Assembly (NCBI GenBank): GCA_918797485.1
Contig: CAKKNE010000003.1
Coordinates: forward strand, 5,332,001 to 5,385,517
DNA: 53,517 nucleotides
Source: Pelagomonas calceolata
Lineage: Eukaryota
Direction: 5' to 3'
Part shown: one piece after another, positions 1 through 53,517 of the stretch
Numbering within the stretch: the first letter of the stretch is position 1
Layout: each line of letters opens with the position of its first letter
The notes under the pieces: model-generated
The model's database searches: none
What the model was told of the DNA's origin: nothing
Seen by the model: the letters and a program-made list of their open reading frames with translations, nothing else
Position numbers and translations under genes: made by a program

Positions 1-562
1 CCCGGCACGCCAACGGCCTTTCGTCGTACTTGCAATAGTCGTGACCCGCAAGTATGCCGCCCGGCCGCAACATTCGATAATACGGCTCGAGCTCCCGGGC
101 TACGTTCGCGTAGTCGTGCGCGCCGTCCAGGTAGATAAAGTCAACGGACTCCGGGGCGATGGCGTCGAGGACGGACTGGTCGAGCGAGAGCGCCTTGAAG
201 AAGCGCAATTTTGACGTGGTGCCAATGCCCCGCGATGCCCAGGACGTAGGCATCTCTTCGAGCTGGCGCCGCGGCGCGCGGCGTCCGCTCGTCGACGGCG
301 GATAGCGGGCCTGAAGCATCTTGTTCGGGAAGGGTTCGACCATGTACCACGTTTTAGGCTGGGCGTCGATCAGAAAATGTTCCGAGAATCGGCCGTCGGC
401 CACGCCCACTTCCATGGCAACGTCGTACGGACCGTCGCGCACCAGTCGGCTGAAGTAGGCGCGGGAGGGGTGCGCGCGCAGAAAGGCGATCATCTGGTCC
501 TTCGTCTCGAGCCTGGCGGCGGCGCACGCCGTCCCCAGAACGAACACCAAAAGCATCTTCAT
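1..562 (-). CDS. Class I SAM-dependent methyltransferase (Methyltransf_24-like) with signal peptide; 3' end runs off the window
   Basis: Hand translation from ATG 562 (not in the ORF track): MKMLLVFVLGTACAAA signal, MEVGVADG motif I, VDFIYLDGAHDY, LRPGGILAGHDY. Confidence 0.85.
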   Translation of the reverse strand, partial: MKMLLVFVLGTACAAARLETKDQMIAFLRAHPSRAYFSRLVRDGPYDVAMEVGVADGRFSEHFLIDAQPKTWYMVEPFPNKMLQARYPPSTSGRRAPRRQLEEMPTSWASRGIGTTSKLRFFKALSLDQSVLDAIAPESVDFIYLDGAHDYANVARELEPYYRMLRPGGILAGHDYCKYDERPLACR

Positions 563-652
563 ACAGCAACGCGCCAGCGGCGCGTTTTACGCAGGGCGCA
601 TCCTCATTCTGAGTTTTTCTTTTGCAAGCTCTGGGTCTGGGATGGGCTGCCT

Positions 653-723
653 GGTACCGCAGTATATCGTAGGTATGCAGGTACCACGGTACCGTAGGTA
701 CCGTAGGTAGCTGTGACCGTACC
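653..723. promoter_or_regulatory. GGTACC / TA-CCG-TA array ~90 bp upstream of the methyltransferase ATG
   Basis: ggtaccacggtaccgtaggtaccgtaggta; the same motif family recurs 5' of most genes. Regulatory role inferred only from position. Confidence 0.55.
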
Positions 724-1138
724 TGTATCACATTACTGAACACATGGTACATGTGCTTTTAATTCCTTCTATTGGCATGGTAGTTTGGGACTAAATACCC
801 CTATGACCGTAGAGACCAATGGGGCTAGCTTTCCCAGCCTGAGGATCATGTCACGGTCCCGTTCAAGTTCAAGTTCGACCCGTCGCGGATCGGTCACGGT
901 TATGCTCTTTTGCATGCGGTCTCGTGGCGAGCTAACTTGTTCGTTTGCTCGGGTATTTCCCTGAAGGTATGGGGTATCCCGGAACTGGTGTTGGTCGCCC
1001 GGATACGCAGGCCCGGAGGCTATCCCTAGATCCGCCGCGCCGCCGCGCCGCCGCGCCCGCCGGCGTCCGCCACGGCGTCCGGTGGGTCGACAACCCCTAC
1101 GACGATACCCCGGGCTCGCAGAGGGAGGGGGCCGCTAA

Positions 1139-1640
1139 GGGGGCGGTCTCGTAATCTGAGGTTCGAGTTCCCAGCCACTTTTCCGGTCGCGATTTTGGCT
1201 GTGGGATCCCAAAGAGCCCCTTTGTACGCCCCATGACCGGGCTGGGGGGAAGGGTCCACTTTCGCGGCGAGACGCGGTCGCGAAGTTGCCCATCTGGGGC
1301 CTAACGTGCGGGTATTTCAGAGACCTCTGGACTGAAAAATCAAAACTCGCTTCTATGCTGGTAATTTGGTCTCCCAGGGGCCCTCGGGCACCTATGGCGT
1401 GGGGCGGATGCGTAGGCGCGGCCGGGTACCCGATGGGCTGCCAGATAGGTCGCCTGACGCGGCACGAAACGCCACTGGCTCGACCTTCACAGGCCACTAA
1501 AATTTCCAAACCTAATCGTTTCGCTTACCCGTTTCGGTCACGTCCTAGAGGGGTACGTTGGGCCCCTATTCTCAATTTGCGACCGGCCAAGACGTCTAGT
1601 TATAGAGATACGGCAAATTTGGGGTTGGGTGTCCGCCCCC
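1139..1640. repeat. Dispersed repeat family C, long copy; possible MITE (GGGGGCGG..CCGCCCCC ends)
   Basis: 1152-1178 and 1460-1626 align with 8771-8971; 10-bp terminal inverted match 9/10; no clear TSD. Confidence 0.7.
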
Positions 1641-1727
1641 GTGGGCCGCTCCTCGTGCGAGTCGCTTGTTGTTTGAATAGACTGAACGGCACGTGTACTA
1701 TTACTGCGCCTTATCTTACTAGTCGCC

Positions 1728-2624
1728 CTACTTCTTGAACAGGGGGGTTCCCACCACCTTCTTCGTCTTTCTGGGCAGCTCGATCTTCGGCGCGGACGGC
1801 GCGGGCCCCGCCGCCTTCTTCGGTGCGGCGGCGGCGGCGGCCTTCTTCGGAGCGGATTTGGACTCGGCTTTCTTCGCCGCGGCTTTTTTGGGGGGCTGGG
1901 CGGCCTTCTGCTCGCCTTTGAACAACGCCTTGCCCTTGACTTTCTCGCGCTTTGGCGGAGCAGCCTTCTTGGGTGCTGGCGTCTTCTTCTGCGTCGCGGC
2001 CTTGGCGGCGATGGCCGTGGCGGCGGCGGGCGCGGCCGCGGGCACGGCGGGCGCGGCGGCCTTTTTCGCGGGCTTGGGCGACGGCGCAACGGGGTTGGCG
2101 TACTGCGTGACGCCGGTCTTGGAATTGAAATAATACGTCGCGCCGGAGCCGAGGTTCTGCACGACGTTCCAGTCGGACGTGCCGCCGCCGACGGGCAGCT
2201 TCGGGATCGCCGGGTTGGAGATGGACACGCCGACGGTGCCCGGTGACGACGCGATGCGGATATCGAGCACCTCGTCGTCGAGCGCCGGCAGCGGACCGAT
2301 CTTAGGCGTGGACACCGTGACCTTGACCTTGCCGTCCTTGGCAGAGAGCGCCGTGCCGACGAGGTCGCCCGAGACCTTGACGGTCGGCTTCGCTTTGCTC
2401 GGCGACACTCCGAAGCGGCCGAGGACCGGGAGGTCGACGACCGGCGGCGAGTTGATGTCGGTCACGTCCACCGACAAGGCTACCGCCGCGAGGGGTGACG
2501 CGACGACAGCACCAGCCAGCGCCGCGGTGGCGGCCTGCCGTTGCAACGCGGTCGGCAAGGCGCGTTGAGGCTGCGGCGCCAGCGACGCAGCGCTTGCGGC
2601 CAAGGCCAGCAATCGGGGAAGCAT
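1728..2624 (-). CDS. Putative plastid-targeted protein with a WW domain and a Lys/Ala/Pro-rich basic tail
   Basis: MLPRLLALAASAASLAP signal/transit-like start; WNVVQNLGSGATYYFNSKTGVTQYANP fits the WW pattern; KKAA-rich C-terminus; GC3-biased codons. Confidence 0.75.
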   Translation of the reverse strand: MLPRLLALAASAASLAPQPQRALPTALQRQAATAALAGAVVASPLAAVALSVDVTDINSPPVVDLPVLGRFGVSPSKAKPTVKVSGDLVGTALSAKDGKVKVTVSTPKIGPLPALDDEVLDIRIASSPGTVGVSISNPAIPKLPVGGGTSDWNVVQNLGSGATYYFNSKTGVTQYANPVAPSPKPAKKAAAPAVPAAAPAAATAIAAKAATQKKTPAPKKAAPPKREKVKGKALFKGEQKAAQPPKKAAAKKAESKSAPKKAAAAAAPKKAAGPAPSAPKIELPRKTKKVVGTPLFKK

Positions 2625-2684
2625 GTCTGAAAAAGTGAGTAAAATCTTTCGATGCAAGTGAAGTACCTGTAAGTGACCTACCTC

Positions 2685-2705
2685 GGTACCGGTACCGTAG
2701 GTACC
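2685..2705. promoter_or_regulatory. GGTACC array ~60 bp upstream of ATG 2624
   Basis: ggtaccggtaccgtaggtacc. Confidence 0.55.
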
Positions 2706-2763
2706 TAGGAAGTGAGAAAAAATACTCCCCCCATCCCTTCCACGAAGACTGCGCGGTCGCTCG

Positions 2764-5044
2764 TTACGCGCGCGTGTGGAAGGGCTGGGCGTCCGCCCGG
2801 CGCGGCGTCGTGTGCACCGACGTCGCGGGCGCCGGGCTGCCGGGCTTGGGCGGCGGCTCGGGCGCCGCCGCGAGCGGTGACGGGTCGTTGCGGGGCCCGA
2901 GCGGCGGGCGCGGCGGGGGCGGCGGCTGCGCGCGGAGGCGCGCGACGTGGTGCTTGAGGTGCTGGAGCTCCGCGCGGTGCTGGACGAGCTTGTGGACCTC
3001 GGCCTCGAGGCGCGCGTTGTGCGTCGCGAGGCCCTCGGCGTCGGCGACGGCGCCGGCGGCGCTCTTCTCGGCCGCGTGGAGCCGCGCGCGGAGCCGCGCG
3101 GCGTGGGCGTCGCGCTCCTGGAGCGCCTGGAGCAGAAACTGCGTCGGCTTCTCGGCGGTCGCGAGGCGCGCGACGGCCAGGTCCGCGCGCGCGCGGAACG
3201 CCGCCGCCTGCGCCGCGAGGCCGTCGTTCGCCCGCGCGAGCGCCTCGCCGGCGGCCTCGGCCTTCAGGAGCCGCTGGGCGAGGAGCACGGCGTGGCGGAC
3301 GCGGCGCTCGGGCCGCGAGAGGCCCGCCGCCACGGCCGCGTCGCGGAGGCCCGCGTCGGCGACGCCGGGCTCCGGCGCGCCGCCCGCGCGGAGCACCGCC
3401 GAGTCGAGCTCGAGCTCGAGCTGCTCGTAGGCGCGCACTTTGCCCGCGAGGTCGTCGACCTCGGTCTCGAGGCGGCGGCGCTCGCCGGCGACCTTCTCCT
3501 CGAGCGCGGCGTTCTCGCGCGTCGCGACCTGCGGTGGGCGCGCGGCGGTTCGGCGAGGGCGCGGCGCCCGGGCGGCGACGAGCCCTATCCCCCCCCCCCT
3601 CGTTCGCGCGGCCGCGACGGGCGACCTGCTCGCGGAGCATGGCGTTCTCGAGCCGCGCCTCGTCGCGGTCGCGCTCGGCCGCGCGGAGCCGCGTCGCGGC
3701 CGCGGCGAGCTCGTACGCCAGGACGCGCCGCTCGGCCGCGGCCTCGGCCGTCTCCGCGACCCGGCGCGCCTCGGCCTCGGCCGCCCGGCTCCGCGCGCCC
3801 GCGACCTCGGCCTCGGCCGCGACGCGCGCCTCGCGCTCGCGGCGCGCGTCCTCGACCGCGTCGGCGCGCGCCTCGCGGAGGCTGGCGGCCTCGCGCTGCT
3901 CGAAGGTCTCGCGCTCCCTCCGGAGCGCCTCGACGCGCGCGTCGGCCGCCGCCGCGACCTCGCGCGTGCGCGCCTCGAGCTTCTCGCGGAACGCGTCGCC
4001 CTCGAGCGCCAGGCGCCGCTGCAGGTCCGCGACCTGAACGCGCTTCTCCTCGACGGCCTCGTCGGCCCGGAGGCCGCGGTACTCGGCCGCGTCCGCGCGC
4101 TTCGCCTCGGCGTTGGCGACGTCGCGCTGGTGGCTCGCCTCCTGCCGCGCGAGCTCGCACGCGGCCTCGGCGTCGCGGACGCGCCGCGCGCAGTCCGCCT
4201 CGGCGGCCGCCGCCGACCGGACCGCGTCCGCCGCCTTGGCCTGGTGCGCCGCGAGCTCCGCGTTCTCGGCGACGTAGCGCGCGCGGTCCGCCTCGACGCG
4301 CGCCAGGCGCACCGACGCGGCGCGGCCGGCCTCGAGCGCCTCCGCGCGCTCCGCCTCGCGGCGCCGCGCGTGCTCGAGCTCCGCGGCGACCCGCGCCAGG
4401 TCGTCGCGCAGCAGCTGCTCGCGCTGCGCCGCGCCGTGCGCGAGGCCCTCGTGCTCGGCGCGGAGCCGCTCGTGCGCCCGCTCGGCCGCGTCGCGCCGCT
4501 TGGCCGCGTCGAGCGCCGCGCGCGCGCTTTCGAGCCGCGCGGCCTGCGTCCGCTCCGACGCCTCGACCACGCGCACCGTCGCCAGCTCGCGCAGCGTCAG
4601 CTCGTCGGCCGGCCGCGCGCGGAGTTCGTCGACGAGCGCGCGGACGGACGCGGTTGCCGCCTCGTCGCCGCCCGCGTCGACGGCGTACGCCAGGCCGTCG
4701 CGGAACCCGTCGTCGATGGCGTCGCGCCGGTCCCGCAGCGCCTCCGTCGCCCGCGCGAGCTCGACGGCCTGCGCGTCGGCCTGCCGCCGCGCCGCGTCCG
4801 CGTCGCGCCGCGCGGCCGCCAGGCGCGCGTGGTACGCCTCGCGCTCGGCCGCGCGCCGCTCGTGCGTCGCCGCGAGCTCCGACTCGAGCTGCCGCGCGAG
4901 GGGCGCCGGCTCGCCGCCGAGGTTGGAAAACGACTCGGGCAGCGACAGCGTCGGCGACGAGGCGGCGCTGCCCCCGGCGCGCGGCCGTGCGGGCGACGCG
5001 CCCAGCGCCGAGATCTCCTCGTCGTCCGAGGCCGCGCCGTCCAT
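2764..5044 (-). CDS. PIBF1: PIBF1/CEP90-like centriolar coiled-coil protein; join(5044..3626,3528..2764)
   Basis: Motifs ELRARPADELTLRELATVRVVE, RAYEQLELELDSAVL, RRVRHAVLLAQRLL and KPTQFLLQALQERD resemble PIBF1; GT-AG intron 3529-3625 joins the two ORFs in frame. Confidence 0.8.
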
Positions 5045-5157
5045 AAGTACCAGACCGCTTGGATGGAAAAGCAGGCGGGTGGGCTCTTGGGCAGCAGCCC
5101 GTTTTTGTGCGCGAGTCGTTTGCCCGATGTATTTAAAAAACACCGAGTATCCGCTGA

Positions 5158-5194
5158 TACCGTAGGTACCGCAGTACAGTACCGTAGGTACCGT
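5158..5194. promoter_or_regulatory. GGTACC array ~115 bp upstream of PIBF1 ATG
   Basis: taccgtaggtaccgcagtacagtaccgtaggtaccg. Confidence 0.55.
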
Positions 5195-5776
5195 TGGTAA
5201 CCTGCTATGATATGGCCACGTATCCTTGTATTTACGTCTATGATGCTCCGGGTATTAAACCCAGCAGCCTTTGGCAGTTATGGAGCAGGAATTTTATATT
5301 CCTAAGCTGGGATTTATTCCCATATGTATACGTCCTGTTCGACCTGTAGGGAAGCTCCTAAAATTCGACGTAATTCCTGTCTTGTATTTGCGAGGGCCAT
5401 AGACTCGAATTTTGCGCTTGAAATATGAAATTGTTTGCGATACTATCGATTGCGCTGCAAGGCAAAGAGTAGGTAACTAAGACCAGAGGTCCACCTCTCT
5501 CGTTTGCGGAGAACGCCACTTCCAATTACCCAGCGCCTGGAAATATAAGATCTAACTCCATGACGGGGCCCGAGAGGGGACTTCCTTTGCAAGTGTACTT
5601 TGAAGTTGAAGCTCGGGGCAGCATCGGGGCAGCCTCGTTTCCATAGCAAATAGCTGCCATTAGGTCCATTTTGTGGAGCGGTGCGCACCGGCTGGCCTCG
5701 ACGGCCGCCGGCGTCGCGCGAGGCGCGCGCACTACGGGCCAATAGGGGGATACCGAGTTACCCTAAGGGCTTATAG

Positions 5777-5939
5777 CAATATAGAGTGTCCTTAGACCTC
5801 TTTATTCAATATAGAGAGGGCTTAGAGAATTAATGTCAATATGGAGATTGTGTAAGAGTGCTTACATAAGCAAGGTAGTTAGGCGCGCGCTCACTCCATA
5901 TTGAAAGATATGCCAGTGGTGTAAGGCCCCTCCATACTG
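5777..5939. repeat. CAATAT(A/G)GAG motif: three direct copies at 30-bp period plus two inverted copies
   Basis: Direct at 5777, 5807, 5837; inverted CTCCATATTG at 5894 and CTCCATACTG at 5930. Confidence 0.7.
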
Positions 5940-6264
5940 ATTTATGCGGAACCTGGATTATACGGCCGTATTATTACTTCTTCGCGGTGAGCGCGTGGTC
6001 TGACTATGCTACGACGTCGTGCCCGTCGTTCTTGGGGTTCACCGTGACTAGTACTACTATAGTGGGGTGCGGCCGCGTCGGGTTTCGCGCGCAAGCGTCA
6101 CGGGGCAGCCCCGCGACGGCTCTTGCCCCACGGAACACTCTTCTAGACGTGGCACATGGGGCCGGCAAAAGCTTAAAGATGAAACTCCCTGGCCGTACCA
6201 TTCAGTACCTATTTTAAATACCGGTACATCGGGCAGCGTATTTTAAAGCGGCTTGGCGGACACC

Positions 6265-8616
6265 ATGGTCCGCCTCGAACTGGTGGAGAAAAAGGCGCAC
6301 GCGGCGATGGCGACCTGCGCGACGTGGGCGCCGACGAACGTCCTCTACAGCTGCAGCGACGACCAGACGATCCTCAAGTGGGACCAGCAGGCCGAGGTGA
6401 CGGGCAAGTGCTGCGAGCTCGACGCCTACGTCACGTCCATCGCGTGGATGCCGAGCGTGGGGCGCGGCGTCTCCGACGTCTTCGCCGTCTCGGCGTGCGA
6501 CGGGAGCTTCCGGCTCGTGACGGGGTCGGGGCGCGAGGAAAAGCGGGTGGCGGCGCACCACGGCGCCTGCCTGCGCGTGCTCTGGAACGCCGAGGGCTCC
6601 GCGCTCTACTCGGCGGGCGAGGACGGCGAAGTCAAGTGCTGGTCGAAGACGGGCCACCTCCGGTCGACGCTCGTCAAGGCCGCGCACCCGGTCTACGCGG
6701 TGGCCGACGGCCCCGGCGGCGACGCGCTGGCGTACGTCTGCGACCGCCGGATCCACGTCGCGCCGGTCGGCGACGCGAAGGCGCGCCAGGCGACGAGCTG
6801 GGTCGCGCACGACCAGGTCGCGCTGGCGCTCGACTGGAACGCGGCGAACGGGCTGCTCGTCTCGGGCGGCGAGGACTGTCGCTACAAGGTCTGGGACTCG
6901 TTCGGGCGCCAGCTCTACCAGTCGCAGCCGCACGTCCACGTCGTCACGGCCGTGCGCTGGTCGCCGAACGGCCTCTACTTCGCCGTGGGCGCCTACGACC
7001 TGCTCAAGCTCTGCGACCGCACGGGCTGGAGCTGCTCGCGCGAAAGCCCGCGGTCGGGCTCGATCATGGACATCTGCTGGACCGCCGACGGCACGCAGCT
7101 CGTCGGCGCGGGCGGCGCCGGCGCGCTCGTCTTCGCGCACGTCGTCGAGCGGAAGCACGAGTGGAAGAACTACGAGGCGACGCTAACGGGGCAGCGCTCG
7201 ATCCACGTCCGAGACGTGCTCACCGAGATCGACGAGACGCTCGACTTCAACCGCGACCGCGTCGTCGAGATGGCGCTGGGCTACGGCTACCTCGTCGTGT
7301 CGACGACGACGCAGATCTACGTCTACAACGTCGCGAACTTCAACACGCCCTACATCTTCGACTCGCCGGAGACCGTGAGCTTCATCCAGCTGGCGGAGAA
7401 GTTCTTCCTGGTGCTGACGCCCGCGGCCGTCGCGGTCTACACGTACGACGGCCGCAAGGTCTCGACCCCGCGCTTCGCCGGCCTCCGGGCGGACCGGCTC
7501 TCGGCGCCGGTGCTGAGCCTGAGCCCGGACCTCGTGGCCGTCGTCGACTCGACGGACCGCCGGACCGTGCGGCTCTGCGACGTCATGACCGGCAAGCCGC
7601 GCGAGCCCGCGGTCAAGCACACGGCCGACGTCGCCGCCGTCCAGCTGAACCAGACGCCGGCGCGGCAGACGCACGAGCGGCAGCTGCTCCTCGTCGACCG
7701 GAACGACGAGCTCTGGCTCTACCTCTGCGGCACCGCCGAGGGCCACAAGCTGCACACGCAGGTCGACAGCGCGTGCTGGAACGAGACGAGCGAGGCCCTC
7801 TGCGCCATCGCCGACGGCCGCCTGCTCGTCTGGGGCTACCCGCGCGTCGCCTTCACGGACCGCGACCTCCTGCCGGGGACGCTGACGACCAAGGACGGCG
7901 CCGAGTTCGGCCAGCTCGCGCAGGTCGCGTCGTTCCGCGGCACGAAAATCGTCGTGCGGCGCGCGGACGGCGCGCAGGTCACGGCCACGGTCGCGCCCTA
8001 CTCGGACATGCTCCACGAGTACGGGTCGCAGCACCGCTGGGACGAGGCCGTCGGCGTCTGCCGCTTCGTCGAGGACCGCGGCTGCTGGTGCGCGCTCGCG
8101 TCGATGGCGCTCGAGGCGTCGAACCTCGACGTGGCCGAGATCTCGCTCGCCGCGCTGCGCGAGGTCGACAAGCTCCAGTACATTTTGTACGTCAAGTCGA
8201 TCCCGTCGGCCGAGGCGCGGAACGCGGAGCTCGCGCTCTACAAGCGGCGCCCCGACGACGCCGAGCGAATCCTGCTGCAGGCGACGCCGCCGCTGGTCTA
8301 TCGCGCGATCAAGATGCGCATTCGCGCCTTCCAGTGGGACAAGGCGCTGGACCTCGCCGTCAAGCACCGGTCGCACGTCGACACGGTCCTGGCGTACCGG
8401 TCCAAGTACCTCGAGACGTACAAGAAGACGGAGACCGACGACCGCTTCAAGCAGCTCAACGGCTCCGTCGAGTGGAGCTGGGAGCAGGTCAAGTCCAAGA
8501 AGGACCTCGAGAAGCGCGAGGAGGCGGCGCGGTCCGGCGGGCCCCCGCCGGACAAGCTCAAGCTGCCCAGATTCGTCCCGGCGGAAGGGGGCGAGTCCAA
8601 GGACGACCACAAGTAG
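6265..8616 (+). CDS. IFT80: Intraflagellar transport protein 80 (WD40), intronless
   Basis: WD repeats and KVWDSFGRQLYQSQPHVHVVTAVRWSPNGLYFAVGAYDLLKLCDRTGWS; C-terminal WDKALDLAVKHRSHVDTVLAYR characteristic of IFT80. Confidence 0.95.
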   Translation: MVRLELVEKKAHAAMATCATWAPTNVLYSCSDDQTILKWDQQAEVTGKCCELDAYVTSIAWMPSVGRGVSDVFAVSACDGSFRLVTGSGREEKRVAAHHGACLRVLWNAEGSALYSAGEDGEVKCWSKTGHLRSTLVKAAHPVYAVADGPGGDALAYVCDRRIHVAPVGDAKARQATSWVAHDQVALALDWNAANGLLVSGGEDCRYKVWDSFGRQLYQSQPHVHVVTAVRWSPNGLYFAVGAYDLLKLCDRTGWSCSRESPRSGSIMDICWTADGTQLVGAGGAGALVFAHVVERKHEWKNYEATLTGQRSIHVRDVLTEIDETLDFNRDRVVEMALGYGYLVVSTTTQIYVYNVANFNTPYIFDSPETVSFIQLAEKFFLVLTPAAVAVYTYDGRKVSTPRFAGLRADRLSAPVLSLSPDLVAVVDSTDRRTVRLCDVMTGKPREPAVKHTADVAAVQLNQTPARQTHERQLLLVDRNDELWLYLCGTAEGHKLHTQVDSACWNETSEALCAIADGRLLVWGYPRVAFTDRDLLPGTLTTKDGAEFGQLAQVASFRGTKIVVRRADGAQVTATVAPYSDMLHEYGSQHRWDEAVGVCRFVEDRGCWCALASMALEASNLDVAEISLAALREVDKLQYILYVKSIPSAEARNAELALYKRRPDDAERILLQATPPLVYRAIKMRIRAFQWDKALDLAVKHRSHVDTVLAYRSKYLETYKKTETDDRFKQLNGSVEWSWEQVKSKKDLEKREEAARSGGPPPDKLKLPRFVPAEGGESKDDHK

Positions 8617-8770
8617 GCCCAGTGGGGGGCTAAGTTTCCGGGCGCGTCCTAGACGGCTGGCTAGACAGTCCAAACTTCTATCCAAACTCACGCCCGGGTT
8701 CGCTCCATGTCACATGGCTACGACATGTAGTACTCTTCCTAGTGCGAGCAACTTGAAGGGAGGGCTCTCC

Positions 8771-8971
8771 TAATCTGAGATTCGAGTTCCCAGCCACCTC
8801 GGCACGAAACGCCACTGGCGCGACGTTCGCAGGCCACTAAAATTTCCAAACCTAATCGTTTCGCTCGCCCGTTTCGGTACGTTCCCGAGGGGTAAGTCGC
8901 CCCCCTATTCTCCGACTCAATTTGCCGGCCTACCGAACGCCTAGTCATAGGGATACGGCAAATTTGGGGTT
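8771..8971. repeat. Dispersed repeat family C, internally deleted copy
   Basis: Matches 1152-1178 joined directly to 1460-1626 (about 280 bp missing). Confidence 0.75.
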
Positions 8972-9520
8972 CGGCGGTGATCATGATCCCCCCTGTGTGC
9001 GAGCAGTGCGTCGAGCACTAGCTCAAACATCATTGACTCGGAAACTGGGCTAAAAACAATTACTAGTGCTAGTAGCAACAGTGGCCCGCGGGGCGCTTTT
9101 CTGATAGCTCTAGCCAAAACGGAAGATAACTATACTAGTCTATAGTCTTACAGACATGAAGATCATGATGCCGGAGCCCGCACCAGATTCTCCTCCGTAT
9201 GGACCTCCGGATTAAAATCGTAAAATTCCTCCTCGCAAGTTTAAATATGTTTGTATGCAAGTGCGGCCGTGACGAAGCACTCGGGGTCCGTGTTAGAGGG
9301 ACTAGCCACAATAAGCGACTCTCCCTCTCACGCTTGATCATGTGACGTCGCCAAAGCCAGGGGCCGAGGACGTTGCGAGCGGTGCCTTTTTAGAAAAGCC
9401 GTACCGGAGCCAAGGTTTCGGTCGCAACGGGGTTCAAGTTCCACATGTTGCCTACTAGTAGAACAACAAGCAATCGTTCAAGTTGGACCTATCAGGAAGT
9501 GGGAGGCGTCGAAGATAACT

Positions 9521-10528
9521 TCAAGAAGAACCAACTAACCACGACGCATTCGCATTCGAAACGCCCTCGGGCGGCTCGTGCCGCGACAGGTCTAGCATCC
9601 AGGCGTACTGCGGGTCGACCCTGAGCGCGGCCCGGATGCAATTCGCCGCCGTCGGCGATGTCCGCTCCGCCAGCGTCCGGTCGCGATGCGACGTCCGCAT
9701 GTGCACGTTTTCCTTGACTTGGTCCCGGCACTCGCACCTCGCGCCGGCGCAGTCCGCAAGTACAGAAGTGGCCCGTTCCACGCATGTACATACCGACGAA
9801 ATGAGCTCGAGGAACGTGAACTCGATTATCGTGAATTCCTCTGCCTTCGCGGCGGCGACGCCGCGCTCCCAAATCGTCCGCTCCCACTCGAACTTTTTGA
9901 CCAATTCGCCGTCCTTTTTGCAGAAGACAGCCTTCGCATCCGCCGGCGTGCGCGTGCGCATTTCAAAACTGGATACCATGCGCGCGAGCGCGTTCTGGCG
10001 GTACTCGGCAACGACGACGCCAAAGCCTACCTCCCGCGCGGCCCGGAACAGCGCCTCGGGCGTCGCCAGACCTTGCGAATAGAGGTGGCCGGGTTTGATG
10101 TGCGAGAGCCTGCCGGGATGATCGACCTGTGAATTATCGGCAGCGCTCTCGACGCCATCGAGCTGATGCGGTCCAATTCGAAGGCGCCGTGGTTTCCTCG
10201 CGGGCGCGGGCAGCTGGCCCCGGCGGACGCACTTTTTGAGTCGGTTTCGCGTTAGCCGCTTCCCCTCCGCGTGCAAATGGTTGAATCCCTCCTTGATATT
10301 GCGGCAGTACGTGAGATGTGCGGCCTGCCGCATAGCCTCGCAGAACGTGTCCGTCGCGGAGCGGCCGTGCGCCCATAGGATGACGCCGCGGCGCGACGCG
10401 TCCTGTGCCGTCGCGTTCGAGGCGCGCTCGCGGCGATGCCACGCGCCGCGTCTCCGGTAGCGCCGGAGGTCGCCGACGCCATCGACGTTTGCAGCATGCA
10501 TGACCGCGAGCAGCGCGTAGTATCTCAT
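9521..10528 (-). CDS. Sulfotransferase-like secretory protein (Stf0-like motifs); possible in-frame GC-AG intron 10110-10214
   Basis: Signal peptide; LWAHGRSATDTF (5'-PSB-like) and YRQNALARMVSS (3'-PB-like). Confidence 0.65.
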   Translation of the reverse strand: MRYYALLAVMHAANVDGVGDLRRYRRRGAWHRRERASNATAQDASRRGVILWAHGRSATDTFCEAMRQAAHLTYCRNIKEGFNHLHAEGKRLTRNRLKKCVRRGQLPAPARKPRRLRIGPHQLDGVESAADNSQVDHPGRLSHIKPGHLYSQGLATPEALFRAAREVGFGVVVAEYRQNALARMVSSFEMRTRTPADAKAVFCKKDGELVKKFEWERTIWERGVAAAKAEEFTIIEFTFLELISSVCTCVERATSVLADCAGARCECRDQVKENVHMRTSHRDRTLAERTSPTAANCIRAALRVDPQYAWMLDLSRHEPPEGVSNANASWLVGSS

Positions 10529-10944
10529 GGCAGCCCCGACAGGCCTCTACGCTTCTGCTTTTCCGGCTTCAGGCGTACTCGTGGGCAGCCCATTAAGTAT
10601 ATATATTTTTGCACCATACTCACATCTGTCTCGCGCACAATGTCATAGCGCAAAATCTCACTAGCACTGGACGATTTTTTCCTAACTCCGCTAAAGTTAG
10701 CCTCAAAAGTGCGGAGAGAGCCGTCACGCGTGCTTGGCAGACCGCTGCAGAGCCTAGAAGACAACATGATCGGAAATTTGAAGCCTTACACCAAAAATAT
10801 AAATTCACTGCAGTCACGGTCACGGTCGTCACGGTTTTGCTGATTTACCCGGTACTCGAGACTGGTACTCGACTATTTTGCATTGTTTTTGTAGAGCTAC
10901 CCAAGGGAGCCCTGGCGCCTCTAGCCGTCCGTACGTGGCTGAAA

Positions 10945-11068
10945 GGTACCCTAGTTAGGATAGCTCAGAGTACCGCAGTACCTACCGCAGTACGGTACCG
11001 TAGGTAGGGTGGTACCAGTACCTACGGTACCGTAGGTACCGTAGGTAGATCAGCACATACCGTAGGTA
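10945..11068. promoter_or_regulatory. Long GGTACC array upstream of TIM22, in the divergent region shared with the 10528 gene
   Basis: gtaccgcagtacctaccgcagtacggtaccgtaggtag...ggtaccagtacctacggtaccgtaggtaccgtaggta. Confidence 0.55.
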
Positions 11069-11137
11069 GCACCACAAAACTAATAGCAGTCTACAGACAG
11101 CGGTTGCAAACCTACGCTAAGATGTCATTGTTTGACG

Positions 11138-23200: not shown

Positions 23201-26200
23201 TCAGACGCGGTCGAAGGTCCCGCACTCGAGGATGGCGGTCGTCAGCTTCGCGACGAACTCGCCCTCGTCGGCGTAGTCCGGGATGTCGAGGTGGAAAAAG
23301 CACGTGTGGGCGACGGGCAGCGCCGGCGACCGCGGCTGCGCGCGGACCTGGATCTCGAAGCCCGGCGCCGACGGGAGGCCCGGGGAGCCCGTCGCGAAGA
23401 CGAGGAAGCGACGGAGCGAGTCCTTGTCGAAGGCGCGGACGCTCCGCCTGAGCGCGTCGGGCACGACGGAGCGCTTGGGCCAGCCGACGAACGCGAGCGC
23501 GTCGAGGACTCGGTCGGGCGTGAGGCGGTCGTCGTCCGCGCAGAGCAGCACGCGCCAGTCCGTCGACGAGAACAGCTTGAGGAACGGCGCCGCCTCGGGC
23601 GAGAGCTCGCGGAGCGCGGCGACGAAGCCGCGCCGTATCGCCTCGAGCGCGTCGCGCCGGCGGCCGACGAGCGCGCGGCGGACCTTGAGCACGACGAACG
23701 CGTGCTTGTTCGCCTCGGTGACGGCGCGGGCGCCGCCGCCGGCGTCGTCGTCGGACGACGACACGTCGCCGAAGTCGAGGCCCCAGCCTTGGCCGTCGGG
23801 CGGGGCGCGCGCCAGCATGCGCTCCAGCGACGCGCCGAGCGCCGGGTCGAACTTCTGCAGGTCGCGCAGCGCGCGGCCGTCGCCGGCGGCAGCGTGCGCC
23901 GCGCCGTGCGCGAGGTACTTGAAGAGGCTCGGCCCGAGGCGCGGCGGCGCGCCGCAGCCCTCGTAGAGCGCGGCGACGAGCGCCCGGCCGAACGCCTCGA
24001 GGCGGTCGGCGCGCGCCGCGCGCGCCGCCGCGCCCTCGCCGCGCGGGAGGCGCGCGGGGAGCAGGACCTCGCCGCCGGCGTCCTCGAAGAGCCCGGCGGC
24101 CGGCGCGAGCGCGCCCTCGAAGAAGAGCGCGAACATCTCTCGCGCGAGGCCGCCCTCGTCTACGCCGGCCTCGCCCTCGAACGTGACGCGGAGCGGCCGC
24201 CGCGCGGGCGGGACGCCGGCCGCGCCGTCCTCCCCGCCGCCGCCGCGGCGCCGCGCGGCGACGGCGTCGCGCCCGAAGAAGGCCAAGACCCGGTCCGCGA
24301 GCCCGGGGCCGCGCGCGACGGCCAGGTCCGCGCGCGCGCGGCGCGACGCGGACCGGACGGCGGCGAGCAGGTCGCGCACCGCCGCGAGCTTGGCGTTGAC
24401 GCCGACGATGTCCCCGCCCGCGACGTAGCGGTCCACGTACGAGTCCGTGAAGTACGGATGGAGCGCGACGTCCGCCGCGGACGGCCGCGCGCGCGGGTCG
24501 GCGACCAGGAGGCGCGCGACGAGCGTCCGGAGCTCGTCCTCGCCGGCCGCCGGCGCGCCTGTGCGCGCCCCGCCGGTGGCGCCGCCACCGGCGGCCGTCG
24601 CGCGCCAGAGCCACCGCAGCACCGCGCCGAACGCGTACACGTCTGCCGCGGCGGACGCGCCGCCGCCGCCGGCGACCTCGGGCGCGACGAACTGCGCGGC
24701 GGGCTCGGTCGCCGCGGCCTCGGCGGCCGCGTCCGCGGCGAGCGCGGCGACGAGCGGCCGCGTCGCGAGCTGCGCGCGGTTCGGCGGGTCGCCGGCGAGC
24801 AGCACGACCGCGCGCGGATCGACGTGGCCGTGCGCGACGCCCGCCGCGTGCAGGACCTGGAGCGCCGTCAGGACCTGGCGCGCGACGGCCTGGACGTGCC
24901 ACGGCGCGCGCGGCGGGTCCCGCGCGGCGGCCCAGCCGACGAGCGTGCCCGCGTACGCCGGGAACTCGACGTGGAGCATGGGCGCGGGCGCGAGGTCGCG
25001 CGCGTCGTCGCCGCCCGACTCGTCGAACGCGGCGACGGGCGCCCACGCGGCGGCGACGAGCGACCGGGGCGCGGCGACCGCCGCGTGCCGCGGCGCGGCG
25101 AGCCAAAAGTCGACCTCGCGGAAGTGCGCGGCCCACGCGTCGTCGTCGCGCTCGTCGAGCGCGCACGCGACGAGGAGGACGCGCGCGCCCGTCGCGCCGT
25201 CGACCGCGTCGGTCGCCCGGCCCCGTGCCTCGTCGCTTGCGGCGAGCTCGAACTCGGCGAGCGCGCGCGACGGCGCGGCGAGCCACGCGCCGCCGCCGCC
25301 CGCGCGGCGGCCCGTCGCCGGCGCGCGCGCGCCGCCGTCGAAGGTGCCGCCGAGGTCGCCGAGGAGCTTGAAGCGCCCGATGGAGTCGACGATGACGCGC
25401 GACCCCCACGCCAGCTCGGGCTGCTCGGCGTACGCGCAGCGCGCGGCCTCGGCGACCGCGCGGCGGCGCGCCCGCCGCGCGACGGCGAGCTGCGCCTCGA
25501 CGTCGGCGAGCGTCGCCGCGAGCGCGGCGACGTCGTCTCCGGCGGCGGCGGCGCCCGACCCGCGCGACGGCGCCGCCGCCGCCGCCGGCGCGCGCGCCGC
25601 CGGCGCGCCGCCGAACAGGTCCTCGAACGAGCCGGAGAAGAGGTCGCGCGCAGGCGCCGGTGGTGCCGGCGGCGCGTCGCCGCGGGGCCCGCGCGCGCGC
25701 ATCCGGGCCCGCCGCGTCGCCTTGTCGAGCGCGGATGCGACGTCCGTGCGACGGTCCTCGAGCGCGAGCGCCGCGTCGCTCGCGCGCTCGGCGGCGGCGA
25801 CGAGCGCCGCGCCGCGCGTCGGTGCCGCCGCCGCGGCGTACCAGGCCGCCCAACGCGCCGCGCGCCGCCCGAGGCGCCGCGCCACGTCGGCGACCGCCGC
25901 CGCCGCCGCGCGCGCGGCCGCGCACCGCCGGTCGGCCGCGCGCAGGAGGCGCCGCTTGAGCGCGAGCGCGTCGTCGAGCTCGCGCGGGATCGCCGCGAGC
26001 TCGGCGCCCGCGGCGTCGCGCGCGTCGACCTTGGCGCGCGCGAGCGCGGCGTCCGCGTCCCACGCGTCCGCCGCGGCCAACGCGCGCGCGGTCGCGGCCG
26101 CGTCGACCGCGCGCGCCCCGTCGTCGTCGCCGCCGTCGGCGTCGGCGTCGCCCCGCGTCGCGTCGGCGTCGCCCGCGAGCGAGCCCGCGCAGAGCGCCGC

Positions 26201-28364
26201 GGCGGCGGCCGCGCGCGCGCGGAGCGCGTCGCGCAGGCGCGCGACGGCCGCGTCGGCGTGCCGCCGCGCCGACTCCGCGCGCCGGGGCCGCGCGCAGTGC
26301 GCGGCCAGCGCCGCGGCCGCGGCCTCGAAGTCGTCGTCTTCGACCGCGCCGGCGCCGCGACCGGCCGCGGGCGACGCGGGCGCGCCGCGGCGTTCGAGCG
26401 CGGCGCGCGCCGTGCGCCGGAGATCTTCGAACGACGCCGACGCCGCGAGGGCCGCGGTCGGCGGCCGCGCGCCGCCCGACGGGCCGCCGTCGACGGCGAG
26501 CGCCGCGCGGACGCGGTCGCGCGCCGCGCCCGCCGCGGCCGCGGCCTCGCGCGCCGCGGCCTCGAGCGCCGCGAAGCGCCGCGCCGCGCGGCGCGCCGCC
26601 GCGCCGCCGCGCGAGACCGCCGCGCGCCGTCGGTCGACCTGCGCCGCGAGCCGGCGCGCGTCGAGGCCCGCGACGGCCTCGCGCTCGACCGCCTCGTAGG
26701 CGGGGCGGACCGCGTCGCGCCACTCGCGGCCGAGCGCCGCGTCCCAGGCCAGCGCGTCGTCGCGCGCGCGCGCCAGGGTCGCGTCGCCGGCCCCGGCGCC
26801 GCCGTCGTCCTCGTCGTCGACGCCGAACGCGGCGAGGTCGAGGTCCGGAGCCGGCGCCGGCGCGGCGACGTCTCGCGCGTCGAAGAAGCTCTGCACGCTC
26901 GTCACGGAGCTCTCGCGCGACCGGATGGACGCCGCGCCGTCGAGCGGCGCCGCCGGCGACGTCGCGGCCGCCGCGTCGGCGCCGGCCCACGCCGGCGCGA
27001 CGGCGACGGCGCGCGCGAGCCGGCCCGCGGCGGCCACCAGGTGCGCGCCGACGCTCTCCGCGGCGGCGGCGGCCGACGTCGTGGTCGTTGCGTTTTGCGC
27101 GCGGTCGGCGGCCGCCGCCGGCGCCGCGACCGGGGCGTCGGACGAGAGGTCGGCCGCGGTCGCGCGCAGCGCGCGGTCCACCCCGTCGCAGCGCTCGGCG
27201 CGGCGGACGAGCCGGACCAGCTGCCGGTTGCCGCGCTGGACCTCGCCGAGAGCCGCGCGGAGCTGGCGGAGCTCGGCCACGGCGCCGACGACGGCGCGCA
27301 TGGCGACCGCGACGACGGGCGGCCCCGCCCGCGGCGGCGCGCGCGCGCGCGGCGGGAGGCGCACGGCGAACGCGTCGTCCGGCCCGCGCGCGGCGTCGCG
27401 CTCGCCGGCGCCGTCGTCGCGGTCGCGCGTCGCGCCGCCGAAGACGAGGACGCGCGGCGGGTCGCCGCGGTCGGCGACCGCCGCGTGCGCGTGGACCGGC
27501 GTCAGGCCGAACGCCACGAGCGCCCACGACGCGCCGTCGTCGCCTGCGCGCGCATCGACCGGTCGCCCTTGGACTGCGCGCCGCGCGACGCGGGTCCGCG
27601 CTCGTCCAGCAGTCGCCGAGCGACTCGCCCGCGCCGCCGCCGCCCTCGCCGCCGACGAGCGCGAGGCACGCGCCGGCGGCGACGACCGCGTGCCCCCGCC
27701 GCGGCACCCACGGCGCGCGGTGGCAGAGGCGGCTCCACCGCGCGCCGTCGACGGACGCCCAGACGTCGCCGCGGCACTCGCGACCGTCGTAGCCGCCGGC
27801 GACGTAGAGCGCGCCGCGGAAGCCGCACGCCGCGTGCATCGCGCGCGGCCCCCACGCCGCGGCGGCCGTGCGCCGCTCCCAGGTGCCGCCGCCGTCGCGC
27901 GACGCCCAGCAGTCGTCGCAGTAGCCGAACTCGCCGAAGCCGCCGAGCACGAAGACGGCGTCGCCGAGCGCGACGGCCTCGTGGTGCGTCCGGCCGGCCC
28001 ACCCGGGCGTCGCCGTCGCCAGCGTCCACGTCGCGCCGCCGTCGGCGCTGCGCCAGACGTCGTGCGCCGTCAGCGCGTCGGCGGTCGCGCCGCCGATGAC
28101 GAGCGCGGCGCCGTCGGCCGCGACCGCGACCGCGTGGCCGTCGCGCGGGCCGAACGGCGCGCGCGCGACCGCGAGGCGCCAGCGCCAGGCGTCGTCGTCG
28201 TCCCGCGCCGCCGTCCACACCTCCGCCGACGACCCGCCGCCCGCCCCGCTCGCGAAGCCGCCGACCATCACGAGCGACGCGTCGTCGAGGGCGACCACGC
28301 GGTGCGACCGGCGCGGCGCCCACCGGGCGCCGCGCGAGCGGACCGGCGCCGCCGGCGCGTCCAT
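23201..28364 (-). CDS. ~1700-aa Kelch-repeat + coiled-coil + kinase-like + HECT E3 ligase; join(28364..27602,27543..23201)
   Basis: Kelch repeats (PR.GH, GG, DVW.S.DG..W); kinase remnants APE, DVYAFG, RPSAADVALHPYF; HECT LRVTFEGEAGVDEGGLAREMF ... LPVAHTCFFHLDIPDY; GC-AG intron 27544-27601. Confidence 0.85.
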
Positions 28365-28446
28365 CGTTTGTGGCTGCGTGGCGCTTCGTGTGTGTCGGGC
28401 AGCCGTCGAACCGCCGGTTCCTCCTTGGAGAATGCACGGACGAGGA

Positions 28447-28514
28447 GTACCGTAGGTACCGTGGTACCATGGTACCGTAGGTACCGTAGGTACCACGGTA
28501 CCGTAGGTACCGTA
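28447..28514. promoter_or_regulatory. Purest GGTACC array, ~85 bp upstream of the HECT gene ATG
   Basis: gtaccgtaggtaccgtggtaccatggtaccgtaggtaccgtaggtaccacggtaccgtaggtaccgta. Confidence 0.6.
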
Positions 28515-28554
28515 TTCACTAGGCCTATTCTATCCGGGTATCTAACTAAGATAA

Positions 28555-28767
28555 ATGGGACCAGGATAGTGAAGCTAAGATAAAATTTGGGAGATTTATA
28601 AGTGGAAAAGGGGCCGTTGCCACAACGGGCGCCAACCCCCAGGGACCCCGGACCACTGGCACGCGCCCGGGAGCTCAAGTGCGCGTCGCGGGAGCTCAAG
28701 CAACGCGCCGGAGCCAGTGGCCAGTTCCACATCCTGACGGGCCTGACGGGGGGCATCCTGATCCCAT
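28555..28767. mobile_element. Possible 213-bp MITE
   Basis: ATGGGACCAGGAT (28555-28567) and ATCCTGATCCCAT (28755-28767) form a 12/13 inverted match; single copy here. Confidence 0.4.
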
Positions 28768-28881
28768 CAAGAGGGCTTGCCTATCGTTGGTAATGTAATG
28801 CAATGCTATGTATCTATACCTTCTACCGTAGGTACCGTAGGTACCGTAGGTATACGGTACGGCCCCTTGGAATCTAAAAAA

Positions 28882-29640
28882 ATGAAGGCGCGGTTGCGTT
28901 ATCGCTCCCTTGCAAGCCTGGGACTCCTGGCGGCGGCGCCAGGAGTGGAGATCGGCGAGCAACAGGCTCGTAGACCTACTAGCCTACACGTCTGGGAAGC
29001 CGGCATCGCGCAGTGTCCCATCGTGTGGTTCATTCACATCCCAAAGACCGCCGGCTCCACGATCAACGACGTGCTCAAGCGAAGCAACTCCGACAAAGTC
29101 CAATACACTAGCTTAGGGCCGAAACGCAATGTCTACGTCTCCCACGGCAGAAACCACAATTGGGCGCGCCCAGACCTCCTCGCGATGGCGAACCGAACCG
29201 AGCGCAAAATTATCGTGACCGCCGAGACGCCGATCGCCGACCTAAAGCGGCACGGGTACCCGTGGCTCTCGGAGACGTGCTTTTTCTCCGTCGCGCGCGA
29301 CCCTTACGAGTGGGTCATCAGCGCTGCGAACCACATGAACCGTTCAATCAGCAGCCGTTATGGGTTCTTCGACCACGCAAACATCCAGTCCTACATGACC
29401 GGCTACGGCGCGGGGGACCACGGCGCAGCGTTCGTGTGTGTGGGCACCCTCGACCACTTCCTCGACGTCGAGCACGGCCTGTTCCCCCGGTTCGCGGAGA
29501 ACCTGACGCTACCTCACCTCAACGCGCGCCCGCACGCGGTCAACATCACGGAGGAGCTGGAGGAGGTTGTCCGCACGAAGTACGCGATCGACCTGGAGCT
29601 CTGGGCTAGCGTGGCGCGGCAGGGGCTGGTTTGTTGGTAG
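28882..29640 (+). CDS. Sulfotransferase family protein with signal anchor
   Basis: WFIHIPKTAGST, FSVARDPYEWVISA, YAIDLELW; GGTACC array at 28817-28861 upstream. Confidence 0.85.
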   Translation: MKARLRYRSLASLGLLAAAPGVEIGEQQARRPTSLHVWEAGIAQCPIVWFIHIPKTAGSTINDVLKRSNSDKVQYTSLGPKRNVYVSHGRNHNWARPDLLAMANRTERKIIVTAETPIADLKRHGYPWLSETCFFSVARDPYEWVISAANHMNRSISSRYGFFDHANIQSYMTGYGAGDHGAAFVCVGTLDHFLDVEHGLFPRFAENLTLPHLNARPHAVNITEELEEVVRTKYAIDLELWASVARQGLVCW

Positions 29641-29662
29641 CCTGCTAAGATAGAGTAGTATA

Positions 29663-29749
29663 TGAAGTAGAGCCCATTTTGCATCAAAACGGACGCTCAC
29701 GGGAAAACCCGTTCGCTAACCGTTTGGATGCAAAATGAGCTCTACTTCA
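29663..29749. repeat. 87-bp hairpin with 30-bp inverted arms
   Basis: 29663-29692 vs 29720-29749 match 28/30; inner ACGGG-AAAA-CCCGT stem. Confidence 0.85.
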
Positions 29750-30067
29750 ATTCAAGTTATATTACGACCGAAATCCATGGTTCTGGGTGGCCGATTTGGG
29801 GGTCTAATGATTTCTATGGCAATGTATGGCAATGGGAACAGGTACTTATCGCAATAGCATTCCTGTAGGCTCGACTAATTACACTATTAATCTCGGTGCA
29901 AGTTACTCGCAACTTGAACTCTTGGGGATAACTTCAAGTTTTGTTCAAACTCTTGCAGATCAAGATCATGCTGCAACACACACTGGCACAAGCTTTTACG
30001 CAAATAACGTAGTTCGATGGAGTCTCAGTATTGATGGCGTGTTGGTAGAAAATCAAAGAATGATTTA

Positions 30068-30228
30068 TAGCTCACCAGCCGAGGGCTGGGCCAACCTGAC
30101 TACGAGAGTGTTTTATAGTGAACTGTTGTTACACCGTAGTGCTTTTGACACTCGATGTATAGACTCAAATATTAGAGAGTGGGAGATACATATCTAGGGT
30201 AGGAAGGGCTAGTAGGTTTCTCTCTCTA
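30068..30228 (-). mobile_element. Copia-family LTR, truncated copy
   Basis: Near-identical to the reverse complement of 47522-~47682. Confidence 0.8.
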
Positions 30229-30412
30229 AGGAATGCGATACGGTACCTACGATACCATACCTCGAGAGTAGGTACCGCAGACTCACGGCAACTGGTGAGT
30301 CGAGGTGCCATACGACGTCGGGCTACGCCGCAGGTCTAGCGCTACAAGCTTTACACAAAGGAGGCCGTATTTTCGCGGCGCGCCCGAGACGCCCTCTCGA
30401 AAGTCAACGGAG

Positions 30413-31885
30413 ATGATGGTCCTGGGCGTCCTCGTGGCGTCGTGGTGCGCGCGGGGCCTCGCGTTCGCGCCCGCCGCGCCGGCGGCGTCCGCGCGGGGGG
30501 CACCGCTGGCGGCGCAAGTCCGCAAGGTCGGCATCGTCGGCGGCGGGACGGTCGGCGGGGGCATCGTCGAGATCCTGGAGCGCCGGCGCGAGCAGCTCGT
30601 GGCGGCGACGGGCGGCGTGGGCCTCGAGGTCAAGGCGGTCGTCGTGCGCGACGCGGCCAAGGCGCGCGACTGGACCGCGCCGCCCGGGTGCGTCGTCACC
30701 GAGGACCTCGAGGCGGTGCTCGGCGGCGACCGGCGCGGAAGTTACGGTCCCGTCGATTTTGTTCGGTCCGGAGGCGATCGATTCGCACACACAGGCGACG
30801 ACGACGTCGACCTCGTCGTCGAGGTCATGGGCGGCACGACGCTCGCCAAGGACGTCGTCTTCCGCGCGCTGCGCGCGGGCAAGGACGTCGTCACGGCCAA
30901 CAAGGCGCTCATCGCGGACTGCCTGCCCGAGATCGAGGCCGTCGTCGCCGAGGCGAACGCCGCGCAGGGCGCCGGCGCGCCCCGCGTCCAGTTCGGGTAC
31001 GAGGCCGCCGTGTGCGGCGGCATCCCCATCATCCACACGATGAACACGGACTTCGTCGGCGACGAGGTCACGCGGCTCCGCGGCATCATGAACGGGTGCA
31101 CGAACTTCATGCTGACGAAGATGGAGGCCGAGGGCCTGAGCTACGCCGACTGCCTCGCCGAGGCGACGGCGCTCGGCTACGCGGAGGAGGATCCGACGCT
31201 CGACGTCGGCGGCTTCGACGCGCGGTCGAAGCTCGCGATCCTCGTCCGCCTCGCCTTCGGCGTCGACGTCGACGAGACGCTCATCTCGTGCACGGGCATC
31301 GCCGGGCTCGAGACGATCGACTTCGAGTACGCGCGCGGCCAGCTCGACGGCACCATCAAGCTCCTCGGCGTCGCCGAGCTGGACGGCGCCGGCGGCCTGA
31401 CGGCGTACGTCACGCCCGCGCTCGTCCCGCGCGGCGCGACGCTCGCGTCCATCTCGGACGCGACGAACGCGGTCGAGGTCGCGTCGCGCAACCTCGAGGC
31501 GTCGCTCTTCGTCGGCCGCGGCGCCGGCCGCTTCCCGACGGCGAACTCGTGCGTCTCGGACGTCGTCGCGTGCGCGCGCGGCGCGCTCCCCGAGCCGTTC
31601 GCCAAGAAGGTCGGCGGCGTCGCGTTCCGCAGCGACTTCGAGTCGTTCTTCTACATCCGCATCCGGTACCGCAACGCCATCGGCATCGTCAAGGCCCTCG
31701 GCGAGATCTGCGCGCGCCACGACGTCTCCATCGACTCGCTCCTCCAGAAGCCGCACTCGGACTACTTCGTCGTCGTCACCGAGGCCGGCCCGCGCTCGCG
31801 CGTCGAGAAGGTCGCCGCCGACGTCGAGGCCGAGGCGTGGTGCGTCGGCGACGTGTTTTTCATGCCGGTCGCCACGCAGGAATAG
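30413..31885 (+). CDS. Plastid-targeted homoserine dehydrogenase with C-terminal ACT domain; in-frame intron 30723-30794
   Basis: Signal + AFAP; GIVGGGTVGGG, VVTANKA, YEAAVCGGIP, GIMNGCTNF, LGYAEEDPTLDVGGFDARSKL, GRGAG..PTA. Confidence 0.93.
   Translation: MMVLGVLVASWCARGLAFAPAAPAASARGAPLAAQVRKVGIVGGGTVGGGIVEILERRREQLVAATGGVGLEVKAVVVRDAAKARDWTAPPGCVVTEDLEAVLGGDRRGSYGPVDFVRSGGDRFAHTGDDDVDLVVEVMGGTTLAKDVVFRALRAGKDVVTANKALIADCLPEIEAVVAEANAAQGAGAPRVQFGYEAAVCGGIPIIHTMNTDFVGDEVTRLRGIMNGCTNFMLTKMEAEGLSYADCLAEATALGYAEEDPTLDVGGFDARSKLAILVRLAFGVDVDETLISCTGIAGLETIDFEYARGQLDGTIKLLGVAELDGAGGLTAYVTPALVPRGATLASISDATNAVEVASRNLEASLFVGRGAGRFPTANSCVSDVVACARGALPEPFAKKVGGVAFRSDFESFFYIRIRYRNAIGIVKALGEICARHDVSIDSLLQKPHSDYFVVVTEAGPRSRVEKVAADVEAEAWCVGDVFFMPVATQE
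30723..30794 (+). mobile_element. Degenerate introner (GC-AG intron)
   Basis: TSD GCGGCGAC/GCGACGAC (7/8); ends CGGCGCGGAAGT..CACACAG; removal gives VLGDDDVDLVVEVMGG. Confidence 0.7.
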
Positions 31886-32073
31886 CGCGTCGGGGTCCTA
31901 GAGGGTAACTAGCCAGCTATTCAGATTGGCACCCTATGGTCCACACGGTATGGAATAGAGGTATGGAATGGAGACCTTACACTAGAAGGAGGTTCTAGCT
32001 CCTTCTTAGCTCTTCTTAGCTCCGCCGCACGGTATTGCTACGAATCGAGGGCCTGGCCTGACTCTATCGAACC

Positions 32074-35000
32074 ATGCTCTCCAGGATGAGACCGGCGCGC
32101 GCGCTCGCCACGCGCGCGGCGGCGGCGGCGGAAGAGTTCGCGACCGGCACGTCGTCGGCGTACGCGGACGCCCAGTACCTCGCCTGGCAGCGGGACCCGG
32201 CCTCGGTGCACTCGTCGTGGGCCTCCTACTTCGCGTCGGGCGCGTTCGCGCTCCCGCCGCAGCTCGGCGGCGCGCCCGCCGCCGGCGCGGCGGCGGCCGC
32301 GCAGGTGCCGGCGGGCGACGCGGAGTCGACGCTGCAGGGCCTCACGGGCGCGGACACGGCGCGCGCGATGCATCTCATCGCCGCGTACCAGCGGCGCGGC
32401 CACGAGCGCGCGGACCTGGACCCGCTGCGCCTCGCCGGCGACCGGCCGCGGCTCCGCGACCTGGACCCGGCGACGTACGGCTTCGAGCCGGGCGACGCCG
32501 ACCGGGCGCTCCGGCTCGCCTCCGCGCCCGGGTCGGCGGTCGCCGGCTGTGTGGAAATCAACCAGTGCGTCGGGTGCACCCCGACGCGGCGATTCAGGAC
32601 GAACGCGCCGCAAATTTGATTTCCACACAGGTCGCCGGCCTCCTCGGCAACGCGGACGTGAACGACGACGGCCTGACGACGCTCGCCGAGCTCGACGACT
32701 TCCTCCGCGACACGTACCGCGCTGTGTGGAAATCAACCAGTGCGTCGGGTCAGCGCTGGCTCCGTCGAGCGGTGAGGAACCGACATCGCCACGCCATCGA
32801 GCAGGCGTCGCGTCGATGGCGTGGCGGTCGACGCGGCGATCCAGGACGAACGCGCCGTAAATTTGAGTTCCACACAGGTACTGCGGCACCGTCGGCGTCG
32901 AGGCCGAGCACATCACGAACCTCTGCAAGCAGAACTGGCTCCGGTCGCGCATCGAGGTGCCGCGGAAACCGCTGACGCTCGACGAGCGGACGCACGTCCT
33001 CGAGCGCCTCGCCTTCGCCGAAAAGTTCGAAAACGTCCTCGCGACCAAGTTCAACACGGCCAAGCGCTTCGGCCTCGAGGGCTGCGAGTCCATGATCGGC
33101 GGCATGAAGACCATGGTCGACGCGGCCACGCTCTGCGGCGTGACGGACGTCATCATCGGCATGCCGCACCGCGCGCCGCCGGCGTCGCTCGGAGGGGCGC
33201 GGGGAGGGGCGGGGGGCTTCACGCGGCGCGCGCAGGCGGGCGCCTCAACGTGCTGTGCAACGTCGTGCGGAAGCCCATCGAGGTCATCTTCCGCGAGTTT
33301 TTGGGGACGGCCCGCGACCAGGCCGCGGGCGGCGCGGCGTGGTCGGCGTCCGGCGACGTCAAGTACCACCTGGGCACGGCGTACGACCGGTCGTACCCCG
33401 ACGGCCGCAAGGTGCGGATCGAGCTGCTCCCGAACCCGTCGCACCTCGAGGCCGTCACTCCGCTCGTCGTCGGCAAGGCGCGCGCGCGCATGGACGCCCA
33501 GGGCGACGCGCGCGGCGACGCCGTGCTGCCCGTGATCGTCCACGGCGACGCCGCGTTCGCCGGGCAGGGCGTCGTCTACGAGACGATGCAGATGGTCGCG
33601 CTCGAGGCGTACGGGACGGGCGGGACGATCCACGTCATCTGCAACAACCAGGTCGGCTTCACGGCGACGCCGGAGCAGGGCCGAAGCACGATGTACGCGT
33701 CCGACCTCGGCAAGGCGTTCGGCGCGCCCATCTTCCACGTCAACGCCGACGACCCCGAGGCGGTCTGCCGCGTCTTCGAGACCGCCGTCGCGTGGCGCCA
33801 CGAGTTCAAGACGGACGTCATCGTCGACCTCGTCGGCTACCGCAAGTTCGGCCACAACGAGATCGACGAGCCGACGTTCACGCAGCCGATGATGTACGCC
33901 AAGGTGCGGACGCAGCCGTCGGTGCTGACCAAGTACCTCGAGACGGTCGCGGCCACGGAGCCCGTCGTGCCGGCCGCCGACGTCGCGCGGATCGTCGCGC
34001 ACGTCGACGACGTCTTCGCCCGGGCGTTCGAGGCCAAGGACACGTTCACGTGGGACCGCGACGTCTGGGGCCAGAACTGGCAGAAGATCGTCACGCCGGC
34101 GGACGTCGGCCACGGCGCCTTCGGCAAGACGGGCGCGTCCCCGGACGCGCTCGCCGCCGTCGGCGCCGCGCTGTCGACGGTCCCCGACGGCTTCAAGCTC
34201 CACCGCCGCCTCCGGGGCCGCCTCGCCGGCTTCGCGGAGGCCGTGGCGTCCGGCGAGGGCGTCGACTGGGCGCTCGGCGAGGCGCTGGCGTTCGGCACGC
34301 TGCTCCTGGACGGCATGCCCATCCGCTTCACGGGCCAGGACGTCCAGCGCGGCACGTTCACGCACCGGCACGCCGTCGTCCACGACCAGGACGACGGCCG
34401 CGAGTACTGCTTCGTCAACCACATACACGCGGACCAGCCGGCGAAGCTGGCCATCCACAACAGCTTCCTCTCGGAGTACGGCGTCCTCGGCTTCGAGCTC
34501 GGCTACTCGTACGAGTCCCCCGACGTCCTGTGCATCTGGGAGGCGCAGTTCGGCGACTTCGTCAACGGCGCGCAGATCGTCATCGACCAGTTCCTCAGCT
34601 CGGGCGAGGCCAAGTGGATGCGCCAAACGGGACTCGTCGTCCTCCTGCCGCACGGGTACCAGGGCCAGGGCCCCGAGCACTCGTCCTGCCGCATCGAGCG
34701 CTTCCTGCAGAACAGCGACGAGGACCCGGACGTCATCCCGCCGGACCTCGACACGATCGAGGGCCAGACGCGGCAGGTCCAGCTCAACAACTGGCAGATC
34801 ATCAACCCGTCGCCGCCGGCGCGCGAACCCGTCCGAGGCGCCTTCTCCGACCCCCCCCCCCGCTTGGCTCGTCTCCGTCGGAAGACGCCTCGACGCGGTG
34901 TCGCTTCACGCGCGTCGCCGCAGGTCGACGCCGGCGAACTACTTCCACGCGCTCCGTCGCCAGCAGCACCGCGACTTCCGCAAGCCGCTCATCGTCGCGT

Positions 35001-35696
35001 CGACCAAGGCGCTGCTCCGCCACAAGCTCGCCGTCTCGTCGCTCGACGAGTTCGCCACCGGGTCGCGGTTCCGCCGGACGTACGGCGAGGCGTACCCCGA
35101 CGAGGTCGTCGCCGACGCCGACGTGCGCCGCCTCGTCCTGTGCTCGGGAAAGATCTACTACGAGCTCCTCGAGGCGCGCCGCCGGCTCGACGGCCCCTCG
35201 GACGTCGCGCTTGCCCCCGCGCGGAGATCAACGTCCCGGGCGCCTTGCCTTCACTATCTGCCCGACGCTAGCCGGATGTGCCCGCCGAGGCGGGGACCTT
35301 TCGCGAAGCACCCTGCGCTCGAGCCGCCTGACCGGCAGATGTCCACGCAGGCTCGTCCGCGTCGAGCAGATTTCGCCGTTCCCGTTCGACCAAGTCGCCG
35401 CGTACGCCGCGACGTACGCCAACGCGGAGGTCGTCTGGGCCCAGGAGGAGCCCAAGAACCAGGGCGCCTGGTATTTCGTCCGCGACCGCATCATGACCGC
35501 CACGCGCGTCCTCAACCGCCGCGAGGTCCGCCCGGGCTACTGCGGCCGCGAGACCATGGCGTCCACCGCCGAGGGCTACGGCGCCGTCCACGACGCGCAG
35601 CAGAAGCACATCATCGACGTCGCCCTCTCCGACGAGCTCTCGGCCCTGCCGTTTGGCGCACTCGCCGCGGAGGATGACCGCGAGGCGGCCGCCTGA
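32074..35696 (+). CDS. OGDH: 2-oxoglutarate dehydrogenase E1; introns 32539-32630, 32714-32877, 33171-33235, 34809-34923, 35209-35350
   Basis: DPASVHSSW, TYCGTVGVE, KRFGLEG, GMPHRGRLN, GDVKYHLG, HGDAAFAGQG, WEAQFGDF, GPEHSS, TPANYFHALRRQ, QEEPKNQG after splicing. Confidence 0.96.
32539..32638 (+). mobile_element. Introner element: 84-bp MITE (32547-32630) with perfect 8-bp TSD
   Basis: GTCGCCGG-CTGTGTGGAAATCAA...TTGATTTCCACACAG-GTCGCCGG; GT donor in the TSD, AG acceptor at the TIR end. Confidence 0.95.
32714..32885 (+). mobile_element. Introner element: 156 bp (32722-32877)
   Basis: TSD GTACCGCG/GTACTGCG; same TIRs; first 29 nt identical to the neighbouring 84-bp copy. Confidence 0.95.
35209..35358 (+). 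mobile_element. Degenerate introner (GC-AG intron 35209-35350)
   Basis: TSD GCTTGCCC/GCTCGTCC; ends CCGCGCGGAGATCAA..CAGATGTCCACGCAG (11/15 each to the young TIR). Confidence 0.8.
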
Positions 35697-36347
35697 GCCT
35701 CGCCGGTTGTTCTCCCTCCCGCCGCTAGGTACCGGGCTAGATCTAACGCAAGCTGGCCAACGAACCGATAAGGCCAGACGACAAGTCGAGGCTGAACCCC
35801 GGATGCCAGTGACCGGTCCGAGTCGCAATCCAGCTGCCGAAAGTAAGCCTCGGGGAACTCGGAGGAATAAGAGTAAGGCTTTGCCTGGCACCATGCCATT
35901 ATTGGAGTAAGCCAGGGGGGCCTGCCCGTGATGCGGACCGCCGTGTCCGCCGTCCTCGATTTCAATCATCTATTTATTTATTTTGGAGGCAACAGGAACT
36001 TCTTCTTTTTGACCGCAACAAGCAGATCGCTGTGGGCCCGGGCCGTTTGCCTCCAATGAATAAAAATAGAACATAAATCCAATGAATGGATAAATTGAAA
36101 TCGCTATACGCCTTGACGGTAGCCTGGGGCTCGGTCTCCTCCCGGGCCGAGTGACTCCCTGACGTACTAGCAACTCAGGCTAAATCAAGATTACAAATCG
36201 GCGACTCGGAGGACGGAGGACGCATGGGTCACGATGGTCTCCCTACTTCTAAGGCCTTCGCCCGCATCATGATGGCGTCCCCAGGCCCGGGCTCCCGGGG
36301 GCGTGGAGCCAGGAAATCCCCAGAGAATATAACACAGGCCCTGGGTC

Positions 36348-38430
36348 CTAAACCCCCTTCCCTAGGGATTCGTCGCCGGAGCACGGGGGAAAGGCTGGCG
36401 CCGGCGGTGCCGCAGCGAAGGCCACAGGCTGGGATCCGGGTGGTACGGCTCCAAACGGGACGCAAGGCTGGCCTGGCAAGGCACCGAGGGTTTGTTGCGG
36501 CAGCCCCGGTACCATCGGGACGCCAAGAGGTATGGGGATGAGCGACCGCGGCAAATACGTCAACGACGGCGGTGGAAATCCCGGTCGCGGGGCAGCGGGC
36601 CCGGGCGCGGGCAGCGGCGGCACGACCGGGGGCGTGCCTTCGATCGACGTCCGCGAGAACTGGGCCACGAGCTGGTTCATGATGGACGCCTGACCCCGCT
36701 CGTTGAGAAAGCGGAAGTACGGGAGCAGCGACAGCGGCACGTCCTGCTCCCCCGCCGCCGCCGCCGCGACGGCGGCGCTCGCGGCGCGGCGCAACTCGGC
36801 CTCGCGCGGTGCGCAGGGAACGCCGTCGGTGCCCGCGTCGCGAGGCGCGGCGGCGCGCGGCGTCCCCGTCGGCGTGTCGCGCGCGAACGAGTCCGTGGAC
36901 AGGAGCGTGACCGCGCCCGCGAAGTCCGCGTCGGCGTCGGCCACGCGCGGCGAAAAGTCGATGCCAAAGTCGTCGTCGCCGCCGCGCGCCTCGCCGCCGC
37001 GCGTCGCCGCGTCCGCGTCCGCGTCGAACGACGCGAGGATATCCGACGTCGCCGCCAGCAGACCCTGCTCGCCGAGCCCGCCCGCGCGGTCGACGTCGAG
37101 GAGCTCCGTGACCTGCGCGGACGACGTCCCCCGAAAGGCAGCGACGACGCCCCCCCCCCCCCCCCGAATGCGCGCGACGTCCCGCGCGGTCAGCGACTGG
37201 CGAGCTCATCAGCGACGACGCGCCGCCCACGTCGACGTCGTCGAACCCCAGCGCGAGCGCGGGCGGGCGGAGCGCCGCGGCGGCGCGCGTCGAGGAAGCG
37301 CGCGCGTGCGCCCCGGCGGCCGCCGCCGCGGGCGCCGCCGACGCCGGGGGCGGCGCGTCGTCCGGGAGGCCGCGGTCGCGGAGCCATCGCTTCCGCGCGG
37401 ACGAGTTCCAGCGGTTCTTGACGGCGTTTTCGGTCCGGCCGGGCAGGAGCTTGGCGATCTCGCTCCAGCGGTTGCCGTGGACCTGCGGAATGAACCAGCG
37501 AATCGAGAATTCTTCGCGACGCGCGCCGTCTCGGCCAGAACGCGGTCCTTCGGCACCTTGAAGTTTTTGATTCCGCCGCCCTGCCGCGGACGCGCTGCGT
37601 CTCGAAGAGGACCGCGTCCTCGTCGGGCGTCCAGTCGCCCTTTTTGATGTCGGGGTCGAGGTGGTTGAACCACCGCTCGCGACACTGCTTGCCGATGCGC
37701 CCCGGCAGCTGCGCCGCGATCACGCTCCACTTGATGTTCCCCGCGCCGTGGCGCAGCACCATGTCGCGGACGACGCGGTCCTCGGCCGCCGTCCACCTGT
37801 GTGGATCTCAAATTCCAGGCGCTTCACGCCGTCGACGCGCCGTCGTCTCCGTAACTGCGTTTGCGAAGCTGACTCGCCGGTTGGTTTCCACACGGCCGCC
37901 CACGGCCCCTTGCTGAGGCCCGGCCGCAAGACCTTGTTCCAGCGGTGGAGGCACTGGACGTCGGACCGGACGGTGCCCAGCAGCATCGCGAGCCGCTTCC
38001 AGTTCTTCGCGCCGAATGTCTCGACGATCTCCCTCAAACGACGATCTTCCTCCTCCGTCCACTTCCCGCCAACGGGCGCCCTGCGCGGCGGACGGTATTT
38101 TATGTCGACGGCGGCGCCGCGCAGCATCGCTGCCCCGCGTGCCGGCGGCGCCCGCGCGGCGGACGGCGGCGCGGCGAGTGGCGCGCGCGCGGCGTCCGGC
38201 GGTAGACTCGCCGCGCCGCCGTCCGCCGCGCGCGCGGCCCGCTTCGCCTGGCCGCTCCGCGTGGCGGTCGCGGGACCGCCTCCGCTGCTGGCGTCCTCCT
38301 CCCGCATCTCGCGCTTGACCTGGGGCGCCCGGCCCATTGGCGTGTTCTTGAGGACCATGCGCTCGCCCTCGGCGCGCGCGGCGAAGTCCCGCCCGTTGGG
38401 AGAGCGGGGCGCGTTCGGGGGCGGGTCCAT
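36348..38430 (-). CDS. R1R2R3 (3R) MYB transcription factor; join(38430..37904,37796..37592,37482..37198,37112..36348)
   Basis: Three MYB repeats: [68 protein letters not shown]. Confidence 0.92.
37789..37903 (-). mobile_element. Introner element (37797-37895) in MYB repeat 2
   Basis: - strand GTGGGCGG-CCGTGTGGAAACCAA...TTGAGATCCACACAG-GTGGACGG; removal restores KGPWTAAED. Confidence 0.92.
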
Positions 38431-38503
38431 CGCCGCGGTGGTGCCGCCCACGTGCTGCCCGGAACCGCAATTAATAATTTATTTATTAGTTGAGACAGGT
38501 CGC

Positions 38504-38563
38504 AGTACGCGGTACTGCGGTACCGTAGGTACCACTGGTACCAGCAAGTACCGTAGGTACCGT
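38504..38563. promoter_or_regulatory. GGTACC array ~75 bp upstream of the MYB ATG
   Basis: gtacgcggtactgcggtaccgtaggtaccactggtaccagcaagtaccgtaggtaccg. Confidence 0.55.
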
Positions 38564-38564
38564 G

Positions 38565-38735
38565 TATCAAGAGTATGTCGCAGCGTTATGTAAAGTAGCA
38601 GGGTGTTAGCTAACCAGCCGAGGGCTGGCTAGACCTGACTACGAGAGTGTTTTATAGTGAACTGTTGTTACACCGTAGTGCTTTTGACACTCGATGTATA
38701 GACTCAAATATTAGAGAGTGGGAGATACATATCTA
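38565..38735 (-). mobile_element. Copia-family LTR, truncated copy
   Basis: Near-identical to the reverse complement of ~47554-47724. Confidence 0.8.
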
Positions 38736-39008
38736 AGACTCGGAACTTGAAATGGATCTCAGTGAATACCACTAACCGATCGTCGGAGTCAATGTGAACC
38801 GTTTGCCAGTGATATACTTCATTCATATCACCAACCAGAACTTTAGGCAGGTTTATCCCAAACCTTCTGAAACAACTAGGCACATAAATATAGGCCCGGG
38901 GGCTTGAATCTATAACTAGACTCCGGTCGCGCCTCCGAGGAGGCTCCGCCGCCCGCGTCCCGCGGGGGGAAAATCGCACTTCTCTTAATTTTACCACACA
39001 CACAAACC

Positions 39009-41189
39009 TCAAGCGCTCCGTGGTGCGAGCCTCGCGTCGCGGACGAGCAGCGCGACGGACGCGCGCGTCGCCGCGGCGAGCGCGGTGGCGTCGTCCTCGG
39101 GGCACACGGCGTCGACGACGTCGTCGCGGTCGAGGCGGAACGCGGGCGTCGCGTCGTGCGGGCCCGCCGCGCGACCGTCGTCGCCGTCGAGCCGCGCGAG
39201 GTCGAAACACGAGACGCCGCCTCGGACGTCGACGGCCGCGACGAACGCGGCGCCGAGGGCGACGGCGACGACAGCGGCGGGCGCGGCGCACCTGAGGCAG
39301 CGCCGTCGCGCCACGGGGTCGACGACGGGCGCGCGTCGGTCGAGCGCCCAGACGACGACCTCGTCCGCGGCGGCGACGGCCACGAGGCAGCGGTCGCCGC
39401 GGTCGCGGACGGCGACGGCCCGCGCGACTCCCCTCAAGCCGCCGACGGTCGCGAGCGCGCCGGACGGCGCGACCGCGCGGACGGACTTCGCGCCGGGGCC
39501 GCGAACGCAGGTCCAGGACGCGGCTGCCACCGCCGTCGCGCCGCGCGCGCCGTCGCGCCGCGCGGACGGCGTCGTCGCGCCCGTCGCCGCGGTCCACGCC
39601 GCCACCGCTCCGCGCGCGAACGTCGCCGCGACGACGCCGCGACGGCAGCAGAGCGCCGTGACCCGGCCCCCGTCTGGCACGTCGCCGTCAAGACGCGCGC
39701 GCGGCCGCGCCGTCGCCGCGGCGCCGTCCGGCGGCGCGAGCAGGTGCAGCTCGCCGCCGCGCGCGAGCGCGACGCGCGCGCCCGACGCGGCGACGAGCGG
39801 GCCGGCGCCCAGACGTAGGCCCGCCGGCGCGCGCGCGAGGAGCGTCCGCGTCCGCGCGAGGCGCCCGTCGCCGCCGAGCTCGTACAGCTCCGCGCCGCCG
39901 TCGACCGTCGCGGCGACGACGGCGCCGCCGCGCGCGACGGCCGTCGCCGCGCAGCGCGCTCCGGCGTCGCGCGCCGCCGCGACGGCGCCGCCGCCGCGCG
40001 GAAACCGCGCGACCTTGAGCGCGCCGTCGACGGCGAGCGCCACGACGACGGCGTCGCCCGCGGCGGCCGCCGCCGCGGGCGCGCCGGGCGCGGCGTCGCC
40101 GTCGTCGTCGGGCGCCGCGCGCGCGGCCAGCGCCGCGGGCGGCGCTGGCTCGGCGCGCGGCGGCGCGCGTGGGGCGGCGACGGCGCGCCCGTCGACGTCG
40201 AGGCGCTCGGCGACGGCGCCGGCGAACGGCCACGAAGCCGCGCGGAGCGAGGGCGCGAGGCGCCGGAGGTCGATCGCGCGCGGGGCGGCAGCGACGCGCT
40301 CGGTCTTGGTTCGGTAGCACACGCGGCCGTCGAAGAAAAACGTCACGTCGCGGACGCGCGCGAAGCGCCCGAGCACGACGATCGTCTGCCGGAGCACGAG
40401 GAACCACGTGCGCCGCGTCGTCGCCACCGAGCAGTCGAGCGCCGAGAGGCCGCCGTCGTGCAACGCGTCCTCGAAGAGCGGGACGCGGGTCCGGTACTCG
40501 ACCGGGTCGGCGCGCCACGCCGCTTCGACGGCCTCGCGCGACGCGGCGGCCGTCGCCGCCGCGTCCTCGACCCACGCGGGCGCCGCCGCCGGAGCGCCGC
40601 GCGGGGGCCGTTTCTCCGGCGCCCAGAGCCGCTCTCTCAGCGCGCGCTCCACGGCCTCCGCGACGCGGCTCCCGTCCGGCGCCCCGTCGCCGGCGCGGCC
40701 CAGCGTCCCGCCGTAGTCGGTCTCGAACGTCCAGTCCCACGCCGGCGCCGGCCGCGCGCGCGCGTCGTCGGCCTCGCTGGCCCCGCCGGCGCCGCGCCGC
40801 GCGCGCGCGACGGCCGCCGCCTCTTCCTGCGCCCAGAACGGCGACCGCTCGCACCTGGCGAACGCGCCGGCGGCGTCGCGCGAAGCCGACAGGGCCGCCC
40901 AGCCGCGCAGCGCGTGGAGGGCGTCGATTGCGACGCGCGCGCCCGTCGGCGCGTGCACGGCCTCGACGAACGACCGTCCGTGCACGGCCTCGGGCACGTG
41001 CGCGGCCACGCCGCACAGGTCGAGCGCGCCGCACGGACAGTCGGCCGGCGGGCCGGGCCCGGCGACGCACCACGGCCGCCGCGGCGCGAACCACGACGCG
41101 CAGAGGCTCCGCGTCTCCGCGGACCGCAGCATCGGGCCGGCGCGCACGCGCAGCTCCCAGTCGCCCGCGTGGACGACCGCATTATGCAT
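39009..41189 (-). CDS. TIP41/TIPRL-like domain followed by a degenerate WD40-like region
   Basis: WDWTFETDYGGTL and VPLFEDALHDGGLSALDCSV match TIP41 motifs; C-terminal half has repeated V.A.A..G.V..W/FD strands. Confidence 0.7.
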   Translation of the reverse strand: MHNAVVHAGDWELRVRAGPMLRSAETRSLCASWFAPRRPWCVAGPGPPADCPCGALDLCGVAAHVPEAVHGRSFVEAVHAPTGARVAIDALHALRGWAALSASRDAAGAFARCERSPFWAQEEAAAVARARRGAGGASEADDARARPAPAWDWTFETDYGGTLGRAGDGAPDGSRVAEAVERALRERLWAPEKRPPRGAPAAAPAWVEDAAATAAASREAVEAAWRADPVEYRTRVPLFEDALHDGGLSALDCSVATTRRTWFLVLRQTIVVLGRFARVRDVTFFFDGRVCYRTKTERVAAAPRAIDLRRLAPSLRAASWPFAGAVAERLDVDGRAVAAPRAPPRAEPAPPAALAARAAPDDDGDAAPGAPAAAAAAGDAVVVALAVDGALKVARFPRGGGAVAAARDAGARCAATAVARGGAVVAATVDGGAELYELGGDGRLARTRTLLARAPAGLRLGAGPLVAASGARVALARGGELHLLAPPDGAAATARPRARLDGDVPDGGRVTALCCRRGVVAATFARGAVAAWTAATGATTPSARRDGARGATAVAAASWTCVRGPGAKSVRAVAPSGALATVGGLRGVARAVAVRDRGDRCLVAVAAADEVVVWALDRRAPVVDPVARRRCLRCAAPAAVVAVALGAAFVAAVDVRGGVSCFDLARLDGDDGRAAGPHDATPAFRLDRDDVVDAVCPEDDATALAAATRASVALLVRDARLAPRSA

Positions 41190-41233
41190 CGCTATGGCTA
41201 TGCCACCTCTATGCCATCCGCCAAAAATCTAGC

Positions 41234-41297
41234 TACCGCAGTACCGGTACCGAGTACCAGGTACGGTTACCTGCCGCAGGTACCGTGGTACCTACGG
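41234..41297. promoter_or_regulatory. GGTACC array within the ~195-bp gap between divergent TIP41-like and PPTase genes
   Basis: taccgcagtaccggtaccgagtaccaggtacggttacctgccgcaggtaccgtggtacctacgg. Confidence 0.6.
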
Positions 41298-41383
41298 ACG
41301 CCCCCAATTCGCCTCCATGCTCCGCGGCGGAGCATCATCTCTAAATTGCAACTTGCCTGGTCCCCCAGACGGCTCCAGACTGC

Positions 41384-42292
41384 ATGCTCACACCCACAAA
41401 AACCGGCCTCTCGACGCTCGCGCTGGCCGCGAGCTGCGGCGTGCGCTGCCTAGAGGTCCGCACTAGCTGCGGCGTTCGTTCGTCGCGCGCGAGGCGGCGC
41501 GTGTCGGCGCGCCGCGCCGGCGGCGACGGCGCGTGGGCGACGGTGCTCGACCTCGACGTGCCCGGTGCCGGCCGCATCGTGGGCGTCGCGATGCCGCAAG
41601 GCGTCGGCGTCGAGCGCGCGCGCGCGCCGCCAGCCGGGTCGCCGGTCCTCGCCGAGCTGGCGCCGGCCGAAGTCGCGTTTCCCCTCGACAACGCCTTCTC
41701 GGAACCTGCCGCGCGCGACTTCTGGGGCGGGCGCCTCGCGCTACGGCGCGCGGCCGCGGCGGCCGGCGTCGCCGCCGGCCCGGAGCCCTTGCTTCGATTA
41801 GCGACCGGCGCGCCGCGCGCGCCCCCCGGCGCGGTCGCGTCCGTCTCGCACAAGCGGCCGCTTGCCGTAGCGCTCGCGCGCGCGGCCGAGGCCGCGCCGC
41901 GCGCGGGCGGCGTCGGCGTCGACGTCGAGCGCGCGCGCGAGCCGCGCGCCGGCGCCGCGCGCCTCGCGCGCCGCGTCGTTCGCGCCGACGAGCGCCGCGC
42001 CTACGCCTCGCTGCGCGGCGTCGTCGACGTGCGCGTCCGCGCGGCGCTCTTCTTCTCGCTCAAGGAGGCAGTCTACAAGGCCGTCGCCGGCGACGCGGCC
42101 GCGGGCCTCGCGCTACGCCACATCCGCCTCGGCCCGTTCGTCGACGACGCTTGCGGCGTTCGCGTCGACAACGGCGTGCTGCCCGCCGGCGCCGCTGTCG
42201 ACGCCAGGTGGCGCGTCGCGCGGATTCCCGCCGGCGACGACCGCGTTTACTTCCTCTCGACCGCGACGTACCGTCGGGCGCCCGGGGCCTGA
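41384..42292 (+). CDS. 4'-phosphopantetheinyl transferase (EntD/Sfp type)
   Basis: FWGGRLALRRA, GAP..PPGAVASVSHK, GVGVDVE, FSLKEAVYKA. Confidence 0.88.
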   Translation: MLTPTKTGLSTLALAASCGVRCLEVRTSCGVRSSRARRRVSARRAGGDGAWATVLDLDVPGAGRIVGVAMPQGVGVERARAPPAGSPVLAELAPAEVAFPLDNAFSEPAARDFWGGRLALRRAAAAAGVAAGPEPLLRLATGAPRAPPGAVASVSHKRPLAVALARAAEAAPRAGGVGVDVERAREPRAGAARLARRVVRADERRAYASLRGVVDVRVRAALFFSLKEAVYKAVAGDAAAGLALRHIRLGPFVDDACGVRVDNGVLPAGAAVDARWRVARIPAGDDRVYFLSTATYRRAPGA

Positions 42293-42514
42293 TGTAATCT
42301 ATCCTCCTGCTAATTGCCGCGGGCACCACCCGTTCTCGGGCCTGGCCGGCCCAGGGGGCTCACCCTGCATACGGATTTTCGATAGGTACGATCTGACTGG
42401 GGAACGACATAAAAAATCAGGACCGAGGGCGTTGGAGCGCTTCGAGGGTTCAAGCATTGGCGGTGTTCACTGGCACAGGTAGATGGCACAGGGGGCCCCG
42501 GCCCGCAGGGAGTC

Positions 42515-42633
42515 CAGGGTGGCAATCCGAGACGAAGTAGCCGGGAGAGACCGGTAACTCTTCCTACTAGGGAGGAATAAATTTCGATTTTCGGAAAGTA
42601 GTTATAAGTAATATACAACAGACGCGCGCGCGG
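42515..42633. mobile_element. Isolated end of the hAT-like family seen at 48943 and 51824
   Basis: CAGGGTGGCAATCCGAGACGAAGTAGCC... aligns to 48943-49060, then diverges; no second TIR found. Confidence 0.8.
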
Positions 42634-43009
42634 CTCACTGATGATGAAATAGTTATGTCCATTTCAAGTTTTACACCAAAATGACCTGTTTTCGCTCATA
42701 TATGCAAGATTTTCGCTCTAAGGCGAGCGAAAATTTTCAGACACGATCGGAACACATTTCGTTGATAAAAATGGGTCATAACCATGCGCCCCTTTTTGCC
42801 GACAAAACCCGATTTCCCCCCAGCCAGGCAATCGATCAGCAGGCACTCTAAGCAGACACATTAGCAAACGCAGGTCCAGTAATATTGCTATCAACATCAG
42901 AAGAAGTTTGATAACCTTGACCAGTAACATAAGTCGAACTTAAAACACTGGCATCCGACTCGGATGAAGTTTTACTACTAGCCCCTATCAGCCCCGTACT
43001 GCAGTGGGC

Positions 43010-44324
43010 TCAGGACGGCTCTCGGGACGGATGCGGGTACACCGGCAGCGCTGCCGTGAGCGCCACCGCCAGGGCCTCGACGGGAGCGCGCGCATTCCAG
43101 CACCAATGCGTCTGGTCCATCTGGCCCCGGTCGCCGAAGTTGTGCGAGTATCGCCGATCGGCGAGGAGCAGGTGCGTGTGGACGAACCTCGCGTGCGGTA
43201 GGAGCCGGAGAACGACGTGTTTGGCGACTCGATCCCGCCACGCGCCCGCCGTGTTCAGCGTGGCGAAGTCGCGGAGCCGCGCGCCCCCGACTGTGTGCTG
43301 CGGGCTGTGCGTCAGGAAGACGACGTGGCGCTGGGGACTGCGCGTGCGTAGGTACACGGCGAGGCGCACGAGCGCGGCGGCAAACGTGCATTGGTCCCGG
43401 TCCTCTCCAACTCCGTAGGTCGGCACGTCGGCCCGGAGAAGCGCATAGTACACCTCTCGTTTGTACTTTTTATTGGGCCGTGCCGTCGTTGCGCGCGCCG
43501 CGGCGCGCGCGGCCAGGGCGTCGATTGCGGCGATCGACTCGTTCCACGGTTGGAAGAAGACCTCAGGCGCGAAGATGACGCCGTCCTCTCGACATGTTGT
43601 CTTCGAGGCGTTCCAGTTGTACCACAGGCCGATCTGCACGAGTAGCGTCGCGTTCGGGTGGTTTTGGAGTTTCTGCAGGGAATAATCGAGAACCTCTCCG
43701 TCCAACGGCACGACGTGCAGCGGCACCCCGACGGGTCTCGTCGCATCCGCCTCCGCCGTGCCCGAGCAGCGGAGCGCGTCGTAGTGCCACGACGCGGCCG
43801 CGGACAAACCGAGGGCGACGCTGTCGCCCATGAAAATAAATTTCCACCGTTGTCGTGCGGCGATTCGCAGCGCGTCGAAGGGGCTCGCGATCCGGCACCT
43901 GCGGATGCGAACGCTCGGCCCGAGAATACCCGCTCGGACCAGACACCGGGACCCGCGGCCGTGCAAGGACGTAGGTCGCCTTGTCCTCTCTCGCGCGTCG
44001 TTCGCGATCCGAGTCCGTCCACTCGCACGGGATCTCGCCGTTGTGCTTCGTGACGCACATCTCCTCGCCGGCCACGAACCGGCTGCACAGATTCGTGGGT
44101 TCGAGCGCCGCGGCGTAGCAGCGGCGAGCGGCCGCAGTCCAGCCGCCCGCCGCAACATCCTCCCACCGTCCCTTGACGTCGTTGCCCCTACACCACGTCG
44201 GCGGCGCCTCGCGCCGCGGCCAAAAGTCGTCGTCGCGGAGAGCAGCGCATGCGTCCGGGTCACAAGTGGGGACCGCTGCTACCAGGAAGCGCCAGGGATA
44301 AATTGCGGCGACGCAGGCCGTCAT
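43010..44324 (-). CDS. PC-esterase/TBL-like SGNH protein (putative polysaccharide O-acetyltransferase); intron acceptor at 43899, start uncertain
   Basis: FIFMGDS and MDQTHWC (GDS..DxxH) motifs; LVQIGLWY; Cys-rich N-terminal exon with KGRW. Confidence 0.7.
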
Positions 44325-45059
44325 TATTTTTGCAAGATGGGGCTGCCTCGGCGTGAGCATTCCGCCGCGAACGCCTACAGACAGCGTAAATTGCGCTAAA
44401 CTAAGACCGCATGAGTTGTCTGTTGCCCCGCGCCAGTCAAGGTCCACCTGCCAAGGCCAGGCCTGGAGATCCTGGATGGGGGGTTGGCCGGGGTTGGAGA
44501 ATCCGTCCTCAAACTCAAACCTACGCGTTTCACGCGTCTAAAACTTACACCTAAGCGCAAAACCTGTACGCCTTAATTTTCGGGTTTTGCCAAAAGCAGC
44601 AACCGTTTTTCGAGGAGGAGTCACTATGAATGACTATGAGTGACTGTCGGCATCAGATCAGTCTGATAAAGGATTTAGTCGTATGGATGGGCGGGCGAAT
44701 GATCACGGCCGACATCGACATTGCGGCCGACATGATCCCGTCGTACGAACAAAATGACGGCTCGCTCACGAAATTTGATAAGGGCCCCCACGCTCGGAGC
44801 GAGGGCCTATGTGCCCCTCCCCTACCCCTCTATAAAGCTCCTGGGGTGAATAACCCGTCTAACGGGCACTCACCCGAGTAATAAAGCCAGGCCTGCGGCA
44901 CCAGGGGCTAATAATCCCTGGGTCTGGTCCCAGGGGAGTTACTTGCAACCTAGGGCGCCACTAGAGGGCGCCGCGGCATCTGATAAAGTAGAAATCGAGG
45001 ACGTTCGCAAGAGGGAAGGCTACCCTCCCCCCTCTGAGTAGCTGCATGTGGAGGTCTCC

Positions 45060-47055
45060 TTACCCCGCCCAGGAAGAAGACGACGGCGCGGCGCGGCGGT
45101 CCGGCCCGCCGGGCGTGGCGACCGCGCGGGGCGCAGGCGGCGGCAAGCGAGACGCGTCGGCGGCGCGTGCGAAATCGCGCCAGCACGTTGCGGCGCCACG
45201 CGCGGTCGCCACGTCGGGGTCGGCGGCCAGCGCGGCGGGGCGCGGGCGGCGCGCAGCGTCGCGCGCGAGGCACGCGCGGACGCGCGCGTCGAGCGCGCGC
45301 GAGCGGCGCGGTGGCAGCGGCGGCGCCGCGTCTGCGCGGAGCGCCTGCCACGCCGCGCCGGCGGCGGCGAGCGGCGCCGCCGTCGCGAGTTCGTACGCGG
45401 ACGCGCCGAGCGCGAACACGTCGACGTGCGACTGGGGCCGATAGTTCGACTGGAAGCACCTGCGCGCGAGACCACGCTGTTCCATGGCCGCAGGAAAACG
45501 AGCCATCTCGATCGAAGCTTCCCGCCGGGCCGCGGCTGACGTCCGCGCCGCACGCACTCGGGCGCGAGGTAGCGCGCGTCGCCTTCGGCGCCGTCGCTCG
45601 GTGCGGCGCCGACCGTGGCAACAGACCCAAAGTCGCCGAGCTTCAGCTGCCCCTGCGCATCGACGAGGACGTTGCCCGGCTTGACGTCGCGGTGGACGTA
45701 ACCGCGCGCGTGGACGTGCGCGAGTGCGTCGCCGACGTCGCCAAGCCTGCGCGCGAGACACGACAAGCTCGGGGCGAGCGACGCGATGTCGAATCGGGCG
45801 ATCCTTCCCGCGCCGCGCCGGGCAGCTTCCAGAGGTGCGGCGCCTCGGGCGCGTCTCCGTTCCTCGAGACGATCTGCGCGACGCTGCCCAGGGCGCAGAG
45901 CTCGAGCTGCGCGTGGAGGTGGCCGCCCTCCTGCCACGCGAGGTGGAACGCGATCACGTTCGGCGCGCCCCGCAGCGCCCGCAGCGCCTCGCACTCCGCG
46001 AGCGCCGCCTCGCGCGCGCGCCGCGACCGGAACGGGCGCCGCGCGACCTTGATCGCGTAGCGCTCGCCGTCGACCGTCGACGTCGCGGTCCAGACGTCCG
46101 AGAACGCGCCGCGGCCGCACCGGCCGTCGAGGACGAAGTCGCGCGCGAGCCGGACGTCGCGGCGCGGCGCGTCGCTGGCGGCGTGGCGCGTCCGGCGCCG
46201 CTTCGGCGGCGCGGGGCGCGGCGGGCGGGGTTCCTCGGCGGCGTCGTCCGTCGACGCGTCCGACGCGGCGGCCGCCGCCGCGTCGTCGGCGGCCGCGGCC
46301 GCGCGGACCCACGCCGGCCTGTCGTGCGCGTCGAGCGCCGCGTCGACGAGGACCTTGGTCGCGTCGAGCGACGACGCGACGCGCGGGGGCGGCGCGGCGC
46401 GCGGCGCGCTCCTCCGCGCGCGCGCGTCGGCCACCGCGCCCGTCGCTCTCGCATGGGCGCCGGCCTCGGCCGCGGCGCTCACCGCGGCCACCGCCGCCGC
46501 GCGGCGGCGCCACGCGGGCTCGCGCTCGGGCGGCGACGAACGCGGACTCGACGCGGCCGCGGCCGCGTCGCCGAACGCCGCGGGGTCGGGCACCGGCCGG
46601 CGCTTCACGGGCGCGTCGTCGTCGAACTCCGGCGACGCGGCGCCGACCGCCGGCGACCAGTCGAGGCGCGGCTCCTCGCCGCGCGACGGCACGCGGACCG
46701 TCTCCGCGCGCGGCGTCGTGCGCGCCTCCGCCCGCGGCGTCTGCGCTCCCGCCCAGGCTGAGGCTGCGGCCGCCCGCGGCGACGCGGCGGCGGCCTCGTC
46801 GGCCGCGCCGTCGAAGTCGAGGCGCGCCGCGACGCCGCGCGCCGCCGGCGCCCGCGCCGGCGGCCGGCGGCCGGGCCGCTCGCTCCGGCGCGGCGCGCCC
46901 ACCGCGGGCGCGGGCGGCGCCGCGGGCGATTCCTCGGCGAAGAGGAACGACGCCACGCGCGAGCTCGGCGCCGGCCGGCGCGCGCTGGCCGGCCCGACGC
47001 GAGGCAGGCTTATGCGGAACTGGCCGCCGAAGGAGAGGCTCTCGGCGCCAGACAT
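45060..47055 (-). CDS. Wee1/Myt1-family protein kinase; join(47055..45824,45746..45558,45459..45060)
   Basis: GRGAFSDV, DGERYAIK, AWQEGGHL..QLELC, HRDVKPGN, KLGDFG, EGDARYLAPE, DVFALG, WQALR. Confidence 0.9.
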
Positions 47056-47324
47056 GCTGCGTTTTATTATGTCCTCAAATTGGTGTGGTCTAAAACCTAC
47101 CCCGCAGAGCTGAATGTGACGCGCGCGCCGGTGCGCTTTAAACATATATATATATATATGTGTAGCCATATAAATACGTGTAGCTATAGTCAATTCGGGT
47201 TGCGGGGGCGCGCGCCTAGAGGGGTGACGGGGGAGCTATCCCCCGCGAGCGTGTACGTAAGCTTGCTGCCGGTCGTAGAAGCGTGCGTCGTCGTCGCCGT
47301 GCCCGGGCGCGTTGGTGAAGTCCG

Positions 47325-47724
47325 GGTTGCCGCCGACGAGCCTACTTTCCGAAAAAGGACGAGAAGGATCCAACAAAGGTATTTTACGGATATTCATTTC
47401 AAGAAGAAATCTGTTGCACATGAAGCCTATCACTTGTCACATGGATTTTGTCAGTGAATAGACTGAGTTGATACATTCTCTAGTAGAAAGGCATCTAATG
47501 GACGCTCGCGCCCAGGGGGAGTAGAGAGAGAAACCTACTAGCCCTTCCTACCCTAGATATGTATCTCCCACTCTCTAATATTTGAGTCTATACATCGAGT
47601 GTCAAAAGCACTACGGTGTAACAACAGTTCACTATAAAACACTCTCGTAGTCAGGTCTAGCCAGCCCTTGGCTGGTTAGCTAACACCCTGCTACTTTACA
47701 TAACGCTGCGACATACTCTTGCTA
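47325..47724 (+). mobile_element. Copia 3' remnant: RNase H-like fragment, polypurine tract (47514-47521) and full 203-bp LTR (47522-47724)
   Basis: VAADEPTFRKRTRRIQQRYF resembles the NPxFxxRTKHIxxRYH motif; AGGGGGAG directly precedes TAGAGAGAGAAAC...CTCTTGCTA. Confidence 0.75.
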
Positions 47725-47818
47725 ACGGTACCGTACCTCCTACGGTACCGTAAACAGGTTTGCACCTTTTGCGCGCCGCGCGCCTGGTGGCGCCGGTGGC
47801 GCCGCTTGCGTTCGATAA

Positions 47819-48700
47819 ATGGCGGGAACGACGTTCGCGCTGGTGCCCCAACTCGCGGGCACGCGCCCCCTCATCCGGCTCCCGGCGTCGGGTGAGGTCA
47901 CGGTCGGACGCAGTGCCGGGGCCCAAATCCAGCTGAACGCGGCGTTCATCTCGCGGCGACACGCGAGGCTGATCGCCGAGGCGGGTCGCGCCTACGTCGT
48001 GCCGCTGTGCCGCGACGACAAGCTCGTCACGGTCAACGGCGTGCCGGCGGCGCGCGGCGCGCGCGTCGAGCTGCGGGCCGGCGACGCGGTGAGTTTCGTC
48101 AAGGAGGAGGCAGACTTTGCGTATCGCGTCGAGCGGCGCGCGCCGCCGGCGGCCAACGAGGGCCAGACGGCGTCGGGGACGAAGCGGCCGCGCGCCGCGT
48201 CCGACGGCGACGTCGAGGCCGACTACGAGTGCTGCATCTGCTCGGGCGTCATCGCCGCGTGCCACTGCCTGCCGTGCGGCCACGCGGCCTGCGGCGAGTG
48301 CCTCGTCCGGTGGCTCGCCACGAAGCGCGAGTGTCCGGAGTGCCGCGCGGCCGTGCCGCCGCTCGCGGTCCTCGCGCCCGTCCACATCGTCGACAACGCC
48401 ATCGAGGCGAGGATCGGCGCCGTGCGTGCCGCCGAACGCGAGGACTGGGAGGCACGGCGATCGCGCTGGCGTCGGACGCGGCCCGACGGGCCCCTGCGCG
48501 CGCCGCCGTCGCCCGCCGAGCGGGGGCCGCGTCCACGCGCGCCGCCCCCCCGTGCGAGCACCGCGGCGCCGCCGCGCGCGCGGCGCCGCCGCAACGCAAT
48601 TCCGCCAGTCGCCGACATACGCGCTCTCCTCGCGGGTCGGCGCCGCGCAGCCGCCGTGACAGACCTCACCGAACCCGAAATCATTTCAATCGACGACTAA
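47819..48700 (+). CDS. FHA-RING E3 ligase (CHFR/RNF8-like)
   Basis: VTVGR..FISRRHA..VNG FHA motifs; C3HC4 RING CCIC..LPCGHAACGEC..W..CPECR; GGTACC array at 47726-47752 upstream. Confidence 0.9.
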   Translation: MAGTTFALVPQLAGTRPLIRLPASGEVTVGRSAGAQIQLNAAFISRRHARLIAEAGRAYVVPLCRDDKLVTVNGVPAARGARVELRAGDAVSFVKEEADFAYRVERRAPPAANEGQTASGTKRPRAASDGDVEADYECCICSGVIAACHCLPCGHAACGECLVRWLATKRECPECRAAVPPLAVLAPVHIVDNAIEARIGAVRAAEREDWEARRSRWRRTRPDGPLRAPPSPAERGPRPRAPPPRASTAAPPRARRRRNAIPPVADIRALLAGRRRAAAVTDLTEPEIISIDD

Positions 48701-48942
48701 TTAATGTACTTAGCACACCAGTGGGGGAACTACTTTCCGCACTGGAGCCTCGCTCGGGGCTGGCTGCCCTCCGTTTTTAAGTTTTTACTTACTAGTAGCT
48801 CTTAAGTATCTTCTCCCTACTCAGTCAAAATGCCAAACTAGAGCATTCGAAATAGCAATAAGGTAACTGCATAGAGTATTCTCAGTCTTGCGCGGTAAAA
48901 CAAAAGAGGGAACAACACGCCGAGGCCCAAACCTCGCGCCGG

Positions 48943-49371
48943 CAGGGTGGTAATCCGAGACGAAGTAGCCGGGAGAGACCGGTAACTTTTCCTACTAGGG
49001 AGGAATAAATTTCGATTTTCGGAAAGTAGTTATAGTGTTACACAACAGACGCGCGCGCGGTTCATTTGTATAAGAAAGTGCTCGTCGTTTTGGCGTGGTG
49101 GCGTTGAATCACCTTGGAGCGCGGCTCCTCGCCTTTGGTCGTCTCGCGAACGAACGAGGCGGACTTCCGGTCGTCATCCAGCCAGCGCTTCACTATCGGC
49201 GTGAAGTCGATCTCGTGAAGCTCAGGGAGATTCATGGTGTTGAACACAAGATCATCGAAGGACTCCTCCCCTAATTATTTTTTTAATAGAGGCCTAGAGA
49301 GCCCTCCCCGGAGTATTTATTTTCACTTTTGGCACCAGACCGGTAACTTTTTTTTCTCGATTACCACCCTG
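48943..49371 (-). mobile_element. 429-bp non-autonomous hAT-like element, copy 1
   Basis: 13-bp TIR CAGGGTGGTAATC/GATTACCACCCTG; internal LGEESFDDLVFNTMNLPELHEIDFTPIVKRW resembles a hAT C-terminal dimerisation region. Confidence 0.85.
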
Positions 49372-49431
49372 TACGTGAGCGGAAGACGGATCCGAACCCC
49401 CCTTGCGCTATCGACGCGACGGGCTTGCACG

Positions 49432-50424
49432 TTACTCGAGGTGCGGATTATCGTCGAGGATGCACGGCGGGTAGGGCCCCTCGTGGAGCCAGAGCTGGGA
49501 GACCCACTTCTCGGCTTTCGCGGGCTCGGCGGCGTGGACGGTGCGGTCGTCCGGGCGGCCGCTAAGATGAAACGCGGGAAAGAACAGGAGCGCGTCGCCG
49601 GCGACCGGCGCCACGCGGAGCGGCGGCGGCGCGCCGAGGTCGCGGAAACACGTGGCGCCGCCCTGTGCTTCGTCGCCGTCGCCGCTGAGGTAGACGAGGA
49701 GCGTCGCGACGCGCTGGCCGCCGTCGCCGCCGCGGAGGAGCGACGGCGGCACGGCGTCTTCGTGCCACCTGAACCGCTCGCCGGGCAGGTACCGCGCGAG
49801 CTGGAGCTCCTCGAAGTGCGCGAACGGAACGCCGCGGAACAGCGCGCGCGCGCGCCGCAGCAGGGGCGCGCAGGCGGGCTCGCGGTAGCGGGCGTACCAC
49901 GTGGTCGACGTCCGCCGCGGCGCCTCGCCGGCGGCGAAGGTGCCCGCGGCCTTGGGCATCTCGCGGCACCGGCCCGACGCCGTCAGGGCGATGAGCGCGG
50001 CGCACTCCTCCGTCGAGAGGAAGCCCTGGACGCGGTAGACGGGCGGGTCGAGGTGGAGCACGGCGAGGCGCGGGTCGCCGAGATCGACGGGATGCGCCTT
50101 GGCGTGCGCCAGGGCCGCGCCCGCGGTGGCGACGGCCACGGGCGGCGCCTCCAGCGACACCTTCCGCGCCCCGAGGTCCCGCGGCGCGTCCTCGTCCTCG
50201 GGCTCCGCCACGGGAAGGCCCCACTTGTCGAGCGCGGGCCGCGCCGGCGCCGCGCGCGGCGGCGGCCGCGGCCGTTTTCGCCGCGCTTTCGTGGTGCCTG
50301 CCTTTTTGGGCGCGCCGAAGCCCGCGCCGGCCCGGACGCGGCACGACGCGCGGCGCGGCGTTTGGCGCCCCTGGAGGCCGTCGGCCGCGACCAAGGCAGC
50401 CGCGAGTAATCGGACGCCACGCAT
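49432..50424 (-). CDS. Prolyl 4-hydroxylase-like 2OG-Fe(II) oxygenase with N-terminal targeting signal
   Basis: FLSTEEC, RTSTTW, EELQLARY..G..F.WHED, QRVATLLVYL, GGATCF, VHAAEP..EKW. Confidence 0.9.
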   Translation of the reverse strand: MRGVRLLAAALVAADGLQGRQTPRRASCRVRAGAGFGAPKKAGTTKARRKRPRPPPRAAPARPALDKWGLPVAEPEDEDAPRDLGARKVSLEAPPVAVATAGAALAHAKAHPVDLGDPRLAVLHLDPPVYRVQGFLSTEECAALIALTASGRCREMPKAAGTFAAGEAPRRTSTTWYARYREPACAPLLRRARALFRGVPFAHFEELQLARYLPGERFRWHEDAVPPSLLRGGDGGQRVATLLVYLSGDGDEAQGGATCFRDLGAPPPLRVAPVAGDALLFFPAFHLSGRPDDRTVHAAEPAKAEKWVSQLWLHEGPYPPCILDDNPHLE

Positions 50425-50647
50425 CGTCCTCTTGGTGTGGCGTGTAGCTGCTTGTCTGTCCTGGCCTTGCGGGACGACGCGTCGCGCAGTGGCAAGCAAG
50501 ACTATATTTTAGCTACCTGACCGCTGCAGCAGTGCGCACATGCATGCATAGCGAGTGCGGCGCTGGAGCCGCCGTAGCGCTGTGATCGTCCGGGCGAATA
50601 CGTGACGAGGAAGCTGTCTGGGCTTGCACGCGTCCATACAAGAGCGT

Positions 50648-51695
50648 ATGGCTGCCCCGCGTTTGGCTGCCACGAGTTTCATGCTCGCAGGCCTCGCCTT
50701 TGCTGGATCCGGCGCCGCGCCCGCCGTCGGCCGCCGCGAGGCGGCCTGGGGCGCCCGGCTCGCGCGCAAGCAGCGGTGCCTGGCGGCGGGCGCCGGCGGC
50801 TTCTACCTCTACCACGCGCGCAAGGCGGCGGGCACGACGCTGCGCGCGGCACTGCAGGAAGCGGCGCGGCGGCACCGCGTCGCGTACTGGGAGACCGAGG
50901 GCCTGTCGATCGACCCCATGTTCCTCGGCCTGCGGTCGATCATCACGGTCGTGTCCGTGCGCGACCCCATTCGCCGCGTCCTTAGCATGTACTGGTACGA
51001 GCACGTCGGCTGGCACGACGGCATTCTGCACGACCCCGCGGGCCTCCGGACGCTGCGCGCGTGGGTCGACGAGTGGAAGGACGACAGCCCGTGGAAGCGC
51101 GACTTCGCGCGGCGGAATCCCGGCAACGTCTACGTCGAGGTGCAGAACTACTTCACGAAGGCGCTGGCCGGCTGGAACGCCGCGGGCGCCGCGGCGGCCG
51201 TCGACGCGGCGGCTCTCTCTCGCGCGCGCGCAGCGCTCGAGCGCTTCGACGCGATCTTCGTCGTCGAACGCGCGACGTGGCCCAATCACACGGCGCTGCT
51301 GCGGCGCGCGCTGGGCCACGACGCGCCGCTGCGGGCGACGCTGCGGGGCGCCGGCCCGCGCGCCACTTCTTCTCTATTTTCTTTGTGCGCGCGCGCGACA
51401 CTTATGGCGACGAGGCGCGAACGCGGCGGCGCGCGCAGGCGACGACGCGGCGCGGCGGCGCCTTGCGCCCCGGCTCGCGCCCGACGCCGCCGCCGTCGTC
51501 GCGGACCTCGAGGCGCTCAACGGTTTCGACCGCGACCTCTACGGCTACGCGCTCGCGCTCGACGACGCGCGCACGGCGCACGCGCAGCGCGAGCCGCGGC
51601 GCGATGGCGGCGTGGCGCCGTGCGAGACCCCGCCGAGCCGGCAGCTTGGGTCGAAGACGGGCATTTTCCGCCCGCGCGGGCACAAACACCGGTGA
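50648..51695 (+). CDS. Sulfotransferase family protein; GC-AG intron 51348-51438
   Basis: FYLYHARKAAGTTLR, VSVRDPIRRVLSMYWY, LNGFDRDLY after splicing. Confidence 0.85.
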
Positions 51696-51823
51696 CCGCG
51701 CTCGCGGCTCGCGAGTGTGGGGGGTAAAATGGTGTGTAGTATTGCTGGTCGGGGTTAGGAGGTGTTTGTGATAGTTTTTCCTCTAGGATTTTCCCTGATG
51801 ATCCGATTCGGGCGGGCGGCGCG

Positions 51824-52252
51824 CAGGGTGGTAATCGAGAAAAAAAAGTTACCGGTCTGGTGCCAAAAGTGAAAATAAATACTCCGGGGAGGGCTCTCTA
51901 GGCCTCTATTAAAAAAATAATTAGGGGAGGAGTCCTTCGATGATCTTGTGTTCAACACCATGAATCTCCCTGAGCTTCACGAGATCGACTTCACGCCGAT
52001 AGTGAAGCGCTGGCTGGATGACGACCGGAAGTCCGCCTCGTTCGTTCGCGAGACGACCAAAGGCGAGGAGCCGCGCTCCAAGGTGATTCAACGCCACCAC
52101 GCCAAAACGACGAGCACTTTCTTATACAAATGAACCGCGCGCGCGTCTGTTGTGTAACACTATAACTACTTTCCGAAAATCGAAATTTATTCCTCCCTAG
52201 TAAAAAAAGTTACCGGTCTCTCCCGGCTACTTCGTCTCGGATTACCACCCTG
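51824..52252 (+). mobile_element. 429-bp non-autonomous hAT-like element, copy 2 (inverted relative to copy 1)
   Basis: Near-identical reverse complement of 48943-49371; transposase-like remnant at 51921-52133. Confidence 0.85.
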
Positions 52253-52521
52253 CTCACGTAACGTACTACTTTAAAGACGAATACGGGCAGCCATCGCCCG
52301 CCGTCGCTGCAATGGAAATACACGTCTAGTAGGATCCCAAGGTTCAACTGAGACGTATTCAAGCACAACCCGTACTTGTATTACCCGCCTAGGCTACTTC
52401 CCATCCTAGGGTACTCCGATATCCCCTTAGTAGGGGGAAGTCGCCTCTCACTCCTAACTATTATCATCCTGAGTCACCTTTTATTGACGGACGCAATTCC
52501 CCGTCACAAACCCCATCAAAC

Positions 52522-52700
52522 ATGGGAGAAACTATTTCGTTAGACGACTACACTACGCTGCCGGGGAAGTCCGGAGCTACACACTCTATCGTCTTCACCT
52601 CATTACTATTACCATTTCAACTTACTATTGTATGGTACGAAAGGCGACAAACACAAGTCCCGCGCGATCATCAAGGACCTTCTCTCACAGAAAGACCTCA
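52522..52700 (+). mobile_element. Possible degenerate LTR-retrotransposon integrase fragment
   Basis: GETISLDDYTTLPGKSGATHSIVFT, then frameshifted VYGTKGDKHKS; weak resemblance to the rve N-terminus. Confidence 0.35.
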
Positions 52701-52828
52701 ATTTTGCTCAATCTCGGACTCTGACGTCGGCGTGGTTCTCTTGTGGTGCGCGTGTAGTAAGTTGGGTACAGTCTAGCTTTCTCTGTTTCTGGCGCGATTC
52801 TTCGGTGGTCCTTCGGCTGAAGGCTGCG

Positions 52829-53080
52829 TCACGAGCCGAGCTTTGTTCACGAGCCGAGCTTTGTTGAGTCGCGTGGGTTCTAGGATCCAGGTTCGCAGCA
52901 CAACTCGAGCAGCATCTTGAGACCAAGGATCCAGGTTCGCACCTCATCAACTCCGAAGGAACCAGCTCCAAGGTTAGCACATCAACTCCGAAGGAACCAG
53001 CTCTGTGAGACCAAGGATCCGGGTTCGCACATCAACTCCGAAGGAACCAGCTCTGTGAGACCAAGGATCCGGGTTAGCAC
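52829..53080. repeat. Subtelomeric tandem repeats: 18-bp unit x2, then a 50-bp unit (2 near-perfect copies at 52973-53072 plus degenerate copies from ~52880)
   Basis: tcacgagccgagctttgt x2; gtt(c/a)gcacatcaactccgaaggaaccagctctgtgagaccaaggatccgg. Confidence 0.9.
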
Positions 53081-53144
53081 TGGGTTTTCAGGCCAGGATG
53101 CGGGTTAGCAGGGCTTCGGATTGGGTTAGATGGAGGTTAGGATT

Positions 53145-53517
53145 GGGTTAGGGGTTAGGGTTAGGGGTTAGGGTTAGGGGTTAGGGTTAGGGTTAGGGGT
53201 TAGGGTTAGGGGTTAGGGTTAGGGTTAGGGTTAGGGTTAGGGTTAGGGTTAGGGTTAGGGTTAGGGTTAGGGTTAGGGTTAGGGTTAGGGGTTAGGGTTA
53301 GGGTTAGGGTTAGGGTTAGGGTTAGGGTTAGGGTTAGGGTTAGGGTTAGGGTTAGGGTTAGGGTTAGGGTTAGGGTTAGGGTTAGGGTTAGGGTTAGGGT
53401 TAGGGTTAGGGTTAGGGTTAGGGTTAGGGTTAGGGTTAGGGTTAGGGTTAGGGTTAGGGTTAGGGTTAGGGTTAGGGTTAGGGTTAGGGTTAGGGTTAGG
53501 GTTAGGGTTAGGGTTAG
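53145..53517 (+). repeat. Telomere (TTAGGG)n with interspersed TTAGGGG variants
   Basis: G-rich strand runs 5'->3' to the window end. Confidence 0.99.

Follow-up and report, generated by a model that had tools for sequence, protein, structure and literature searches.

When IS630-Tc1-mariner elements such as Sleeping Beauty, ZB and Passer excise, the footprint is described as a duplicated TA with element bases held between the two TAs (PMC2874221), the filler of Tc1/mariner footprints being put at 2–4 bp (PMC7913693), and Passer, a pogo element, prefers to insert near transcription start sites (PMC9976928). Hairpin footprints containing P nucleotides are left by the hAT element Ac/Ds (PMC5873905). 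Active DNA transposons are present in the pelagophytes themselves, namely AanRAGL/Transib, with a 5-bp duplication and CACAC ends (PMC9435367), and introners, which in Aureococcus have an 8-bp duplication (bioRxiv 2022.06.06.494994); neither fits the TA or 2-bp duplications described below. TA-punctuated short motifs upstream of genes, as found here, are known from Trichoplax (an ACAGT microsatellite; PMC2871265) and Phytophthora (TACATGTA and TACCGGTA; PMC3597505); the passages describing them interpret these as microsatellites or factor-binding sites and propose no origin from transposons. The pelagophyte studied here, Pelagomonas calceolata, is reported to be repeat-poor, at ~6% (bioRxiv 2024.10.30.620910). 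The word 'motif' is absent from the main text of its genome paper, and a literature search, mostly at title and abstract level, found no published account of these arrays or scars in pelagophytes.

We analysed 53,517 nucleotides of the P. calceolata genome (the window), whose order of genes identifies this species. Short arrays built around GGTACC stand a little way 5' of most of its genes. All 15 clusters listed in an earlier note on this DNA were recovered in place, the array at 28447 reads as quoted there, and the TACAGTA it mentions lies at 5176. The arrays are real and promoter-proximal. In the 15.7 kb of intergenic DNA, on both strands and against an order-2 Markov expectation, GGTACC was seen 90 times where 14.9 were expected, and CCGTAGGTA 26 times where 0.26 were expected. 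All 15 cluster midpoints and all 25 main units lie at most 200 bp upstream of an ATG in our own gene models, a zone that makes up 27% of intergenic DNA. The gene starts at 14763, 16643 and 18780 were assigned manually, without N-terminal Pfam support, and RNA covers all three genes. The placement claimed in the earlier note was borne out: cluster edges lie 14–136 bp from an ATG, none of the six convergent spacers holds a cluster (0–2 isolated GGTACC occur there), and GGTACC is absent from the spacers that precede MetAP, OGDH, the TBL-like gene and the P4H/sulfotransferase pair. Its description of the genome as TA-poor, however, is wrong for the DNA concerned, as the intergenic TA odds are 1.13 (1.03 without the arrays) and fall to 0.61 only in genes. 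The features are as follows (window coordinates; strand given where assigned; U, the main unit TA-CCGTAGG-TA).

653..723: array, Methyltransf_24 gene downstream; 2 U and two six-nt units
836..48797: second scar class, 78 intergenic XY-C-rc(XY)-G-XY 8-mers, e.g. at 862, 868, 8750, 10813, 14428, 16434, 29751
2685..2705: array, WW-domain gene downstream; 1 U
5158..5194: array, coiled-coil gene downstream; 2 U; adjoins the right end of element E
5201..5350, minus: element E right end (…CATATCATAGCAGG) and body; one-ended, one extra T before TA
6194..6227: weak cluster, IFT80 downstream; no intact unit
10945..11068: array, Tim22 downstream; 5 U in both orientations, one nested group; RNA 5' pile-ups at 11058 and 11069
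14599..14633: array of six-nt units, PLOD-type glycosyltransferase downstream; RNA 5' ends at 14657
16418..16612, plus: dispersed repeat of ~200 bp (GCAAGAG…CTCTCTC), flanked by TA; 6-bp scar, polarised, at 16434
16614..16630: array; 1 U; 5' ends of minus-strand RNA at 16587/16589
18500..18678, plus: element E, decayed right-end copy; adjoins the 18679 array
18679..18727: array; 3 U in both orientations
20902..20975: array; 2 U; 5' ends of minus-strand RNA at 20889
28447..28514: longest array; 4 U, CCGTGG, CCATGG, CCACGG; its final CCG-TA forms the opening 5 nt of element E
28510..28650, plus: element E left end (TA|CCGTATTCACTAG…TCCGGGTAT) and body; one-ended copy
28817..28861: array; 3 U; RNA 5' ends at 28866/28887; L037 allele 16 bp shorter
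30068..30228, plus: ~200-bp TA-flanked repeat copy beside the 30239 cluster
30239..30277: weak cluster, homoserine dehydrogenase downstream; no intact unit
38504..38563: array, Myb gene downstream; 2 U, CTGCGG, CCAGCAAG
38565..38735, plus: ~200-bp TA-flanked repeat copy adjoining the 38504 array
41234..41297: array; flanking genes TIP41 and PPTase, divergent; CCTGC-C-GCAGG matches a join of two E-type right ends
47522..47724, minus: ~200-bp TA-flanked repeat copy adjoining the 47726 cluster
47726..47752: cluster, FHA-RING gene downstream; no intact unit

Five of the 15 clusters (6194, 14599, 30239, 41234, 47726) lack an intact main unit, and those at 6194, 30239 and 47726 also lack any 6-nt unit. 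For comparison we used at least 123 related metagenome loci chosen by the array pattern, on which all 'genome-wide' tests rest; 37–40 of 124 loci, the lists varying slightly by count, were dropped before counting as allelic, overlapping or off-target (L001, L010, L013, L032, L034, L059, L072). Among the loci listed, arrays occur in 32 of 109 5' flanks versus 3 of 119 3' flanks, and unit density among the matches listed is 5.58/kb upstream versus 0/kb downstream of genes. GTDB genomes gave no match to the array pattern; in viral contigs its sole match was one coding-frame chance match, and the repeat-end pattern had none.

The building block of the arrays is a single unit that turns TA into TA-CCGTAGG-TA (+9 bp) and is acquired in both orientations, at lone TAs and often within an older unit. 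Where the earlier note parsed chains of TA-xxx footprints, the TA-duplicating gains hold up, but CCG and GG are halves of one 7-nt unit rather than independent 2–3-nt footprints. Across 133 arrays, among the matches listed, CCG is followed by GG 211 times and CC by CGG 174 times, versus once for CCG followed by CGG and four times for CC followed by GG; in 42 arrays outside the search-pattern selection the matched pairs number 31/11 and the odd ones 0/3. Units nested inside older units are matched in 23 cases and mismatched in one, a value that none of 2000 shuffles reached (6.0±2.3, maximum 16), while the bracket parse left 204 half-unit tokens unpaired. Orientation relative to the gene is mixed (66 sense versus 73 antisense among the loci listed), and neighbouring units are opposite in 51 cases and the same in 37, one seed pair per locus removed; together with nesting and template-free gains, this does not describe a head-to-tail microsatellite. 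The window itself has 22 plus and 3 minus units, a bias that the scar model leaves unaccounted for and that is absent in the loci (8 same versus 13 different between arrays). At least 400 CCGTAGG fillers between TAs are present in 439 kb of selected loci plus the window, 25 of them in the window, and 13 solitary units occur in non-array flanks. Among the matches listed, 400 of 409 occurrences of TA+CCGTAGG are followed directly by a further TA, so the whole unit is not the start of any element. Right flanks of units are often TAT or TAG, which rules out a duplication of 4 bp (GTAC) or 3 bp (TAC/GTA). Other fillers (CCGCAG/CTGCGG, 58; CCAGCAAG, 15; CCAGCTTG, 13; among the matches listed) are not joins of the ends of E, and the window and loci yielded no source element for any of them.

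Allelic comparisons show the unit being acquired. Clean gains at one TA separate L025 from L048, L044 from L092 and L067 from L109, giving three clean before/after sites with TA duplication; one such site was found for CCAGCTTG. In the ~200-bp repeat, some 15 independent copies have the bare site GAG-TA-TGT, which in two others holds a whole unit and in one more CTGCGG; since the site is empty in most copies, gain is the direction of change. Conspecific allelic arrays differ in 16 of 26 comparisons, mostly by 8–9-bp units and not by the +4/+5-nt TA-xxx indels predicted earlier, which do occur (14 TA-CC/GG-TA, 3 TA-CCG/CGG-TA), many as alignment by-products inside arrays. Overlaying DNA contigs on the arrays yielded no clean alleles, since arrays from paralogous sites stack up. 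The origin by repeated TA-duplicating gains that the earlier note had proposed is thus supported by before/after sites, nesting and both orientations. As to the growth by 9-bp slippage alone that it had set against this origin, some 9-bp differences in same-orientation runs could be slippage, but gains at single template-free TAs speak against it.

A candidate source of the unit is element E, a TA-flanked 100-bp sequence with unlike ends, CCGTA… and …GCAGG. Its complete copy (L018:3332-3431, minus) has TA on both sides and lies 60 bp upstream of the RuvBL ATG with no surrounding array; L025 has another two-ended copy, decayed, and these two are the only ones found in the window and loci. Exact matches to the left end TA|CCGTATTCA are found in 5 of 10 copies and to the right end ATAGCAGG|TA in 5 of 9, and E ends adjoin three arrays of the window. 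The two ends fit together as CCGTAGG (CCGT+AGG or CCGTA+GG), and also as CCGTGG and CCGCAGG. The chance of such a join from random TA pairs outside arrays is 1.75e-4, a post hoc figure because E was chosen after inspecting the few array-adjoining repeats. Because the right end is CAGG and never TAGG, E is not a body lodged inside a unit. The step from E to the unit is drawn from this sequence fit, as the loci gave no pair of filled and empty alleles for E; those listed include no E-free allele of the L018 or L025 sites. The resident element foreseen in the earlier note, TA-flanked with CCR…YGG termini and a transposase, therefore has a counterpart in its TA flanks and CCG end, but the termini are CCGTA…/…GCAGG and no transposase is linked to it: none is encoded among 207 ORFs of the loci, while at least one PF13358 Tc1-like DDE gene (Pca_3p03790) is among the entries listed in the species annotation. 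The ends of E share only CC and a short TAT stretch, and the TCCGGGTAT motif recurs inverted, 24 nt from the left end and, in longer copies, 47 nt from the right end. Symmetric-TIR searches for TA|CC…GG|TA found nothing, TIR scans missed E, and pattern searches with its ends returned only chance matches. The ~200-bp GCAAGAG repeat was ruled out as a source by its G…C ends and variable flanks, and AanRAGL by its 5-bp duplication; introners with an 8-bp duplication are present in the OGDH gene of the window. Compared with IS630-Tc1-mariner footprints, the unit likewise has a duplicated TA with bases between, but the dominant filler is 7 nt rather than 2–4, and units would be built from two unlike ends, nearly invariant, stacked, nested and, by extrapolation, ~15,000 per genome. 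It is also longer than the Trichoplax and Phytophthora motifs, asymmetric, and has a matching element.

A second scar class of the form XY-C-rc(XY)-G-XY (+6 bp) occupies the opposite zone, filling the remaining intergenic DNA and avoiding promoters, with only one of the 78 window copies within 200 bp upstream of an ATG. It is seen 78 times versus 5.2 expected in the window and 1001 versus 125 in the loci (among the matches listed), and accounts for 37 of 55 six-nt indels between alleles. All 16 XY are present, and the other 15 centre pairs reach 2–18 versus 3–5. Since the central C and G are constant whatever the flank, they would derive from an element. An inverted copy beside the duplication, at any target, is the form of hAT/CMC/Transib hairpin footprints, and the class fits hairpin repair after exit of an element that duplicates 2 bp. 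CACTA/CMC-like elements have a 2-bp duplication and C…G ends; a resident element of this kind was not found in 595 kb plus the window. The class resembles Ac/Ds P-nucleotide footprints in its inverted flank copy around a central base and its microhomology join, but the duplication is 2 bp rather than 8, one product dominates, and the centres are C and G regardless of the flank, those of Ac/Ds palindromes being the complement of the neighbouring flank base (PMC5873905).

The arrays also sit at transcription starts, as proposed earlier, RNA 5' ends and ATG proximity being in agreement. The RNA was poly(A) paired-end and not cap-selected, X22 and X24 being one sample; 5' pile-ups lie ~25 bp or less from five arrays, and among those listed at least 5 of the 11 arrays in the two RNA-examined stretches have one. 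A plus-strand intron (16449-16625) uses as its acceptor the AG (16624-16625) of the U in the 16614 array.

This tight placement could suggest that the unit is primarily an orientation-independent promoter element, a transcription-factor site whose copies selection adjusts in number. In Phytophthora, the TA-bounded palindromes TACATGTA and TACCGGTA are indeed promoter motifs (PMC3597505), and PsMyb37 is described as binding TACATGTA (PMC11134190). However, genes expressed with no array include OGDH and the TBL-like gene, allelic arrays frequently differ (the 16 of 26 above) where a required core element would be conserved, units also break up a dispersed repeat, and selection explains neither nesting nor TA duplication. 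We therefore consider this account very improbable; given that array-less genes are expressed and that arrays are highly polymorphic in length, the evidence tends to speak against arrays being needed for transcription, and scars may instead have been co-opted as promoter sequence on top of their origin. About equally improbable is that arrays grow, with no transposon, by slippage, template switching or inter-array copying in promoter break repair. Same-orientation tandem runs, in which several alleles differ by 9 or 18 bp, and an 18–19-bp repeat in one L091 array resemble slippage, which may be an extra source of units inside long runs; yet units arise at single TAs that have no local template, neighbours are opposite as often as the same, and matched nesting and a fixed length with TA duplication would be unexpected.

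A somewhat less remote but still unlikely alternative borrows the chemistry of the second class: the unit as a scar of hairpin repair (TA, loop CCG, inverted TA, loop GG, TA) whose middle TA is a palindromic addition. The three-part shape matches the 6-bp scars that are abundant here (78 versus 5.2; 37/55), the dominance of one product is accounted for, and the loops could come from the ends of E (CCG…, …GG). On the other hand, XY-CCG-rc-GG-XY is found only for XY = TA, the left end of E already has TA at positions 4–5 and its right end is AGG, direct end joins explain CCGTGG and CCGCAGG, and the two scar classes lie in opposite zones. We thus think it likely that the arrays are stacked excision scars, each a 7-base unit with TA duplicated, of a small resident cut-and-paste element that favours transcription-start DNA. 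E would insert at TA within open promoter DNA, and its excision would leave several element bases per flank, about 4–5 on the left and 2–3 on the right, which would anneal via a shared A and be ligated. One scar would turn a single TA into three, so that the site is hit again and the array lengthens. Alternative joins of the ends would yield CCGTGG/CCACGG and CCGCAGG; CCATGG would be a CpG-decay product of these, the transposase probably of IS630-Tc1-mariner type, and any transcriptional effect secondary. A broader version is possible, if rather doubtful: two cut-and-paste systems, a deep-cut TA element leaving 7-base start-site scars and a 2-bp hairpin element elsewhere, might write most short intergenic gains, with arrays as an ordered transposition tally and the scar adopted as start-site and splice-acceptor sequence.

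Extrapolated from 25 units and ~73 excess distal scars per 52.8 kb, a 32-Mb genome would hold ~15,000 and ~44,000 scars, respectively. The top promoter motifs of algae and oomycetes are usually taken as factor-binding sites, but the dominant one here is best explained as transposon scars, and with before/after alleles and a matching element this alternative can be put to a direct test in a species that is both cultured and sequenced. An uncharacterised cutting geometry is suggested by the asymmetric ends and the 7-nt scar. Because nested scars keep the order of events, they would record transposition and open chromatin promoter by promoter, and would supply highly polymorphic population markers, in an open-ocean alga that counts as one of the ocean's most abundant eukaryotes.

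The TA-punctuated, GGTACC-rich arrays found upstream of genes are, in our judgment, quite probably the excision footprints of a transposon. All 15 clusters described in the earlier note were recovered in the window, each lying no more than 200 bp 5' of an ATG (such zones cover 27% of the intergenic DNA), and none in the six convergent spacers. GGTACC is the top-ranked 6-mer of window intergenic DNA (90 occurrences versus 14.9 expected, both strands), where CCGTAGGTA occurs 26 times versus 0.26 expected. For intergenic DNA, the counts do not bear out that note's premise of a TA-poor genome: TA odds there are 1.13, or 1.03 with arrays removed.

The window, with ~24 genes of a GC-rich alga, is a chromosome end, the TTAGGG telomere starting at ~53140; subtelomeric tandem repeats pass gradually into it (52840-53517), with TTAGGGG variants. 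Its gene order (methyltransferase, WW, unknown, IFT80, unknown, TIM22 … HECT, Kelch, homoserine dehydrogenase) is that of Pca_3p28650-28860 in the P. calceolata annotation (PMC9481584), whose paper also reports six chromosomes capped by TTAGGG, each with one region of ~52% GC. The Tim22 protein shares just 75% identity with that of Aureococcus anophagefferens. Scanning metagenomes by pattern added at least 123 loci (595 kb), which were selected for two tandem units, a bias corrected for where relevant. Dispersed repeats of the window recur in many of them, and two (L037, L099) are alleles of window loci. One repeat-rich contig (L059), which contains many long inverted repeats and different TA-punctuated tokens, looks like the DNA of another organism and was excluded from counts.

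When ORFs of 200 aa or longer stood in for genes, 41 of the 71 arrays in these loci were no more than 300 bp 5' of an ATG, and 4 were at most that far from a stop; arrays occupy 32 of 109 5' flanks versus 3 of 119 3' flanks (p=6e-9). RNA 5' pile-ups at 11058/11069, 14657, 16587/16589, 20889 and 28866/28887 each fall about 25 bp or less from an array edge, and at least 5 of 11 arrays in the RNA-covered stretches examined have one; pile-ups also occur without arrays (16129/16146, 44442).

The earlier note had read CCG and GG as separate footprints, a view that the pairing of fillers overturns. When 133 arrays were split at TA, CCG preceded GG 211 times and CC preceded CGG 174 times, whereas the mixed pairs CCG-CGG and CC-GG occurred only 1 and 4 times; the 42 arrays not selected by pattern gave 31 and 11 matching versus 0 and 3 mixed pairs. 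The building block is therefore a single unit, TA-CCGTAGG-TA, in either orientation, although its intact form is absent from 5 of the 15 window clusters. Orientation is independent of the gene (66 versus 73), and adjacent units are the same in 37 cases and opposite in 51. Main units in the window run 22 plus to 3 minus whatever the gene strand, a bias that arrays in the loci do not repeat and that may be due to chance.

Units are also nested. Taking CCG or CC as openers and GG or CGG as closers, 23 pairs enclosing other units matched and 1 did not, as against 6.0±2.3 in shuffles, with 23 reached in 0 of 2000; this parse left 204 halves unpaired and yielded only 1 nested pair in the window itself. 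Moreover, among 211 non-redundant indels of 3-20 nt between homologous stretches, 3 of 9 nine-base indels are a clean gain of the unit at one TA. The direction of change can be read from a dispersed repeat:

Window 16418-16612, 30068-30228, 38565-38735, 47522-47724 and 20980-20995: ~200-bp TA-flanked repeat (GCAAGAG…CTCTCTC).

At a single TA site, ~15 copies are empty, two carry the unit and one carries CTGCGG; since so many are empty and few filled, the direction is gain. Allelic arrays differ in 16 of 26 cases, several by 8, 9 or 18 bp. Arrays arise by insertion at TA with duplication of the TA, not by slippage, which may add units within long runs. The ~200-bp repeat is itself abundant and has repeatedly inserted in arrays, as in L088, whose allele L043 lacks it; its region at 16129-16589 is transcribed from both strands.

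Symmetric-TIR searches for a source element found none. Two repeats adjoining window arrays are the two ends of one element, a candidate source here called E:

Window 28510: left end, TA followed by CCGTATTCA, in a repeat adjoining an array.
Window 5201, with a decayed copy at 18678: right end, ATAGCAGG followed by TA, in a repeat adjoining an array.

A complete 100-bp E, with TA on both sides and no array around it, precedes a RuvBL gene by 60 bp in L018, and L025 holds a decayed copy of ~70 bp. Five of 10 copies have an exact left end, and 5 of 9 an exact right end. Joined at 4+3 or 5+2 terminal bases, the ends of E would spell the unit; a 4+2 join would spell CCGTGG (49), and a 2+5 or 3+4 join CCGCAGG (6). 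CCATGG (9) would be a CpG-decay product. Random TA pairs outside arrays yield such joins at 1.75e-4, a post hoc figure. CCGCAG (58), CCAGCAAG (15) and CCAGCTTG (13) do not match and probably derive from other TA elements. E has an inverted TCCGGGTAT motif and no proper inverted ends; it would behave like a mariner-type element and is a candidate member of that group. No transposase was found among the 207 ORFs of the metagenome loci, and the species annotation has at least one Tc1-like DDE gene (Pca_3p03790).

We suggest that E would insert at a TA close to transcription starts and, on excision, leave a few bases on each flank, which would anneal via a shared A and be ligated into the unit, turning one TA into three. 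The same spot would therefore be struck again, and re-hitting of the middle TA would produce nesting. The scars share the form of Tc1/mariner footprints, but those are only 2-4 bp (PMC7913693; PMC2874221); a pogo element is described as preferring TSS (PMC9976928). Our literature search found no published account of these arrays or scars in pelagophytes.

Allele comparisons revealed another class of scar, a recurrent 6-bp gain converting XY to XY-C-rc(XY)-G-XY, the form of 37 of 55 six-base indels. Such 8-mers number 78 versus 5.2 expected in window intergenic DNA (836-48797), with all 16 XY represented; the remaining 15 centre pairs give 2-18 versus 3-5. They are depleted at promoters, both in the window (0.23/kb within 200 bp upstream versus 6.7/kb elsewhere) and in the loci (1.8 versus 6.8/kb), and matches inside window genes are nearly all CG/GC words at background. 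The source may be CACTA-like; no element producing these scars was found in the window or loci. By analogy to Ac/Ds (PMC5873905), their form is the one expected from hairpin opening and microhomology joining, with a 2-bp duplication and one element base retained on each side.

Other mobile DNA was observed alongside:

Window 48942-49371 and 51824-52253: two inverted copies of a 430-bp CAGGGTGG-ended repeat.

The P4H/sulfotransferase pair sits between these copies, and a third, partial copy lies at 42515. Their 8-bp flanks look swapped, which suggests an inversion between them. OGDH (32547-32630 and neighbours) contains introner elements whose inverted ends measure 15 bp and whose duplication is 8 bp. 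An element with ends CAGCGAT…ATCGCTG frequently adjoins arrays (window 20993-21280; L049, L069, L081, L085, L087). The loci also hold a hAT-like element of ~380 bp with CTAGG ends and an 8-bp duplication (L020:3010-3393, L050:9844-10225), and two presence/absence insertions, one of 193 bp with AGTAGTAT inverted ends and a 3-bp duplication (L006:1297-1489) and one of 2.9 kb with a transporter-like gene (L039:6980-9887). Four low-GC loci (L014:5000-11395, L069:7923-12878, L018:4485-9415, L044:4085-5503) carry two highly divergent copies each of separase (41% identical) and RSP3 (67%), along with two of a tubulin-family gene. Three of the four have dispersed repeats in common with the window, and each separase and each tubulin copy has an array upstream. 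These loci possibly represent a dimorphic non-recombining (mating-type-like) region, or a second species.

Because two genes that lack arrays, OGDH and the TBL-like gene, are expressed, and array length is free to vary, arrays are not required for expression. One unit provides the splice acceptor in use at 16624-16625. Since related TA-bounded motifs serve as factor sites in Phytophthora, arrays may by analogy have been co-opted.

Follow-up and report, generated by a model that had tools for sequence, protein, structure and literature searches.

Small insertions in non-coding DNA of Pelagomonas calceolata follow one palindromic rule and are probably transposon excision scars

Hairpins on the DNA flanking an excised element have been described for hAT, Transib, RAG and MULE transposases (PMC5499845). 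In Muta1 (a MULE), Hermes, Transib and RAG, a first nick frees the 3'-OH of the flank, a flank hairpin forms and the host opens it; the Muta1 hairpin consists of flank only (43+43 nt), and in yeast the element excises precisely in more than 90% of events (PMC5499845). Footprints of the hAT element Ac/Ds carry palindromic insertions copied from the flank around one base (P-nucleotides), and have been interpreted as hairpin opening followed by microhomology end joining; in these footprints the apex base complements the one next to the element, 8 bp is the usual length of the duplication, and 28 types were seen among 128 clones (PMC5873905). Tc1/mariner and Stowaway elements retain a 2-bp duplication and leave bases of the element end behind, with no palindrome from the flank in the footprints described (PMC4561436). 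Elements of the CMCT clade (EnSpm/CACTA, Mirage, Chapaev, Transib, Plavaka, ESTA) have mostly CA..TG ends and duplications of 2-5 bp, with 2 or 3 bp in PlavakaB (PMC12730594). The word 'footprint' does not appear in that paper, and the text of two CACTA papers (PMC8195511, PMC3193017) gives no footprint sequences, those of dahlia being shown in a figure.

Here we analysed a window of 53,517 nucleotides from the globally abundant pelagophyte P. calceolata, where a sequence-only reading had noticed intergenic 8-mers that recur and appear as insertions of about 6 nt in repeats. These words are 6-nt insertions under a single palindromic rule, XY-C-revcomp(XY)-G-XY, where XY is any dinucleotide. 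The window holds 87 rule words against 7.9 expected, and 123 loci from metagenomes that share its LTR hold 992 against 91 expected. When words of the form XY-C-mm-G-XY are tabulated in the window, mm is revcomp(XY) whenever XY includes A or T, and this P-nucleotide-like middle is present in 10 of 10 dinucleotide classes in the window and loci together. Among 16 apex pairs tested, C/G alone is strongly enriched. In repeat-masked non-ORF DNA the +6 form is enriched 14.5-fold, while the +3 (over all XY), +4 and +5 forms stay at 1.08-1.15 and show no enrichment, nor do scar forms with a 1-bp duplication or with a T/A or A/T apex.

Every position listed for the earlier 8-mers proved correct. All 15 coordinates of TGCCAGTG were recovered; TTCAAGTT has 21 sites in place of 19, the extras at 868 and 14434 being tandem, and TCCGAGTC has 11 in place of 9, the additional ones (13372, 44008) lying in GC-rich sequence. 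The rare copies inside GC-rich coding DNA are probably due to chance. The words stay enriched when the expectation comes from Markov models of order 2 and order 3 trained on the low-GC DNA itself, with word counts of 21, 15 and 9 against expectations of 0.4-0.7, 0.7-0.8 and 0.55-0.84, respectively. ACTAGT and CTCAGGC, also reported as recurrent, are full rule words at only 4 of 13 and 7 of 11 sites. The parse proposed earlier, a 3-nt duplication plus 3-nt filler, has to be replaced by a 2-nt duplication around C-revcomp(XY)-G, and the word set is not fixed, as CC/GG, CG and GC classes absent from the earlier list also occur.

Table 1. Rule words and polarised scars in the window (positions count from its first letter).
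Positions	Strand	Feature
836..900	.	5 clustered rule words: 836 AG, 850 GT, 862+868 tandem TT, 893 GT
5911..6048	.	2 rule words: 5911 TG, 6041 AC
8750..9484	.	7 rule words: 8750, 8980, 9035, 9162, 9433, 9453, 9477
8911..8918	+	Family C repeat, +6 insertion with 1 mismatch to TC rule word; sister copies without it
10813..10835	.	3 stacked GT rule words: 10813+10819 tandem, 10828
11740..12194	.	13 rule words: 11740, 11825, 11881, 11966, 11974, 12033, 12045, 12069, 12078, 12100, 12136, 12146, 12187
11881..11888	+	Family E, polarised CT scar; 6 nt missing in sister (metagenome) copies
14294..14441	.	6 rule words: 14294, 14345, 14401, 14412, 14428+14434 tandem
16242..16289	.	2 rule words: 16242 TC, 16282 TG
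16434..16441	+	LTR-like repeat, polarised CA scar; collapsed in 73/131 copies, expanded in 1/131
18212..18491	.	4 rule words: 18212, 18380, 18471, 18484
18380..18387	+	TC scar, two codons in frame in a dead retroelement coding fragment; L046 copy without it
19746..20319	.	6 rule words: 19746, 19845, 20055, 20062, 20204, 20312
21124..21318	.	4 rule words: 21124+21138 polarised against sister copies, 21287 (compound), 21311
28654..29988	.	5 rule words: 28654, 29751, 29911, 29933, 29981
35804..35824	+	2 scars in a unique locus: 35804 TG, 35817 TC; wild alleles without both
36035..36291	.	Rule words 36035/36037 (overlapping), 36141, 36174, 36203, 36266, 36284; 6-nt gap at none of them in the one spanning contig
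38737..38900	.	4 rule words: 38737, 38744, 38804, 38893
42468..42964	.	4 rule words: 42468, 42663, 42946, 42957; 42663 polarised against one copy
48790..48797	.	TA rule word

The words were gained, not lost. Across 131 LTR copies, 31 of 99 rule-word contexts are collapsed in at least 10 copies and expanded in at most 4, one is expanded in most copies, and the remainder are too thinly covered for a call. Deleting 6 nt recreates the sister copy exactly, leaving 2 nt as the duplicated part. Among 65 polarised insertions of at least 3 nt (some of them allelic duplicates), 30 consist purely of +6 units and one of a +6 and a +3, while 21 are not reduced by the tested rules, many of these holding near-rule words. 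More diverged LTR copies do not carry more scars (rho 0.09, n=100), so the build-up of scars is not clock-like; LTR copies carry 0.11 scars per private substitution.

Within the window, the insertions are real at 16434, 11881, 18380, 21124, 21138 and 42663. Those at 11881, 18380, 21124 and 21138 were confirmed against metagenome copies, and that at 16434 is also visible against two LTR copies in the window. Of the aligned repeats offered as examples, family E and the LTR stand as described, family C fits with its one mismatch, and in family D (21287) the insertion, as read from the sequence, opens with a rule word and runs longer, and the rule does not account for all of it. The insertion at 18380 is indeed in frame; the Copia RNase H label given to that fragment by the earlier reading has no Pfam match. 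The 6-nt indels at 11881 and 16433, among the 12 of 308 indel rows listed, sit in repeats and therefore bear on paralogs, not alleles. A 6-nt polymorphism between alleles was found at 35804, where the empty site in wild alleles is exact; at 35817 the empty site bears another dinucleotide, which counts against the model proposed below.

Scars are depleted in long reading frames, with 4.76 per kb outside ORFs against 0.56 per kb in ORFs of at least 300 aa, and the non-coding DNA of the alga carries about one per 200 letters. An unrelated giant-virus locus (L001), the sole match in scans of viral and genome contigs that yielded no sequence of this alga, was taken as control and has 4 rule words in 20 kb. 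The sites cluster (61 neighbours no more than 10 nt apart, against 17 simulated) and show no target preference: the flank logo over 608 sites is almost flat, and the 51 polarised sites represent 9 of the 10 dinucleotide classes, with TA in 4.

We consider it likely that the words are scars left by repair of flank hairpins after excision of a cut-and-paste transposon that begins with C, ends with G and duplicates 2 bp of its target. Mechanistically, the element would enter nearly any XY and duplicate that dinucleotide. At excision, the transposase would nick the non-transferred strand within the element, one base from either end, and the terminal C of the element would stay on the flank. The 3'-OH of the flank would in turn attack the opposite strand at the exact border, giving a hairpin whose tip is that C. 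A host nuclease would subsequently cut the hairpins 3' of the tip, so that one flank would end in XY-C-revcomp(XY) and the opposite flank in the mirror sequence, and the two tails would anneal solely through the duplicated dinucleotide, with fill-in giving +6. Recurrent local re-insertion could produce the stacked clusters. This nick and hairpin chemistry is deduced from the end products alone.

The model makes two predictions, and both held. First, a +3 form should arise at palindromic XY only, through a 5-nt overlap with a central mismatch. For this form the ratios of apex C/G versus A/T are 1.67 versus 1.31 at AT and 1.53 versus 1.27 at TA; non-palindromic XY lack a consistent preference for either apex, and the palindromic CG and GC do not show the bias; the single +3 polarised events number four, every one at TA or AT. 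Second, the palindrome should be as long as the duplication, hence +8 on 3-bp targets. This rare form occurs 11 times against 1.5 expected, a class small in number in which some control cells reach 4 against 1.4 and the G/C cell 8 against 1.5; one polarised +8 case was found (L115 against 4 copies).

Among the alternatives, the one that survives best, itself unlikely, is a transposon with a mariner-like staggered cut, which would leave both flanks with a single overhanging C, from which snap-back by a host polymerase or ligase would make the palindrome before joining. It yields the identical +6 product, and element bases on the flank are typical of mariner and Stowaway footprints (PMC4561436). 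Against it, the simple joins that it also leads one to expect (XY-C-XY, XY-G-XY and XY-CG-XY) are unenriched over all XY, at 1.08-1.15, and the snap-back would thus have to be almost obligatory. Tc1/mariner elements are known for targeting TA only, whereas any dinucleotide is used here, and the middle of the scar is copied from the flank. The constant C and G do fit bases of an element end left on the flank, as in Tc1/mariner, with donor ends not seen in the sampled DNA.

A shade less probable again is a transposon-free origin, in which a host nuclease would cut open chromatin with a 2-nt stagger, as Spo11- or topoisomerase-like enzymes do, followed by addition of an untemplated C and snap-back repair. 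The negative donor search of window and loci and the clusters of sites in intergenic DNA speak for it, but the constant C/G apex demands three special steps, and the 3-bp sister form has the identical apex. Scar density is also alike beside low-GC (4.67 per kb) and high-GC (4.91 per kb) genes; low-GC regions of P. calceolata have been proposed to be recombination-poor (supplement of PMC9481584).

It is very improbable that several sequence-specific elements or regulatory motifs are at work, or that ancestral words were deleted. The classes are uneven, at 2.0-7.3 per 1000 dinucleotides, as several agents might leave them, but one formula gives all ten, the flanks lack any target preference, and in many-copy repeats the words turn up as private insertions that sister copies lack. 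Of the origin suggested by the sequence-only reading, the general direction (cut-and-paste transposition or nuclease and repair) is retained, and the several agents writing fixed words are not. A hAT-type footprint on a 4-bp C-XY-G target, with the apex complementary to the flanking base, retains next to no probability: it shares the single-base-apex palindrome of Ac/Ds footprints (PMC5873905), but the C and G that it predicts outside each scar are found at 1 of 51 polarised sites, so the apex is not derived from the flank, and the flank logo is nearly flat.

Compared with described systems, the excision model comes close to Transib and RAG, which in the CMCT comparison (PMC12730594) also place the hairpin on the flank, and differs from Muta1 in that the hairpin would carry one additional, element-derived base. 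Unlike in Ac/Ds, the C/G apex is constant whatever the flank and one product dominates; only 2 nt are duplicated, where a hAT scar would keep 8 bp (5-8). As judged from scars and not from filled sites, the duplication is 2 bp in the major and 3 bp in the minor class, without a fixed target, as in the CMCT clade, and these two classes (+6 and +8) resemble the 2- or 3-bp duplications of PlavakaB (PMC12730594). Of the full CA..TG termini of that clade, the scar reveals only the first base (C..G). On balance we lean slightly towards a CMCT element, a relative of EnSpm and Plavaka, as the likeliest agent. In the literature searched, this scar was found for no CMCT element; figures and supplements may hold similar footprints.

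Since neither donor element nor transposase was found in the sampled DNA, CMCT membership is unproven. Scans of the window and of 457 kb of loci for terminal inverted repeats with a duplication gave hits at chance level, none of them a convincing candidate with C...G ends and 2 bp duplicated. Split alignments and junction lists gave no common C-starting terminus, and no filled allele appeared among the matches listed in two read comparisons. A Pfam scan of 102 (of 228 low-GC) plus 39 ORFs returned no transposase domain, and a search of ORFs for CMCT-like motifs (C(2)C, H(3-4)H) gave no candidate resembling a transposase.

Several candidate donors were set aside. L068:4008-5393 has a 1333-aa ORF crossing its end; L010:112-905, which has C...G ends and an AT repeat, occurs once and does not stand out from chance hits whose ends carry other letters; L003:2506-2816 is equally readable as an element with a TAA duplication; and the CACTA-like pair at 5730-6064 lacks a matching duplication, and the 'skip' allele looks like a paralog. 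In Introner-like and 430-bp elements the ends are C...G but the duplications measure 8 bp.

Taken globally, the chances are about even that a RAG/Transib-related (CMCT) transposase makes a hybrid cut here, with a mariner-like nick inside its own end and a RAG-like flank hairpin, and that host repair runs nearly one way, so that this single process would account for about half of the sampled derived small insertions and about 3% of the sampled non-coding DNA. If so, the scars would record, across the genome, a cleavage step for which we found no description in CMCT elements. Known hairpin footprints are mixed products of reporter assays, whereas here one strict formula holds at about 1000 natural sites in the sampled DNA. 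That formula sets the duplication length (2 bp), the terminal base of the element and, if the model is true, the position of the transposase nick. How elements with a 2-bp duplication, probably related to Transib and RAG, cut their DNA thus becomes testable. The formula is also a searchable signature of former transposon traffic where the elements have vanished. The scars are a major source of non-coding change and preserve the reading frame; being the top intergenic 8-mers, they would mislead motif searches.

All word coordinates in the sequence-only reading were correct, and the enrichment it described remains high against Markov models built from low-GC DNA. A single formula, XY-C-revcomp(XY)-G-XY, parsed 2+1+2+1+2 around any dinucleotide XY, fits every word, and each of the three further classes that it predicts (CC/GG, CG and GC) was found. 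The genes of the window are GC-rich and its intergenic DNA is lower in GC; this low-GC DNA (24 kb) holds 87 rule sites against 7.9 expected, and a comparison of the 16 possible apex pairs gave 87 for C/G and 22 for the runner-up. We extended the count to at least 123 partly redundant metagenome loci (457 kb), which were fetched by a 19-mer of the window's LTR-like repeat, are assumed to be of the same species and are skewed to repeat-rich DNA. They contain 992 rule sites against 91 expected in 367 kb, with enrichment in 10 of 10 classes. The ratio was 14.5 once ORFs, allelic duplicates and high-copy 16-mers were taken out, and in this masked set the six most enriched 8-mers are rule words; an unrelated viral control locus has 4 rule sites in 20 kb. 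The rule words are a real, very dense, rule-based mutational signature.

The nearest named relatives of the window's IFT80-like protein are pelagophyte (56-63% identity); its cluster includes one member of 783 aa and another known from 649 contigs, whose labels include a Tara Oceans name. Half or more of the sampled window words are present in 18 of the 24 runs listed, mostly marine metagenomes. The probable source is a pelagophyte, most likely Pelagomonas calceolata. The window also includes an end of a eukaryotic chromosome.

Rule sites occur at 4.76 per kb outside ORFs and at 0.56 per kb in ORFs of at least 300 aa, a value close to that of a control word (0.48). Their flanking sequence is almost flat, and they cluster, with 61 neighbours within 10 nt against 17 simulated. 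Across the 103 non-allelic LTR copies the scars number 38, or 0.11 per private substitution; their spread is uneven and shows no correlation with divergence. The locus with a virus-like insertion, L038, is nearly scar-free (0.5 per kb). That insertion lies within a rule scar of an LTR, and its ORFs include one that is P-loop ATPase-like and one of 392 aa whose closest clusters are viral, jelly-roll capsid families being present in some of these.

By pairwise alignment, 163 distinct sites of 6-nt insertion emerged. Exact rule events make up 59 of them; among the remaining 104, many are one deletion viewed from numerous copies, or rule events in a shifted view. The proposal that the words are derived 6-nt insertions in repeat copies was borne out by 131 LTR copies, in which 31 of 99 rule contexts are collapsed to XY in at least 10 copies and expanded in at most 4, and 1 of 99 is majority-expanded. 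Polarised insertions of at least 3 nt numbered 65 in a census and comprised +6 units alone (30), +6 and +3 together (1), palindromic +3 units (5), insertions involving TA-array units (8) and cases not reduced (21). The two-codon insertion noticed at 18380 is likewise a scar, adding two codons to a retroelement fragment. At the unique locus that holds the 35804 word, TG is joined directly in contigs of three wild samples. In a fourth sample, a contig of 3.2 kb is about 11 nt short across the words at 35804 and 35817 but shows no such gap at the remaining rule words there; the scars therefore include both polymorphic and shared ones. One-mismatch rule words are also in excess (748 against 469-533 simulated), so the scarring process must also be old.

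These words are likely transposon excision scars of unusual geometry. The middle dinucleotide varies with the flank and is therefore copied from it, like P-nucleotides, whereas C and G are independent of the flank (C..G neighbours at 1 of 51 sites) and hence supplied by the agent. Mechanistically, the agent would be a cut-and-paste element, XY-[C...G]-XY in the filled state, whose non-transferred strand would be nicked one base inside the element, the flank then being hairpinned. Opened hairpins would give tails, XY-C-revcomp(XY) and its mirror image, pairing through the duplicated dinucleotide alone to yield the rule word. The base lost from the non-transferred strand would be refilled at integration at no cost to the element; loss from the transferred strand would shorten it at each jump, so that only the non-transferred-strand nick would be stable. 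With palindromic XY, the tails could overlap by 5 nt around a central mismatch and give a +3 product, and a 3-bp duplication would give XYZ-C-revcomp-G-XYZ. Both predictions held: the +3 apex bias is present at AT and TA (not seen at CG and GC), the four polarised single +3 events are each at TA or AT, and the 3-bp form, in small numbers, occurs at 11 sites against 1.5 expected, plus one polarised +8 case.

The rule scar behaves as a hairpin-type footprint. It did not pass the tests for membership of hAT and of mariner. According to excerpts of the respective papers, Ac/Ds footprints carry a flank palindrome whose centre is the flanking base's complement (PMC5873905), and mariner footprints retain element bases without a palindrome (PMC4561436); compared with these excerpts, the rule scar unites the flank palindrome of the former with what would be retained element bases, as in the latter. 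Flank hairpins have been demonstrated for hAT, Transib, RAG and Muta1 (excerpts of PMC5499845). The best candidate agents are elements of the CMCT clade (EnSpm/CACTA relatives), because their ends are mostly CA..TG and their duplications 2-5 bp, as stated in excerpts of PMC12730594. Neither the rule nor any pelagophyte footprint appears among the matches listed from the full-text literature searched, which mostly excluded subscription work such as that on early Spm and Tam1.

No donor element was found in the window or the metagenome loci, no transposase among the ORFs scanned in them, and no filled allele among the matches listed; short-read contigs breaking at multi-copy elements may account for these absences. 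The portion of the P. calceolata gene table searched (PMC9481584 supplement), built by prediction on a repeat-masked genome according to an excerpt of PMC9481584, has one gene matching 'transposase', which is Tc1-like, and no match to PF02992 or Plavaka. A 365-bp element in locus L050 may be the donor behind the +8 class, but its right flank diverges after 5 bases.

Two further units, +9 (TA-CCG-TA-GG-TA) and +8 (TA-CCGCAG-TA), occur singly, as polarised insertions at TA in LTR copies. The hairpin model can accommodate the first, given a TA-specific element that is nicked 2 and 3 bases inside, but not the second. Many genes have TACCGTAGGTA-type arrays upstream, and these likewise resemble stacked scars.

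Rule-word classes and other features (L, metagenome locus)
Feature	Location	Description
TT class		TT-C-AA-G-TT
TG class		TG-C-CA-G-TG
TC class		TC-C-GA-G-TC
GT class		GT-C-AC-G-GT
CT class		CT-C-AG-G-CT
AT class		AT-C-AT-G-AT
TA class		TA-C-TA-G-TA
TACCGTAGGTA-type arrays	window 660-720, 2680-2710, 5150-5200, 10970-11070, 28445-28515, 38500-38565, others	
TACCGTAGGTA-type arrays	L009, L025, L036, L044	
430-bp TIR element	window 48943-49371 and 51824-52252	two inverted copies
430-bp TIR element	window 42515-42637	partial copy
365-bp element	L050:427-791	ends CA..TG; numerous subterminal repeats; relative to sister copies, an apparent 3-bp duplication
Virus-like insertion	L038:3726-12206	8.5 kb, long terminal inverted repeats, 4-bp duplication
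Imperfect palindrome	window 29663-29749	87 bp, ends like the L038 insertion termini
Introner-like introns	window 32547-32630 and 32722-32877	terminal inverted repeats, 8-bp duplications (8/8, 7/8)
Subtelomeric repeats	window 52900-53120	degenerate, before the array
Telomeric array	window 53120-53517	TTAGGG, from ~53120

Introner-like introns such as those in the table have already been reported for pelagophytes. The 8-bp flanks of the two full 430-bp copies are crossed (8/8 and 7/8 matches), and the 2.45 kb with genes between them was therefore probably inverted through recombination between the copies.

Follow-up and report, generated by a model that had tools for sequence, protein, structure and literature searches.

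In Pelagomonas calceolata, the gene order next to one telomere appears to be derived by an inversion between two copies of a hAT-type element. The window (the whole stretch of DNA that was analysed, 53,517 nucleotides) contains an inverted segment of 2,452 bp (49372..51823), and since both an empty allele (L002) and a one-element allele (L001) from metagenomes have this segment in the opposite orientation, the order seen in the window is most probably the younger one. As for the mechanism, we lean tentatively towards hybrid-element insertion between sister chromatids, in which the second copy of the element and the reversal of the segment would have been made in one aberrant transposition.

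The inverted segment and its exchanged target duplications

The longest inverted repeat detected in the window by inverted-repeat comparison consists of the two arms bordering the segment. Copy 1 (E1; 48943..49371, reverse strand), a putative non-autonomous hAT deletion derivative of 429 bp, is the older insertion, as the same element occupies the same site in L001. Copy 2 (E2; 51824..52252, forward strand) is the younger copy and, by sequence comparison, is inverted with respect to copy 1. Copy 1 and the reverse complement of copy 2 are identical at 427 of 429 positions, the differences being confined to element positions 49-50, and each copy has perfect 13-bp terminal inverted repeats (TIRs) with a CAGGG start. 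Copy 1 is flanked by CGCGCCGG and TACGTGAG, and copy 2 by GCGGCGCG and CTCACGTA; the coordinates of both copies and all four flanks agree exactly with those given in the first-pass annotation.

These flanks belong to two target sites. In the left copy of target site a (CGCGCCGG; 48935..48942, forward strand), the element-adjacent base is complementary to its counterpart in the other copy, and the displaced copy (reverse complement CGCGCCGC; 51816..51823, reverse strand) corresponds to the right-hand duplication of the single element of L001. The displaced copy of target site b (49372..49379, reverse strand), which is the reverse complement of 52253-52260, forms a junction found on culture-run contigs, and its distal copy (CTCACGTA; 52253..52260, forward strand) is provided by the window sequence only. 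For site b, the reverse complement of the flank at 49372 agrees with the flank at 52253 at 8/8 bases; for site a, the reverse complement of the flank at 51816 agrees with the flank at 48935 at 7/8. With 49372-51823 reversed in silico, copy 2 lies within an 8/8 duplication and copy 1 within a 7/8 one, so that the exchange of 8-bp target duplications, which had already been proposed, was reproduced when recomputed. The word matching at 8/8 is found three times among the 106,184 8-mers of the window (both strands), two of these occurrences being the sites themselves. Because an exact 8-base reverse complement is hard to make by error, site b can be accepted on the window alone. The 7/8 match is weak by itself, since words with at most one mismatch to the GC-rich flank at 48935 are common in the window (743 of 106,184, 0.7%); in L001 the same 7/8 pair brackets a single element.

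The segment holds two genes positioned head-to-head, with a shared intergenic region of 223 bp internal to the segment. The gene next to copy 1 (49432..50424, reverse strand) is intact and codes for a prolyl-4-hydroxylase-like 2OG-Fe(II) oxygenase of 330 aa; the match to PF13640 (E 1.6e-12) bears out the 2OG-Fe(II) oxygenase behind the earlier P4H-like label. Those of its relatives that carry an organism name belong to Aureococcus anophagefferens (71% over 45% of the query) and Pelagophyceae CCMP2097 (56%), while the cluster that contains it at 100% comprises 233 members of marine assemblies; the host is thereby identified as a pelagophyte. The second gene (50648..51695, forward strand), delimited by the sequences of its relatives, is conserved and of a weakly sulfotransferase-like type. 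The C-termini of relatives make one intron near 51349-51439 likely, and one such C-terminus implies a stop at 51693-51695. The sulfotransferase label given to this gene is weakened in our analysis: two sulfotransferase families each match 1 of the 15 relatives (E about 0.003), whereas the protein of the window has no Pfam match and was given no classification by Pfam and PDB sequence searches. Raw RNA reads (X21) map at low depth to the two genes, their directions being opposite as expected. As the stop codons lie 60 bp (oxygenase, from copy 1) and 128 bp (second gene, from copy 2) inside the breakpoints, the breakpoints spare both genes as well as the region between their starts.

Outside the inversion, an FHA + RING gene (47819..48700, forward strand) serves as the proximal anchor and is the proximal neighbour in L001 as well. 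On the distal side, the contig ends in a TTAGGG telomere array (53135..53517, forward strand), which by repeat count consists of 63 units. The array starts 883 bp from copy 2 and 1,312 bp from the inverted block, in agreement with the earlier estimate of about 1.3 kb.

Alleles in metagenomes and junctions in sequencing runs

When metagenomes were scanned with the oxygenase, at least 598 stretches were found, and among the four loci listed two reach the proximal breakpoint. In L001 the FHA-RING gene is followed by one element and then by the gene block, which runs opposite to its direction in the window; the element differs from copy 1 at 1 of 429 positions (position 216) and is flanked by the same 7/8 duplication. 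L002 joins window positions 48803-48938 directly to the reversed 51822-49427 without an element, and its empty site has one diverged 8-mer, which is 5/8 to the window word and ends in C. No repeat is involved in L002, and its orientation is therefore not a repeat-induced mis-join. The inversion that the first-pass annotation had proposed is thus supported by independent sequence, given that L001 and L002 carry the pair in the opposite orientation and that the allele lacking the elements, L002, was found not to share the orientation of the window. The empty (L002), one-copy (L001) and two-copy (window) alleles form an insertion polymorphism by which the mobility of the element is shown.

The two other loci listed contribute less: L003 (92%) retains the head-to-head gene pair, and L004 covers the oxygenase end only. 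Beyond the oxygenase stop, none of the four loci listed shares window sequence, with neither element nor distal flank present there, and none of them shows an empty site b. L001 diverges from the window at 1 of 429 positions in the element and at 39 of 3,557 in the flanks, a difference that is not significant (P about 0.05). The wild sample is small, consisting of two informative loci and three metagenomes, and contigs drop rare variants.

Seven of the 24 sequencing runs were compared with the window, the DNA runs as contigs. Culture runs X1 and X3 show no differences from the window at either the proximal junction or the one at 49372, and X2 and X3 each have a single contig of 2,512 bp, from 49342 to 51853, with the inner ends of the element on both sides. 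The 49372 junction is thereby present in all three culture runs (X1 and X3 on contigs, X2 by the size of its contig). A second inner junction of the 49372 type was not seen in any of the three wild metagenomes (X4, X7 and X10, from three studies); in each of them a contig passes unbranched from the flank at 51794 into the element, for which a single inner neighbour is seen. At element position 216, X4, X7, X10 and L001 share the wild base, and both window copies have the other base. This base, common to the two window copies and absent from these wild copies, indicates that copy 2 derives from copy 1 of this lineage. Some X4 contigs stop at 48934 and at 51815, which border target a on its outer sides; such ends are expected if filled and empty alleles coexist.

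At 52203-52204, all four runs compared have the bases of copy 1. The 2-bp difference is thus not borne out by the runs, and the two copies may therefore be fully identical. The stretch 52260-52297 briefly connects the element to a high-copy repeat (52298-52601), and assemblers may drop such a connection; none of the four runs, culture run X2 among them, covers it, and this hole proves no absence. Neither is a further cover hole at 52602-52639 taken as absence. The junction of copy 2 with the distal flank has no run support among the four runs compared there. Window-specific stretches make up 3.9% of the 31-mers, a value equal to the excess of the word share of X1 (0.96) over that of X2/X3 (0.92); this agreement is a hint only, X1 not having been compared there. 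The best 15 of the 46 rows of the junction table are mostly 20-25-base matches in GC-rich coding DNA and were set aside.

The element as a member of a divergent hAT family

hAT elements have short terminal inverted repeats, and a CAG-type start is typical of them. Among seven candidates, the sole longer homologue of the open stretch in the element is P0122, a protein of 315 aa. Its residues 246-315 are 98.6% identical to the transposase remnants of both copies, which, by the match to P0122, are located at 49274-49065 in copy 1 (reverse strand) and at 51921-52133 in copy 2 (forward strand). The element thus retains the last 70 codons of the transposase, nearly unchanged in marine assemblies, and the position of the match implies that approximately 100 bp of one element end have been joined to the part coding for the transposase C-terminus, which is followed by the other end. 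Within the window only the two remnants match P0122, and no complete autonomous copy was recovered from the alga. For the 42515 fragment, a partner end and a duplication were sought and neither was found. The contigs of the element have about 1.5-3 times the depth of single-copy contigs in X1, X2 and X3, a ratio not to be equated with a copy number.

At E<=0.001, 177 relatives of P0122 were found, with lengths of 849-1033 aa in some cases. In profile searches, hAT Pfam families were absent from P0001, P0122 and nine relatives, the lone weak match being to a C17orf113 zinc finger (E 0.015) in one of the nine relatives; a PDB sequence search for the transposase gave no match. The fold was considered through P0164, a relative of 894 aa that is 50% identical to P0122 and was modelled from a 30-row alignment with a pLDDT of 76.8. 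The best 11 of its 12 structural matches at E<=0.001 are all Hermes (best E 4.5e-8), a result that rests on the relative P0164 and not on the parent P0122 itself. The identity of the transposase family to Hermes (PDB 4d1q) is 9-11%. Candidate DDE triad and CxxH-like motifs were picked by eye in P0163 and P0164, and E799-R800 is nearly invariant in alignment A1.

Considering the Hermes-like fold modelled for P0164, the TIRs and the 8-bp duplication, the element appears to be a Ds-type, non-autonomous, internally deleted hAT. The hAT derivation originally assigned to it is therefore consistent with the CAGGG start of the TIRs, with the 8-bp duplications and with the Hermes fold of a transposase relative. 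Like Ds-type deletion derivatives and Hermes, it has short TIRs and an 8-bp duplication, together with an internal deletion that keeps a C-terminal remnant of the transposase; unlike them, its parent family has no hAT Pfam match (0 of 10 proteins scanned). The transposase family was not found under any name in the literature searched. A 20-base pattern of the element end had no matches in viral contigs, and two matches in prokaryote genomes were rejected as chance, only 20-21 bases being matched.

Routes to the inversion

In the order of events that the alleles suggest, an empty site received copy 1, which is still segregating in the wild, and copy 2 and the inversion were added later in the cultured lineage. 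If this happened by hybrid-element insertion, transposase supplied in trans would, after replication, pair the inner element end of one chromatid with the outer end of its sister, and the hybrid ends would insert at an 8-bp site 52 bp beyond the oxygenase stop codon. In this single step the element and target b would each gain a second copy, and the DNA between donor and target would be reversed. The modelled product agrees with the window at 3,799 of 3,801 bases, the exceptions being the 2-bp difference. Delprat et al. (PMC2775673, available part) give identical copies as the criterion for hybrid insertion and chimeric copies as that for recombination, the products being otherwise alike. The locus has identical or nearly identical copies, one prior donor and no deletion or duplication beyond the targets, features which are necessary for hybrid insertion and not sufficient.

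The same arrangement could also be reached in two steps, a possibility that deserves serious but still guarded consideration: copy 1 would make a local hop, with the donor kept, into site b in inverted orientation, and later homologous recombination would reverse the segment. Linked hops are typical of Ac/Ds. The products of the two routes are letter-for-letter alike, and a fresh local hop also leaves identical copies; since both routes yield the same sequence, the data presented here separate neither of them. Recombination of this kind has precedents, as in a rice line with an inverted Ds pair 11% of the rearrangements were recombination inversions (PMC3239180, available part), and exchanged duplications are its published signature (PMC2775673, likewise in part). 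On the other hand, two events would be needed in a time too short for the copies to diverge, and an allele with copy 2 only is absent from the four loci listed and the three metagenomes. The copies are not detectably chimeric, although markers to show chimerism are lacking. Identical copies, one known donor and the absence of a copy-2-only allele slightly favour hybrid-element insertion, whereas the two-step route could recur in either direction.

Two further readings are less attractive. It is improbable that the strain has a simple local hop whose interior was placed backwards between near-identical repeats during assembly. Up to k=431, the two-copy forms with and without the flip have the same set of words, the culture runs show no read or listed contig linking both sides of a copy, and the difference of the window at 52203-52204 and the gaps distal to copy 2 mean that the consensus may be imperfect. 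However, the window runs through high-copy and subtelomeric repeats to the 63 telomere units, which suggests long reads, and these would span 429 bp easily, which counts against such an error. Still harder to sustain, and very improbable, is a composite transposon or a regulated invertible switch, as which two intact inverted copies bracketing two intact genes might be read. The outer flanks of the whole unit are not duplications of each other, and the genes are present at the locus without elements in L002 and head-to-head in the 92% relative L003, so that the composite transposon suggested in the first-pass annotation has to be given up. Moreover, the unit terminates on either side in the same end of the element, and hAT transposition would probably require two different ends. 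As to a switch, no promoter or coding sequence crosses a breakpoint, and the two genes run towards the same end of identical copies, whereby each has the same first 429 bp downstream in either orientation. With both genes and the shared promoter region intact, a regulatory switch role for the inverted segment is unlikely. Considering that both genes face outward from the shared intergenic region inside the segment, the inversion is predicted to be close to neutral for them.

Transposon-flanked inversions with exchanged duplications are well established (PMC2775673, PMC3239180, PMC5724284, PMC12312487 and PMC5113708, each in its available part). Galileo inversion 2z3 of Drosophila buzzatii likewise has copies in opposite orientation, exchanged duplications and a single target in the uninverted arrangement; its copies are chimeric, showing ectopic recombination, whereas those described here are identical or nearly so (PMC2775673, available sections). 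Galileo belongs to the P superfamily; here a hAT is involved, with a segment as short as 2.45 kb and a known ancestral allele that has one element. There is also a likeness to hybrid element insertion (Gray, Tanaka and Sved 1996, via the accessible part of PMC2775673), in which one donor and sister-chromatid ends inserted nearby give an inversion between two identical copies, and with which a Tam3 rearrangement (Robbins et al. 1989, via the accessible part of PMC5113708) can be grouped. Unlike those cases, the algal event was deduced from allele comparison and not observed in a cross. The rice OsRLG5 Ds pair also consists of linked, inverted, non-autonomous hAT copies with the intervening DNA inverted, but that line was transgenic and passed through tissue culture, and both copies were known before the inversion (PMC3239180, in the part available).

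No published account of the locus or the family was found in the literature on pelagophyte transposable elements, hAT elements and genomes; the main text of a pelagophyte pangenome preprint contains neither 'transpos' nor 'inversion', and its supplements could list hAT repeats. The mechanism itself is textbook and its effect on the two genes is probably nil. On the other hand, the natural series from an empty site through one copy to two copies with an inversion is unusually complete and polarises the event. It points to a recently active pelagophyte hAT family missed by Pfam, which could serve as an endogenous tagging tool in a poorly tractable group of algae, and suggests that cultured strains may carry rearrangements missing from wild populations.

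The single mismatch in site a concerns the base touching the element, which is replaced by its complement; the empty allele has the other base. Its presence in L001 makes it older than the inversion, and gene conversion by the flank of copy 2 is ruled out, since L001 has the mismatch without copy 2. Repair scars of Ac/Ds centre on the complement of the element-adjacent base (PMC5873905, available part). The mismatch may therefore mark an aborted and rejoined cut, a post hoc reading with a chance of about 1 in 24 given one mismatch. An active, Pfam-invisible pelagophyte hAT that would account for the wild-segregating insertion, an aborted cut with a hairpin scar, and sister-chromatid copying with inversion, and whose pair of copies would still be able to flip or break the tip, is doubtful when taken as a whole. 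For the mismatch, a plain point mutation is also a possible source.

Dispersed repeats and tandem arrays

A high-copy dispersed repeat occupies window positions 52298-52601, as judged from contig depth in four runs, in which it reaches tens to hundreds of times the depth of single-copy contigs. Copies elsewhere extend beyond position 52589 and have a common sequence there, and therefore the copy in the window looks truncated; the repeat is possibly a MITE. A second dispersed repeat, of about 140-170 bp, is present in four copies (16439-16580, 30041-30228, 38565-38735 and 47522-47724), which are 78-99% alike and one of which is inverted.

Arrays of a 9-base unit, GGTACCGTA, recur in intergenic DNA at window positions 677, 10994, 28447, 28824 and 38508, and also at positions 1-199 of the metagenomic locus L001. 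The subtelomere (52829-53134) holds tandem repeats with units of 18 bp and 50 bp, along with degenerate copies of the telomere unit, ahead of the TTAGGG array.

Traces and relatives of the hAT family

The hAT element contains a subterminal direct repeat close to both of its ends, at 48975-48994 and 49337-49357 in copy 1. The unconfirmed 2-bp variant of copy 2 (52203-52204) makes one of these subterminal repeats more similar to the other, a pattern that would be expected from a polishing error or a template switch. A lone 123-bp end of the same family, 94% identical to copy 1, is located at 42515-42637; neither a partner end nor a target duplication was found for it within the window.

Among nine scanned relatives of the parent transposase P0122, three (P0179, P0195 and P0257) carry a chromodomain within the hAT-like transposase, with E values from 2.6e-12 to 2.9e-10. 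The 94-aa protein P0171, in which residues 1-50 of P0122 are fused to its C-terminal part, is apparently another internal-deletion derivative of the P0122 transposon.

The 3' flank of the oxygenase gene

The 3' flank of the 2OG-Fe(II) oxygenase gene (window 49372-49431, and the sequence past the stop in metagenomic loci L001-L004) is highly variable, with four different sequences in five alleles or relatives. In L004, the oxygenase stop is followed by an open frame of 480 codons and not by a chromosome end.
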